Below are positions 1 to 64,000 of a stretch of 64,000 nt of DNA, one piece after another. The DNA lies in NCBI GenBank assembly GCA_024679065.1, contig JAGIQG010000014.1, forward strand, positions 6,882,001 to 6,946,000, in the 5' to 3' direction. A program made the position numbers and the translations under genes. The notes beneath the pieces are model-generated. The model worked only from the letters and a program-made list of their open reading frames with translations, had not been told where the DNA came from and did not search any database. Each line of letters opens with the position of its first letter. Positions within the stretch are counted from its first letter, which is position 1. The DNA comes from Sphyrna mokarran (lineage: Eukaryota).

Positions 1-801
1 TGTTTGTGCATGAACTTAAATGCATGAGCATTGTTCCGGTTTCAATAGCGATATATTCAGGAGATGTATAATTCCGCCGGATCTGAGCGACCATCCCACT
101 GACTAAAAAGCTAACGACTCTTGTCAGCCACAGCAGTAGAAAGCTACTAGAAATAGTGAACAAGAAAATAATAGACTTCCTTCGGTTCTGTATCTCTGGA
201 TCATTCTGATTCTCGCTGCTTTGTCCCCGGAGGCCTGCGCGGGCTTTGCTGGACAACAAAATCCGTCTGATTGTCAAAAAATTTAATAGTAATATCAAAA
301 TGAAGGGAATCCATGTCAATAAGATACTTTGTAACCAGCTGAATGCTACACCAATGTGAGAAGTATAAAAAGCCTGGCTAGGGAGGACACCCCATTGAAC
401 ACTATTTATTGTGCTTCTCTCTTCATATGCAAACCAAATGTACAAGTTCTGTGAATAGGTAAGGACTGTGACTGTTGTTAAAACTGCAGCAGCTGTTCTC
501 GCTGTGCAATACGTTGTTTTAAACTTCTGACTGCATATGGCAATATATCGGTCAAACGTGAATGAAACTGTAAACCACACTGACATATACAGGTTATTAC
601 AAAGCATATATATCATTAATTTGCAAACAACGGTGTAGGAGAGGAATGAATTAGGAAAACGTTTTGTCAAAACGTTATACAAAACTACATTGATGAGCAT
701 CACTAACAAATCTGCCATTGCCATGGCCACCATGTAGATAGAGACACATCTGGAAAGGCCGCAGTTTCCTTTGGCGAGGATCACGATGGTCACGAGATTC
801 G
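1..801 (-). CDS. GPR139-like class A GPCR, gene 1 (long-intron 'A' type), exon 2; runs off the left edge of the window
   Basis: Acceptor ttcgttcttacag|CGAATCTC at 802/801. Reads ANLVTIVILAKGNCGLSRC...FDRYIAIC...SSCTN. Colinear without indels with gene 3 (constant offset 22425). Confidence 0.9.
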
Positions 802-1339
802 CTGTAAGAACGAAAGTGAAGAGCCAATAACGGAAATAGTTTGGTGACAGAGAAAGCTTGCGTACACTTTCGCTCAGTTTTTCGCACGGAGACATTCTAT
901 TGAACAAGTGAGCGGAGGAGATATATTTATTGAAATAGACATCATAAAATCAATATTTAGACACCACAATGGTTTCCCCACTGCAATAATTTAAGTGTAA
1001 TCGTTTCCACATGTTGAGGGAAGGGTTGCCCAATTCCGTCTACAGAATGTTAATGCGATGTTACCCTCAGCACCATCGACAACAAAAAAAAAGTCTCAAA
1101 TGAGATCAATTATGATTTCGGAGAACTGAATAAATCGGGTGATCTGGGATTAGCTTCCTTGCATCTATATCGAGTTAATTATAATAAGCAGTACCCCTGG
1201 CACTGGTCTGAAACTGCATTCACCCTAAGTCGAAATCACACCTCGTACTGCATGCCCTGAGGGAAATCCTCAGAAAGAAAATTTCGGTTTCCTCAATAAA
1301 TTGTAGTTTTTTCATTTCCTTAGTGACTGTCCCAGGCTC

Positions 1340-2352
1340 AAACATCTTCAGCTGCTTCATCGTGACCTTTCTTCCACTACAAGGTCAAAATCATTCATGA
1401 CTCCACGATATGTAATATCACACGTGAATCTTCAGATATCAAGACAACTCATGTCCAATTACAACAAGATATGGACAACTTCCAGGTTCGGATTGACACC
1501 TGGCAAATAATGGCTGCGTCACACAAGTTTCAGGGAATGACCCCCACAACATCAATGCATAATCTGAGCACTTCCTCCTCGACGTTTGATACTATCACTG
1601 AGTCTGCAACTATGATCTTCAACCATAAACACAATCGGAACTGAACGAGTGATATGAAAATAAACTTTAACAACACTCAGCAGGGCTGGCAACTTCCGTC
1701 GGGGGAGAAAACAGTCTAGAATTCCCTACGTTTGCTTCAGTTTCCAGCATCCACTCTATTTTGTTTATTTTAGCAAGTAAATAACGTCCAAAAGAGCAGA
1801 TCAGCGTTTAGAAATCCTGAGGTGATTAATTGACCTCTTGTCTCCCAAAATCCGTTGCACTATTTATATGTTGATGGAGTGATGGAATACTCTCCACTTT
1901 CTTGCACGAGGCAACTCCAAAGAAACTCAAGATGCTCTAGACAACGCAGGGCGAAGCAGACTGTTGGAATGCTGACGCGTCCACAAAATGTTAATTAACT
2001 CTACCGCAGATGCGCTGTAGCAGCCTTGAGCAGCAACTCACCAGGCACTTTACACAGAATTGTACAAAACCCTCGACTACTACCATCTAGAAAGTCAAGA
2101 GCAGCAGATATATGGGAACGCTGCCATTTTAATGTTCTCTTAGTCGTCAACCAAACTGAGTGGAAATTTATAGCCGTTCCTTCAATGTAGTTGTACCAAA
2201 ATCTTGGAACTCTCGCTTCTTCTACCAGCACTGTGGGTGCACTTATAACTTGGACCGCAGCGAATCAGGAAGACAGCTCACCACCCTCATCCGAATGGCA
2301 ACGAGGAATGAACAATAAAAGACATCGACGCACACATCTCACAAATGAATAA
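1340..2352 (+). mobile_element. Decayed L2/CR1-group LINE 3' part in intron of gene 1
   Basis: catcttcagctgcttcatcgtgacctt resembles RT segment IFSCFINDL. Ends in a caataaa...acatctcacaaatgaataaa tail like the SINE tail at 17690-17718. Homologs at 25120-26140 and 48848-49870. Confidence 0.6.
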
Positions 2353-3131
2353 AATAAATGCGACCAAACAAATGTTTCATTTCTATTTAGTAGTTCGCTG
2401 TGCTGCCGTTTTGAGAATTAAAACAATCTGCCACGAGGCTTGTGTCAATTGATGCATCGACCAATTGTATAAGTGAGCGCGGTGGCACGGTGGGGCAATC
2501 GATTGAATTTAGTGTATTACGTTTACTTGAAGAGAGAGTGTCTCAAGAACGGCATCCAGTATCAGGGATACCCAATAGTATTACAAATAAATCAGAGAGA
2601 TGACAATATTAGCTATAGAAATAAATACAAGACTGTGGGATTCTACTGTTTATCGTCAGCGTAAGGGAACGGTCGGGCACAGAAAGGGAAATAATGGGGC
2701 GGGAAAACTGATTTTCAGCCATGAGGGAAAGAGCAGCCTCCTGAACAGGTTTTTTTCCCCTTAAAATATATTCCAATGATTTTTTGCTTTCCGGAGATGC
2801 CGCATATCGTGTTACTGTCATCTTAATGGGGTAAGAATACAGATTGTCATTGCAAATAAATCGCATACAGACCTATGAACTGTTGGAAGGGCGGAGAATC
2901 AGCCTCGATCTCTGTAAATGTGGGAAGGGAAGTTAAACTCCAAGTGTCACATTCTTCTGAGCTGAACTGCTGCTCACAGACCATGCGAACATGAGACTCT
3001 CACTGCTATTCAACAATTTATGTCGGCAGAAAGAAAAAACAATGCAATAATGACCTTTTCGCATTCAGTTGCTGAATCAGTGAGCAGTGAAATATTCCGC
3101 AACTATGAAGCAAAATGGTACATTCACTTAC

Positions 3132-3201
3132 CGGGAGCACCAAAAGTTGCCAGCACTGGATAGAAAATTCCCTTGATCTGTAGAATTAATGGGAGGGCCA
3201 T
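3132..3201 (-). CDS. GPCR gene 1 exon 1 (MALPLILQIKGIFYPVLATFGAP + G)
   Basis: cacaATGG start at 3201, 70 nt, donor CCG|gtaagt at 3131. Phase 1 matches exon 2 (G+CG = Ala). Intron 802-3131. Confidence 0.9.
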
Positions 3202-3269
3202 TGTGATTTCGAAAAGAATGCAAACGTTTCACTAGATGCACAGTTGTATGTCTGATTCGTAAGTTCTCC

Positions 3270-3380
3270 CTTTTGTACGGTAATATGTTCCCTGGGGAGG
3301 GGGGGGGTGGAATTGCGTCAGTTTCAGCAACTGAATGTAAAAGGTCCCTTCCCTCTGGAGGGAATGCTGGTTGGCCAATC
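3270..3380 (-). promoter_or_regulatory. Putative proximal GPCR promoter: CCAAT box, TGACGCAAT site, TATA-like TACAAAAG
   Basis: + strand cttttgta 3270-3277, attgcgtca 3312-3320, ttggccaatc 3371-3380. Same order upstream of exon 1 in genes 2-4 (gene 3 has TGCAAAAG at the TATA-like position). Confidence 0.5.
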
Positions 3381-4572
3381 GACACACTGTCAGTCCATGA
3401 AGCTCCGTCAATTAACATTAGTGATCAGAATAGAGTCCCCGAGCACATGCGTTCTGCGCTGTTTCCCAGAGGATAGAATTGAACACCCACATTGACACAA
3501 TGTTTGATTCTGCCAACTTCATCATGCACTTATTTAAAAGCACGCATTTAATGCACAGCTTAAATGTATTTCGCGCCTCTTTCCCTAACTTTTCAGTTGA
3601 TGTACACTGTGATAATTAGTGATGAATCGACGTTTCTATTTGAGACAATTATCTTACTTTCCTGTGTCTTTACTACAGTCTGAATTATAGGAACTAAACT
3701 ACAAATTTACCACTAGTGTTAATCTACCATTAACAATGCTAACCTAACTTAAATATGTATGACCTACTGAATCATTACCTGAGATGATACTATCTCACAG
3801 TGTCCCGTGCCAGCCCGTGAAATGTAGATTAGGTTTGGTATTATTCTTTGTCATCCGCCTGACCCACCAGCAAGAATTTGAGATCCAGCGTTTGACACAG
3901 CTTGATGGACACGTTGCATCGCTCTGAACGACTGAGAGCAAGATATTGCTGGCGATTGATCTCAGTGCAGCCGAGCTACAAAAGAAAATTTCGGAATGCT
4001 TTGCAGGATTTTATTGACCTCAGCTGAAACTTTACCTATTTGAGGTTTCAATCCATCAGCAAGTCATTTGGATATTTCCTTGTCGTGTGGACACGATATG
4101 TCATCCAATGAAACGGTTTTTCTACGAGTCTTCCCTGACCACTTAGCCAGTATTTAATTTGACCAAACGTTTGTTGTCCCTCGACAAGAAATGCCTCCAT
4201 TGTAACTCTTGATTCTTAAATTCAAATCCCTCATGGCTATGCTGTTGCCCATCTCAATCATGGCTTCCACCCAAAGATTTACTAAGCTTTACGATTTTCT
4301 TATCTTGGCATTGTGGGCATTGCTCGAATTTGGCATTCGGGTTTTCAACTGAATTGATCCAAATCACGAGTTTTTTTCCCCCCTAAAGAATCTGTAGCAA
4401 TCCTTTATATTTGAACAAGATTTTGTTGCAAGAGCTGATGTCTCCTTCCATGGTCAGAGTCAGTGTTTTTGCCATGTATTGACAACTCTCTTAACAAGAA
4501 AGTTGGAAATTTGATTACTTTAATGACGCTTCAAAGACAAGCTGCTCTTGTGAAGAATAATATCAATTATTA

Positions 4573-4791
4573 TTCTTTACTCAAAGAGTGATTAGGGAGT
4601 GGAATGCCCTGCCTGCAGCTGTTGTAGATGCGCCAAGTTTGGTGGCGTTTAAGAGGTTAGTTGATAAGTATATGGAAGAGAAGGGAATGGTTGAGTTAGG
4701 AGGGGCATTGCTTTTTATTTTGGTCGGCACAACATCGAAGGCCGAAGGGCCTGTTCTGTGCTGTATTGTTCTATGTTCTATGTTCTATGTT
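4573..4791 (+). mobile_element. Young 5'-truncated CR1 LINE 3' end with (TTCTATG)n tail
   Basis: Encodes REWNALPAAVVDAPSLVAFKRLVDKYMEEKGMV, then ggccgaagggcc stem and gttctatgttctatgttctatg tail. Absent from the duplicate copy. Confidence 0.9.
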
Positions 4792-5039
4792 ATATTCAAG
4801 CTTGCATTCCTCGTTCCAAATTTTCTTACAAGAAGAAACATCCTCTCCACCTTCACTCAATAATGTTCTTCAGGGTGTGGAAGCTTTTGATCAAGTCATC
4901 CATTTCCCAACTGAATTCTTGTGAGTGCAAATTTAACTTCTCCAATCTTCCATCATGGAACAAGCCAATTATTCCTTGAACTCGTGCAGTCGACGATTAT
5001 TCCGTCACTATTGAAAAAGATCATTTTTCTTTGTTATCC

Positions 5040-7370
5040 AGACGTTATGCTGACCGTATGTGGAAGTCTCTGCTGAACCTGATCTTCCCAGGTTCCAGTG
5101 TAGTGAGGACAGGACAATGCGGCTTGCAAGTGGTCGATGGCACTATTCTCAGTCCTAGCTCTTAGTCGAGTTTTACTTGAAGCAGGTTGAAACATGATTT
5201 CTGTCTTCTTTGTACTGATGGTAAGACAGAACTTATTGCATGGAGCAGAAGAATTATGCATTGCTCACTGAAAGCATTTAGTGCACAGTCACCAGCAAAT
5301 TGAAATTCATGTGGTCTATCATAGAGGGACTTCGTCTTGCCGTGGTGGCGTCGCAAATTGAAAATTTGGCTGTCTATCCCATACTTGATTTCTGTGCCTA
5401 ATCTTTGCCTCGATGGCATAAGTGCGCACGGCTGAGGTCATGAGGTTCAAGAGGACCAGTGCCAGCATGCAGCAGTGTTACATTCTATTGATGACAGGGA
5501 ACGGAGCCGAAATCACATTGTCAAGGCGGAAACGGGCCTGCATGCCATTGTGCAACTGTCGAACCATCTGATTGAGTTAGTCTGGAAACCCAAACTTGTT
5601 CATAATCTTCCAGAGCCTTTCGCTGCTGTCAATATCGTAGCCTTGGCTAGATCGATGAATTTGATGCATTGTTCAGCATTTTGTTTTGGATACTTCTCCT
5701 GCATTTGGCTAGGGACACATGCCATGTTGATAATTTCAATTCCTCCTTTTCCCTTACACACACTGGCTCTCTGGAAAGAACCCTGCTCCGATGAATTGGT
5801 TTAGAAACTTTTTGCTAATTCCTTTCCGAAATAATCAGCACATCTAGTCAGTTGTGTTTGTCACGGGATTGGAATTCTACTTTATGTTTGCAGATGTGAG
5901 CAAACAAGTAGTCATTGAAATATTGCGGGAGGACCCTTTGCTCCCATGTGAACTTCAGAGCTGGCTGTGCTTTCTGAGCCTCTATGATGCACCATATCTA
6001 TAGATGTTTGCTGGAATTTGATCGGCTCCAGGGGTTTTGTCGTTTGATAATTGCTCTTAACCGTTCTCACTTTCAAAGAGTGTCGGTGCAGTGCCAAGAC
6101 AAGCGCTGGTATTGACCTGGGAATGTTTATTTATTGCTTCAAGATTAATATAGGATGGTGAATTGAGGACGTTGTTGAAAGCCACAGCCGTCTCGAACAT
6201 CAGAAATTATACTTTGAGAAATATCGTCTCAGAATCGTTGCAATATCAGAGTACAATTTTCTGGATGAGCCCTAAAGAACATCAAGACAGATTCGTAGTG
6301 GTGCCTCATGCTTGTTTTCTTTTGTCAACACGGCTTGTGTTTCATCCGTCTTTTGTCTCAGCCACTGGCTGTGCATATCATGTCGTCTGCCTTGGACTGT
6401 GCTGCGAATGGTGTGATAAACAGTTCTGTATTCCTCCGGATTATCCTTTAGGTATGTTCTGTACAATTGATATTTGTCTTCAAAAGAGTGCCAGATTTCA
6501 GGGCCACTTTCATCACAACAGGTCTAGTGTTTGCTTCTTGTGTGATCCAATACCTGTTAAGCTGTGGCGTACACAGTCTCCCGTCAGAAACCCCAAAACT
6601 CCTCGATCTTATCGTCGGGTTTCTGCAGGTGACTTGGCTTCCTTAGATCATCAGTGAGTTGCAGTTCGATGTGGTCCATCTTCAAGCTTCAGATTTTCAG
6701 TCGTTTGGTAATCGTATTCCCTTGAGGGCGTCACTTTATCTCCATCTTCAGAGAAGCTTTGGAGATAACATAGTTGTGCTCAATCCAACAGCCGGTGCCA
6801 TTCATGGTCTAAATCATGTTTAGATCCTGCCCGAGATCCCTCCTGACAATTATGTAGTTCATGAGAATCCAATGGCCAGTTTTCGCGTCCACTCTGTCAG
6901 GATGCCTGAATTTGACATGGAAGCCAGAAAACTGCACTGGAGAACAGAAGTTCATAATCAGCGTTGAATTGTAAGCGGAGCAGACCATTGCTGTTGCTTT
7001 TGCCAAATGCGTTTTTCAGGACCACACCTCCCCAGGTCTGTGCTGATTCTGGCATTAAAGTTATCAATTTTTGTTCAGCTTGTCGTTGTCGCTATAGTCA
7101 GGGAGTGGGGCCTTTACAGAATCCGCGTTTGATGAATTCAGGATTGGTTCCCCTGGGAGTGAAAGCATTGGTGATATATATTGCCTTCTTTTTTTGCTTT
7201 CTTCATTATGAAGATCATTATGATCTTGGATGACATGAGATAGTGTAGAAGGCTGCTCAAAATTTTCACCAGTTCATTTTATTTTTGTTCTAAACTCACT
7301 ACAGCCTCGGGCCTGTCCTTTTCGGTTTAACAATTCCAAATTTGCTCAGAGTGGCAAAGCCAACTTTGAA
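5040..7370 (-). mobile_element. Decayed RTE-clade LINE (endonuclease + RT)
   Basis: Fragments IFNLRRHHGKTK...FQFAGDCAL, CLTISTKKTEIMFQPA and KTGHWILMNYIIVRRD match RTE motifs LFNLRRLQAKTK, FADDCAL, GLTISTKKTEVM and HWHLIDYVIVR. Many stops and frameshifts. Confidence 0.85.
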
Positions 7371-8704
7371 TTGGGATGGACCTCTCCCAAGAGGCCAGTT
7401 TTTTTTTCTGTTCTGGTCTGCAAGCTTGGATGTTGTGCAAGAGAATGCGTGCCTACCTTGTACCAGAAGTGAGATTTATCACATTTGTTTTCTTTCTCTC
7501 TTTGATATTGCTGCCTCTCAACTGTAGGAACGCAAAAGCGACTTTTGTAATTCAGGCAATCTTTTGGACAGCCTTCCTAGTTCCTTACTCAGACGATGTT
7601 TTTGAGCAGTGCTGTCTTGAAAAGGGCTGCTCAATCTCTCGACGCTTTCAACGCTGCTTCACTTCAGTGAAAGATTACCCCATCGACTGAGCCACCTATA
7701 TGCAGATTCACAGCTGCAGTCACCAATGTATTATTGAAACTGCTTTGTCGCTTACGCCACGGCTTTTGGGATTTGGATCATAGAAATATGGAGACGATTT
7801 GCGCGAGGATTTGATTTAAGTGAAGGACAGTTGCCTCACACTCTACTCCTGCATCCATTGGCAGCACAGAATGCAGATGGCTGGACGTAAGCAGGGTGCA
7901 CTGGGTGATCTTCTTGTGTCTCGTTTTGCTCATCGTGTTCCATAACACTTTGTTTTTCATTCTACTGAATCGTTTCTTCCACGCACTTAGCAAGACTTCG
8001 CACTCTCAGACAGGCTCGCCATGTTTCCCAGACGACCTCAGCACATCAGCTACTCTCACCTGTTTTATCCCACTCGTAGAAATTATTTACAGTACTATGG
8101 AAGCTGCCGCGTTGAGCTTCTGGCCTGGGTCACTGTCATGTGGTCACTGCACATTCTCCCGTCTCTTCTTGGGTTTCCTTCCGGCTTCTTCGCACTGTCA
8201 GAAAGTTTGCTGCTTTGGCGATGCTAACTTTTCCTTCAGATTAGCCGCACAGGCACTGGAGTATGGCGACTTGGGAATTTTGATAGCCACTTCATCGCAG
8301 TGTCAATGTCAGCCGACATGTGACACTAAGAAATAAACAGAGCTTAAACTTAATTTCAGCAGCTACTTGGAGCTTAAGGTGAGGGATCAGCGCTCCCTGT
8401 TGTCCAGTGCACGTGAACTGCTCTAAAAATGCGCAACGTGCTCCTGACAGAAGTATGCACTTTTCTCCTGTCACCGTGTACACCACAAACTGCAATTAGT
8501 GCAGTTTATCTTCTCTCAAATGCTTCTAAAGTATCCGCACTTTCCTTTGATAAGGAGAGCACTTTGTGATATGCACTTAGTGATTTGCACAATTGAGAAA
8601 TTTACAGAACGATCTTTCTTGTGTACATTCTGTCACAACAAGTATTATAAAAAATCCTATTCACGAAATCCATTTCCATGTCGTCGTAGATTCCCATTTC
8701 TTTA

Positions 8705-9050
8705 GATCAGAAGAATAAGTGGGAGGAGTACGCAGTTTAGGTCCTCGAACATGCTCTGGCATTCAGTACAATAATGACTAATCTTATCAGTCTTAACTCC
8801 ACTTTCCAGACAATTCTATATAAGCTTCCAACAGTTTACTAATCATAACAATTTCTCCCGCTTAAATTTATTCGCGGTCCCGCGATCCACCGCATTTATG
8901 TGCAGTGAATTCTACAGATTCACGACTCCTTGAGAGGAATAATTACACCTCACCTTTGCTTAAACTTTGCTACCCTTTAGCCGAACAGTAAGGCCTCTCG
9001 TTCCAGCCTGTCTCTTCATTAGAGGCACCATTTCCACCTCTACTTTGTAA
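8705..9050 (-). mobile_element. Old CR1 3' end relic (copy at ~32565-32910)
   Basis: ggaggagta...cctcgaacatgctctggcattcagtac...gaattctacagattcacgactcc pattern, typical of a CR1 3' UTR read on the reverse strand. Confidence 0.55.
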
Positions 9051-10101
9051 ATTTCTAATGTTCATGTGCATCATAGAAAGTCAACGAGGTACAAAGGCAT
9101 GACGTACATGTTTTAGTATCAAGGTTTGTTTAACATAATTACATGATTCTTAAAATTCACTCCATGTAATACAAATTTGTATTCTCTGTTCCAATATCGA
9201 AAATATACCTCAGTCTATTCTCTTTCCACTGCCAAGCAGATCAACTTGTTGTTCGAAAGATACTTTTACTTTTGAATAATACAACTGTAATTCACCTAAT
9301 TGCTGTATTGTTGTTCTCCTTTATCGTTTCTAACAATAAAATTGTGTTTTACAAATCATTTATTCCGCAAAGTTATCAAACAATTCGGTTTCTCTTTCTG
9401 AAGTTTGTTTTTAAATAAATTGCATATTAATCCTCAAACTGGCCCATATGCTGATTCCGCTCTGGACTTTGTTGATTTGAAATGCCTATTCTTCACTAAT
9501 TAGTCGGAAATGGTGTACGATGGAAAATGCGACAAAATGACGATTCCCCATCCCATAACTGAATTAAAACTTTTGTTCAAAACAGCCACCAACCCCGCCT
9601 CAATTACACCATGCCCGTCTTTGCAATGACGGCATGTCCTGCCCACCATCAACCCAGAGAACCCAAAAGCACAGTTCACAAAAGTATGCAAATTCGTCGC
9701 TGCTGAACTGCTTTAATGTTTTACTTTCAACTTCTGAAAAGTATGCCTGTAATTGCTGAATTGAAATCGACAGTTACCTCATTTGAGGATGCCAGAGGAA
9801 TGTTGTATATTGCGGTCTGTGTCTTGAAGTAGCATACGTAAAACTTATTGATCAGCAACGAGAGGGAAAACTCAGTCAGTTACATCTGTGAAACACTGGA
9901 CAATGTGTTACTGAATAAGCCAGTCCGACTGAAGACATAGTTTATTTAGATCTGCAATTGAATGTAAAGGAGCAATGCTAGTGATAGTGGATTGTGGAGT
10001 TTGGGGCGAGTGTCGGGGGTGGGGGAGTTGGAAGGAGACAGGAGTGAATAATTGGAGCCTGCAAGAGGTTGCAGCTGTCTGTTCAAAGGGGATGGGAAGT
10101 T

Positions 10102-10103
10102 TG

Positions 10104-10140
<37 letters not shown>
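10102..10140. repeat. (GT)n microsatellite (copy at 33961-33997)
   Basis: Direct reading. Confidence 0.95.
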
Positions 10141-10146
<6 letters not shown>

Positions 10147-10199
10147 GCGGGGTGGGATAGTGGAGAGGCCTTGAGCCTCAGACTACATTCTAGTTGTTG

Positions 10200-10565
10200 T
10201 TAACCAGCAGAGTGCAGATCACGGTTCCCGTGGCCTTTCCCTAGGGACTGAGAGTCCTCCGACTGTAGGCCTAGGCTTCTCGGGCGTTTCCTTTCCTCTG
10301 CAAGTCGCTCTGGAGGAATCCCCGTCTCTGAGGCTGCAGCGCCTGCTGTTGCTCACATGTAGGCAGCTGCTCCGCGTCACTTCCAGTCGGGAGTCTCCAG
10401 ATTCGTAAGAATCTTCAATCAAAACTAAATGCATTCAAGCAATATTCCAGACTTTAAGAGAGTTGGAATGAAGTTTGAGATGCACAGATGAAAAATAAAA
10501 GATAGCTTTGAAAGTATGCTGGGCACAGCTTGCAAGAAATCGCCTCGCTCCGGCGCCATCTTGGA
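10200..10565 (-). promoter_or_regulatory. GC-rich promoter-like block with ETS-CRE (GGAAGTGACGC) and YY1 (CAAGATGGCGCC) motifs
   Basis: gcgtcacttcc at 10374-10384 and ggcgccatcttg near 10552-10563. Paralogous blocks at ~18340-18710, ~34060-34420, ~42640-43010 (YY1 motif degenerate in the 18.3k and 42.6k blocks). Confidence 0.45.
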
Positions 10566-11789
10566 AGGCAAATATGGGTATGCAACGCTCTATTTTAAAA
10601 TAGGTTGCTTGCTAATCCTGGCACTCGCCCTTGAAGCAGTATCCGTCTTGGTCATTGATGATTTAAAGTGACTACATACGCTACTTAGTCTGAAAAGGTG
10701 AATGCTGAAGGATATCAAAACAGAAAAACGAAAAGAGTATGCAACATTTACTATAGTTCTGTTTGCAGTTGACATTGTGGCTTTGTAATCCCGAGATAGC
10801 AATCCAGACACCGCTCGTATGGTCTGGATTCGAGGTTAGAATGCCTTTACGTTTTGGAATTTGAAAACTTTTTTTTTTCAAAAACCGTATGATGACTATG
10901 AACGGATTGTTGTAAATAGCTTTCTCATTCACGTATCCCGCTAGAGAAGGGAACATGTTATCCTCAACTGTTGTGAAGTCCATTCCAACCCATCGCAATC
11001 TAGTTGACTATTAAATGGGCGATAGGACAGGAGCAGTAAATTATACCGAAGTCAGCCGCGTCCCCATCCCAGTAATGACTAAAAAGTGTTGCTCCCTCTC
11101 CCTCCTTTGTCTGTTTAATGAACCTTCGTGTGTATATAACACGGGACTCTAACTGTTGGGCTTGATGTACGTACTCACTCTTCCTGATATTATTTTTTTG
11201 TTTTTGCAGCGATGTTGCCCACATGACTGAGCACATTTTTGAGCGGTTCTTTAGGACAATATCATGCAAATTACGTGTTGGTTGCTTCATGCCTCGATCA
11301 ATAATTATTTCAGCACAGTGTCTGTGTAGTGCAACCGGTAGGCAACATTAATCGGAATGCATTCATTAACATTGTGGCAAGCAATTCCAAATGGAGGGGT
11401 CTAGGTTGCTTGACTGGTATCTGCTCTGCATTTCTCCTTTCATTGCTGCAGCTGCCAAAGTATATAAGAAAGAACCTGCTGCTCACGAATGTAAAAATTC
11501 AGCAATCACCTGGAGGAAGCCATGAATCAACTGGTTAAACTGCATATTTTTACATTCTCCACATTTTAAATAGAAATCAGATCCATGCATGTTGACGAAT
11601 TCTGAACAGGTGGTTTCATTTGAGACAAAGTGGAACATATTGAATAAACGCACAGTACTTGGATGAACTTGTCGTTTGGAGGGAAATGACAAGAATGGAA
11701 AGATCAAAGTGATTTTAAAATTTTTCATTTAACATTAACCTAAGGGGTCGCACGAGGCATCAGGAGGCACCTGTCGTGCACATTAATAT

Positions 11790-12750
11790 TTGTGGTGTGA
11801 GGCTGCCTGTGGTCAAACGCGACTGTTGAAGTGTAAGGCACCATATCTATGTAACAAAGCAACGACGCTGTAAGTTAGCATCACCAAGATAAGGCAGTAT
11901 ATGGTGTAAAGCAATTTCTGCAATTTAAGAGGCAACCAGTGTACAGTAGAACGTACGGTGTAATGAATTAGCTGCAAAGTGAGGCGTAACCAGGTAAGGG
12001 ACACATGATCCACCAGTATCAGAAGATTACTGCGTGTAAGGTTCAACATGTGGTGTAAGATAGCAACTGTGGTGTAAGGCAGTATCTGTGATATGAGGCA
12101 CTACCCGTATTGCAAAACCTGTGTCATTAGTCACTTCCTGCAATGTAAGGTCCTATCTGCGGCACAAGGCAGCATTTTTGTTGTGCAGTGGTACCAGCTT
12201 TCTAAACCTGTGGTATAATGAAGAAACTGCAATGAAAGACATTTCCTGCAGTAAGGGCAATTCCTGTGGTGAAGGCAGTACCTGTGGAGTCCGGCAATAT
12301 CTGAGGTGACATCATTCCCCGCTGTCTAAGCCAGTACATTTGTTGTAACACAGCAACTACGGCGTAAGACAATCCTTGCGGTTCCCAGTGGTACCAGTGT
12401 TATAATCCAGATCAGAAATTTCAAGGTGTTTGTATGAAGGTTGCCTGAACCAGTGAGGACATTATCCACATTGGAAGGCAGCAGCTGCGGTGGAAGCCAA
12501 TATCTGCAGTGTAAGGGCATGTGGCTGATGCAACACAATACCTTTGGAGCAATCAGTGCCTGCGGTGTAAAGATGCTTCAGTGATGTAAGATGGAACTTC
12601 TTATGTAAGGAAGTAGCTTCGATGTAAGAGAGCACCTATGGTGTAACAGCAACTGCAGTGCAGGGCTTCACTTGCGGTTTCCTATGGTTCCTGTGTTACA
12701 AAGTATGTCAGAAATTTCAAAGTGTTTAATGAAGTCAGCCTAAATCATAT
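11790..12750. repeat. Degenerate 19-bp minisatellite (consensus ~CCTGTGGTGTAAGGCAGTA) with an internal ~300-bp higher-order duplication
   Basis: Units such as actgtggtgtaaggcagta, tctgtgatatgaggcacta, cctgtggagtccggcaata. 12343-12450 resembles 12640-12746. Confidence 0.8.
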
Positions 12751-13244
12751 GCTTTGCACATTGAATTTGTCGCAAGTAAACTTGAGATGTTTCACATTTT
12801 TGACTTAAATGAACTACTGTGAGATTGTCACAAAAAGTTAATTTCAGAATACAGACAATACATGGAAAATTAGCAGATTTTTTTTAGCAATTACGAGCAA
12901 TAAAAGAAACAACAAAGATGTGAAATAAATCTTAACAGCTCAATGCATTGTACAAACGCAATATGCATACCAACATATGCCTCCAGATTCGATTTAAATC
13001 AAAAATTGCGTTTGCCCAATGAGTTTTCGGTTCTACAAGGCTTGTGGTTGTCAATTCTTAAGATGCCGCAATTCCAGATTTCCAACAACTCCAAAAGACT
13101 GCTTTAGGCCCAGATTAAAAATAAACAAAACACAATTTAATCATTTGAGGACCAATTAAATGGCAGTTTTCAGACACTTAGGTGTCCGTTTATTATTGCA
13201 GAAAACACGATTAAACATGCATGTCTGAAAGCATAGTAGCGCCG

Positions 13245-13462
13245 CTTCTGCAGTGTAGTTACTTGAGGTCCAAAGCAGTGCCTGGTGCAAAGTGGTACCT
13301 GTGGTGTAACACAGAATTTTTGCCTCAAGGTACCACCTTCGCTGTAAGACAGTAACAACGATGAAAAAGATCATCTGTGCTGTGGGGCAGTAACTGTGAG
13401 GCTACGAAATGCTTGCAGTGCAGGGCAGTACCTGTGCTATGAGGTATTACCTACGGCGTCAG
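13245..13462. repeat. 19-bp minisatellite block just downstream of gene 2
   Basis: Consecutive 19-mers tctgtgctgtggggcagta/actgtgaggctacgaaatg/cttgcagtgcagggcagta/cctgtgctatgaggtatta. Confidence 0.8.
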
Positions 13463-13541
13463 ACACCAGGTTAAAGGCGAACACGTTTATTTGGTAGTAA
13501 ACGCCACTAGCGTTCCGGGCTCTGTCCCTTCGTCAGGTGAG
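13463..13541 (-). mobile_element. Penelope-like pLTR fragment in gene 2 3' UTR with mutated minimal hammerhead (13505-13539) and AATAAA (13486-13491)
   Basis: Minus strand CAC-CTGACGA-agggacagagcccg-GAAC-GC-TA-GTG...CAAATAAAC. Homologous to the GIY-YIG-linked element at 50888-51328. Confidence 0.8.
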
Positions 13542-13671
13542 TTCACCAATGGTTCTGTAGTTGGCATCAGAAGATAAAACGAAGTGTGGAACAGTGTTTC
13601 TGATGTCCGTTATTTAAAGAGACACCACTTATTTTTGTGGCAGGAAGGCCGGCATTCAAATGTGTGCTTCA

Positions 13672-14603
13672 CTATTGCCTGAACAAGAATACTAGATTTA
13701 ACTTTGCCCATTTTTGCAACTTCAGAATTATTCTCCAAGGAGATTTCACGACCTTCTGCAAATCTTCCCTGAATTTAGCTTGTGTAGCTCCATAAATGAA
13801 CGTGTTTGTGCATGAACTTAAATGGATAAGCATTGTTCCGGATTCAATGGCAATATATTCAGGGGATGTGTAATCCGCTCGGACATGAACGACCATCCCA
13901 CTGGCTAAATCACTAACGGCTCTTGTCAGCCACAACAACAGAAAACTACTAGAAATGGTGAACAACAAAATAATAGATTTCCTTCGGTTGTGTATCTCTG
14001 CATCATTCTGATTGTCGCTGCTTTGACCCCGGAGGCAAGCACGGACTTTGCTGGACAAGAAAATCCGTCGGATTGTCAAAAAATTAAATAATAATATCAA
14101 AATGAAGGGAATCCATATCAATAAGATATTTTGTAACCGGCTGAATGCGACACCAGTGTGAGAAATATAAAAAGCCTGGCTGGGGAGTACACCCCATTGA
14201 ACGCCATTTATTTTGCTTCTCTCTTTATATGCAAACCAAATGTACAAGTTCTGTAAATAGACAAGGACCGTGACTGTTGTTAAAACTGCAGCCGCTGTTC
14301 TCGCTGTACAATAGATTGTTTTCAATTTCTGACTACATATCGCAATATATCGGTCAAACGTGAATGAGACTGTAAACCACACTGACATATACAGATTATT
14401 GCAAAGCATATATATCATTAACTTGCAAACAACAGTGTAGGAGAGGAATGAATTAGGGAAACGTTTTCTCAGAAGGTTATACAAAATTACATTGATGAGC
14501 ATCACCAATAAATCTGCTATTGCCATGGCCACCATGTAGATAGAGACACATCTGGAAAGGCCGCAATTTCCTTTGGCGAAGATCACGATGGTCACGAGAT
14601 TCG
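13672..14603 (-). CDS. GPR139-like GPCR gene 2 (short-intron 'B' type), exon 2; full CDS 333 aa
   Basis: Acceptor tttacag|CGAAT at 14604/14603, 932 nt to TAG. Hydrophobic TM segments, FDRY, RRKSIILL, SSCTNTFIY. Confidence 0.93.
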
Positions 14604-15252
14604 CTGTAAAACGAGGGAAAAGAGCCAAGTGATGTAAACAGTCTGGTAACACTCAAAACATACTTTAGCGGAATGTTTGCATGCAGTTTTGCTCAGTTAC
14701 TGTCCTGGCCTTTTTCTATTCTATAAGCGAGAAGAGGTGATATATTTATTGAAGTCGGTCATCATAATTCAATATTTAGGTACCTGCGATGTTGTCCCCA
14801 TTGCAATAATTTGATGGAGTGATGGAATTCACTTCACTTTTCTACACGACGGAATCTCCTAAAGCAGACAGGATGCTCCAGATAATGGGGGACAAAGCAG
14901 GCAATTGGAATGCTATCACGTCCATAGCAGCCGTGAGCAGCATTTACAGGAACTCAGCAGGCACCTTACACATACAGAAATCGCATACCGATCTATGAAC
15001 TGGTGGAAGGTCAGAGAATCAACCTCGATCTCCGTAAACGTGAGGATAGAAGTTAAAGTCCAGGTGTCGCATTCTCTAAGCGGAACCGCGGCTCACAGGC
15101 CATGCGAGCCATTGAGACTCTTACTGATATTCAACAATTTAGCTCGGTTGAGAAAAGACATTGCAATAATAATATTCTCACACTCATTGTTGTTGAATCA
15201 GTGTGCATTGAGATCCTCCACAACTATGAGACAACATAGTATATTGACTTAC

Positions 15253-15322
15253 CGGGAGCACCAAAAGCTGCCAGAACAGGATAGAAAAGTTCCTTGATCT
15301 GCAGAATTAATGGGCGAGCCAT
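15253..15322 (-). CDS. GPCR gene 2 exon 1 (MARPLILQIKELFYPVLAAFGAP)
   Basis: ATG at 15322, donor CCG|gtaagt, intron 14604-15252. Confidence 0.9.
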
Positions 15323-17380
15323 TGTGATTTCGAGAAGAATGCAAATATTTCACTAGATGCACCGTTGTATGTAAAATTCGTAATTCTCCCCCTTTTGTAC
15401 TGTAATACGTTCCCCGGGGGTGTGGTGTGGAAATCAGGCTACGCGCTGATTGCGTCAGCAATTATCGTAGAAGGCCCCTTTCCTCTGGAGAGAATCCGGG
15501 TTGGCCAATCGACACACTGTCAGTCCATGAAGCTCAGTCAATTAACATGAGTGATGAGATGGGAATTCCAGAGCACATGTGTTCAGCACTGGTTCCCAGA
15601 ACACGGAATGGGACACCCCCATTGATACAATGTTTGATTCTGCCAGCTTCATCATGCTCTTATTTAAACGCACACATCTGATGCACAGCTTGGATATATT
15701 TCGCTCCGGTTTCCCTAACTTTTCATTTCATGTGTATTATTATACCTAGTGATGACTCGATCATTTTACTTGGGACAATTATGTTACTTTCCTGTGTCTT
15801 TACTACAATCTGAATTGTGGGAACTCAACTATAAATTTACCATTAGTGTTAATCTATCATTATCAATGATAACTGAAATTAAATATGTATGGCCTACTGA
15901 ATCATTACTGGAGGTGATATTATTTCACAGTGTCCCGTGCCAACGCTTGAAACGTTGATTATTTTCGGCATCATTCTTTACCATCCCTCTGACGCATCAG
16001 TCAGCATCTGAGACCCAGCTCTTGCACAGCTTGATGGACACGTTGCATCATTCTGAACGAGTGGCAGCAAGTTACTGCCGGCGATTCATCACAGTTGCAG
16101 CCGAGCTACAAAGAAAATTTCAGAGTGCTTTTTGAAATATTTCACTGACTTTAACTTGATTTTTACCTATTTGAGATTTCAGTCAATCGAGAAGTGACGA
16201 AAATAGTTCCTTGCCGTGTGGACACGATATTTCATCCATTAAAACTGTTTTTGCAGGAGTCTTTCCTGACCACTTGGCAAGTACTTAATTAAACCAAATG
16301 TTTGTTGTTCCTGGACGAGTAATGCCTCCATTTTAAACTCCTCATCCTTACATTCAAATCCGTCATGGCTACGTTGCTGCCCATCTGTATCACGACTTCC
16401 ACCCAAAGATTTGTTATGGTCTCTTATCCTGCCATTTTGGACTTTGCTTGAATTTGACATCCGGGATTTCAACTGATTTGGCTTAAAATTCCAAATCACG
16501 AGTTTATTTTCCCCCGTTCAATTACCGTTCATCTTTGAACACAACTTTGTCGCGAAACCTGATGTCTCTTTCCGTGATCAGAGTCAGAGTTTTAACATGT
16601 TTTCTATTGATAGCTCTCTTAGCAAGAAAGTTGGTTACTTTAATGGCACTTCAATGGCAAGTTGCTCTTCTCACGAAGAATACATATCAATGCTTTGTGA
16701 GCATTGATATGATTTTTTTTAAAATTGTATTTCCATTTCATGCTCTGAAAGAACGGTTACAAGGCATCTATTATAGACGTACCTCCGGGTTATTATTTCG
16801 GGTTACGGAATTAGTGCATGTTAAGGTCTGTTTGAATATTATGCACAGTTCATTGCTACATATCTTCCTCGTTCATTCTTCGCCGACTTCCGTCTAGTTT
16901 TGTATAACATAACTATATGAATCTTAAAAGTCACTCCATATAATACAAATTTGTATTCTCTTTTCCAATATCGAAAATATACCTCGGTGTATTCATTTCC
17001 CACTGCTAAACAGATCAATTTGTTGCTCGAAAGGCACTTTTAATTTTGAATAATATAATTGTAATTGAACCAATTGTTGTGTTATAAATATTTTTTTCTT
17101 CTCCGTTATCGTTTCTGTCAATAAAAATTGTGTTTTACAAATCACTTATTCTACAAAGTTATAAAACAATTCCGTTTCTCTTTCTGAAGTTTTTGTTTTA
17201 AATAAATTGCATATTAATCCTGAAACTGACCCATATGCATGGCCTGCTCTAGACTCTCCTGATTTGATATGACTATTCTTCCCTATTTACTCGGAAAAAG
17301 CGAAGGATGGAAAATGCCACAAAGTGACGAAAAACAATAGTCATAATGCTGACAAGTTTTAGCCTCGTTCTTTTTTGTAG

Positions 17381-17718
17381 TTGGCATAGTGGCATTGTAA
17401 TCCAGTGGTAGAAATTCAGATATCAAAGGTATATCCTGGAGTTCTGGGTGTGAATGATATCAGGATTGCAGAATTACAAATCAATATCTTTTCTTTTCAA
17501 AAATCCTCTAATCAACATGAATAGATTGTCATAAATACATATCTGCTTCACTTCTGCCAATAGGGAAAGAAAGATGCCTCCTCACCTGCTGTCGTCTGCA
17601 TGCCAGTCCAGACATACAGAAACCATTTGACTCTTAACTGCCCTCTGAAGAACGATTTGGGATGAATGGTACATTATGACTTCTCCCAGCAGATTCCCCA
17701 TCCCATAACTGAATAAAA
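17381..17718 (+). mobile_element. Decayed SacSINE1/DeuSINE-like SINE (copy at 41681-42018)
   Basis: tggcatagtgg head, atctgcttcact...tagggaaagaaa, ttgactcttaactgccctctgaa core, catcccataactgaataaaaa tail. Confidence 0.7.
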
Positions 17719-18339
17719 ACTCTTGCTCACCTTCAAATCTGCTCCCACCCCGCCTCAATTACATCATGTCCCTCTTTGCAATGACGTCATGTCCGTTCAC
17801 AACCGCCCAGAGAGCACAAAAGCACACTTCATAAAATTATGCAAATTATCGCTGCTGAACTGCTTTAGTGTTTTTCTTTGAACTTCGAAAAAGCATGCCT
17901 GTAATTGCTGAATTGAAATCGACATTTACCTCGTCTCAGGATGTCAGAATAATATTTTATATTGCGGTCTGTGTCTTGATGTAGCACACATGGAACTTAT
18001 TGATGAGCAACAGAGGGAAAACTCAGTCAATTAATCTCTGAAACACTGAGCAATGTGTTACCGAATAAGCCAATCCTACAGAGGACATAGTTTATTTAGA
18101 TCAGCAATTGAACGTAAAGGAGCAATGTTACTGATTGTGGAACTGTGAGAGTTTATTTTTTGGAATTTGAGGCGAGTATGGGGGTAGTGATTCGAGGGAA
18201 GTGAATAATTAGAGAGTGCAGGATTTTGCAGCTGTCTGCTCAAAGGGGATGGGAAGTGTGTTGTACATGTGCGTGTGGAGAGGGGAGGGGGAGAGGAGGG
18301 GGGCGGGTGGACGATGAAGAGGCCTTCAGTCACAGAGAT

Positions 18340-18550
18340 GCACACCTGGTCGTTGTGGACCAGCAGAGTGCAGGCCCGGGTTCCCGTGGCTTTTCCCTAG
18401 GCTCTGGTAGTCCTCCTAGTGTAGGCCCAGGCTTCTCCGGTGTTTCCCTGTCTCTGGAAGCCCGTCTGGAGGAATCCCCGGCTCTGAGGCTGCAGCGCCC
18501 AATGCTGCTCACATGTGGGCAACTGCTCCGCGTCACTTCCAAACCGGAAT
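18340..18550 (-). promoter_or_regulatory. Paralog of the GC-rich ETS-CRE block, upstream of gene 2
   Basis: gcgtcacttcc at 18530-18540. Candidate donor CCAG|GTGTGC near 18346. Confidence 0.45.
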
Positions 18551-19927
18551 CTCCAGGGTACTAAGAATAGTCAATTATAATGAAATTCAAGAGACTTTAA
18601 AAGAATTAGAATGAAGTTTGAGAAGCATAGAATAAGAGTAAAAGAAAAATTAAAAAGCATGCTCGGCACAGCTTGCAAGAAGTCACCTCGCTTCGGTGCC
18701 AAGTTGGAAGACAGGTATGAGTATGGAATGCTGTATTTTAAAAGAGGTGTGTATCCTCGCACTCGCTCTTGATGCAGTATCTGTCATGGTCATTGATGAG
18801 TTAACGTGACTACCATTCGCTATTTAGTCTGGAAAGGTGAACGAAGAAGGATATCAAAACAGGAAATAAAAGAAAAAACAGTAAGGAAGATTTAAGATAG
18901 TTCTGTTTGCAGTTGACATCGTGGCATTGTAATTCCGAGATAGCAGTTCAGACACCGCTCGTATGGTGTGGATTCTGGGGTAGAAAACCTTCACATTGTG
19001 GAATTTGAAAACAATATTTTCTCCAAAAACTGTATGATGACCATGAATGCATTGTCGTAAACAGCTTTCTAGTTCACATACCACATTACAGAAGGGAACG
19101 TTATCCTCATCTGTTGTGAAGTCCATTCCAACCCATCGCAATCTAGTAGACGGTTAAATGCTCTCTCAGGGACAATATGAGATGAACAGTAAATTATATC
19201 GAGGCCAGTAGTGTCCCCATCCCAGTAATGGATAAAAAGTGTTACCCTTGGTCTACTTAATGAAACTTCGTGTAAATATAACACGAGACTCTAACTGTTG
19301 GGTTTGATGTATGCACTCACTCTTCCTGGTATTACTTTTTTTGCAGCAATGTTGCCCATATGACTCAACATATTTTTGAGCTGTTGTTTAGCGAATCAGC
19401 ATGCAAATTACATGTTGGTTGCTTCATGCTTCGACCAGTAACTATTTCAGCACAGCGTCTGTGGAGTTGATCCTGGAGGCAACATTAAACTGAACGCATT
19501 CATTAACTTTCAGGCAAGCGATTCCAAATAGAGGGGTCCAAGTTGTTTGACTTTTATCTGTCCTGCATTTCCCCTTTCATTGCTACAGCTGCCAAGCTAT
19601 ATAAGAAATCACGTGCTGCTCACTAATGTACAGATACAGCAATCTCCTGGAGGAAGCCATGAATCAACTGGTTAAACTGAACATTTTGACATTCTCCAGA
19701 TTTTGAATAGAAATCAGATCCATGCATATTGATTAATTCTGAACTGGTGATTTCATCTGAGACAAAGTGGAACATAATAGATAAACGGACAGTACTTGGA
19801 TGAACTTGCCGTGTGGATGGAAATGACAACGAATGGAAAGATCGAAGGGATTTTAAACTCTTTCATTTAGCATTAAACAAGGGGGTCGCATGAAGCATCA
19901 GGTGGCACTTGCCGTGTATATTAATAT

Positions 19928-21040
19928 TTGTGGTGTGAGGCTGCCTATGGTCAAATGCGATAGATGTAGAGTAAGGCACCAAATCTTTGTTACAAAACAA
20001 CTACATCACCACGATAAAGGCAGTATCTGATGTAACGCAATTCCTGAATTTAAGAGGAAACCACATTGAACGGTAGAACGTACGATGTGATGCATTACCT
20101 GCAGAGTGAGGCATAAGCCGGTAAGGTACACTTGTTACTTAAGGCGGATCCAACAGTGTTAAAAGATTACTGTGGCGCAAGGTAGAACATGGTGTGTAAG
20201 ACAGTAATTGTGGTGTCAGGCAGTACCTCTGATGTAAGCCACTACCTGTATTGCAAAACGGTACCTGTGCCATTCGTCATTTCTTCTGCGGTGCAAAGCA
20301 GCATGTTTGTTGTGAGGCTGTACAGCTTTGTAAACATGTAGTAGAATGCAGAACCTGCAATGAAAGACACTTTCCACAGTGAGGGCAATTCTTGTGGAGA
20401 AGGCAGTGCAATATCTTGGGTGAAATCATTTCCAGCGGTCAAAGATAGTACCTTTGTTGTAACACAGCAACTACGGTGTAAGGCAGTCGTTGCGGTTTAA
20501 AGTGGTACCTGTGTTATAACCCAGCTCAGAAATTTCAAGGTACTGTGTGAAGTCAGTCAGCACCAGTGAAGATAGTGTCCACGTTGGAAGGCAGCAGCTC
20601 CGGTGTAAGCCAATAGCTGTAGTACAAAGAACAAAGAGCAACACAACACGGGAAACAGGCCCTTCGGCCCAACGAGCCCGCGCCGCCGTCCTAACGTCTT
20701 AATGACATATCCATGACTTTAGGCTATGCCTATTGTGGAAGATTCCCATATAGGTACCAATATAGGGACAATGTGTTGCCCAATCAGCCTAAGAGCACAT
20801 TGTAGTGTGAGGACATGTGGATAGTGCAACACAATATCTCTGGAGCAATCAATACCTGCTGTGTACAGAAGCTCCAGTGATGTAAGATGGAACTTATGAT
20901 GTAAGGAAGTAGCTTCGGTGTAAGAGAGCACTTATGGTGTAACAGCAACTGCAATGCAAGGCATTACTTGCATTTTCCAGAGGCACCTGTGCGAAAATGC
21001 ATGCCAGAAATTTCAAGATGTTTAATGAAGTCGGCCTGAA
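19928..21040. repeat. Degenerate 19-bp minisatellite, interrupted by a SINE
   Basis: attgtggtgtcaggcagta, cctctgatgtaagccacta and similar units. Paralog of 11790-12750. Confidence 0.75.
20624..20800 (-). mobile_element. 5'-truncated V-SINE-like element with CR1-type tail, 6-bp TSD tgtagt (copy at 44929-45112)
   Basis: Minus strand aggctgattgggcaacacattgtccc...gggccgaagggcctgtttcc...(tctttgt)n. tgtagt at 20618-20623 and 20801-20806. Confidence 0.75.
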
Positions 21041-21819
21041 ACGTCTGCTTTGTACATTGAATTTGGTGCAGGGAAGCTTGAGATGTTTCACTCCAGGTAT
21101 GACTTAAATGAACTACTGGTGAGCTGGTCCCATAAAGTCAATTTCAGAAATACAGTTAACACATAGAAAGAAAAGAGCAAATTGAATTTTAGCGATTACA
21201 AACAAAAAGAAACAACCAAGCTTAACAGCAGCTAATAAACCTTAACAGCTCAGCACATCAGGCGTACCAGCATATGCACCCAGTCTCGATTTAGCACAAA
21301 AATTATGTATTCCCAATGAGTTTTCAGCTCGGTAAGGCCTGTGGTAGTTAGTTCTTTGGATGGAGAAAAGAAACACCTGTTTCTCCATTCTGGAACTCAC
21401 AGCACATCGAAGTGGAGATGGTGCCGCTGTTTTCCTCCAGCTTGCAGACTACCAACAGCAAAGCGTTCACTCCAGAAAAGTAAGAAACACTATTTCAAAC
21501 TAGCTGCAGAATTTTTAATAGATCAAAGCGGCAAAATACTCCATCCAGCCTCGAATCCAACCAAAACTAGAAGTGAAAGAATCGGCGAAGAAAAATAAAA
21601 GATATCTCTTTCCTTTTGACCTGTAAACGTTTTCCGCAGCAATTCCAAATTTCCAAAACCTTCAAGAGCGTGCTTTAGGCCCAGATTGAAAATAAACAAA
21701 ATACAAATTAATCATTTGATGACCAATGAAATGACATTACTCAGATGGCCTGGTGCCTGTTTATTATTGCAGGAAACACGATTAAACATACACTTCATAA
21801 AGCATAATAGCGTCACCTC

Positions 21820-22040
21820 TGCAGTGTAAGTCGTTACTTGAGTTCAAAAGCAGTACCTGGTGCATAGTGGTATTTGTGGTGTAACACAGAATTTTTTTGG
21901 TTAAAGGTAACACCTTCGTTGTAAAAGAGTAACCGCGATGTAAAGGATTATCTGGGTCTAAGGCAGTAGTTTTGGAGCTATGCAGTGCGTGGAGTGTAGG
22001 GCAACAACTGTGCTGTAAGGCCGTACCTATGGTGTCAGGA
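21820..22040. repeat. 19-bp minisatellite block downstream of gene 3
   Basis: Paralog of 13245-13462. Confidence 0.7.
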
Positions 22041-22047
22041 AGTAGAC

Positions 22048-22180
22048 ATGATGTGGAGGTGCCGGCGTGGACTGGTTTAAAAACAGTAAGGAGTCTCACA
22101 AATCCAAGTTAAAATCCAATATGTGTATTTAGTAGTAAAGGACACGATATTTGGGACTCTGTCTCTTCGTCAGTTGAGTT
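22048..22180 (-). mobile_element. Penelope-like pLTR fragment in gene 3 3' UTR with degenerate hammerhead (22143-22176)
   Basis: Minus strand CAA-CTGACGA-agagacagagtccc-AAAT-atc-GTG. AATAAA has become AATACA. Confidence 0.75.
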
Positions 22181-22318
22181 CACCAACGATTCAGTACTAG
22201 CGTCAGAAGATAGAACAAAGAGTGGAATAATGCTTCCACTAAAAGAGACGCGTTACATTGTTTGTGTCAGGAAGGCCAGCATTCAAACTTGTACTTCACT
22301 ATTGCCTGAACAGGGAGA

Positions 22319-23226
22319 CTAATTTAATTTTACATACTTTTGCAACATCAGAATTATTCTCCAAGGAGATTTCACGTTCTGCAGCTCGTTCCTGGATTTA
22401 GCTGGTGTAACTGCATAAATACACGTGTTTGTGCATGAACTTAAATGCATGAGCATTGTTCCGGTTACAATAGCGATATATTCAGGAGATGTATAATTCC
22501 GCCGGATCTGAGCGACCATCCCACTGACTAAAAAGCTAACGACTCTTGTCAGCCACAGCAGTAGAAAGCTACTAGAAATAGTGAACAATAAAATAATAGA
22601 CTTCCTTCGGTTCTGTATCTCTGGATCATTCTGATTCTCGCTGCTTTGTCCCTGGAGGCCCGCACGGGATTTGCTGGACGACAAAATCCGTCTGATTGTC
22701 AAAAAATTTAATACTAATATCAAAATGAAGGGAATCCATGTCAATAAGATACTTTGTAACCAACTGAATGCTACACCAATGTGAGAAGTATAAAAAGCCT
22801 GTCCAGGGAGGACACCCCATTGAACACCATTTATTCTGCTTCGCTCTTCATATGCAAACCAAATGTACAAGTTGTGTAAAGAGGTAAGGACTGTGACTGT
22901 TGTTAAAACTGCAGCCGCTGTTCTCGCTGTGCAATACGTTGTTTTAAACTTCTGACTGCATATAGCAATATATCGGTCAAACGTGAATGAAACTGTAAAC
23001 CACACTGACATATACAGGTTATTACAAAGCATATATATCATTAACTTGCAAACAACAGTGTAGGAGAGGAATGAATTAGGAAAACGTTTTGTCAAAACGT
23101 TATACAAAATTACATTGATGAGCATCACCAACAAATCTGCTGTTGCCCTGGCCACCATGTAGATAGAGACACATCTGGAAAGGCCGCAATTTCCTTTGGC
23201 GAGAATCACGATGGTCACGAGATTTG
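22319..23226 (-). CDS. GPR139-like GPCR gene 3 (A type), exon 2; CDS 325 aa, C-terminus shortened
   Basis: Acceptor ttacag|CAAAT at 23227/23226. Open to TAG at 22319, which arises from a 1-nt loss relative to paralogs. Confidence 0.88.
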
Positions 23227-23523
23227 CTGTAAGAACGAGAGAGAAGAGCCAAGTAACGGAAATAATCTGCTGACAGAGAAAGCATGCGTACACTTTCGCT
23301 CAGTTTTTCGCACGGAGACATTCTATTGAACAAGTGAGCGGAGGCGATGTATTTATTGAAATAGACATCATAAAATCAATATTTAGGCACCGGAATATTT
23401 TCCCCATTGCAATAATTTAAGTGTAATCATTTCCACATGTTGAGGGAAGGGTTGCCCAATTCCATCTACAGAATGTTAATGCGATGTTACCCTCAGCACC
23501 ATCGACAACAAAAAAAAAGTCTC

Positions 23524-24865
23524 ATAGAACATAGAACAATACAGCACAGAACAGGCCCTTCGGCCTTCGATGTTGTGCCGACCAAAATAAAAAGCAATGC
23601 CCCTCCAAACTAAACCATTCCCTTCCCTTCCATATACTTATCAACTAACCTCTTAAACGCCACCAAACTTGGCGCATCTACAACAGCTGCCGGCAGGGCA
23701 TTCCACTCCCTAATCACTCTTTGCGTAAAGAACCTACCTCTGATATCCGTCCTATAACTCATACCCCTTAATTTAAAGCTGTGTCCCCTCTTGCTAGCTT
23801 TCTCCATCCTAGGAAAAAGGCTATCACTGTCCACCCTATCTAAACCTCTAATCCTCTTATATGCTTCAATAAGCTCCCCTCTTAGCCGCCTCCTTTCTAA
23901 CGAAAACAACCTCAAATCCTTCAACCTCTCTTCATAGGACCTGCCCTCCATACCAGGCAACATCCTGGTAACCTCCTCTGTACCCTCTCCAATGCCTCCA
24001 CATCTTTCTTATAATGTGGCGACCAGAACTGCACACAATACTCCAAGTGCGGCCGCACTAAAGTTTTGTACAGCTGCAACATGATGCTGCGGCTCCTAAA
24101 TTCAATCCCCCTACCACTAAAAGCTAAGACTCCATAAGCCTTCTTAACAACTTTATCCACTTGACTGCCTACTTTCAGGGATCTATTGACACATACACCT
24201 AGATCCTTCTGTTCCTCAACACTATTAAGAGCCCTACCATTAGCCCTATACTCTACACATTTATTGTTCCTGCCAAAGTGCATTACCTCACACTTTTCCA
24301 CATTAAACTCCATTTGCCACCTCTCGGCCCAGCTCTGCGACTTGTCCAAGTCACTCTGTAAACTATAACATCCCTCTTCACTATCTACCACTCCACCAAC
24401 TTTCGTATCATCTGCAAATTTACTGATCCATCCCTCAATACCCTCATCCAGATCATTTATAAAAATTACAACAGCAGGGGCCCCAAAACAGACCCCTGAG
24501 GCACACCACTTGTCACCGAACTCCACGATGAATATCTCCCATCAACCACCACCCTCTGTCTTCTATCTGCCAGCCAATTCCTAATCCAATTAGCTAAATC
24601 ACCCTCTATTCCACACATCTGCATTTTCTGTAGAAGTCTTCCATGGGCCACCTTATCAACCGCCTTACTAAAGTCCATATATACTACATCAACCGCCTTA
24701 CCCCCATCCACCTCTCTGGTCACTTTCTCAAACAACTCAATGAGGTTAGTAAGGCATGACCTACCCTTCACGAAACCATGCTGACTATCCCCAATCAATT
24801 CATTTCTCTCTAAATAACTATAAATCCTATCCCTAATAATTCTCTCCAATACCTTGCCCACAACA
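23524..24865 (-). mobile_element. Young 5'-truncated CR1 (RT C-terminal half) in intron of gene 3
   Basis: [40 protein letters not shown], catagaac tail. Short TSD tctca. Empty site at 1094-1110. Confidence 0.95.
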
Positions 24866-25119
24866 AGGTATTGATCTCAAATGAGATCAATTATGATTTC
24901 GGAGAACTTAATTAAACCGGTGATCTGGGATTAGCTTCCTTGCATCTATTTCGAGTTAATTATAATAAGCAGTACCCCTGGCACTGGTCTGAAACTGCAT
25001 TCACCCTAAGTCGAAATCACACCTCGTACTGCATGCCCTGAGGGAAATCCTCAGAAAGAAAATTTCGGTTTCCTCAATAAATTGTAGTTTTATCATTTCC
25101 TCAGTGACTGTCCCAGGCT

Positions 25120-26140
25120 CAAACATCTTCAGCTGCTTCATCGTGACCTTTCTTCCACTACAAGGTCAGAAGGTGAATGATCATTCATGACTCCACGATA
25201 TATAATATCACACGTGAATCTTCAGATATCATGACAGCCCATGTCCAATTACAACAAGATATGGACAACATCCAGGTTCGGATTGTCACCTGGCAAATAA
25301 TGGCTGCGTCACACAAGTTTCAGGGAATGACCCCCTACAACAATACATAATCTGAGCACTTCCCCCTCGACATTCGATGCTATCACTGAGTCTGCAAATA
25401 TGAGCTTCAACCATAAACACAATCTGAACGAACGAGTGATATGAAAATAAAATTTAACAACACTCAGCAGGGCTGGCAACTTCCGTCGAGGGAGAAAACA
25501 GCCTAGAATTCCCTACGTTTGCTTCATATTCCAGCATCCACTCTATTTTGCTTATTTTAGCAAGCAAATAACGTCCAAAAGAGCAGATCAGCGTTTAGAG
25601 ATCCTGAGGTGATTAATTGACCTCTTGACTCCCAAAATCTGATGCACTATTTATATGTTGATGGAGTGATGAAATACTCTCCACTTTCTTGCACGAGACA
25701 ACACCAAAGACACTCAAGATGCTCTAGACAATGCAGGACGAAGCAGACGGTTGGAATGCTGACGCGTCCACAAAATGTTAATTAATTTTACCGCAGATGC
25801 GCTGTAGCAGCCTTGAGCAGCAACTCACCAGGCACTTTACACAGAATTGTACAAAACCCTCGACTACTACCATCTAGAAAGTCAACAGCAGCAGATATAT
25901 GGGAACGCTGCCATCTTAGTGTTCTCTTAGTCGTCGACCAAACTTAGTGGAAATTTATAGCCGTTCCTTCAATGTAGTTGTACCAAAATCTTGGAATTCT
26001 CTTTTCTTCTACCAGCACTGTGGGTGCACTTATAACTTGGACCGCAGCGAATCAGGAAGACAGCTCACCACCCTCATCCGCAGGGCAAAGAGGAATGAAC
26101 AATAAAGGACATCAACGCACACATCTCACAAATGAACAAA
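25120..26140 (+). mobile_element. Decayed L2/CR1-group LINE relic in intron of gene 3
   Basis: Duplicate of 1340-2352. Confidence 0.6.
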
Positions 26141-26920
26141 ATAAATGCGACCAAACAAATGTTTCATTTCTATTTAGTAGTTCGCTGTGCTGCCGTTTTG
26201 AGAATTAAAACCATCTGGCACGAGGCTTGTGTCAGTTCATGCATCGACCAATTGTATAAGTGAGCGCGGTGGCACGGTGGGGCAATCGATTGAATTTAGT
26301 GTATTACGTTTACTTGAAGAGAGAGTGTCTCAAGAACGGCATCCAGTATCAGGGATACCCAATAGTATTTCAAATAAATCAGAGAGATGACAATAATAGC
26401 TATAGAAATAAATACAAGACTGTGGGATTCTACTGTTTATCGTCAGCGTAAGGGAACGGTCGGGCACAGAAAGGGAAATAATGGGCCGGGAAAACTGACT
26501 TGCATCCCTGAGGGGAAGAGCAGCCTCCTGAACAGGTTTTTTCCCCCTTGAAATATATTCCAATGATTTTTTGCTTTCCGGAGATGCCGCATATCGTGCT
26601 ATTGTCATCTTAATAGGGTAAGAAAATAGATTGTCATTGCAAATAAATCGCATACAGACCTATGAACTGTTGGAAGGGCGGAGAATCAGCCTCGATCTCT
26701 GTAAATGTGGGCAGGGAAGTTAAACTCCAAGTGTCACATTTTTCTGAGCTGAACCGCGGCTCACAGACCATGCGAACAGTTGAGACTCTCACTGCTATTC
26801 AACAATTTATCTCGGCAGAAAGAAAAAACATTGCAATAATGACCTTTTCGCATTCAGTTGCTGAATCAGTGAGCAGTGAGATATTCCGCAACTATGAAGC
26901 AAAATGCTATATTCACTTAC

Positions 26921-26990
26921 CGGGAGCACCAAAAGTTGCCAGCACTGGATAGAAAATTTCCTTGATCTGTAGAATTAATGGGAAGGCCAT
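26921..26990 (-). CDS. GPCR gene 3 exon 1 (MAFPLILQIKEIFYPVLATFGAP)
   Basis: ATG at 26990, donor CCG|gtaagt at 26920, intron 23227-26920. Confidence 0.9.
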
Positions 26991-28359
26991 TGTGATTTCG
27001 AAAAGAATGCAAACGTTTCACTAGATGCACAGTTGTATGTCTGATTCGTAAGTTCTCCCTTTTGCACGGTAATATGTTCCCTGGGGGTGGGGGGGGGGGT
27101 AATTGCGTCAGTTTCAGCAACTGAACGTAAAAGGTCCCTTCCCTCTGGAGGGAATGCTGGTTGGCCAATCGACACACTGTCAGTCCATGAAGCTCCGTCA
27201 ATTAACATAAGTGATCAGAATAGAGTCCCCGATCACATGCGTTCTGTGCTGTTTCCCAGAGGATAGAATTGAACATCCACATTGACACAATGTTTGATTC
27301 TGCCAACTTCATCATGCACTTATTTAAAAGCACGCATTGAATGCACAGCTTAAATGTATTTCGCTCCTCTTTCCCTAACTTTTCAGTTGATGTGCACTGT
27401 GATAATTAGTGATGAATCGACGTTTCTATTTGAGACAATTATCTTACTTTCTTGTGTCTTTACTACAGTCTGAATTGTAGGAACTAAACTACAAATTTAC
27501 CACTAGTGTTAATCTTCCATTAACATTGCTAACCTAACTTAAATATGTATGACCTACTGAATCATTACCTGAGATGATACTATTTCACAGTGTCCCGTGC
27601 CAACCCGTGAAATATAGATTAGGTTTGGTATTATTCTTTGTCATCCGCCTGACCCACCAGCAAGAATTTGAGATCCAGCGTTTGACACAGCTTGATGGAC
27701 ACGTTGCATCGCTCTGAACGAGTGACAGCAAGCTCCTGCTGGCGATTGATCTCAGTGCAGCCGAGCTACAAAGAAAATTTCGGAATGCTTTGCAGGATTT
27801 TATTGACCTCAGCTGAAACTTTACCTATTTGACATTTCAATCCAACAGCAAGCCATTTGGATATTTCCTTGTCGTGCGGACACGATATGTCATCCAATGA
27901 AACGGTTTTGTACGAGTCTTCCCTGACCACTTAGACAGTATTTAATTTGACCAAACGTTTGTCGTCCCTCGACGAGCAATGCCTCCATTGTAACTCTTGA
28001 TTCTTAAATTCAAATCCCTCATGGCTATGCTGTTGCCCATCTCAATCATGGCTTCCATCCAAAGATTTACTAAGCTTTACGGTTTTCTTATCTTGGCATT
28101 TTGGGCATTGCTCGAATTTGGCATTCGGATTTTCAACTGAATTGATCCAAATCACGAGTTTTTTTTTCCCCCTAAAGAATCTGTAGCAATCCTTTGTATT
28201 TGAACAAGATTTTGTTGCAAGAGCTGATGTCTCCTTCCATGGCCAGAGTCAGTGTTTTTGCCATGTATTGACAACTCTCTTAACAAGAAAGTTGGAAATT
28301 TGGTTCCTTTAATGACGCTTCAAAGGCAAGCTGCTCTTGCGACGAATAATATCAATTAT

Positions 28360-28600
28360 ATTTAACTCTACTTAGAGGATGCATACGATCAAACGAATAG
28401 GAATCTGGACTATGCCCTTCAAAGTCTGCTCGGCCATTTAATAAGTTTCAGGCTGATCTGTTTGTAACTACCACCCCATATTTCTCCCAACCCCCCATTA
28501 CCTTTCACCGCCTTGATACTCAAGAAAACATCTCGCTCTGCATTAAAGTATTTCAAAGGCTCTCCTTGGATTCGGAGAAAAAGACTACGAGTGGCAAACG
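28360..28600 (-). mobile_element. Old CR1 3' end relic, deleted in duplicate copy 1
   Basis: tatgcccttcaaagtctgctcggccatttaataag...taccttt...ccttgatactcaagaaaacatctc. Minus peptide YFNAERDVFLSIKAVKG. Confidence 0.6.
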
Positions 28601-28899
28601 ACCAAATGGGAGAGAGAAACAAAATATTACCACAGCCTTCAATCAGTGACCACTTATTTCAAGCTTGCATTCCTCGTTCCAAATTTTCTTACAAGAAGGA
28701 ACATCCTCTCCACCTTCACTCAATAATGTTCTTCAGGGTGTGGAAGCTTTTGATCAAGTCATCCATTTCCCAACTGAATTCTTGTGAGTGCAAAGTTAAC
28801 TTCTCCAATCTTCCATCATGGAACAAGCCAATTATTCCTTGAACTCGTGCAGTCGACGATTATTCCTTCACCATTGAAAAAGATCATTTTTCTTTTTTA

Positions 28900-31230
28900 T
28901 CCAGACGTTACGCTGACCGTATGTGGGAGTCTCTACTGAACGTGATCTTCCCAGGTTCCAGTGTAGTGAGGACAGGACAATGCGGCTTGCAAGTGGTCGA
29001 TGGCACTATTCTCAGTCCTAGCTCTTAGTCGAGTTTTACTTGGAGCAGGTTGAAACATGATTTCTGTCTTCTTTGTACTGATGGTAAGACAGAACGTATT
29101 GCATGGAGCAGAAGAATTATGCATTGCTCACTGAAAGCATTTAGTGCACAGTCACCAGCAAATTGAAATTCATGAGGTCTATCATGGAGGGACTTCGTCT
29201 TGCCTTGGTGGCGTCGCAAATTGAAAATTTGGCTGTCTATCCCATAGTTGACTTCTGTGCCCAATCTTTGCCTCGATGGCATAAGTGCGCACGGCTGAGG
29301 TCATGAGGTTCAAGAGGACCAGTGCCAGCATGCAGCAGTGTTACATTCCATTGATGACAGGGAACGGAGCCGAAATCACATCGTCAAGGCGGAAACGGGC
29401 CTGCATGTCATTGTGCAACTGTCGAACCATCTGATTGAGTTAGTCTGGAAACCCAAACTTGTTCATAATCTTCCAGAGCCTTTCGCTGCTGTCAATATCG
29501 TAGCCTTGGCTAGATCGATGAATTTGATGCATTGTTCAGCATTTTGTTTTGGATACTTCTCCTGCATTTGGCTAGGAACACATGCCATGTTGATAATTTC
29601 AATTCCTCCTTTTCCCTTACACACACTGGCTCTCTGGAAAGAACCCTGCTCCGATGAATTGGTTTAGAAACTTTTTGCAAATTCCTTTCCGAAATAATCA
29701 GCACATCTCGTCAGTTGTGTTTGTCACGGGATTGGAATTCTACTTTATGTTTGCAGATGTGAGCAAACAAGTAGTCATTGAAATATTGCGGGAGGACCGT
29801 TTGCTCCCATGTGAACTTCAGAGCTTGCTGTGCTTTCTGAGCCTCTATGATGCATTATATCTATAGATGTTTGCTGGAATTTGATCGGCTCCAGGGGTTT
29901 TGTCGTTTGATAATTGCTCTTAACCGTTCTCACTTTCAACGAGTGTCGGTGCAGTGCGAAGACAAGCGCTGGTATTGACCTGGGAATGTTTATTTATTGC
30001 TTCAAGATTAATATAGGATGGTGAATTGAGGACATTGTTGAAAGCCACAGCCGTCTCGAACATCAGAAATTATACTTTGAGAAATATCGTCTCAGAATCG
30101 TTGCAATATCAGAGTACAATTTCCTGGGTGAGCCCTAAAGAACATCAAGACAGATTCGTAGTGGTGCCTCATGCTTGTTTTTTTTTTGTCAACAAGGCTT
30201 GTGTTTCATCCGTCTTTTGTCTCAGCTGTGCATATCATGTCGTCTGCCTTGGACTGTGCTGCGAATGGTGTGATAAACAGTTCTGTATTCCTCCGGATGT
30301 TCCTTTAGGTATATTCTGTACAATTGATATTTGTCTTCAAAAGAGTGCCAGATTTCAGGGCCACTTTCATCACAACACGTCTAGTGTTTGCTTCTTCTGC
30401 GATCCAATACCTGTTAAGCTGTGGCGTACACAGTCTCCCATCAGAAACCCCAAAACTCCTCGATCTTATCGTCGGGTTTCTGCAGGTGACTTGGCTTCCT
30501 TAGATCATCAGTGAGTTGCAGTTGGACGTGGTCCTTCTTCAAGCTTGAGATTTTCAGTCGTTTGGTAATCGTATTCCCTTGAGGGCGTCACTTTATCTCC
30601 ATCTTCAGAGAAGCTTTGGAGATAACATAGTTGTGCTCAATCCAACAGCCGGTGCCATTCATGGTCTAAATCATGTTTAGATCCTGCCTGAGATCCCTCC
30701 TGACAATTATGTAGTTCATGAGAATCCAATGGCCAGTTTTCGCGTCCACTCTGTCAGGATGCCTGAATTTGACATGGAAGCCAGAAAACTGCACTGGAGA
30801 ACAGAAGTTCATGATCAGCGTTGAATTGTAAGCGGAGCAGACCATTGTTGTTTCTTTTGCCAAATGCGTTTTTCAGGAACACACCTCCCCAGGTCTGTGC
30901 TGATTAAGGCATTAAAGTTATCAATTTTTGTTCAGCTTGTCGTTGTCGCTATAGTCAGGGAGTGGGGCCTTTACAGAATCCGCGTTTGATGAATTCAGGA
31001 TTGGTTCCCCTGGGAGTGGAAGCATTGGTGATATATATTGCCTTCTTTTTTTGCTTTCTTCATTATGAAGATCATTATGATCTTGGATGACATGAGATAG
31101 TGTAGAAGGCTGCTCAAAATTTTCACCAGTTCATTTTATTTTTGTTCTAAACTCACTACAGCCTCGGGCCTGTCCTTTTCGGTTTAACAATCCCAAATTT
31201 GCTCAGAGTGGCAATGCCAACTTTGAATTG
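28900..31230 (-). mobile_element. Decayed RTE-clade LINE, duplicate copy
   Basis: Same motifs as 5040-7370. Confidence 0.85.
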
Positions 31231-33966
31231 GGATGGACCTCTCCCAAGGAGGCCAGTTTTTTTTCTCTGTTCTGGTCTGCCAGCTTGGATGTTGTGCAAG
31301 AGAATGTGTGCCTACCTTGTACCAGAAGTGAGATTTATCACATTTGTTTTCTTTCTCTCTTTGATATTGCTGCCTCTCAACTGTAGGAACGCAAAAGCGA
31401 CTTTTGTAATTCAGGCAATCTTTTGGACAGCCTTGCTAGTTCTTTCCTCAGACGATGTTTTTGAGCAGTGCTGTCTTGAAAAGGGCTGCTCAATCTCTCG
31501 ACGCTTTCAACGCTGCCTCACTTCAGTGAAAGATTACCTCATCGACTGAGCCACCTATAGGCAGATTCACAGCTGCAATCACCAATGTATTATTGAAACT
31601 GCTTTGTCGCTTACGCCACGGCTTTTGGGATTTGGATCATAGAAATATGGAGACGATTTGCGCGAGGATTTGATTTAAGTGAAGGACAGTTGCCTCACAC
31701 TCTACTCCTGCATCCATTGGCAGCACAGAATGCAGATGGCTGGACGTAAGCAGGGTGCACTGGGTGATCTTTTTGTGTCTCGTTTTGCTCATCGTGTTCC
31801 ATAACACTTTGCTTTTCATTCTGCTGAATCGTTTCTTCCACGCACTTAGCAAGACTTCGCACTCTCAGATAGGCTCGCCATGTTTCCCAGACGACCTCAG
31901 CACATCAGCTACTCTCACCTGTTTTATCCCACTCGCAGAATTTATTTGCTGTACTATGGAAGCGGCCGCGTTGAGCTTCTGGCCTGGGTCACTGTCATGT
32001 GGTCTCTGCACATTCTCCCGTCTCTTCTTGGGTTTCCTTCCGGCTTCTTCGCACTGTCAGAAAGTTTGCTGCTTTGGCGATGCTAACTTTTCCTTCAGAT
32101 TAGCCGCACAGGCACTGGAGTATGGCGACTTGGGAATTTTGATAGCCACTTCATCGCAGTGTCAATGTCAGCCGACATGTGACACTAAGAAATAAACAGA
32201 GCTTAAACTTAATTTCAGCAGCTACTTGGAGCCTAAGGTGAGGGATCAGCGCTCCCTGTTGTCCAGTGCACGTGAACTGCTCTAAAAATGCGCAACGTGC
32301 TCCTGACAGAAGTATGCACTTTTCTCCTGTCACCGTGTACACCACAAACTGCAATTAGTGCAGTTTATCTTCTCTCAAATGCTTCTAAAGTATCCGCACT
32401 TTCCTTTGATAAGGAGAGCACTTTGTGATATGCACTTTGTGATTTGCACAATTGAGAAATTTACAGAACGATCTTTCTTGTGTACATTCTGTCACAACAA
32501 GTATTATAAAAAATCCTATACACGAAATCCATTTCCATGTCGTCGTAGATTCCCATTCGTTTAGAACAGAAGAATAAGTGGGAGGAGTACACAGTTTAGC
32601 TCCTCGAACATGCTCTGGCATTCAGTACAATAATGACTAATCTTAAAAGTCTTAACTCCATTTTCCAGACAATTCTATATAAGCTTCCAACAGTTTACTA
32701 ATCATAACAATTTCTCCCGCTTAAATTTATTCGCGGTCCCGCGATCCACCGCATTTATGTGCAGTGAATTCTACAGATTCACGACTCCTTGAGAGGAATA
32801 ATTACACCTCGCCTTTGCTTAAACTTTGCTACCCTTTAGCCGAACAGTAAGGCCTCTCGTTCCAGCCTGTCTCTTCATTAGAGGCACCATTTCCACCTCT
32901 ACTTTGTAAATTTCTAATGTTCATGTGCATCATAGAAAGTCAACGAGGTACAAAGGCATGACGTACAAGTTTTAGTATCAAGGTTTGTTTAACATAATTA
33001 CATGATTCTTAAAGTTCACTCCATGTAATACAAATTTGTATTCTCTTTTCCAATGTCGAAAATATACCTCAGTCTATTCTCTTCCCACTGCCAAGCAGAT
33101 CAACTTGTTGTTCGAAAGATACTTTTACTTTTGAATAATACAACTGTAATTCAACCAATTGCTGTAATGTTGTTCTCCTTTATCGTTTCTAACAATAAAA
33201 TTGTGTTTTACAAATCATTTATTCTGCAAAGTTATCAAACAATTCGGTTTCTCTTTCTGAAGTTTGTTTTTAAATAAATTGCATATTAATCCTCAAACTG
33301 GCCCATATGCTGATTCCGCTCTGGACTTTGTTGATTTGAAATGCCTATTTTTCACTAATTAGTCGGAAATGGTGTACGATGGAAAATGCCACAAAATGAC
33401 GATTCCCCATCCCATAACTGAATTAAAACTTTTGCTCAAAACAGCCCCCAACCCCGCCTCAATTACACCATGCTCGTCTTTGCAATGACGGCATGTCCTG
33501 CCCACCATCAACCCAGAGAACCCAAAAGCACAGTTCACAAAAGTATGCAAATTCGTCGCTGCTGAACTGCTTTAATGTTTTACTTTCAACTTCTGAAAAG
33601 TATGCCTGTAATTGCTGAATTGAAATCGACAGTTACCTCATTTGAGGATGCCAGAGGAATGTTGTATATTGCGGTCTGTGTCTTGAAGTAGCATACGTAA
33701 AACTTATTGATCAGCAACGAGAGGGAAAACTCAGTCAGTTACATCTCTGAAACACTGGACAATGTGTTACTGAATAAGCCAGTCCGACTGAAGACATAGT
33801 TTATATAGATCTGCAATTGAATGTAAAGGAGCAATGCTAGTGATTGTGGATTTTGGAGTTTGGGGCGAGTGTCGGGGGTGGGGGAGTTGGAAGGAGACAG
33901 GAGTGAATAATTGGAGCCTGCAAGAGGTTGCAGCTGTTTGTTCAAAGGGGATGGGAAGTTTGTGTC

Positions 33967-34003
<37 letters not shown>

Positions 34004-35647
34004 GCGGGGTGGGATAGTGGAGAGGCCTTGAGCCTCAGATTACATTCTAGTTGTTGTTAACCAGCAGAGTGCAGATCACGGTTCCCGTGGCCTTTCCCGA
34101 GGCACTGAGAGTCCTCCGACTGTAGGCCCAGGCTTCTCGGGCGTTTCCTTTCCTCTGCAAGTCGCTCTGGAGGAATCCCCGTCTCTGAGGCTGCAGCGCC
34201 TGCTGTTGCTCACATGTAGGCAGCTGCTCCGCGTCACTTCCAGTCGGGAGTCTCCAGATTCGTAAGAATCTTCAATCAAAACTAAATGCATTCAAGCAAT
34301 ATTCCAGACTTTAAGAGAGTTGGAATGAAGTTTGAGATGCACAGATGAAAAATAAAAGATAGCTTTGAAAGTATGCTGGGCACAGCTTGCAAGAAATCGC
34401 CTCGCTCCGGCGCCATCTTGGAAGGCAAATATGGGTATGCAACGCTCTATTTTAAAATAGGTTGCATGCTAATCCTGGCAATCGCCCTTGAAGCAGTATC
34501 CATCGTGGTCATTGATGATGATTTAAAGTGACTACACACGCTACTTAGTCTGAAAAGGTGAATGCTGAAGGGTATCAAAACAGAAAAACGAAAAGAGTAT
34601 GCAACATTTACTATAGTTCTGTTTGCAGTTGACATTCTGGCTTTGTAATCCCGAGATAGCAATCCAGACACCGCTCGTATGGTGTGGATTCGGGGTTAGA
34701 ATGCCTTTACGTTTTGGAATTTGAAAACAATTTTTTTTCAAAAACCGTGTGATGACTATGAACGGATTGTTGTAAATAGCTTTCTCATTCACGTATCCCG
34801 CTAGAGAAGGGAACATGTTATCCTCATCTGTTGTGAATTCCATTCCAACCCATCGCAATCTAGTTGACTATTAAATGGGCGATATGACAGGAGCAGTAAA
34901 TTATACCGAAGTCAGCCGCGTCCCCATCCCAGTAATGGCTAAAAAGTGTTGCTCCCTCTCCCTCCTTTGTCTGTTTAATGAACCTTTGTGTATATAACAC
35001 GGGACTCTAACTGTTGGGCTTGATGTACGTACTCACTCTTCCTGATATTATTTTTTGTTTTTGCAGCGATGTTGCCCACATGACTGAGCACATTTTTGAG
35101 CAGTTCTTTAGGACAATATCATGCAAATTACATGTTGGTTGCTTCATGCCTCGATCAATAATTATTTCAGCACAGTGTCTGTGTAGTGCAACCGGTAGGC
35201 AACATTAATCGGAATGCATTCATTAACATTGTGGCAAGCAATTCCAAATGGAGGGGTCTAGGTTACTTGACTGGTATCTGCTCTGCATTTCTCCTTTCAT
35301 TGATGCAGCTGCCAAAGTATATAAGAAAGAACCTGCTGCTCACTAATGTAAAAATTCAGCAATCACCTGGAGGAAGCCAAGAATCAACTGGTGAAACTGC
35401 ACGTTTTTACATTCTCCACATTTTAAATAGAAATCAGATCCATGCATGTTGACGAATTCTGAACAGGTGGTTTCATTTGAGACAAAGTGGAACATATTGG
35501 ATAAACGCACAGTACTTGGATGAACTTGTCGTTTGGAGGGAAATGACAAGAATGGAAAGATCAAAGTGATTTTAAAATTTTTCATTTAACATTAACCTAA
35601 GGGGTCGCATGAAGCATCAGGAGGCACCTGTCGTGCACATTAATACT

Positions 35648-36610
35648 TGTGGTGTGAGGCTGCCTGTGGTCAAACGCGACTGTTGAAGTGTAAGGCACCA
35701 AATCTATGTAACAAAGCAACGATGCTGTAAGTTAGCATCACCAAGATAAGGCAGTATATGGTGTAAAGCAATTTCTGCAATTTAAGAGGCAACCAGTGTA
35801 CAGTAGAACGTACGGTGTAATGCATTAGCTGCAGAGTGAGGCGTAACCAGGTAAGGCACACATATTAAAGCGGATCCACCAGTATCAGAAGATTACTGCG
35901 TGTAAGGTTCAACATGTGGTGTGAGATAGCAACTGTGGTGTAAGGCAGTATCTGTGATATGAGGCACTACCCGTATTGCAAAACCTGTGTCATTAGTCAC
36001 TTCCTGCAATGTAAGGTCCTATCTGCGGCACAAGGCAGCATTTTTGTTGTGCAGCGGTACCAGCTTTGTAAACCTGTGGTATAATGAAGAAGCTGCAATG
36101 AAAGACATTTCCTGCAGTAAGGGCAATTCCTGTGGTGAAGGCAGTACCTGTGGAGTCCGGCAATATCTGAGGTGACATCATTCCCCGCGGTCTAAGGCAG
36201 TACATTTGTTGTAACACAGCAACTACGGCGTAAGACAGTCCTTGCGGTTCCCAGTGGTACCAGTGTTATAATCCAGATCAGAAATTTCAAGGTGTTTGTA
36301 TGAAGGTTGCCTGAACCAGTGAGGACAGTATCCACATTGGAAGGCAGCAGCTGCGGTGGAAGCCAATATCTGCAGTGTAAGGGCAAGTGGCTGATGCAAC
36401 ACAATACCTTTGGAGCAATCGGTGCCTGCGGTGTAAAGATGCTTCAGTGATGTAAGATGGAACTTCTTATGTAAGGAAGTAGCTTCGATGTAAGAGAGCA
36501 CCTATGGTGTAACAGCAACTGCAGTGCAGGGCTTCACTTGCGGTTTCCTATGGTTCCTGTGTTACAAAGTATGTCAGAAATTTCAAAGTGTTTAATGAAG
36601 TCAGCCTAAA
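35648..36610. repeat. Degenerate 19-bp minisatellite (duplicate of 11790-12750); a second block lies at ~37115-37330
   Basis: Direct comparison. Confidence 0.8.
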
Positions 36611-37339
36611 TCATATGCTTTGCACATTGAATTTGTCGCAAGTAAACTTGAGATGTTTCACATTTTTGACTTAAATGAACTACTGTGAGATTGTCACAAA
36701 AAGTTAATTTCAGAATACAGACAATACATAGAAAATTAGCAGATTATTTTTTTAGCAATTACGAGCAATAAAAGAAACAACCAAGATGTGAAATAAATCT
36801 TAACAGCTCAATGCATTGTACAAAAGCAATATGCATACCAACATATGCCTCTAGATTCGATTTAAATCAAAAATTACGTTTGCCCAATGAGTTTTCGGTT
36901 CTACAAGGCTTGTGGTTGTTAATTCTAAAGATGCCGCAATTCCAGATTTCCAACAACTCCAAAAGACTGCTTTAGGCCCAGATTAAAAATAAACAAAACA
37001 CAATTTAATCATTTGAGGACCAATTAAATGGCAGTATTCAGACACTTCGGTGTCCGTTTATTACTGCAGAAAACACGATTAAACATACATGTCTTAAATC
37101 ACAGTAGCGCCACTTCTGCAGTGTAGTTACTTGAGGTCCAAAGCAGTGCCTGGTGCAAAGTGGTACCTGTGGTGTAACACAGAATTTTTGCCTCAAGGTA
37201 CCACCTTCGCTGTAAGACAGTAACAACGATGAAAAGGATCATCTGTGTTGTGAGGCAGTAACTGTGAGGCTACGAAATGCTTGCAGTGCAGGGCAGTACC
37301 TGTGCTATGAGGTGTTACCTATGGCGTCAGAAAGTAGAC

Positions 37340-37863
37340 ATGATGTGGAGATGCCGGCATTGGACTGGGGTAAACACAGCAAGAAGTCTCACAACACCAG
37401 GTTAAAGGCAAACACGTTTATTTGGTAGTAAACGCCACTAGAACATAGAACATAGAAAATTACAGCACAGAACAGGCCCTTCGGCCTTCGACGTTGCGCC
37501 GACCAATATAAAAAGCAATGCCCCTCCAAACTAAACCATTCCCTTCTCTTCCATATACTTATCAACTAACCTCTTAAACGCCACCAAACTTGGCGCATCT
37601 ACAACTGCTGCAGGCAGGGCATTCCACTCCCGAACCACCCTTTGGGTAAAGAACCTACCTCTGATATCCGTCCTATAACTATCACCCCTTAATTTAAAGC
37701 TGTGTCCCCTCGTGCTAGCTTTTTCCATCCTAGGAAAAAGGCTATCACTGTCCACCCTATCTAAACCTCTAATCATCTTATATGTTTCGATTAGGTCCCC
37801 TCTTAGCCGCCTCCTTTCTAACGAAAACTAGCGTTCCGAGCTCTGTCCCTTCGTCAGGTGAGA
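37340..37863 (-). mobile_element. Penelope-like pLTR fragment in gene 4 3' UTR, split by a CR1 insertion
   Basis: atgatgtggagatgccggcattggactggggtaaacacag...caacaccaggttaaagg...ccacta[CR1]ctagcgttccgagctctgtcccttcgtcaggtg. Confidence 0.8.
37440..37827 (-). mobile_element. Young 5'-truncated CR1 3' end, TSD ~actag
   Basis: MIRGLDRVDSDSLFP...DKYMEEKGMV, gaacatagaacatagaa tail. Empty site ccactagcgtt at 13504-13514. Confidence 0.93.
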
Positions 37864-37992
37864 TCACCAATGGTTCTGTAGTAGGCATCAGAAGATAAAA
37901 CGGAGTGTGGAACAGTGTTTCTGATGTCCGTTATTTAAAGAGACACCACTTATTTTTGTGGCAGGAAGGCCGGCATTCAATTATGTGCTTCA

Positions 37993-38924
37993 CTATTGCC
38001 TGAACAAGAATATTAGATTTAATTTTGCCCACTTTTGCAACTTCAGAATTATTCTCCAAGGAGATTTCACGACGTTCTGCAAACCTTCCCTGAATTTAGC
38101 TTGTGTAGCTGCATAAATGAACGTGTTTGTGCATGAACTTAAATGGATGAGCATTGTTCCGGATTCAGTGGCAACATATTCAGGGGATGTGTAATCCGCT
38201 CGGACATGAACGACCATCCCACTGGCTACATCACTAACGGCTCTTGTCAGCCACAACAACAGAAAACTACTAGAAATAGTGAACAACAAAATAATAGATT
38301 TCCTTCGGTTCTGTATCTCTGCATCATTCTGATTCTCGCTGCTTTGACCCCGGAGGCCCGCACGGACTTTGCTGGACAAGAAAATCCGTCGGATTGTCAA
38401 AAAATTAAATAATAATATCAAAATGAAGGGAATCCATATCAATAAGATATTTTGTAACCGGCTGAATGCGACACCAGTGTGAGAAATATAAAAAGCCTGG
38501 CTGGGGAGTACACCCCATTGAACGCCATTTATTTTGCTTCTCTCTTTATATGCAAACCAAATGTACAAGTTCTGTAAATAGACAAGGACCGTGACTGTTG
38601 TTAAAACTGCAGCCGCTGTTCTCGTTGTACAATAGATTGTTTTCAATTTCTGACTACATATCGCAATATATCGGTCAAACGTGAATGAGACTGTAAACCA
38701 CACTGACATATACAGATTATTGCAAAGCATATATATCATTAACTTGCAAACAACAGTGTAGGAGAGGAATGAATTAGGGAAACGTTTTCTCAGAAGGTTA
38801 TACAAAATTACATTGATGAGCATCACCAACAAATCTGCTATTGCCATGGCCACCATGTAGATAGAGACACATCTGGAAAGGCCGCAATTTCCTTTGGCGA
38901 AGATCAGGATGGTCACGAGATTCG
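37993..38924 (-). CDS. GPR139-like GPCR gene 4 (B type), exon 2; CDS 333 aa
   Basis: Acceptor tttacag|CGAAT at 38925/38924, 932 nt, near-identical to gene 2. Confidence 0.93.
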
Positions 38925-39571
38925 CTGTAAAACGAGGGAAAAGAGCCAAGTAATGTAAACAGTCTGGTAACACTCAAAACATACTTTAGCGGAATATTTG
39001 CATGCAGTTTTGCTCAGTTATTGTCCTGGTCTGTTTCTATTCTATAAGCGAGAAGAGGTGATATATTTATTGAAGTCGGTCATCATAATTCAATATTTAG
39101 GTATCTGCGATGTTGTCCCCATTGCAATAATTTGATGGAGTGATGAAATTCACTTCACTTTTCTGCACGACGGAATCTCCTAAAGCAGGCAAGATGCTCC
39201 AGACAATGGGGGACAAAGCAGGCAATTGGAATGCTATCATGTCCATAGCAGCCGTGAGCAGCATTTACAGGAACTCAGCAGGCACCTTACGCATACAGAA
39301 ATCGCATACAGATCTATGAACTGGTGGAAGGTCAGAGAATCAACCTCGATCTCCATAAACGTGGGGATGGAAGTTAAACTCCAGGTGTCACACTCTCTAA
39401 GCGGAACCGCGTCTCACAGGCCATGAGAGCCATTGAGACTCTTACTGATATTCAACAATTTTGCTCGGTTGAGAAAAGACATTGCAATAATAATGTTCTC
39501 ACATTCGGTTGTTGAATCAGTGAGCATTGAGATCCTCCACAACTATGAGACAACATAGTATATTGACTTAC

Positions 39572-39641
39572 CGGGAGCACCAAAAGCTGCCAGAACAGGA
39601 TAGAAAAGTTCCTTGATCTGCAGAATTAATGGGCGAGCCAT
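39572..39641 (-). CDS. GPCR gene 4 exon 1 (MARPLILQIKELFYPVLAAFGAP)
   Basis: ATG at 39641, donor CCG|gtaagt. Confidence 0.9.
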
Positions 39642-42600
39642 TGTGATTTCGAGAAGAATGCAAATATTTCACTAGATGCACCGTTGTATGTAAGATTCGT
39701 AATTCTCCCCCTTTTGTACTGTAATACGTTCCCCGGAGGTGTGGTGTGGAAATCAGGCTACGCGCTGATTGCGTCAGCAATTATCGTAGAAGGCCCCTTT
39801 CCTCTGGAGAGAATCCGGGTTGGCCAATCGACACACTGTCAGTCCATGAAGCTCAGTCAATTAACATGAGTGATGAGAAGGGAATTCCAGAGCACATGTG
39901 TTCAACACTGGTTCCCAGAACACGGAATGGGACACCCCCATTGATACAATGTTTGATTCTGCCAGCTTCATCATGCTCTTATTTAAACGCACACATCTGA
40001 TGCACAGCTTGAATATATTTCGCTCCGGTTTCCCTAACTTTTCATTTCATGTGTATTATTATACCTAGTGACGAATCGATCATTTTACTTGGGACAATTA
40101 TGTTACTTTCCTGTGTCTTTACTACAATCTGAATTGTGGGAACTCAACTATAAATTTACCATTAGTGTTAATCTATCATTATCAATGATAACTGAAATTA
40201 AATATGTATGGCCTACTGAATCATTACTGGAGGTGATATTATTTCACAGTGTCCTGTGCCAACGCTTGAAATGTAGATTATTTTCGGCATCATTCTTTAC
40301 CATCCCTCTGACGCATCAGTCAGCATCTGAGACCCAGCGCTTGCACAGCTTGATGGACACGTTGCATCATTCTGAACGAGTGGCAGCAAGTTACTGCTGG
40401 CGATTGATCTCAGTGCAGCCGAGCTACAAAGAAAAAATCAGAGTGCTTTTTGAAATATTTTACTGACCATATCTTGATTTTTACCTATTTGAGATTTCAG
40501 TCAATCATGAAGCGACGAAAATAGTTCCTTGCCATGTGGACACGATATTTCATCCATTAAAACTGTTTTTGCAGGAGTCTTTCCTGACCACTTGGCAAGT
40601 ATTTAATTTAACCAAATGTTTGTTATTCCTGGACGAGTAATGCCTCCATTTTAAACTCCTCATCCTTACATTCAAATCCGTCATGGCTACGTTGCTGCCC
40701 ATCTGTATCACGACTTCCACCCAAAGACTTGTTATGGTCTCTTATCCTGCCATTTTGGACTTTGCTTGAATTTGACATCCGGGATTTCAACTGATTTGGC
40801 TTAAAATTCCAAATCACGAGTTTATTTTCCCCCTTCAATTACCGTTCATCTTTGAACACAACTTTGTCGCGAGACCTGATGTCTCTTTCCGTGATCAGAG
40901 TCAGTGTTTTTATCATGTTTTCTATTGATAGCTCTCTTAGCAAGAAAGTTGGTTACTTTAATGGCACTTCAATGGCAAGTTGCTCTTCTCACGAAGAATA
41001 CATATCAATGCTTTACAATTTTTAAATTGTATTTCCATTTCATGCCCTGAAAGAACGGTTACAAGGCATCTATTATAGACGTACCTCAGGGTTATTATTT
41101 CGGGTTACGTAATTAGTGCACGTTAAGGTCTGTTTGAATATTATGCACAGTTCATTGCTACACATCTTCCTCGTTCATTCTTCGCCGACTTCCGTCTAGT
41201 TTTGTATAACATAACTATATGAATCTTAAAAGTCACTCCATATAATACAAGTATGTATTCTCTTTTCCGATACCAAAAATATACCTCGGTCTATTCACTT
41301 CCCACTGCTAAACAGATCAATTTGTTGCTCGAAAGGCATTTTAATTTTGAATAATATAATTGTAATTCAACCAATTGTTGTGTTATAAATATTTTTTTCT
41401 TCTCCTTTATCGTTTCTGTCAATAAAAATTGTGATTTACAAATCACTTATTCTACAAAGTTATAAAACAATTCCGTTTCTCTTTCTGAAGTTTTTTTTTA
41501 AATAAATTGCATATTAATCCTGAAACTGACCCATATGCATGGCCTGCTCTGGACTCTCCTGATTTGATATGACTATTCTTCCCTATTTACTCGGAAAAAG
41601 CGAACGATGGAAAATGCCACAAAGTGACGAAAAACAATAGTCATAATGCTGACAAGTTTTAGCCTCGTTCTTTTTTGTAGTTGGCATAGTGGCATTGTAA
41701 TCCAGTGGTAGAAATTCAGATATCAAAGGTATATCCTGGAGTTCTGGGTGTGAATGATATCAGGATTGCAGAATTACAAACCAATATCTTTTCTTTTCAA
41801 AAATCCTCTAATCAACATGAATAGATTGTCATAAATACATATCTGCTTCACTTCTGCCAATAGGGAAAGAAAGATGCCTCCTCACCTGCTGTCGTCTGCA
41901 TGCCAGTCCAGACATACAGAAACCATTTGACTCTTAACTGCCCTCTGAAGAACGATTTGGGATGAATGGTACATTATGACTTCTCCCAGCAGATTCCCCA
42001 TCCCATAACTGAATAAAAACTCTTGCTCACCTTCAAATCTGCTCCCACCCCGCCTCAATTTCATCATGTCCGTCTTTGCAATGACGTCATGTCCGTTCAC
42101 AACCGCCCAGAGAGCACAAAAGCACACTTCATAAAATTATGCAAATTCATCGCTGCTGAACTGCTTTAGTGTTTTTCTTTGAACTTCGAAAAAGCATGCC
42201 TGTAATTGCTGAATTGAAATCAACATTTACCTCATCTCAGGATGTCAGAATAATACTTTATATTGCGGTCTGTGTCTTGATGTAGCACATATGGAACTTA
42301 TTGATAAGCAACAGAGGGAAAACTCAGTCAATTAATCTCTGAACCACTGAGCAATGTGTTATCGAATAAGCCAATCCTACAGAGGTCAAAGGTCATTTAG
42401 ATCTGCAATTGAACGTAAAGGAGCAATGTTAGTGATTGTGGGAATGTGAGAGTTTGTTTTTTGGAATTTGAGGCGAGTATGGGGGTAGTGATGCGAGGGA
42501 AGTGAATAATTAGAGAGTGCAGGAGGTTGCAGCTGTCTGCTCAAAGGGGATGGGAAGTGTGTTGTACATGTGCGTGTCGAGAGGGGAGGGGGAGAGGAGG

Positions 42601-44232
42601 GGGGCGGGTGGACGATGAAGAGGCCTTCAGTCTCAGAGATGCAAACCTGGTCGTTGTGGACCAGCAGAGTGCAGGCCCGGGTTCCCGTGGCTTTTCCCTA
42701 GGCTCTGGTAGTCCTCCTAGTGTAGGCCCAGGCTTCTCCGGTGTTTCCCTGTCTCTGGAAGCCCGTCTGGAGGAATCCCCGGCTCTGAGGCTGCAGCGCC
42801 CACTGCTGCTCACATGTGGGCAACTGCTCCGCGTCACTTCCAAACCGGAATCTCCAGGGTACGAAGAATCGTCAACTACAATGAAATTCAAGAGACTTTT
42901 AAAGAATTAGAATGAAGTTTGAGAAGCATAGAATAAGAGTAAAAGAAAAATTAAAAAGCATGCTGGGCACAGCTTGCAAGAAGTCACCTCGTTTCGGTGC
43001 CAAGTTGGAAGACAGATATGAGTATGGAATGCTGTATTTTAAAAGAGGTTGTATGCTAATCCTCGCACTCGCTCTTGATGCAGTATCTGTCATGGTCATT
43101 GATGAGTTAACGTGACTACCGTTCGCTATTTAGTCTGGAAAGGTGAACGAAGAAGGATATCAAAACAGGAAATAAAAGAAAAAACAGTAAGCAAGATTTT
43201 AGATAGTTCTGTTTGCAGTTGACATCGTGGCATTGTAATTCCGAAATAACAATCCAGACACCGCTCGTACGGTGTGGATTCTGGGGTAGAATATCTTCAC
43301 ATTGTGGAATTTGAAAACAATATTTTCTCCAAAAACTGTATGATGACCATGAATGCATGGTCGTAAATAGCTTTCTAGTTCACATACCACATTACAGAAG
43401 GGAACGTTATCCTCATCTGTTGTGAAGTCCATTGCAACCCATCGCAGTCTAGTAGACTGTTAAATGCTCTCTCAGGGACAATATGAGATGAACAGTAAAT
43501 TATATCGAGGCCAGTAGTGTCCCCATCCCAGTAATGGATAAAAAGTGTTACCCTTGGTCTACTTAATGAAACTTCGTGTAAATATAACACGAGACTCTAA
43601 CTGTTGGGTTTGATGTATGCACTCACTCTTCCTGGTATTACTTTTTTTGCAGCAATGTTGCCCATATGACTCAACATATTTTTGAGCTGTTGTTTAGCGA
43701 ATCAGCATGCAAATTACATGTTGGTTGCTTCATGCTTCGACCAGTAACTATTTCAGCACAGCGTCTGTGGAGTTGATCCTGGAGGCAACATTAAACTGAA
43801 CGCATTCATTAACTTTCAGGCAAGCGATTCCAAATAGAGGGGTCCAAGTTGTTTGACTTTTATCTGTCCTGCATTTCCCCTTTCATTGCTACAGCTGCCA
43901 AGCTATATAAGAAATCACGTGCTGCTCACTAATGTACAGATACAGCAATCTCCTGGAGGAAGCCATGAATCAACTGGTTAAACTGCACATTTTGACATTC
44001 TCCAGATTTTGAACAGAAATCAGATCCATGCATATTGACTAATTCTGAACTGGCGATTTCATCTGAGACAAAGTGGAACATAATAGATAAACGGACAGTA
44101 CTTGGATGAACTTGCCGTTGGAGGGAAATGACAAGGAATGGAAAGATCAAAGGGATTTTAAACTCTTTCATTTAACATTAAACAAGGGGGTCGCATGAAG
44201 CATCAGGTGGCACTTGCCGTGTATATTAATAT

Positions 44233-45350
44233 TTGTGGTGTGAGGCTGCCTATGGTCAAATGCGATAGATGTAGAGTAAGGCACCAAATCTTTGTTACAA
44301 AACAACTACATCACCACGATAAAGGCAGTATCTGATGTAACGCAATTCCTGAATTTAAGAGGAAACCACATTGAACGGTAGAACGTACGATGTAATGCAT
44401 TACCTGCAGAGTGAGGCATAAGCAGGTAAGGTACAATTGTTACTTAAGGCGGATCCAACAGTGTTAAAAGATCACTGTGGCGCAAGGTAGAACATGGCGT
44501 GTAAGACAGTAATTGTGGTGTAAGGCAGTACCTCTGATGTAAGCCACTACCTGTATTGCAAAACGGTACCCGTGCCATTCGTCATTTCTTCTGCGGTGCA
44601 AAGCAGCATGTTTGTTGTGAGGCTGTACAGCTTTGTAAACATGTAGTAGAATGCAGAACCTGCAATGAAAGACACTTTCCACAGTGAGGGCAATTCTTGT
44701 GGAGAAGGCAGTGCAATATCTTGGGTGAAATCATTTCTAGCGGTCAAAGATAGTACCTTTGTTGTAACACAGCAACTACGGTATAAGGCAGTCCTTGCGG
44801 TTTAAAGTGGTACCTGTGTTATAACCCAGCTCAGAAATTTCAAGGTATTGTGTGAAGTCAGTCAGCACCAGTGAAGATAGTGTCCACGTTGGAAGGCAGC
44901 AGCTCCGGTGTTAGCCAATAGCTGTAGTACAAAGAACAAAGAACAAAGAACAACACAGCACGGGAAGCAGGCCCTTCGGCCCAACGAGCCCGTGCCGCCG
45001 TCCTAACGTCTTAATGACATATCCATGACTTTAGGCTATGCCTATTGTGGAAGATTCCCATATAGGGACCAATATAGGGACAATTTGTTGCCCAATCAGC
45101 CTAAGAGCACATTGTAGTGTAAGGACATGTGGATAGTGCAACACAATATCTCTGGAGCAATCAGTACCTGCTGTGTACAGAAGCTCCAGTGATGTAAGAT
45201 GGAACTTATGATGTAAGGAAGTAGCTTCGGTGTAAAAGAGCACTTATGGTGTAACAGCAACTGCAATGCAAGGCATTAATTGCATTTTCTAGAGGCACCT
45301 GTGCTAAAATGCATGCCAGAAATTTCAAGATGTTTAATGAAGTCGGTCTG
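44233..45350. repeat. Degenerate 19-bp minisatellite with SINE insertion; a second block lies at ~46165-46385
   Basis: Duplicate of 19928-21040. Confidence 0.75.
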
Positions 45351-46394
45351 AAACGTGTGCTTTGTACATTGAATTTGGCGAAGTGAAGCTTGAGATGTTT
45401 CACTTTGGCTCAGGGAAGCTTTGAGATGTATGACTTAAATAAACTACTGGTGAGCTGGTCCCATAAAGTTAATTTCAGAATACAGTTAACACGTAGAAAG
45501 AGAATAGCAAATTGAATTTTAGCAATTACGAACAATAAAATAAACAACCAAGGTATTATATAAACCTTAACAGCTCAGCACATCAGGCGTACCAGCATAT
45601 GCACCCAGTCTCGATTTAGCACAAAAATTATGTATTCCCAATGAGTTTTCAGCTCTGTAAGGCCTGTGGTTGTTAGTTCTTTGGATGTGGAAAAGAAACA
45701 CCTGTTTCTCCATTCTGGAACTCACAGCACATCGAAGTGGAGATGGTGCCGCTGCTTTCCTCCAGCTTGCAAACCACCAACAGCAAAACGTTCACTCCAG
45801 AAAAGTAAGAAATACTACTTCAAACTAGCTAGCAGAATTTTTAATCAACACAGAGACAAAATAGTGCATCCAGCTTCGAGTCCAAGCAACTTCGTAATAA
45901 ACCCAATTAAAACTAAAAGTGAAAGGATCTTGTGAAGAAAAATAAAAGATATCTCTTTCGTTTGACCTGTAAGTGTTTTTTTCCGCAACAATTCCAAATT
46001 TCCAAAAACTCCAAGAGAGTGCTTTAGGCCCAGATTAAAAAGAAACAAAACACAAATTAATAAGTTGAGGAAAAAATAAATGTCATTATTCAGATGGCCT
46101 GGTGCCTGTTTATTATTGCAGAAAACGCGATTAAACATGCATTTCTTAAAGAATAGTAGCGTCACTTCTGCAGTGTAAGCCGTTGCTTAAGGTCCAAAGC
46201 AGTGCAAAGTGATATCTGTGGTGTAACACAGAATTTCTTTGGTTTAAGGTACCACCTTGGTTGTAAGACAGTAACTGCGATGTAAAAGATTATCTGTGGC
46301 CTAAGGCAGTAGTTTTGGGGCTATGCAGTGCTTGCAGTGTAGGGCAGTACCTGTGCTGTAAGTCGGTAACTATGATGTCAGGAAGTTGACCTAA

Positions 46395-46524
46395 AGTGGA
46401 GATTCCGGCATTGGACTAGTGTAAACACAGTAAGAAGTCTCACAACACCAGGTTAAAGTCAAACATGTTTATTTGGTAGTAAACGCCACCAGCTTTCGGG
46501 ACTCTGTCCTTTCGTCAGGTGAGT
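46395..46524 (-). mobile_element. Penelope-like pLTR fragment in gene 5 3' UTR with hammerhead motif (46487-46521) and AATAAA (46468-46473)
   Basis: Minus strand CAC-CTGACGA-aaggacagagtccc-GAAA-GC-TG-GTG. Core intact, but the cleavage-site base is G. Confidence 0.82.
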
Positions 46525-46649
46525 TCACCAGTGGTTCTGCAGTAGGCATCAGAAGATACAACGAAGAGTGGAACAATGTTTCTCATGTCTGTTATGTAAA
46601 GAGACACCATTTATTTTTGTGGCAGGAAGGCATACAAATGTGTGCTTCA

Positions 46650-47581
46650 CTATTGCCTGAACAAGAAGACTACATTTAATTTTGCATATTTTTGCAACTT
46701 CAGAATTAATCTCCAAGGAGATTTCACGACCTTCTTTAGCTCTTCCCTGAACTTAGCTTGTGTAGCTGCATAAATACACGTGTTTGTGCATGAACTTAAA
46801 TGGATGAGCATTGTTCCGGTTTCAATGGCGATATATTCAGGAGATGTATAATCCGGCCGGATATGAATGACCATCCCACTGGCTAAATAAGTAACGACTC
46901 TTGTCAGCCACAACAATACAATGGTACTAGAAATAGTGAACAATAAAATAATAGACTTCCTTCGGTTCTGAATCTCTGGATCATTCTGGTTCTCGCTGCT
47001 TTGACCCCGGAGGCTCGCACGGATTTTGCTGGACAACAAAATCCGTCTGATAGTCAGAAAATTAAATAGTAATATCAAAATTAAAGGAATCCATGTCAGT
47101 AAGATACTTTGTAACCGGCTGAATGCTACACCAATGTGAGAAGTATAAAAAGCCTGGCTGGGGAGGACACCCCATTGAACACCATGTATTGTGTTTCTCT
47201 GTTTATATGCAAACCAAATGTACAAGTTCTGCAAGTAGCTAAGGACTGTGACTGATGTTAAAACTGCAGCCGCTGTTCTCGCTGTACAATAGATTGTTTT
47301 AAATTTCTGACTACATATAGCAATATATCGGTCAAACGTGAATGAGACTGTAAACCATACTGACATATACAGATTATTACAAAGCATATATATCATTAAT
47401 TTGCAAACAATAGTATAGGAGAGGAATGAATTAGGGAAATGTTTTCTCAGAAGGTTATACAAAATTACATTGATGAGCATAACCAACAAATCTGCTGTTG
47501 CCATTGCCACCATGTACATAGAGACACATCTGGAAAGGCTGCAACTTCCTTTGGCAAGAATCACGATGGTCACGAGATTCG
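46650..47581 (-). CDS. GPR139-like GPCR gene 5, exon 2; CDS 333 aa
   Basis: Acceptor cttacag|CGAAT at 47582/47581, 932 nt, FDRY, SSCTNTCIY. Confidence 0.93.
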
Positions 47582-48049
47582 CTGTAAGAATGAGGGAGAA
47601 GAGCCAAGTAAAGGACACGGTCTGTTAACACTCACAAGCATATTGTAGTGAAATGTTTGGATGCACTTTTATTCAGTTATTGACATCGACTCATTCTATT
47701 CTACAAGCGAGCAGAGGTGATTTTGGAACTCAAAGTTTTGGAAAACGCGATTCTGTCCTCATTGCAATAATTTATGTCTGATCTTTTCCTCATGTTGATG
47801 GGAGGGTTGCTATGATTCAGTCTACACAATATTAATGGAAATTTCCCCTTAGCACATTTGACGATAAAACATCCAAACCTCAAATGGGATCAATAATGAT
47901 TTCGGAGTATGAAATAAACTGGGTGATCTGGGATCAGCATTCTTGCATCAATGGTGATTTAATTACTGTAAGCATTACCCCTAACACTGGTCTGAGACTC
48001 CGTTCACATTAATTCGAAATCATACCTGCCCGAAGGTATGCCCCAAAGG

Positions 48050-48847
48050 ACAGTAGGAGTGAGGGATGTGAGATAGTGGTGGGGGATGAGAAGGTCAAAG
48101 GGATCGACAGGCGGTTCTGTGGGCAAAAGCAGGACTCCAGGATGGTAGTCTGCCTCCCTGGAGTAGGGGTTCACGATGTTACGGAGAGGGTAGAGGGAAT
48201 TTTGAAGGGTGGAGGAGCTAAGGCTGATGTAATAGTGCATGTGGGAGAGAAGGATGTAGGAACAAAGTGCAGGGGGGACATACGTAGGCAGTTCAGGGAG
48301 TTGGGGGCTCGGCTGAAGTGTAGGGCCTCCAGGGTGGCATTCTCTGGGCTGCTGCCGAGGCCTCGTAATGACCGGGTTAGGAACAACCAGGTCCTCCAAC
48401 TGAATGCGTGGTTGAGGGATTGGTGTAGGGCGGAGGGATTCAGATTCTTACACCATTGGGAAGTCTTCAGGAGGAAGAGGCATCTATACAAGAGGGACGG
48501 GGAACAGTTGTCTGGGAAGGGTACCCATATTTCAGCTGGGAGGTTAGCTGGAGTGTTTCGGCAGGATTTAATCTAATATGGAGGGAGGGTGGGGAGATTG
48601 AGGGAACTGGGAATGGGAGAGAGACGGGCAACAGGGTAATTTCGGAGAGTAGGAGGGAGGATCAGAGAGTGCCTGAGGGCCTTCAGTGCATGTGTTTTAA
48701 TGCGAGGAGTGTGACTGGCAAAACAGATAAACTGAAGGCAATAATGTTCGAGAGGAAGTTAGAAGTGGTGGTGGTGACTGAGACGTGGCTAAAGGAAGGG
48801 CAGGACTGGCAATTGAATATTCCAGGGTATAAGTGTTTTAGGCAAAA
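48050..48847 (+). mobile_element. Internal CR1 fragment (ORF1 SGNH esterase + start of ORF2 APE endonuclease), no 3' tail, in intron of gene 5
   Basis: VVCLPGVGVHDV...VIVHVGEKDVG...LNAWLRDWCRAEGFRFL, then MCFNARS...VTETWL...IPGYKCFR. Confidence 0.9.
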
Positions 48848-49870
48848 GTCATCAATGACTTTTCTTCCACTGTTATGTCAGAAGTGGGAATGTTCACTGA
48901 TGACTGCACAATGTGTTGTTTCATATGCGAATCTTCAGATACTGAGGCAGCCAGTGTCCAAATGCAGCAAGATCTGAAAAACATCCACATTTGAGCTGAC
49001 AAGTGGCAAATAATATTTTTGTCACACAAATTTGAGGCAATGGCCGGCTACAACAATACATAGTCTAACCATTTCTCCTTGACATTCAATGCCATCACTC
49101 AGTCCACAACTGTTAATATCAACCATAAACACAACTTGAACTGGACTGGCCATATAAATGAAAACAATGTTTGGAAAATCTCAGCAGGGCTGGGATTTCC
49201 GCCGGGGGAGAAAACAGTCCGTGTTTTTTTTTTCAGCATTCCCTACTTTTGTTTCAGATTCCAGCACCGACTGTATTTTGTTTTTTTTTTTGCAAATGAC
49301 CTCAAGAGCAGATCAGAGGCTAGGAATTCTGCAGTGAATACTTGTCTTGTATCCCAAGATCCTGTGCACCACTATAAGCTGATGGATTAATGGAATACTC
49401 TCCACTTTCTTGCACGAGGGCAGCTCCAACGATACTCAAGATACTCGACGCAGTGCATGACGAAGCAGCCAGCCGGATTGCTAACATATCCACAAAATGA
49501 CAATGACCTCTAGCACCGACAGCAGCAACCATGTGCAGCATTACAACATGCATTGCATGGACTCACCAAACAACATTATACAAAACCCACGACCACTACC
49601 AATGGAAATTCAAGGGCAACAGATGCATGGGAACACCATCACCTTAATGTTTTCCCAAAGTGTCTAACTAAACTGAGTTGGAAATATAGCGCCGTTCCTT
49701 CACTGTGGTTGTACCAAAATCCTGGAACATTCTCTCTCTGCCAGCACTGTGGGTGCATCTACAAATAGGACAGCAGCGGATCAAGGTAGGAAGCTTATCA
49801 TTCACATCTCAAGGACAATAGGGGATCAACAATAAAGGACATCGATGGCCACATCACATAAATGATCAAA
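48848..49870 (+). mobile_element. Decayed L2/CR1-group LINE relic in intron of gene 5
   Basis: tcatcaatgacttt...gtcagaagtgggaatgttcactgatgactgcaca (FINDL..SEVGMFADDC-like). Homolog of 1340-2352. Confidence 0.7.
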
Positions 49871-50644
49871 ATAAACGCAACTAAACAAATGATTCATTTC
49901 TATACAGTAATTTCCTGTTCTGCAGCTTTGACAGATAAAGCCATCCACCACCGCACTTGTATCAGGTAATGCACCGACCAATTGTAGAAGTTAACGCGAC
50001 GGCACGGTGGGGGAATCGTTTGGATTTAGTGTCTTAATTTTATTTGAAAAGTGGGGTATCTCAAGAGCTGCATCCAACACAAGGGGTGCTCAATGCAATA
50101 TTCCCACGTTACGGAAACAATATTTTTTAAATAAATCAATGAGATGAGAATCCAACTATTGAAATTAATTTGAGACGGTGGGATTCTATTGTTTATCATC
50201 AGCATAAGGGAACTGTCGGGCATAGAAAAGGAACTAGCGGAACGGGAAAATTCATTTGCAGTTCCGAGGAGAGCAGCAGACTCCTGAGCAGGACTTTTTT
50301 TCCTTTGAAATATGATCCAATAATTTTTTGAAGTCCGGAGACGCCGCACTTCGAGGTATTGTCATCTTCAATTAGACAACGGCTAACAATACAAATTGTC
50401 ACTGCAAATAATCGGTCTCGATCTGAATAAGTGTGGGTGGAGAAGTTAAATTCCAGGTGTCACATTCGCCTGAGCTCAACCGCGGCAAACAGGACATGTG
50501 AAATGTTGAGATTCGCACTGATACTCTACAGTTTAGTTTCGCAGAGAAATGACATTACAATAATAACCATCTCGCATTCAAATCCTGAATCACTGAGCAG
50601 TGAGCTACTCCGCAATTATGAGGCAACGTAATACATTGACTTAC

Positions 50645-50714
50645 CGGGAGCACCAAAAGCTGCCAGCGTTGGATAGTAAAGATCCTTGATCTGTAGAATT
50701 AATGGGCGGGCCAT
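50645..50714 (-). CDS. GPCR gene 5 exon 1 (MARPLILQIKDLYYPTLAAFGAP)
   Basis: ATG at 50714, donor CCG|gtaagt at 50644, intron 47582-50644. Confidence 0.9.
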
Positions 50715-50887
50715 TGTGATTTTTAGGAGAATGCAACACTTCCACTAGATGTACTGTCCTCTTATACTCTAACACATACCCCGGGGGATTAAAAAAAAAA
50801 ATCAGACTATGCACTAATTATGTCAGTTTCAACAAATTAACGCAAAAGGTCCCTTCCCTCTGCAGAGAATCTGGGTTGGCCAGATTC

Positions 50888-51328
50888 ATGATGTAGAGAT
50901 GCCGGCGTTGGACTGGGGTAAACTCAGTAAAGTTTGACAACACCAATTTTAAATCCAACTGATTTATTTGATAGTAAATCCACGAGCTTTCGGCCTTTGT
51001 AGCCTTCGTCAGGTGAATGAGGTGTTCTGGTCTCCAAAAACACGCATATCAGCACAGACAGTTTACAGATTGCTGATTAGAATGCGAATCCTTACACCTA
51101 ACCTGCTATTCAAGTCTTGAAGTGGCTAACAGCAGAGGTTAGAGGGATGTGTATTCTCTCCAGACAGCACAGTAAGTGAGGTTTTTTGTTAACCCAGGCA
51201 AGTCATGGGGGTTACAGACAGTGTGACATGAAGCCAAGATCCCTGTTAAGACCGTCCTCATGTGTGTAGAACTTGGCTATCAGTCTCTGCTCAGCGACTC
51301 TGCGCTGTCGTGTGTCGTGAAGGCCCCC
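50888..51328 (-). mobile_element. 5'-truncated Penelope-like element: GIY-YIG C-terminus plus pLTR
   Basis: 51328-51212 translates GGLHDTRQRRVAEQRLIAKFYTHEDGLNRDLGFMSHCL*, the R..E..LI......GLN end of PLE GIY-YIG endonucleases. Followed by hammerhead, AATAAA and terminal repeat. Confidence 0.88.
50981..51015 (-). ncRNA. Minimal type I hammerhead ribozyme motif (PLE type), consensus-intact
   Basis: CAC CUGACGA A GGCU acaaa GGCC GAAA GC UC GUG. Stem I CAC/GUG, stem II GGCU/GGCC, palindromic AGCU stem III, CUC cleavage triplet. Confidence 0.75.
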
Positions 51329-52772
51329 ATGTGTCGGCTATATCTTCCTATAATTTGGCAATCCGCAGTGTCACACTGCCTCATAACAGATGAGGAGTTA
51401 TCAGTGAGTTTGCAGCTAAACAGGGGAGTGTAATTCAAGTATACGATCCTGCTCTTCCTTGCTGTTTGACGTACTTGGTGAACATACCAGTCTAATGTAA
51501 CCTGCGTTTCCGAATTCGCATCTCAGTGTTTGTGCACGCTTCGGGGGTTTGAGACAATGAATGTTCACAGTGGTGGTGGTGAGTGCCGATCAACTCGGAT
51601 CCTAATGTTGGAAGGCTTCAAACGTTTTGGGACAGCCCCTGCCCCTTCAATTCTATGTAATTATCTGTAAGAAAGAGATAGATTTTGCTTCTTAATCTGC
51701 ACACGTTTCCATAATCCAAAGAGTGTCAACGGCGTTTAGGGCCTGGGATTGGAGTTTCAATTCCAACCTACTCCTTGAATTTGACTCGATACATAACTTT
51801 CTGGAGGTGCAGAATATTTCCAGAATTGTCTAAATAATTCAGTGTCCAACATTAACTGATTTTTTTTTATATATTTGAGTGCTTTATTTTTATTAGTCTT
51901 TAAAACAGTGATAGGAAATGTAGAAAGTGGGACTTCTTGCATTCAATTCTGATCTGTATGTTAGTATTTCAGGATAGACACGGGTATAATCAGCGTGTGG
52001 GAGAGCCGAATGTCTCTCCATTGTCTCTCATCGTACAGTAATTCCGAACAAATCTTCTTTATTCTTGTGCTCCCCTTTCAAGAAAGGTCAAGAAGCAATT
52101 TGCTTTCGTATGAACAGAAGTTGTGTTTAGTTGAGGTTACAAATGGCTGATGTAAAATCAATATGAAGGAATAATGAGAAAAAGAACAAATGCAAACCAG
52201 AAAACAAAAAAAAACTGTTTGTCGAACTGAACAAAGTCGAACTAAAACTCTGGATTGATATTCCTCTATATTAAAAAAAAAGACTGGGTCATTACTACCT
52301 TTGATGGTGATGCTGAAAGAAGCATTTTGAATTATTGTCGCCGATGTCTGAGGACAAGTGAACGAATTGACTAATAGCAGCAAAACACTGCGGATGCTGG
52401 AATTTGAAACAATTGCACAAAATGCTTTATCGTATCAGGTCTGACTGCATCTCCGGAAAGCGAAGAAAACCAATGTTACGCGTTAGGGTAACTTTTTTGT
52501 CAGATCTCCAGCCATTTTTCATCATTTTCTTTTTTTTAAGGAATTGGCTGATTGGTGTTACTTAACATTGCAGAGGAAAGAGTGGTGAGAGGATAAATGG
52601 AATTGTACTTTTCTACGAGAAACACAATATTCAATCATTTTGCTCTTCGTGAAACCAATCTCTGACCATTTATCCTTCCCATTGATATTTCCACAACGCA
52701 GTAGGTTTCAGAAATAAATGCAAACTTCAAAGTAATCCAAAGATTTTCATTTACAGGCTACAAACACAACAT

Positions 52773-52846
52773 GGCGCCGTGGCTTAGATGGTTAAAGCGC
52801 CTGTCTAGTAAACAGGAGATCCTGAGTTCGAATCTCAGCGGTGCCT
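52773..52846 (+). tRNA. tRNA-Thr(AGT)
   Basis: GGCGCCG acceptor pairs with CGGTGCC. Anticodon arm CCTGT-CTAGTAA-ACAGG. T arm CTGAG-TTCGAAT-CTCAG. Followed by a T-run Pol III terminator. Confidence 0.96.
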
Positions 52847-53015
52847 TTTTCTAAAAAAATATATTTATTGGACCAATGAGTCAAATCAAAACAGCGACGC
52901 CGAGACAGACGGGAAATGATGCATAAAGATTCCCGAAGCCCATAATCAGTTAGTACTAAAGTTATCCACCTTTTTCAATCAATTTGGTCCCAATGATCTC
53001 CCTTCCTCACAAGCA

Positions 53016-56000
53016 GATAGAACATAGAACATAGAACATTACAGCACAGAACAGGCCCTTCGGCCTTCGATGTTGTGCCGACCAAAATAAAACGCAATGC
53101 CCCTCCAAACTAAACGATTCCCTTCTCTTCCATATACTTATCAATTAACCTCTTAAACGCCACCAAACTTGGCGCATCTACAACAGCTGCAGGCAGGGCA
53201 TTCCACTCCCTAATCACTCTTTGAGTAAAGAACCTACCTCTGATATCCGTCCTATAACTCATACCCTTAATTTAAAGCTGTGTCCCCTCGTGCTAGCTTT
53301 CTCCATCCTTGGAAAAAGGCTATCACTGTCCACCCTATCTAAACCTCTAATCATCTTATATGCTTCAATAAGATCCCCTCTTAGCCGCCTCCTTTCTAAC
53401 GAAAACAACCTCAATCCTTCAACCTCTCTTCATAGGACCTGCCCTCCATACCAGGCAACATCCTGGTAAACCTCCTCTGTACCTCTCCAATGCCTCCACA
53501 TCTTTCTTATAATGTGGCGACCAGAACTGCACACAATACTCCAAGTGCGGCCGCACTAGAGTTTTGTACAGCTGCAACATGATGCTGCGGCTCCTAATTC
53601 AATCCCCCTACCAATAAAAGCTAAGACTCCATAAGCCTTCTTAACAACTTTATCCACTTGACTGCCTACTTTCAGGGATCTATTGACACATACACCAAGA
53701 TCCTTCTGTTCCTCAACACTATTAAGAGCCCTAACCATTAGCCCTATACTCTACACATTTATTGTTCCTGCCAAAGTGCATTACCTCACACTTTTCCACA
53801 TTAAACTCCATTTGCCACCTCTCGGCCCAGCTCTGCAACTTGTCCAAGTCACTCTGTAAACTATAACATCCCTCTTCACTATCTACCACTCCACCGACTT
53901 TAGTGTCATCTGCAAATTTACTGATCCATCCCTCAATACCCTCATCCATATCATTTATAAAAATTACAAACAGCAGGGGCCCCAAAACAGACCCCTGAGG
54001 CACACCACTTGTCACCGAACTCCACGATGACTATCTCCCATCAACCACCACCCTCTGTCTTCTATCTGCCAGCCAATTCCTAATCCAATTAGCTAAATCA
54101 CCCTCTATTCCACACATCTGCATTTTCTGTAGAAGTCTTCCATGGGCCACCTTATCAAACGCCTTACTAAAGTCATATATACTACATCAACCGCCTTACC
54201 CCCATCCACCTCTTTGGTCACTTTCTCAAAAACTCAATGAGGTTAGTAAGGCATGACCTACCCTTCACGAAACCATGCTGACTATCCCCAATCAATTCAT
54301 TTCTCTCTAAATAACTATAAATCCTATCCCTAATAATTCTCTCCAATCCCTTGCCCACAACAGAAGTAAGACTCACTGGCCTATAATTCCCTGGAAGGTC
54401 TCTCTTCCCCTTCTTAACAATGGGACCACATTCGCTATCCTCCAGTCCTCCGGAACCACACCCGTAACCAACGAGGACCTGAAGATCAGAGCCAGAGGCT
54501 CTGCAATCTCCTCTCTTGCCTCCCAGAGAATCCTAGGTTAAATCCCGTCCGGCCCAGGGGACTTATCCAACTTCAAACCCTCAAGAATATCTAGCACATC
54601 CTCCCTATCTACTTCAATACTTTCCAGTTTGCAACCCTGTACCTCAATGTTCTCCATAACTACATTTACATCACCCTGCGTGAATACCGAAGAGAAATAT
54701 TTATTCAGTACCTCTCCAATCTCTTCAGGCTCCACGCACAACTTCCCACTGCTGTCTATGACTTGCCCTAATCTTGCCCTAACCAATCTTCTATTCTTAA
54801 CATATCTAAAGAAAGCTTTAGGATTCTCCTTAATCCTATCAGCCAAAGTCTTCTCGTGTCCCCTCTTAGCTCTCCTCAACTCACTCTTTAGCTCCCTCCT
54901 GGCTAACCTATAGCTATCCATTGCACTAACCGAGCCTTCAAGCCTCATCCTGACATAAGCCTCCTTTTTCCTTTTAACCAGCAAATCAAATTTTTTCGTA
55001 CACCAAGGTTCTCTTACTCGACCATTTCCTCCTTGCCTGACAGGGACATACTTATCAAGGACTCGCAGCAGCTGCTCCTTGAATAAGCTCCACATTCCAG
55101 ATGTTCCCAGTCCCTGTAGTTTCCTAGTCCAATCTATGCACCCTAATTCTCTCCTGATGGCCTCATAATTACCCTTCTCCCAGCTATAACTACTGCCCCC
55201 AGCTTCATGCCTATCCCTGTCCATCACTAAGGTGAACGTAACAGAATTGTGGTCACTATCACCAAAATGTTCACTAACTTCCAAGCCTAACACCTGGTCT
55301 GGCTCATTGCCCAGCACCAAATCCAATGTAGCCTCACCTCTAGTTGGCCTATCTACATACTGAGTCAAAAAACTTTCCTGCACACTCTGTACGAAAACTG
55401 ACCCCTCTAACGAGCTAGAGCTATAGCTATTCCAATCAATATTAGCAAAGTTAAAGTCCCCCATCACAATTACCCTACTACTTTCACTCCTAATCAGAAT
55501 TGACTTTGCAATCCTTTCCACAACCTCTCTAGAACTATTAGGAGGTCTGTAAAAGACTCCCAACAGGGTGACCCCCCTCTCCTGTTTCTAATCTCAGCCC
55601 ATACTACCTCAACAGACAAGTCCTCATCAAACTTCTTTTCTATCACCATGATACAGTCTTTGACCAATAATGCCACTCCTCCCCCCCTTCTACCTCCATC
55701 TCTACTCCGACTAAAGCATTTGTACCCCGGAACCTGCAACATCCATTCCTGTCCCTGCTCTACCCAAGTCTCTGAAATGGCCACAACATCGAAGTTCCAG
55801 GTACTGGTCCAAGCTGCAAGTTCCTCCCCCTTATTGCGAATACTCCTTGCATTAAAGTATACGCATTTCAAACCATGCCCCACCCCACCCGTACGCCGCT
55901 GTGTTTTACAACTCTCTTCTATAACCCCCTTACTCTCATCCCTCTCAGCACCCCAACTACTTAGGATCCCACCCCCCCCCCCGAATCAGTTTAAAGCCCC

Positions 56001-56364
56001 CATCATAGCCTTAGCAAATTTTCCCCCCAAGATATTAGTCCCCCTCTGGCTCAGGTGTAGACCATCTCTCTTGAAGAGGTCCCACCTATCCCAGAATGAG
56101 TCCCAATTGTTAAGGAACCTGAACCCCTCCCTCCTGCACCATCCACGCAGCCATGAGTTCAAACTTTCCCTTTCTCTGTTCTTCTCTAAACTATCCCTTG
56201 GCACAGGCAAGAGTCCAGAGATAACCACTCTGCCTGTTATGGACCTAAGCTTCCACCCTAACTCCATAAATTTCTGTTTAATATCCCCTTCCCTTGTCCT
56301 ACCTACATCATGTGTCCCCACATGAACTATGACTTGGGGCTGACTCCCCTCGCCCTTAAGAATC
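53016..56364 (-). mobile_element. Long CR1 LINE: 3' part of ORF1 (SGNH esterase), ORF2 APE + RT, (TTCTATG)n tail; multiple frameshifts
   Basis: VIVHVGTHDVG...RDGLHL, YFNARS...ISETW, YRPPNS...MGDFN...[27 protein letters not shown]. Confidence 0.96.
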
Positions 56365-56729
56365 TTGTCACTTATTCTTATGTTTTCACATGCTCCAACC
56401 TTGCGTCTCCTATTCACACATTTCCTTACAGTTACTCTGATAGTAAAAACGTTAGATTTTAATATTATCATCAAAACACAACAAATAAGGGTAACTATTG
56501 AAGGTAATAAAATGAATCTCTTCGTGTCTCCAAGAATAATAATTGAAATATATACAACATTTTTGGAGGAACTGATGTGACGCCTCAGTATTAGTATTAA
56601 ATCAATCTGGAAATCTGTGTACATGGAAACAGAAGAAATAAAAGCAGGAGTGAGCCTGTCTCGCCTTTCAATTAAAAACATAGATGATCTGTTTCTGTTG
56701 TCTAACTCCGATAACCTTTCGCTCATTTG

Positions 56730-57030
56730 CGCAAGAAGATTCTATCTAACTCTGCCTTAAAAATAATCAGTGAGCCCCCCTCCACCGCCTTCAGGGGCAG
56801 AATTACAAAGTCGCACAATGCTCAAAGAAAACTATTACTATATATTTTACACACTTCAAGCAAGTCATTATTCATTCTTCTAAACTGGATTGGAAACAAA
56901 TTCAGTCTTTCCTAATGAACTTCATAAGATTCGCCCCACTATTCCTGGCACTAATTTAATAAACGTGATCTGAGCTGTCTCCAACATATTTTTACCGCTT
57001 CTTAAATAAGGAGACGATTGTTTTGCTGAG
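56730..57030 (-). mobile_element. Old CR1 3' relic
   Basis: ctatctaactctgccttaaaaata...cctccaccgccttcaggggcagaattacaaag...ttcttaaataaggagac. Confidence 0.55.
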
Positions 57031-57099
57031 GTAGCGGAAAGCTTAGACAGAGTCAATGGATTGAAAGCTGGTTTGCGTTATTTTGTAGGTTTTTATTTT

Positions 57100-57615
57100 T
57101 GCGCTCCCGGGCAGGTCAGGACCGATGTCAAACTGAAAGGATTATTTTTCTGGTGCGTCTGCAAAATCTGGTGACAGTCATAGCTGACATGCCAAATTTC
57201 CTTTAATCTTCTGAGGACGTGGAGGTGTTGGCGGGCTTTCTTAACTATAGTGTTGGAAAGTTTGTTGGTGATCTGGACACATATAAACTTGAAGCTCTTG
57301 ATACTTATTAGTTCCTCCTCATTGAATAGGCAGGGCATCATCTCCCCTACACTCCCTGAAGTCGCTAACAATCTCCTTTGTTTTGTTTGACATTGAGTGA
57401 GAGACGCATTTCACCAGTTTCTCTACCTCATTCGTGTACCCTGCCTTGTCATTGTTTGAGATCCGACACATTACGATGGTGTCTTCAGCAAACTTGAAAA
57501 TCAAGTTGTAGAGGAATTTTGCCACACAGTCATGCGTGTATAAACAGCATAGCAGGGGGGTGAGAACACAGCCTTTTGAAGCACCGGAGTTGAAGATGAT
57601 CGTGGAGGAGGTTTG
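57100..57615 (-). mobile_element. Decayed Rex1/Babar-type LINE RT fragment
   Basis: IFKFAEDTIVMCRISNNDKAGY..EVEKL, NKTKEI, IVKKARQHLHVLRRLK. Confidence 0.75.
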
Positions 57616-57619
57616 ATAA

Positions 57620-58110
57620 ATTTGGGGTTACCCATTTTGGACAGAATAATAGGAAGGCAGGTTATTACTAAATTGGCTGTAAATTGAGAGAGTTGGATGC
57701 TCAGCAAGACGTTGGTGTCCTCGTGTGTCAATCACTGAAAGTAAGTTCTCAATGAAAGTAAGTACAACAGGTAGAAAACAAGGCAAATGATATGCTGACC
57801 TCTGTAGGGAGAGGACTAGAGTATAGGGAGAGGGATGCACTGCTGTAATTATAAAGAGCATTGTGTGCAGTTTAGGTCTCCTTAGCTGTTCGAAGGCTGC
57901 GTCTTTAATTTAGAGGGAAGACACTGATGCTTTACCAGGTCGATTCTCAACATGGTAAACATATTTTGAGCGACTGAATTGTTTAGAAATATGTTCATTG
58001 TAGTTGAGAAAAGGAAGGGAGTTCCAAAAGAAATGTTTAATATTCGAAGAGGATGAGACAGGGTAGATTGAAAAAATGTGTTGCCACTGGTGGGGGAGCC
58101 CAGAACTACT
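57620..58110 (+). mobile_element. Decayed CR1 RT C-terminal fragment
   Basis: cccattttggacagaataatagg...gtgcagtttaggtctcc...gacagggtagattgaaaaaatg pattern. Confidence 0.5.
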
Positions 58111-58439
58111 CAAGTCTGTCAATATTTACAGATACCTTAGGAGTTTTCTGCCCCTTCCAGCGTAGCTACTTACCCTTGGGCATTAACCCAGGCCCGTTAT
58201 CATTGCTGTGGCCTCATTGAGGGAGAAGAATCCTAAACATGGTTCGCTCTAGGCCAACACAGCTTCTTTTAAAGTTATTTGCTAATTTTCACGTTTGCAA
58301 ATTCGTTTTATTTCAACAATTTTTTTTGCAATTTTTTCCCCTTTGGCTCGGCATTCATCTTTGATGTATCATGAATTCGTGAAGATCAAGAGATTTTGGG
58401 ATATCTATTTTCCACTTTGAATTTTCTCGTATTAAAATA

Positions 58440-59510
58440 AAGAAAAATAAAATACTGTGGATGCTGAAAATCGAAAATGAATATAAAAATGCTATAAACG
58501 CTCATTAGGTCTCGTAGCATCTTTTGAGATTGAGGCAGAGTTAACTTTTCACTTCCTCTGCAACCCTTCTGCAGTATTAAAAAGAGGAATAAACATGTTG
58601 CATTTTATAGCGTACAGAAGAGCGGAGCCGCTGAAGAAGAGTAAAAGGTCAACGATTAGTGAGAGTAAGGAGAACTAACAAGGAATAAAAAAAAGAAAGG
58701 AAAAGTTTTAGAGACATGTTGGTGGGAACAACGAAGGCTCTGAAATTTGCAAATCTTCACACAAACATCTGACAGTGTTCAGTGAAAGATAATTATCAAG
58801 CCGTCTGACCCATGGCGAAGAAGAAGATACTGTGAGAAAAAATGCGTAAAAATGTCCGTGATGAGGAACAATACAGTAATATTAAGTTGTTAAACTCAAT
58901 GTTGAGTCCAGTTTTTGGAAAACGAAGTCCCGCTCATTCAGCTTGTGTTGGGATTCACTGAAACATTCCAATAGGTCAAGGATGGCCATCTGAGGATGAC
59001 AGTCAGATGTTGTTAAAATTATAAGCAGCGGGAAGATTGGGATCATGTTTGCATTCTTGGTGTTCGTCTTATATGAAGCATTCTCCCAGCTTGTTTTGTG
59101 CCTCCCGGATATAAAGGTGAATGCAATGGGAGCAGCGAATACTATAGGCTAACTTGGTTGGGGTGCGAAGGGAAATGTTGTTTCACTTGTTAGAATGGTT
59201 GGATTTTGATTGGTGAAGAAAGAGGAGATAAATGGACAGATGTTGCAAGTTTGGTGACTGCAAGAAAACAGTCCCTAGGAATGTGGGGAGGGCTTCAGTT
59301 GTTGGTGAAATTGACTGGGGTATGACTGAAGGAGCTACCCCTGCAGAATATTTTCATAGAATGATGTGGAGTTGTGAAGGGAATATATATTTATTGGTGG
59401 TATCTAGGTGGAGTTGAGAAAATGGCGGGGAATGGTTCTTTGAATGTGAAGGCTATTGGGTCGAAAGGTGAGGAAAATGGGGGACGCTATCATCGTTCTA
59501 GTCGGGATAG
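58440..59510 (-). mobile_element. Highly decayed Penelope-like element of a second family (GIY-YIG relic + terminal repeat); related terminal fragment at ~52378-52500
   Basis: Minus strand near 59150-59085 reads LAYSIRCSHCIHLYIREAQNKLG, resembling the VYCIRC..C..LYIGET...LG GIY-YIG motif. Confidence 0.6.
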
Positions 59511-60164
59511 TACATAGTCTACATTACACACTTGGGACACAATGAGATGTGCGTGCGTTTCTTCTTTCAAAATTTACAGCAATATAACCCTGTGGTTAGC
59601 AGCCTGGAGGAAGAAAAGGATTCATGAAGTCATCTTTCTCTGAAAATGTTTAGGCCAACAAATCATTTTGCATCGACATCTATGACGTAAAATCTAATTT
59701 CTCCTGACCTCTATCACAGAAGTCTTAGATGAGAGTGCAAAGGAGAGGCTGGACAAAACAAATTGGATGATCTGCTTAACACAAATATTAATGCCACAAT
59801 TTCAATCAATGAGTGCTGGTGTAAAACTAATTGTGGAGTACAGTGGAGAATTTCGATTCCGTGGCTGGATATCTTCAGAAGGACTAAAACACTTCAGAAA
59901 GTAAAAACTTTGCAGACGTAAAATGACCCAGTTTATATATATATATTTTTTAAAAAAGCTAATTTAAAACATAGAAAAAAACAAACTTGACATAAAAGGG
60001 CAAAACAATAATTTCGGCAAAGGGAAATCTCAGATATGCCAGACATCACAAGTGTGCAATCGGTTTTCTAAAAAGATCGCATCTTTTATGTCAAAATATA
60101 AGCCAATTATACTGTTTTGTTATCAACAGCTCAGCCAATTTTTATTAATTGGCTGTTTGCAGTC

Positions 60165-60367
60165 CTCTGTTTGCCGCCCTCTGTTTGCTTCACTATGTTT
60201 GCCGCCATCTCTTTGCCTCCCTCTGTTTGCCGCCTTCTGTTTGCCGCCCACTGTTTGGGGCCAATTGTTTGCCCCCCTCTGTTTGCGACCCTCTGTTTGC
60301 CGCCCTCTGTTTGGGGCCAATTGTTTGCCGCCCTCTGAATGCGACCCTCTGTTTGCCGCCCTCTGTT
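60165..60367. repeat. 14-bp minisatellite (CTCTGTTTGCCGCC)n
   Basis: About 14 units read directly, with a repeated variant tgtttggggccaat. Confidence 0.93.
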
Positions 60368-62767
60368 TTAGCTATGTTTTTAAACATAGCTAAATATGTT
60401 TTCATTTATTATTCAATGTATCAATCTAATCATGGCAGTTTCTTGAGAAAAGTGATTATAATCTACCACCTTATTTAATTCTTTCTAATCAGTGGAAGCC
60501 TACCTCTAGGTATAAATTGTTTTCTTGTTGCCTTTGCATCCAAATAAGCGTATTTTGCTGACCTCAGCAGTGGCTAAATATCAAGACTTTGTCTAATGCC
60601 AAATGAGGAACCATCACTCGGTATCATTCCAGCTTGAATCATATAAACCATAGCTTAAGATGCTCCTTCACAGCGATATATATTGAATACATTTGTTTGC
60701 ATCCATTGTTTTTGAATGCAATTCACACAGTTTTATATCCAAATGTTGTCGAATTTTGTATTATTTCGTTGAAGTTACTGATACATTTCGCCACAGTACT
60801 GAAAAACTGCACAATCTTAATTAACACAATTCAATCTTAAATACCTCAGGTCATTTCAAAGTTGTTCATTTATACAAAGCATATAGCACATGATTCAATC
60901 TTACTTCAAACCCTTTCACGTATAACCAACTGTTTATAACCCTGATGTAGAGTAAGTTTTGATTACAAGTCTCACTCTATCCTATCTGTCAGCTGCAAAT
61001 GTCTATTAACCCCTTCCACAGTTTCAATCAATATATGGTTGCTGTAAAGCTTTTCAATTAATTCTGGAGTCAGACAAGATGGCGTTTCCATCCTGTGCTG
61101 TCCTCCTGTTGCAAAGACACACCCCTTAGCAGGGTCTATTTGCAAGATTTTGAGAATTAGTGCACTGACAATCGCAAAAAAATGGATACACACAGGTCAA
61201 AACTGCCATGTATTTGCATAACGTAACCTCATCCACATGGATCCACAATCTGATGTACATTTGTGGCCAACTCAAATAGCCCACGAAAGCCAAGTTAAGT
61301 AAGGAAGAAAGGGAACTTGGGGTCACATTCTTTAGGACCAGGTTTAATAGATCATTTGTTCGTCTTATGGCTCAGTAAGTCTGGATGAAGGTTCGATGCA
61401 GGTATCCACAACATAATCTGGACACATGACTTTATTTCCTTACTATTAAAATCAAAACTCTTGTTTGCCTTTGCACCATGAAGCATTTTCTCGTCTTCGC
61501 TCCTCCATTGCAGAGTTTTGTTTTTGTACAACATTCTCCTCCCACAATCTAATCATTTGAAACCTGTCATATTCATAGCCAGTTCTGAAGAAAAGCCATC
61601 ATTTGAACCGTTCACTCTATTTGTCTCCATAGCATTTCCCAGACATGCCAAGCATTTCCAAAGCCATGACAATGCTCTTTCAATTCTCCATCTGAAAGGA
61701 TTTCATGTGTTTCAAGTGAAATTAATTAAATTGAATTGTGGGCCAGATCTCTGCATGTTGAAATGGGCCGGCTGACCTCTTTTGGAATGGTAGAATTCCA
61801 TGATTTGGAGTTTCATTTCTACTATATTGGAAGGTTAGAAAACGGCAAAAGAAAATATTGAATGAATGATCCAGGGCAAACGCTGAATATTATTTGGCCC
61901 ATGTAGCAAAAATGCATTTCTCCAGCTGCGTGAGCGGGTGGTTATGATGTTGGACATGAGTGTTGTACATGTGGATCGGTGTGAACATTCACACACTGTT
62001 CGAAGCCTCCATGATTGAAATTATTCTCTTCTTTCATCAACTCCCTGGCTTGAAAAGAATTAATTAATCTACTGTCTTAGTATTTAGTAATAAAAATAAA
62101 ACTGTCAGATGAATTGGTTAGTTAATACTTGTTAGAAAAACATTGACTTAACAAAAGGATGAAAAATATTTAAACACATTTTCCTTTATGCTGCAGCAAT
62201 TAAACGACTGTAAATGTTTTCATTGCATCAAGTAAATACACACTATTTGTTACTTCACCTAATTTAAGGTTGATCCCCAGTTGCAATTAAAACCTCACGA
62301 GGATGTTGTCGTATGGAAGCTGTTGTTGTCTCTCTTTGTCAGCTTGGTCCCGGGATTATTCTCGCTGCCTTCTGAACAAGCTCTTTCTGTTGGAAGATCC
62401 GAATTCTAGAAGTTTCTTGGTAGCCAGCCAATGAATAGATCAGAAACCCAATTTGCATCACTCAATTAGGCCAATCAACTCAAGCAACGGTATTGTTATT
62501 GATCGCTCCAAACTACATCATAATTCATTTCTTACATTTACATCCCAATGTTTCCGTAAGGAAAACTGGCTCCAAAGGCTATAAGTAATTCCTCCACGCC
62601 AAGGACAAACTGTTACATCTAACACGTTGTGTCCTTTAATAAGTTTCTTAACCACAAGAAATAGCAGCATAGAGAAAAAAATCAACTTTAAACACGCAAT
62701 CAGCTTTCCTTGATCGAAGATCTTTCAGCATATTAAAATCTCTGCGAACGTTCAGCCATAAATAGAT

Positions 62768-63380
62768 ACATAGAAAACATGGAAAGATGAGCAGCATTGG
62801 ATCATTCGGTCATTCGAACTTGTTCTGCCATTGACTATCATTATGGGTGTAAGGGTAATATCATGACCTTGCATCCCGACCACAGCTTTGTCGTCTTTAC
62901 CGTTAAAGTTTCGCTTGTTCTGAGATATACTCAGTATATGGTCTCCACAATATTATGAAGTAAGTAATTCCACAGTTTTAGAGTCCTCTGAGAGAAAAGA
63001 CAAAAAACACTCCCCTACTCAGTTCTGGATGGCCTATGCTTATCTTCAGATTAACATATTTGGATCCACATCCTGGAAGCCAGGGAAAACATCATCCGTG
63101 CATCCAATTTGTCCAGCCCTGATGGAGGTTTATGTTTCAATGAGATTGGTTTTGCTCTTTGAAATTCAATTGAACACAGACATTCCAATCCCTCTTCATA
63201 TAACAAACTTGCCATACCAAGAGTTAATAGGGCGGGTCTTCGCTCTAATCTCTCCGTGCCATTTTGGAAATGAGGATATGGAACCTTTAAGATTACTTAA
63301 CGTTTTGTCCCACCAACAACTTGTCCTGTAGATCTTTTTCCAGCATGAAATCTTATTGCAATGACAGCCAACATGTAGTT
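62768..63380 (-). mobile_element. Old CR1 3' relic
   Basis: acatagaaaacat...ggatcattcggtcattcgaacttgttctgccattgactatcattatgg...gtaattccacagtt. Confidence 0.5.
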
Positions 63381-63642
63381 TGCCTTCCAATTGATTTTTG
63401 TTATTTTTGTTCTCAATTATTTTTGATGAACTGTTTCATCTGTTGCTTGGGTAACAACTAACAGATTCCAAAGGGAAAATGTCGAGAAGAAAATCTGCTG
63501 GAAGAAACTTGATGGTTGGGCGGGGAGGTGGGCATGAGAAGATAGACTGGAGTGACGAAGAATTATGGAGATGGGAAGAAAGCTGACGGAGTCTTAAACA
63601 ACGAGAAGAACCAAGCCTGAGACGATAATTTCTCATTAGCGT

Positions 63643-63714
63643 GAAGAGTTAATGTAATAGTTGGTATCCCCGCCTGTCACACGGGACACCAGAATTCAAT
63701 TCGCCAACAAGAGA
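63643..63714 (+). pseudogene. tRNA-Asp(GTC) pseudogene
   Basis: gttaatgtaatagttggtatccccgcctgtcacacgggacaccagaattcaattcgccaacaagag aligns with vertebrate tRNA-Asp (GTATCCCCGCCTGTCAC exact). Stems and A/B boxes broken. Confidence 0.8.
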
Positions 63715-63727
63715 GAGTATAATTTTA

Positions 63728-64000
63728 GGGCGGCACCGTAGCACAGTGGTTAGCACTGGTGCTTCACAGCTCCAGGGATTCTCGGCTTGGGTCATTGCAA
63801 CGAGTTTGCATATTCCCCTCGTGTCTACCTGGATTTCCTCCGGGTACTCCAGTTTCCTCCCACATTCCAAAGACGTGTGGGTAAGGTTGATTGGCCATGC
63901 TAAAATTGCCCTTTAGTGTCCTAAGAAGCGTATGTTAGAGAGATTAGTGGGTAAAATATGAAGGGATGTGGGAGTAGGGCCTGAGTGGGATTATCTCTCA
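63728..64000 (+). mobile_element. HE1-like V-SINE (elasmobranch), runs off the right edge
   Basis: gggcggcaccgtagcacagtggttagcact head and V domain gagtttgca...tttcctccgggtactccagtttcctcccaca...ccaaagacgtg...gattggccatgctaaaattgccc. Confidence 0.9.

Follow-up and report, generated by a model that had tools for sequence, protein, structure and literature searches.

Why should every receptor gene whose 3' end is visible in a shark gene array be followed by a hammerhead ribozyme motif, and why is that motif broken behind each gene? The window, the whole 64-kb stretch of DNA that was analysed, holds five such genes, and an earlier note on it proposed that a Penelope-like element had donated a poly(A) signal together with a self-cleaving motif, which was then disabled in parallel, a pattern that it took to fit selection against mRNA cleavage or a tuning of expression still active in other paralogs, with neutral decay left possible. 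Our analysis makes it likely that the motifs are mostly neutral retroelement fossils, in which a Penelope end inserted once, was copied by gene duplication and decayed at the rate of its neighbourhood.

Receptor genes and origin of the hammerhead fragments

All five genes lie on the minus strand and have two coding exons. Exon 2 lies at 1..801 in gene 1 (identified by Pfam 7tm_1 and the exon border, with the 3' end of the gene beyond the window), at 13672..14603 in gene 2, a GPR139-like rhodopsin-family GPCR, at 22319..23226 in gene 3, where one codon is deleted and a 1-nt deletion leads to an earlier stop, and at 37993..38924 and 46650..47581 in genes 4 and 5 (both with Pfam 7tm_1). Exon 1, placed by tblastn with the N-termini of homologs and by an ATG and a GT donor, lies at 3132..3201, 15253..15322, 26921..26990, 39572..39641 and 50645..50714 in genes 1 to 5, respectively. 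The possibility that these are pseudogenes was rejected: both exons and the splice sites are intact in all five (in gene 1, for the visible part), and dN/dS values of 0.25-0.56 in all ten pairs also count against it. A homolog search gave 827 matches, so the family is large and many paralogs lie unseen. The flanks of the paralogs are homologous over kilobases at ~80-98%. Among the papers listed in a literature search on the receptor family, none mentions GPR139.

Behind all four genes with a visible 3' end, hammerhead-like motifs lie on the minus strand at 13505-13539, 22143-22176, 37827-37862 and 46487-46521 (genes 2, 3, 4 and 5), all built from CUGACGA, an A bulge, the hairpin of stem II, a box resembling GAAA, an insert of 2 nt in stem III, U-N and stem I. 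As the earlier note had described, the motif stands about 130-140 nt past the stop codon (C3 at 135, 145, 135 and 131 nt); its placing of AATAAA about 15 nt after the motif holds for genes 2, 3 and 5, at 16 nt from position 17, but not for gene 4, where the distance is 406 nt. The motif is not a product of chance, as judged from nhmmer with the intergenic Penelope copy described below, which recovers the gene copies at E values of 1.4e-15 to 5.4e-5, and from a strict hammerhead descriptor, which gave no match in 60 dinucleotide-matched random windows. An Rfam scan of the whole window (E <= 10) gave six matches with no hammerhead family among them, and so offers no support either way. A GTDB scan with a 22-nt pattern of the Penelope tail gave one match, a GC-rich bacterial chance match without a hammerhead.

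The fragments that carry these motifs, all on the minus strand, begin at stem I, contain no ORF and are tied to Penelope through DNA homology. They occupy 13463..13541 in gene 2, where the remainder was lost through a ~63-nt deletion, 22047..22178 in gene 3, 37827..37862 (upstream part) and 37339..37441 (downstream part) in gene 4, and 46390..46523 in gene 5. They stand singly, with 9-24 kb between neighbouring gene-linked copies. We considered whether the DNA from stop codon to motif is additional pLTR and rejected this, as it does not match the intergenic pLTR in any of the three genes tested (p 0.55-0.91). Inside the gene 4 hammerhead lies the 3' end of a LINE of the APE/RT type (37442..37826, minus strand), 94% identical to 53018-53406 and 23523-23907, which belong to longer copies with Pfam matches to RT and endonuclease. 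The earlier note labelled it CR1, which fits the features of that group. It had been placed in stem III; its 5-bp target duplication covers hammerhead positions 16.2-1.2, so that it cuts stem I instead, just past the cleavage site.

An nhmmer search of the window for further Penelope copies found only five, in six segments. The fifth, overlooked in the earlier note, lies outside any gene 3' flank, upstream of gene 5 (50887..51337, minus strand, 5' boundary approximate), and has the make-up of a Penelope remnant: it is 5'-truncated, and the C-terminal remnant of a GIY-YIG-ending ORF (51215-51328) is followed by a pLTR at 50887-51215 with a hammerhead. The 41-aa ORF remnant has 92% identity with a GIY-YIG (PF01541) protein and 87% with one from Mustelus asterias; by itself it has no Pfam match. 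By tblastn, only the last 38 residues of the query were matched in this copy (E 5.5e-16), and no RT part was found. The catshark genome paper makes no mention of Penelope. The intergenic hammerhead, at 50980-51017 on the minus strand (C3 at 51012), has the full core, the closing pairs and a palindromic 15.1-16.1 segment, is the only strict-descriptor match in the window, and is accompanied by AATAAA at 50963-50968. When 43 nt around it are folded, stems I and II form in the lowest-energy structure (z -1.18), but its pair probabilities in a 200-nt context are low.

Homology of the gene copies to this Penelope end with its GIY-YIG-type protein tail bears out the proposed Penelope origin, and a shared ~134-nt fragment within homologous gene flanks bears out one ancestral insertion. 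On this homology, the four gene copies are a single ~134-nt insertion that was multiplied by tandem duplication, and the pattern of one motif behind every gene reflects one insertion, not four.

Lesions and decay of the motif

The minimal type I hammerhead rule, drawn from PMC3088659 and PMC4191386, comprises C3, U4, G5, A6, G8, A9, G12, A13, A14, A15.1 and U16.1, with H at position 17. All gene copies depart from it, genes 2 and 4 by C at 15.1, gene 3 by loss of G12 and gene 5 by G at 17, and none of the four passes the strict descriptor, the sole pass among the five copies being the intergenic one. The GAAC in place of GAAA in genes 2 and 4, the absence of GAAA with AATACA in gene 3 and the cleavage-site G in gene 5, all reported previously, were confirmed. 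The lesions do differ by lineage, as had been claimed, but no copy has just one. Genes 2 and 4 have their lesions in common, including a G10.1-C11.1 pair broken by G at 11.1 and one further broken pair in stem II; in gene 5 the closing pair 10.1-11.1 is likewise broken, with A at 10.1. In gene 3, the most decayed copy, the closing pair 2.1-1.1 is broken, with A at 2.1, and stems II and III are changed. Lesions of the three lineages (genes 2/4, 3 and 5) are thereby concentrated at 10.1-11.1, 12, 15.1, 17 and 2.1; the six invariant CUGA-GA positions are unchanged in all four gene copies, and gene 5 keeps all 11 invariant core bases. The gene 5 motif is predicted to fold stems I and II with a probability of ~0.9 in a 200-nt context. 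Folding energy sets none of the five motifs apart from shuffled sequences (z -1.18 to 1.19). In homodimer co-folds of the gene copies the active dimer was never the best structure, which we do not count as evidence because energy models ignore the hammerhead core.

The parsimony or majority state of the three lineages passes the strict descriptor, which supports the earlier view that the motif was intact at the first duplications and was lost in parallel, separately in each lineage. This ancestral state, together with lesions that differ among the lineages, is consistent with a model in which mRNA was cut by the intact motif, upstream of its poly(A) signal, and selection favoured loss of the motif in each lineage; in addition, a depletion of retrozymes in exons is reported for Xenopus (preprint 10.64898/2026.07.22.740005). 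We nevertheless consider this model improbable, as whole-tree tests were not significant. There were 6-7 critical changes against 3.9 expected at the local rate (p 0.20-0.10) and 11 changes of any kind in the motif against 8 expected (p 0.18), and the placement of changes within the motif gave p 0.13-0.38. Each of the three lineages has at least two critical changes, but selection requires only one hit per lineage, for which the neutral probability is 0.2-0.5 (0.19-0.21 at local rates and ~0.5 at synonymous rates). A mild excess of critical hits persists in narrower tests (p 0.01-0.09): without the shared branch, the probability of a total of at least 6 is 0.089 and of at least 7 is 0.038; the two short lineages have 4 critical hits against 1.4 expected (p 0.06); and a post-hoc statistic, that all three lineages are hit at least twice, gives p 0.011. 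Only three lineages are available and the power of the tests is low, so they fail to reject neutrality but do not prove it.

Identity of the 38-nt motif tracks that of its flanks and is at or below it, being 75.7% between genes 3 and 5 (flanks 78.3% and 80.0%) and 84.2% between genes 4 and 5 (flanks 88.9% and 90.6%). Decay about as fast as that of the surrounding DNA makes the motif most likely a fossil, not a control switch, and repeats often harbour cryptic mutant hammerheads (PMC3088659). Selection against cleavage is further opposed by the untouched CUGA-GA positions and by the motif having stayed intact across insertion and first duplication and along the branch of ~5% divergence that genes 2/4 and 5 share. 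Solo minimal hammerheads are moreover reported to be inactive as monomers (PMC4209133, PMC11167929). Cleavage by a single minimal hammerhead was not detectable and dimers had low activity (PMC4209133), and in the absence of its protein the Poseidon hammerhead of the anole failed to cleave, with no RNA-seq reads ending at its site (PMC11167929). There was thus probably little to select against. The in vivo role of Penelope hammerheads is described as still open in the available text of PMC8557442.

In gene 5 the intact intergenic hammerhead precedes the ATG by 298 nt, and the core in the 3' flank is still predicted to fold. A single precursor RNA could therefore contain two motifs that share a palindrome. 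Such an arrangement, the many unseen paralogs and the Clec2 3' UTR precedent (available text of PMC6765202 and PMC2950038) would suit ribozyme-tuned expression, in which intact copies in other paralogs destabilise mRNAs as in Clec2, perhaps via dimerisation or a Penelope protein. We regard this as extremely unlikely. None of the four gene copies in the window is intact; conservation does not peak at the motif, in which 12-16 of 20 columns are identical three ways against a mean of 15; and Clec2 ribozymes are, in the same available text, full motifs active as monomers. The receptor family is also far older than the Penelope insertion, its best outside homolog being 66% identical. It is similarly very improbable that the motif was once a conditional mRNA kill switch in the expanding receptor family, removing the poly(A) tail when joined by a second motif or assisted by Penelope protein, with repeated selected escape and continued use in unseen paralogs or gene 5.

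Candidate poly(A) signals

Three kinds of candidate poly(A) signal, all predicted from sequence, lie on the minus strand behind the genes. The Penelope hexamer is a canonical AATAAA in three of the four genes (13486-13491, 37417-37422 and 46468-46473 in genes 2, 4 and 5) and AATACA in gene 3 (22124-22129). A distal AATAAA that is not Penelope-derived is intact in all four (13189..13194, 21760..21765, 37057..37062 and 46109..46114 in genes 2 to 5). Gene 5 also has a proximal AATAAA (46610..46615), 35 nt past the stop and upstream of the hammerhead, which reads AATAAG in genes 2 and 4. At +20..70 the distal site has 48-60% U, in contrast to 24-36% at the Penelope site. The neutral probability that the distal AATAAA is kept in all lineages is 0.22, and its conservation is therefore not proof of use. 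That Penelope donated the poly(A) signal is not supported, since the distal AATAAA is better conserved and U-richer downstream and gene 5 has a further canonical AATAAA upstream. Receptor mRNAs probably end mainly at the distal, non-Penelope AATAAA, the Penelope hexamer serving at most as an alternative.

An ordinary exaptation, in which some paralogs truly use the Penelope AATAAA as their main or an alternative poly(A) signal and the hammerhead decayed neutrally, is partly compatible with the fossil explanation and is possible, if rather unlikely. GU-rich DNA lies ~20-45 nt past the Penelope AATAAA in genes 4 and 5, and poly(A) sites derived from transposons are a described class, although such sites are less often used (available text of PMC2553571). 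Retention of the Penelope AATAAA in two lineages (genes 2/4 and 5) has a neutral probability of 0.41, gene 3 has an altered hexamer, gene 2 has lost the DNA downstream of it, and all four genes have a better-looking distal site.

Proposed history and known systems

We propose that a 5'-truncated Penelope-like element left a pLTR end of ~134 nt, with a minimal type I hammerhead, AATAAA and tail, in sense orientation ~135 nt past the stop codon of a single ancestral GPR139-like gene of elasmobranchs. Gene-plus-flank units would then have duplicated in tandem and exchanged unequally, spreading the fragment to every paralog. A lone copy with a 2-bp palindromic stem III would cleave only with the help of the element's protein or of another hammerhead on that RNA, so that the motif may have had almost no activity even at first. 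It would since have been eroded at about the neighbourhood rate by substitutions, indels and the insertion of a LINE, and the mRNA would end mainly ~400 nt further on at the distal AATAAA, leaving a dead motif inside the 3' UTR. The significance of the locus is most likely minor, as a tidy case in which gene duplications carried along a known retroelement ribozyme. One dated insertion over many paralogs is also a natural experiment on whether genomes actively rid their transcripts of self-cleaving motifs. Should selection or regulation prove true, the motif would match the Clec2 ribozyme as a counterpart of transposon origin, of which our literature search found no case.

Penelope-like elements are not known from mammals. 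As in the transposon-derived poly(A) sites treated in the available text of Lee, Ji and Tian (2008, PMC2553571), a retroelement end here gives AATAAA downstream of a host gene; unlike those sites, the donor is a Penelope-like element and the signal is putative. Mammalian Clec2 hammerheads (Martick et al. 2008) also belong to a tandem gene family and lie between stop codon and poly(A) signal, and are described in the reviews PMC6765202 and PMC2950038 as discontinuous motifs that are active, lowering a reporter by 80%, and conserved between species. In contrast, the shark gene copies are minimal, transposon-derived, broken and conserved no more than their flanks. Penelope-derived non-LTR retrozymes (preprint 10.64898/2026.07.22.740005) are likewise Penelope-related hammerhead repeats that are rare in exons, the exonic ones being mostly in 3' UTRs, but they form tandem arrays whereas the shark gene copies are solitary. 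The motifs resemble the min-HHR reported by Cervera and de la Pena (2014, PMC4209133) from metazoan Penelope pLTRs in the bulged base between 9 and 10.1, G10.1-C11.1, a 4-5 bp stem I and a palindromic 15.1-16.1 segment, in the position of the pLTR after the end of a GIY-YIG ORF, and in mostly solitary, truncated and highly variable copies. Unlike the min-HHR, the gene copies are one old insertion multiplied by host duplication and are all four broken, and it is the intergenic copy at 50980-51017 alone that is a min-HHR by the published definition.

Penelope-derived hammerheads near the receptor genes

The earlier note had placed a minimal type I hammerhead 3' of the stop codons of genes 2 to 5, which are minus-strand GPR139-like receptor genes. 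This position holds for the copies at 13505-13539, 22143-22176, 37827-37862 and 46487-46521 (C3 at 13536, 22173, 37857 and 46518), with C3 lying 135, 145, 135 and 131 nt past the stops of genes 2, 3, 4 and 5, respectively, but a fifth, intergenic copy at 50980-51017 (C3 at 51012) was overlooked. The fifth copy is the sole match in the window to a strict minimal-hammerhead descriptor, which had no match in 60 random windows. Because it is preceded by a 41-codon ORF remnant with 92% identity to a GIY-YIG (PF01541) protein and 87% identity to a Mustelus asterias protein, we assign it to the 3' terminus of a Penelope-like element. Its match to the gene copies (E 1.4e-15 to 5.4e-5) begins at stem I and runs for about 134 nt, as far as the element extends; together with the remnant, this match supports the proposed Penelope origin. 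The DNA between stop codon and motif in the genes gave no match to the intergenic pLTR. Between the intergenic and gene copies, stem II varies in sequence with pairing kept (at 10.3, for example, G-C is exchanged for C-G), a pattern that a genuine hammerhead family would show. All four gene-linked copies occupy one homologous site, which marks them, on sequence grounds, as a single insertion multiplied along with the genes. The gene-linked motif belongs, in decayed form, to the minimal hammerheads of Penelope pLTRs, a described class whose members are reported to occur on a massive scale, mostly as solitary copies with high variability (Cervera and de la Pena 2014, PMC4209133).

The intergenic pLTR (50887-51337, minus strand) is intact, with hammerhead and AATAAA, and lies in sense orientation, 173 nt 5' of the ATG of gene 5 (50714). 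Genes 1 to 4 share upstream DNA (over 1.2 kb at about 79%); the homology of gene 5 to it ends at the end of the Penelope element and is not seen again within the window, so the element may have replaced the gene 5 promoter. A review notes that pLTRs can bear promoters. A tRNA-Thr(AGT) gene (52773-52846, plus strand; Rfam 67.9 bits) lies about 2 kb upstream of gene 5.

The receptor gene cluster

The five rhodopsin-family GPCR genes in the window (exon 2 at 1..801, 13672..14603, 22319..23226, 37993..38924 and 46650..47581) are all on the minus strand, have two exons and carry Pfam 7tm_1; exon 1 was located by tblastn, and ATG, GT and AG are all intact. The closest relatives of gene 5 are elasmobranch proteins labelled 'probable G-protein coupled receptor 139', from a very large two-exon family (827 matches across sharks and rays). 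The best of these reaches 66% (Heterodontus francisci). These relatives place the DNA in a shark or ray, and genes 1-5 form a young local cluster inside this family. All ten gene pairs have a dN/dS of 0.25-0.56 in their coding sequence. Genes 1/3 (lineage A; dS 0.07) and genes 2/4 (lineage B; dS 0.03) are recent duplicates, and dS among these lineages and gene 5 (lineage C) is 0.19-0.26. The flanks are homologous for kilobases and mosaic in identity: across 16.8-21.0 kb, identity to the flank of gene 5 is 95-100%, and it falls to 83-87% near the gene 3 stop. The 3' end of gene 1 lies beyond the window, and the 3' flank comparison covers genes 2-5.

Genes 4 and 5 (37339-37993 and 46390-46650) share 89-91% identity over the stretch that begins at the stop and includes the Penelope tail; past the tail they share 82-84%, and their coding dS is 0.21. 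Farther downstream the closest pair becomes genes 3 and 5, a switch that points to a tract of conversion or crossover whose limit lies near the Penelope end. In gene 3 (22319-22345), one codon is deleted and a further 1-nt deletion gives an earlier stop, with 301 codons in exon 2 vs 309, and the intron (23523-24865) holds a young LINE piece with 97.6% identity to 53023-54362. A search of a literature collection that omits most subscription journals found no paper on the elasmobranch 'GPR139-like' family and none describing a Penelope hammerhead 3' of these receptor genes. The receptor family itself may merit more attention than the ribozyme.

Lesions by lineage and the question of selection

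We defined critical positions after Perreault et al. 2011 (PMC3088659) as the 11 invariant bases, H17 and the closing pairs, in standard hammerhead numbering. Lineage B has C at 15.1, G at 11.1 and one stem II change. Gene 4 carries a second change in stem II as well as the end of a LINE (385 nt), inserted with a 5-bp target duplication that covers 16.2-1.2; as a result, position 17 and the AATAAA of gene 4 lie 406 nt apart. This LINE, flanked by 37437-37441 and 37827-37831, sits right across the cleavage site; since its repeat tail and the target have bases in common, microhomology would be a sufficient explanation. Gene 2 has lost about 63 nt, beginning 24 nt past its AATAAA. Gene 5 has A at 10.1 and G at 17, a base reported not to be cleaved (PMC4191386). 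In gene 3, position 2.1 is A, G12 is missing (either deleted, or substituted and the alignment shifted), and stems II, III and I are altered further. Each lineage therefore carries at least two critical changes, rather than one. The six invariant CUGA-GA bases are unchanged in all four gene copies. The majority state of the three lineages resolves at every column and satisfies the strict descriptor, which supports the proposal that the motif was intact at duplication and lost in parallel; it stayed intact across the first duplication and the shared B+C branch.

Selection against mRNA cleavage, as had been suggested, fared less well. With local rates from 210 flanking sites and hand-entered counts (A 0.115, B 0.048, C 0.048, shared B+C branch 0.055) and 14.7 effective critical sites, the neutral probability that all three lineages are changed at critical sites is 0.19-0.21, and about 0.5 at synonymous rates, which predate a small dS correction. 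Over the whole tree, 6-7 critical changes were observed vs 3.9 expected (p 0.20-0.10); they do not make up an unusual fraction of the 12-13 changes in the motif (p 0.13-0.38), and motif changes of all kinds number 11 vs 8 expected (p 0.18). Narrower tests count against the neutral reading: with the shared branch excluded, P(>=6) is 0.089 and P(>=7) 0.038; lineages B and C have 4 critical changes vs 1.4 expected (p 0.06); and p is 0.011 for the post-hoc statistic that every lineage is hit at least twice. We regard this excess as a weak hint of selection, because silencing by selection needs one change only and small hairpins are mutation-prone. Since three lineages give little power, neutral decay is unrejected rather than proven.

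Poly(A) signals, cleavage and known systems

Three candidate poly(A) signals lie 3' of the genes. The proximal hexamer, 35-39 nt past the stop, is canonical in gene 5 only, there upstream of the hammerhead. The Penelope AATAAA is canonical in three of four genes, with 24-36% U at +20..70, and the distal AATAAA, which lies outside the Penelope fragment and some 400 nt beyond C3 in uninterrupted copies, is canonical in all four, with 48-60% U downstream. Retention of neither beats chance (0.41 for the Penelope signal in B and C, 0.22 for the distal one). The distal signal appears the better bet; were it in use, the dead motif would lie inside the UTR, yet the proposed donation of the poly(A) signal by Penelope would fall. 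Poly(A) sites that derive from transposons are already documented as a class (PMC2553571). Degenerate repeats of about 24 nt occupy 46213-46371, in the stretch that separates the distal AATAAA from the end of the Penelope fragment.

Cleavage of a single minimal hammerhead is reported as undetectable and that of dimers as low (Cervera and de la Pena 2014, PMC4209133). The anole Poseidon hammerhead cleaved only with the element's protein, and no RNA-seq reads ended at its site (Frangieh et al. 2024, PMC11167929). A 2026 preprint (10.64898/2026.07.22.740005) describes cleavage in one of nine dimers, and few exonic retrozymes, tending toward 3' UTRs (its Table 4 gives 3' UTR overlaps). As published solo motifs are inactive or protein-dependent, a lone copy in a shark mRNA was probably near-silent. 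That the Penelope hammerhead was once a conditional mRNA cutter, which paralogs escaped repeatedly under selection and some still use, strikes us as very improbable. The gene-linked shark motifs resemble the Clec2 3' UTR ribozyme, as described in PMC6765202 and PMC2950038, in position only, because, unlike that ribozyme, each of the four gene copies is broken and is no more conserved than its flanks.
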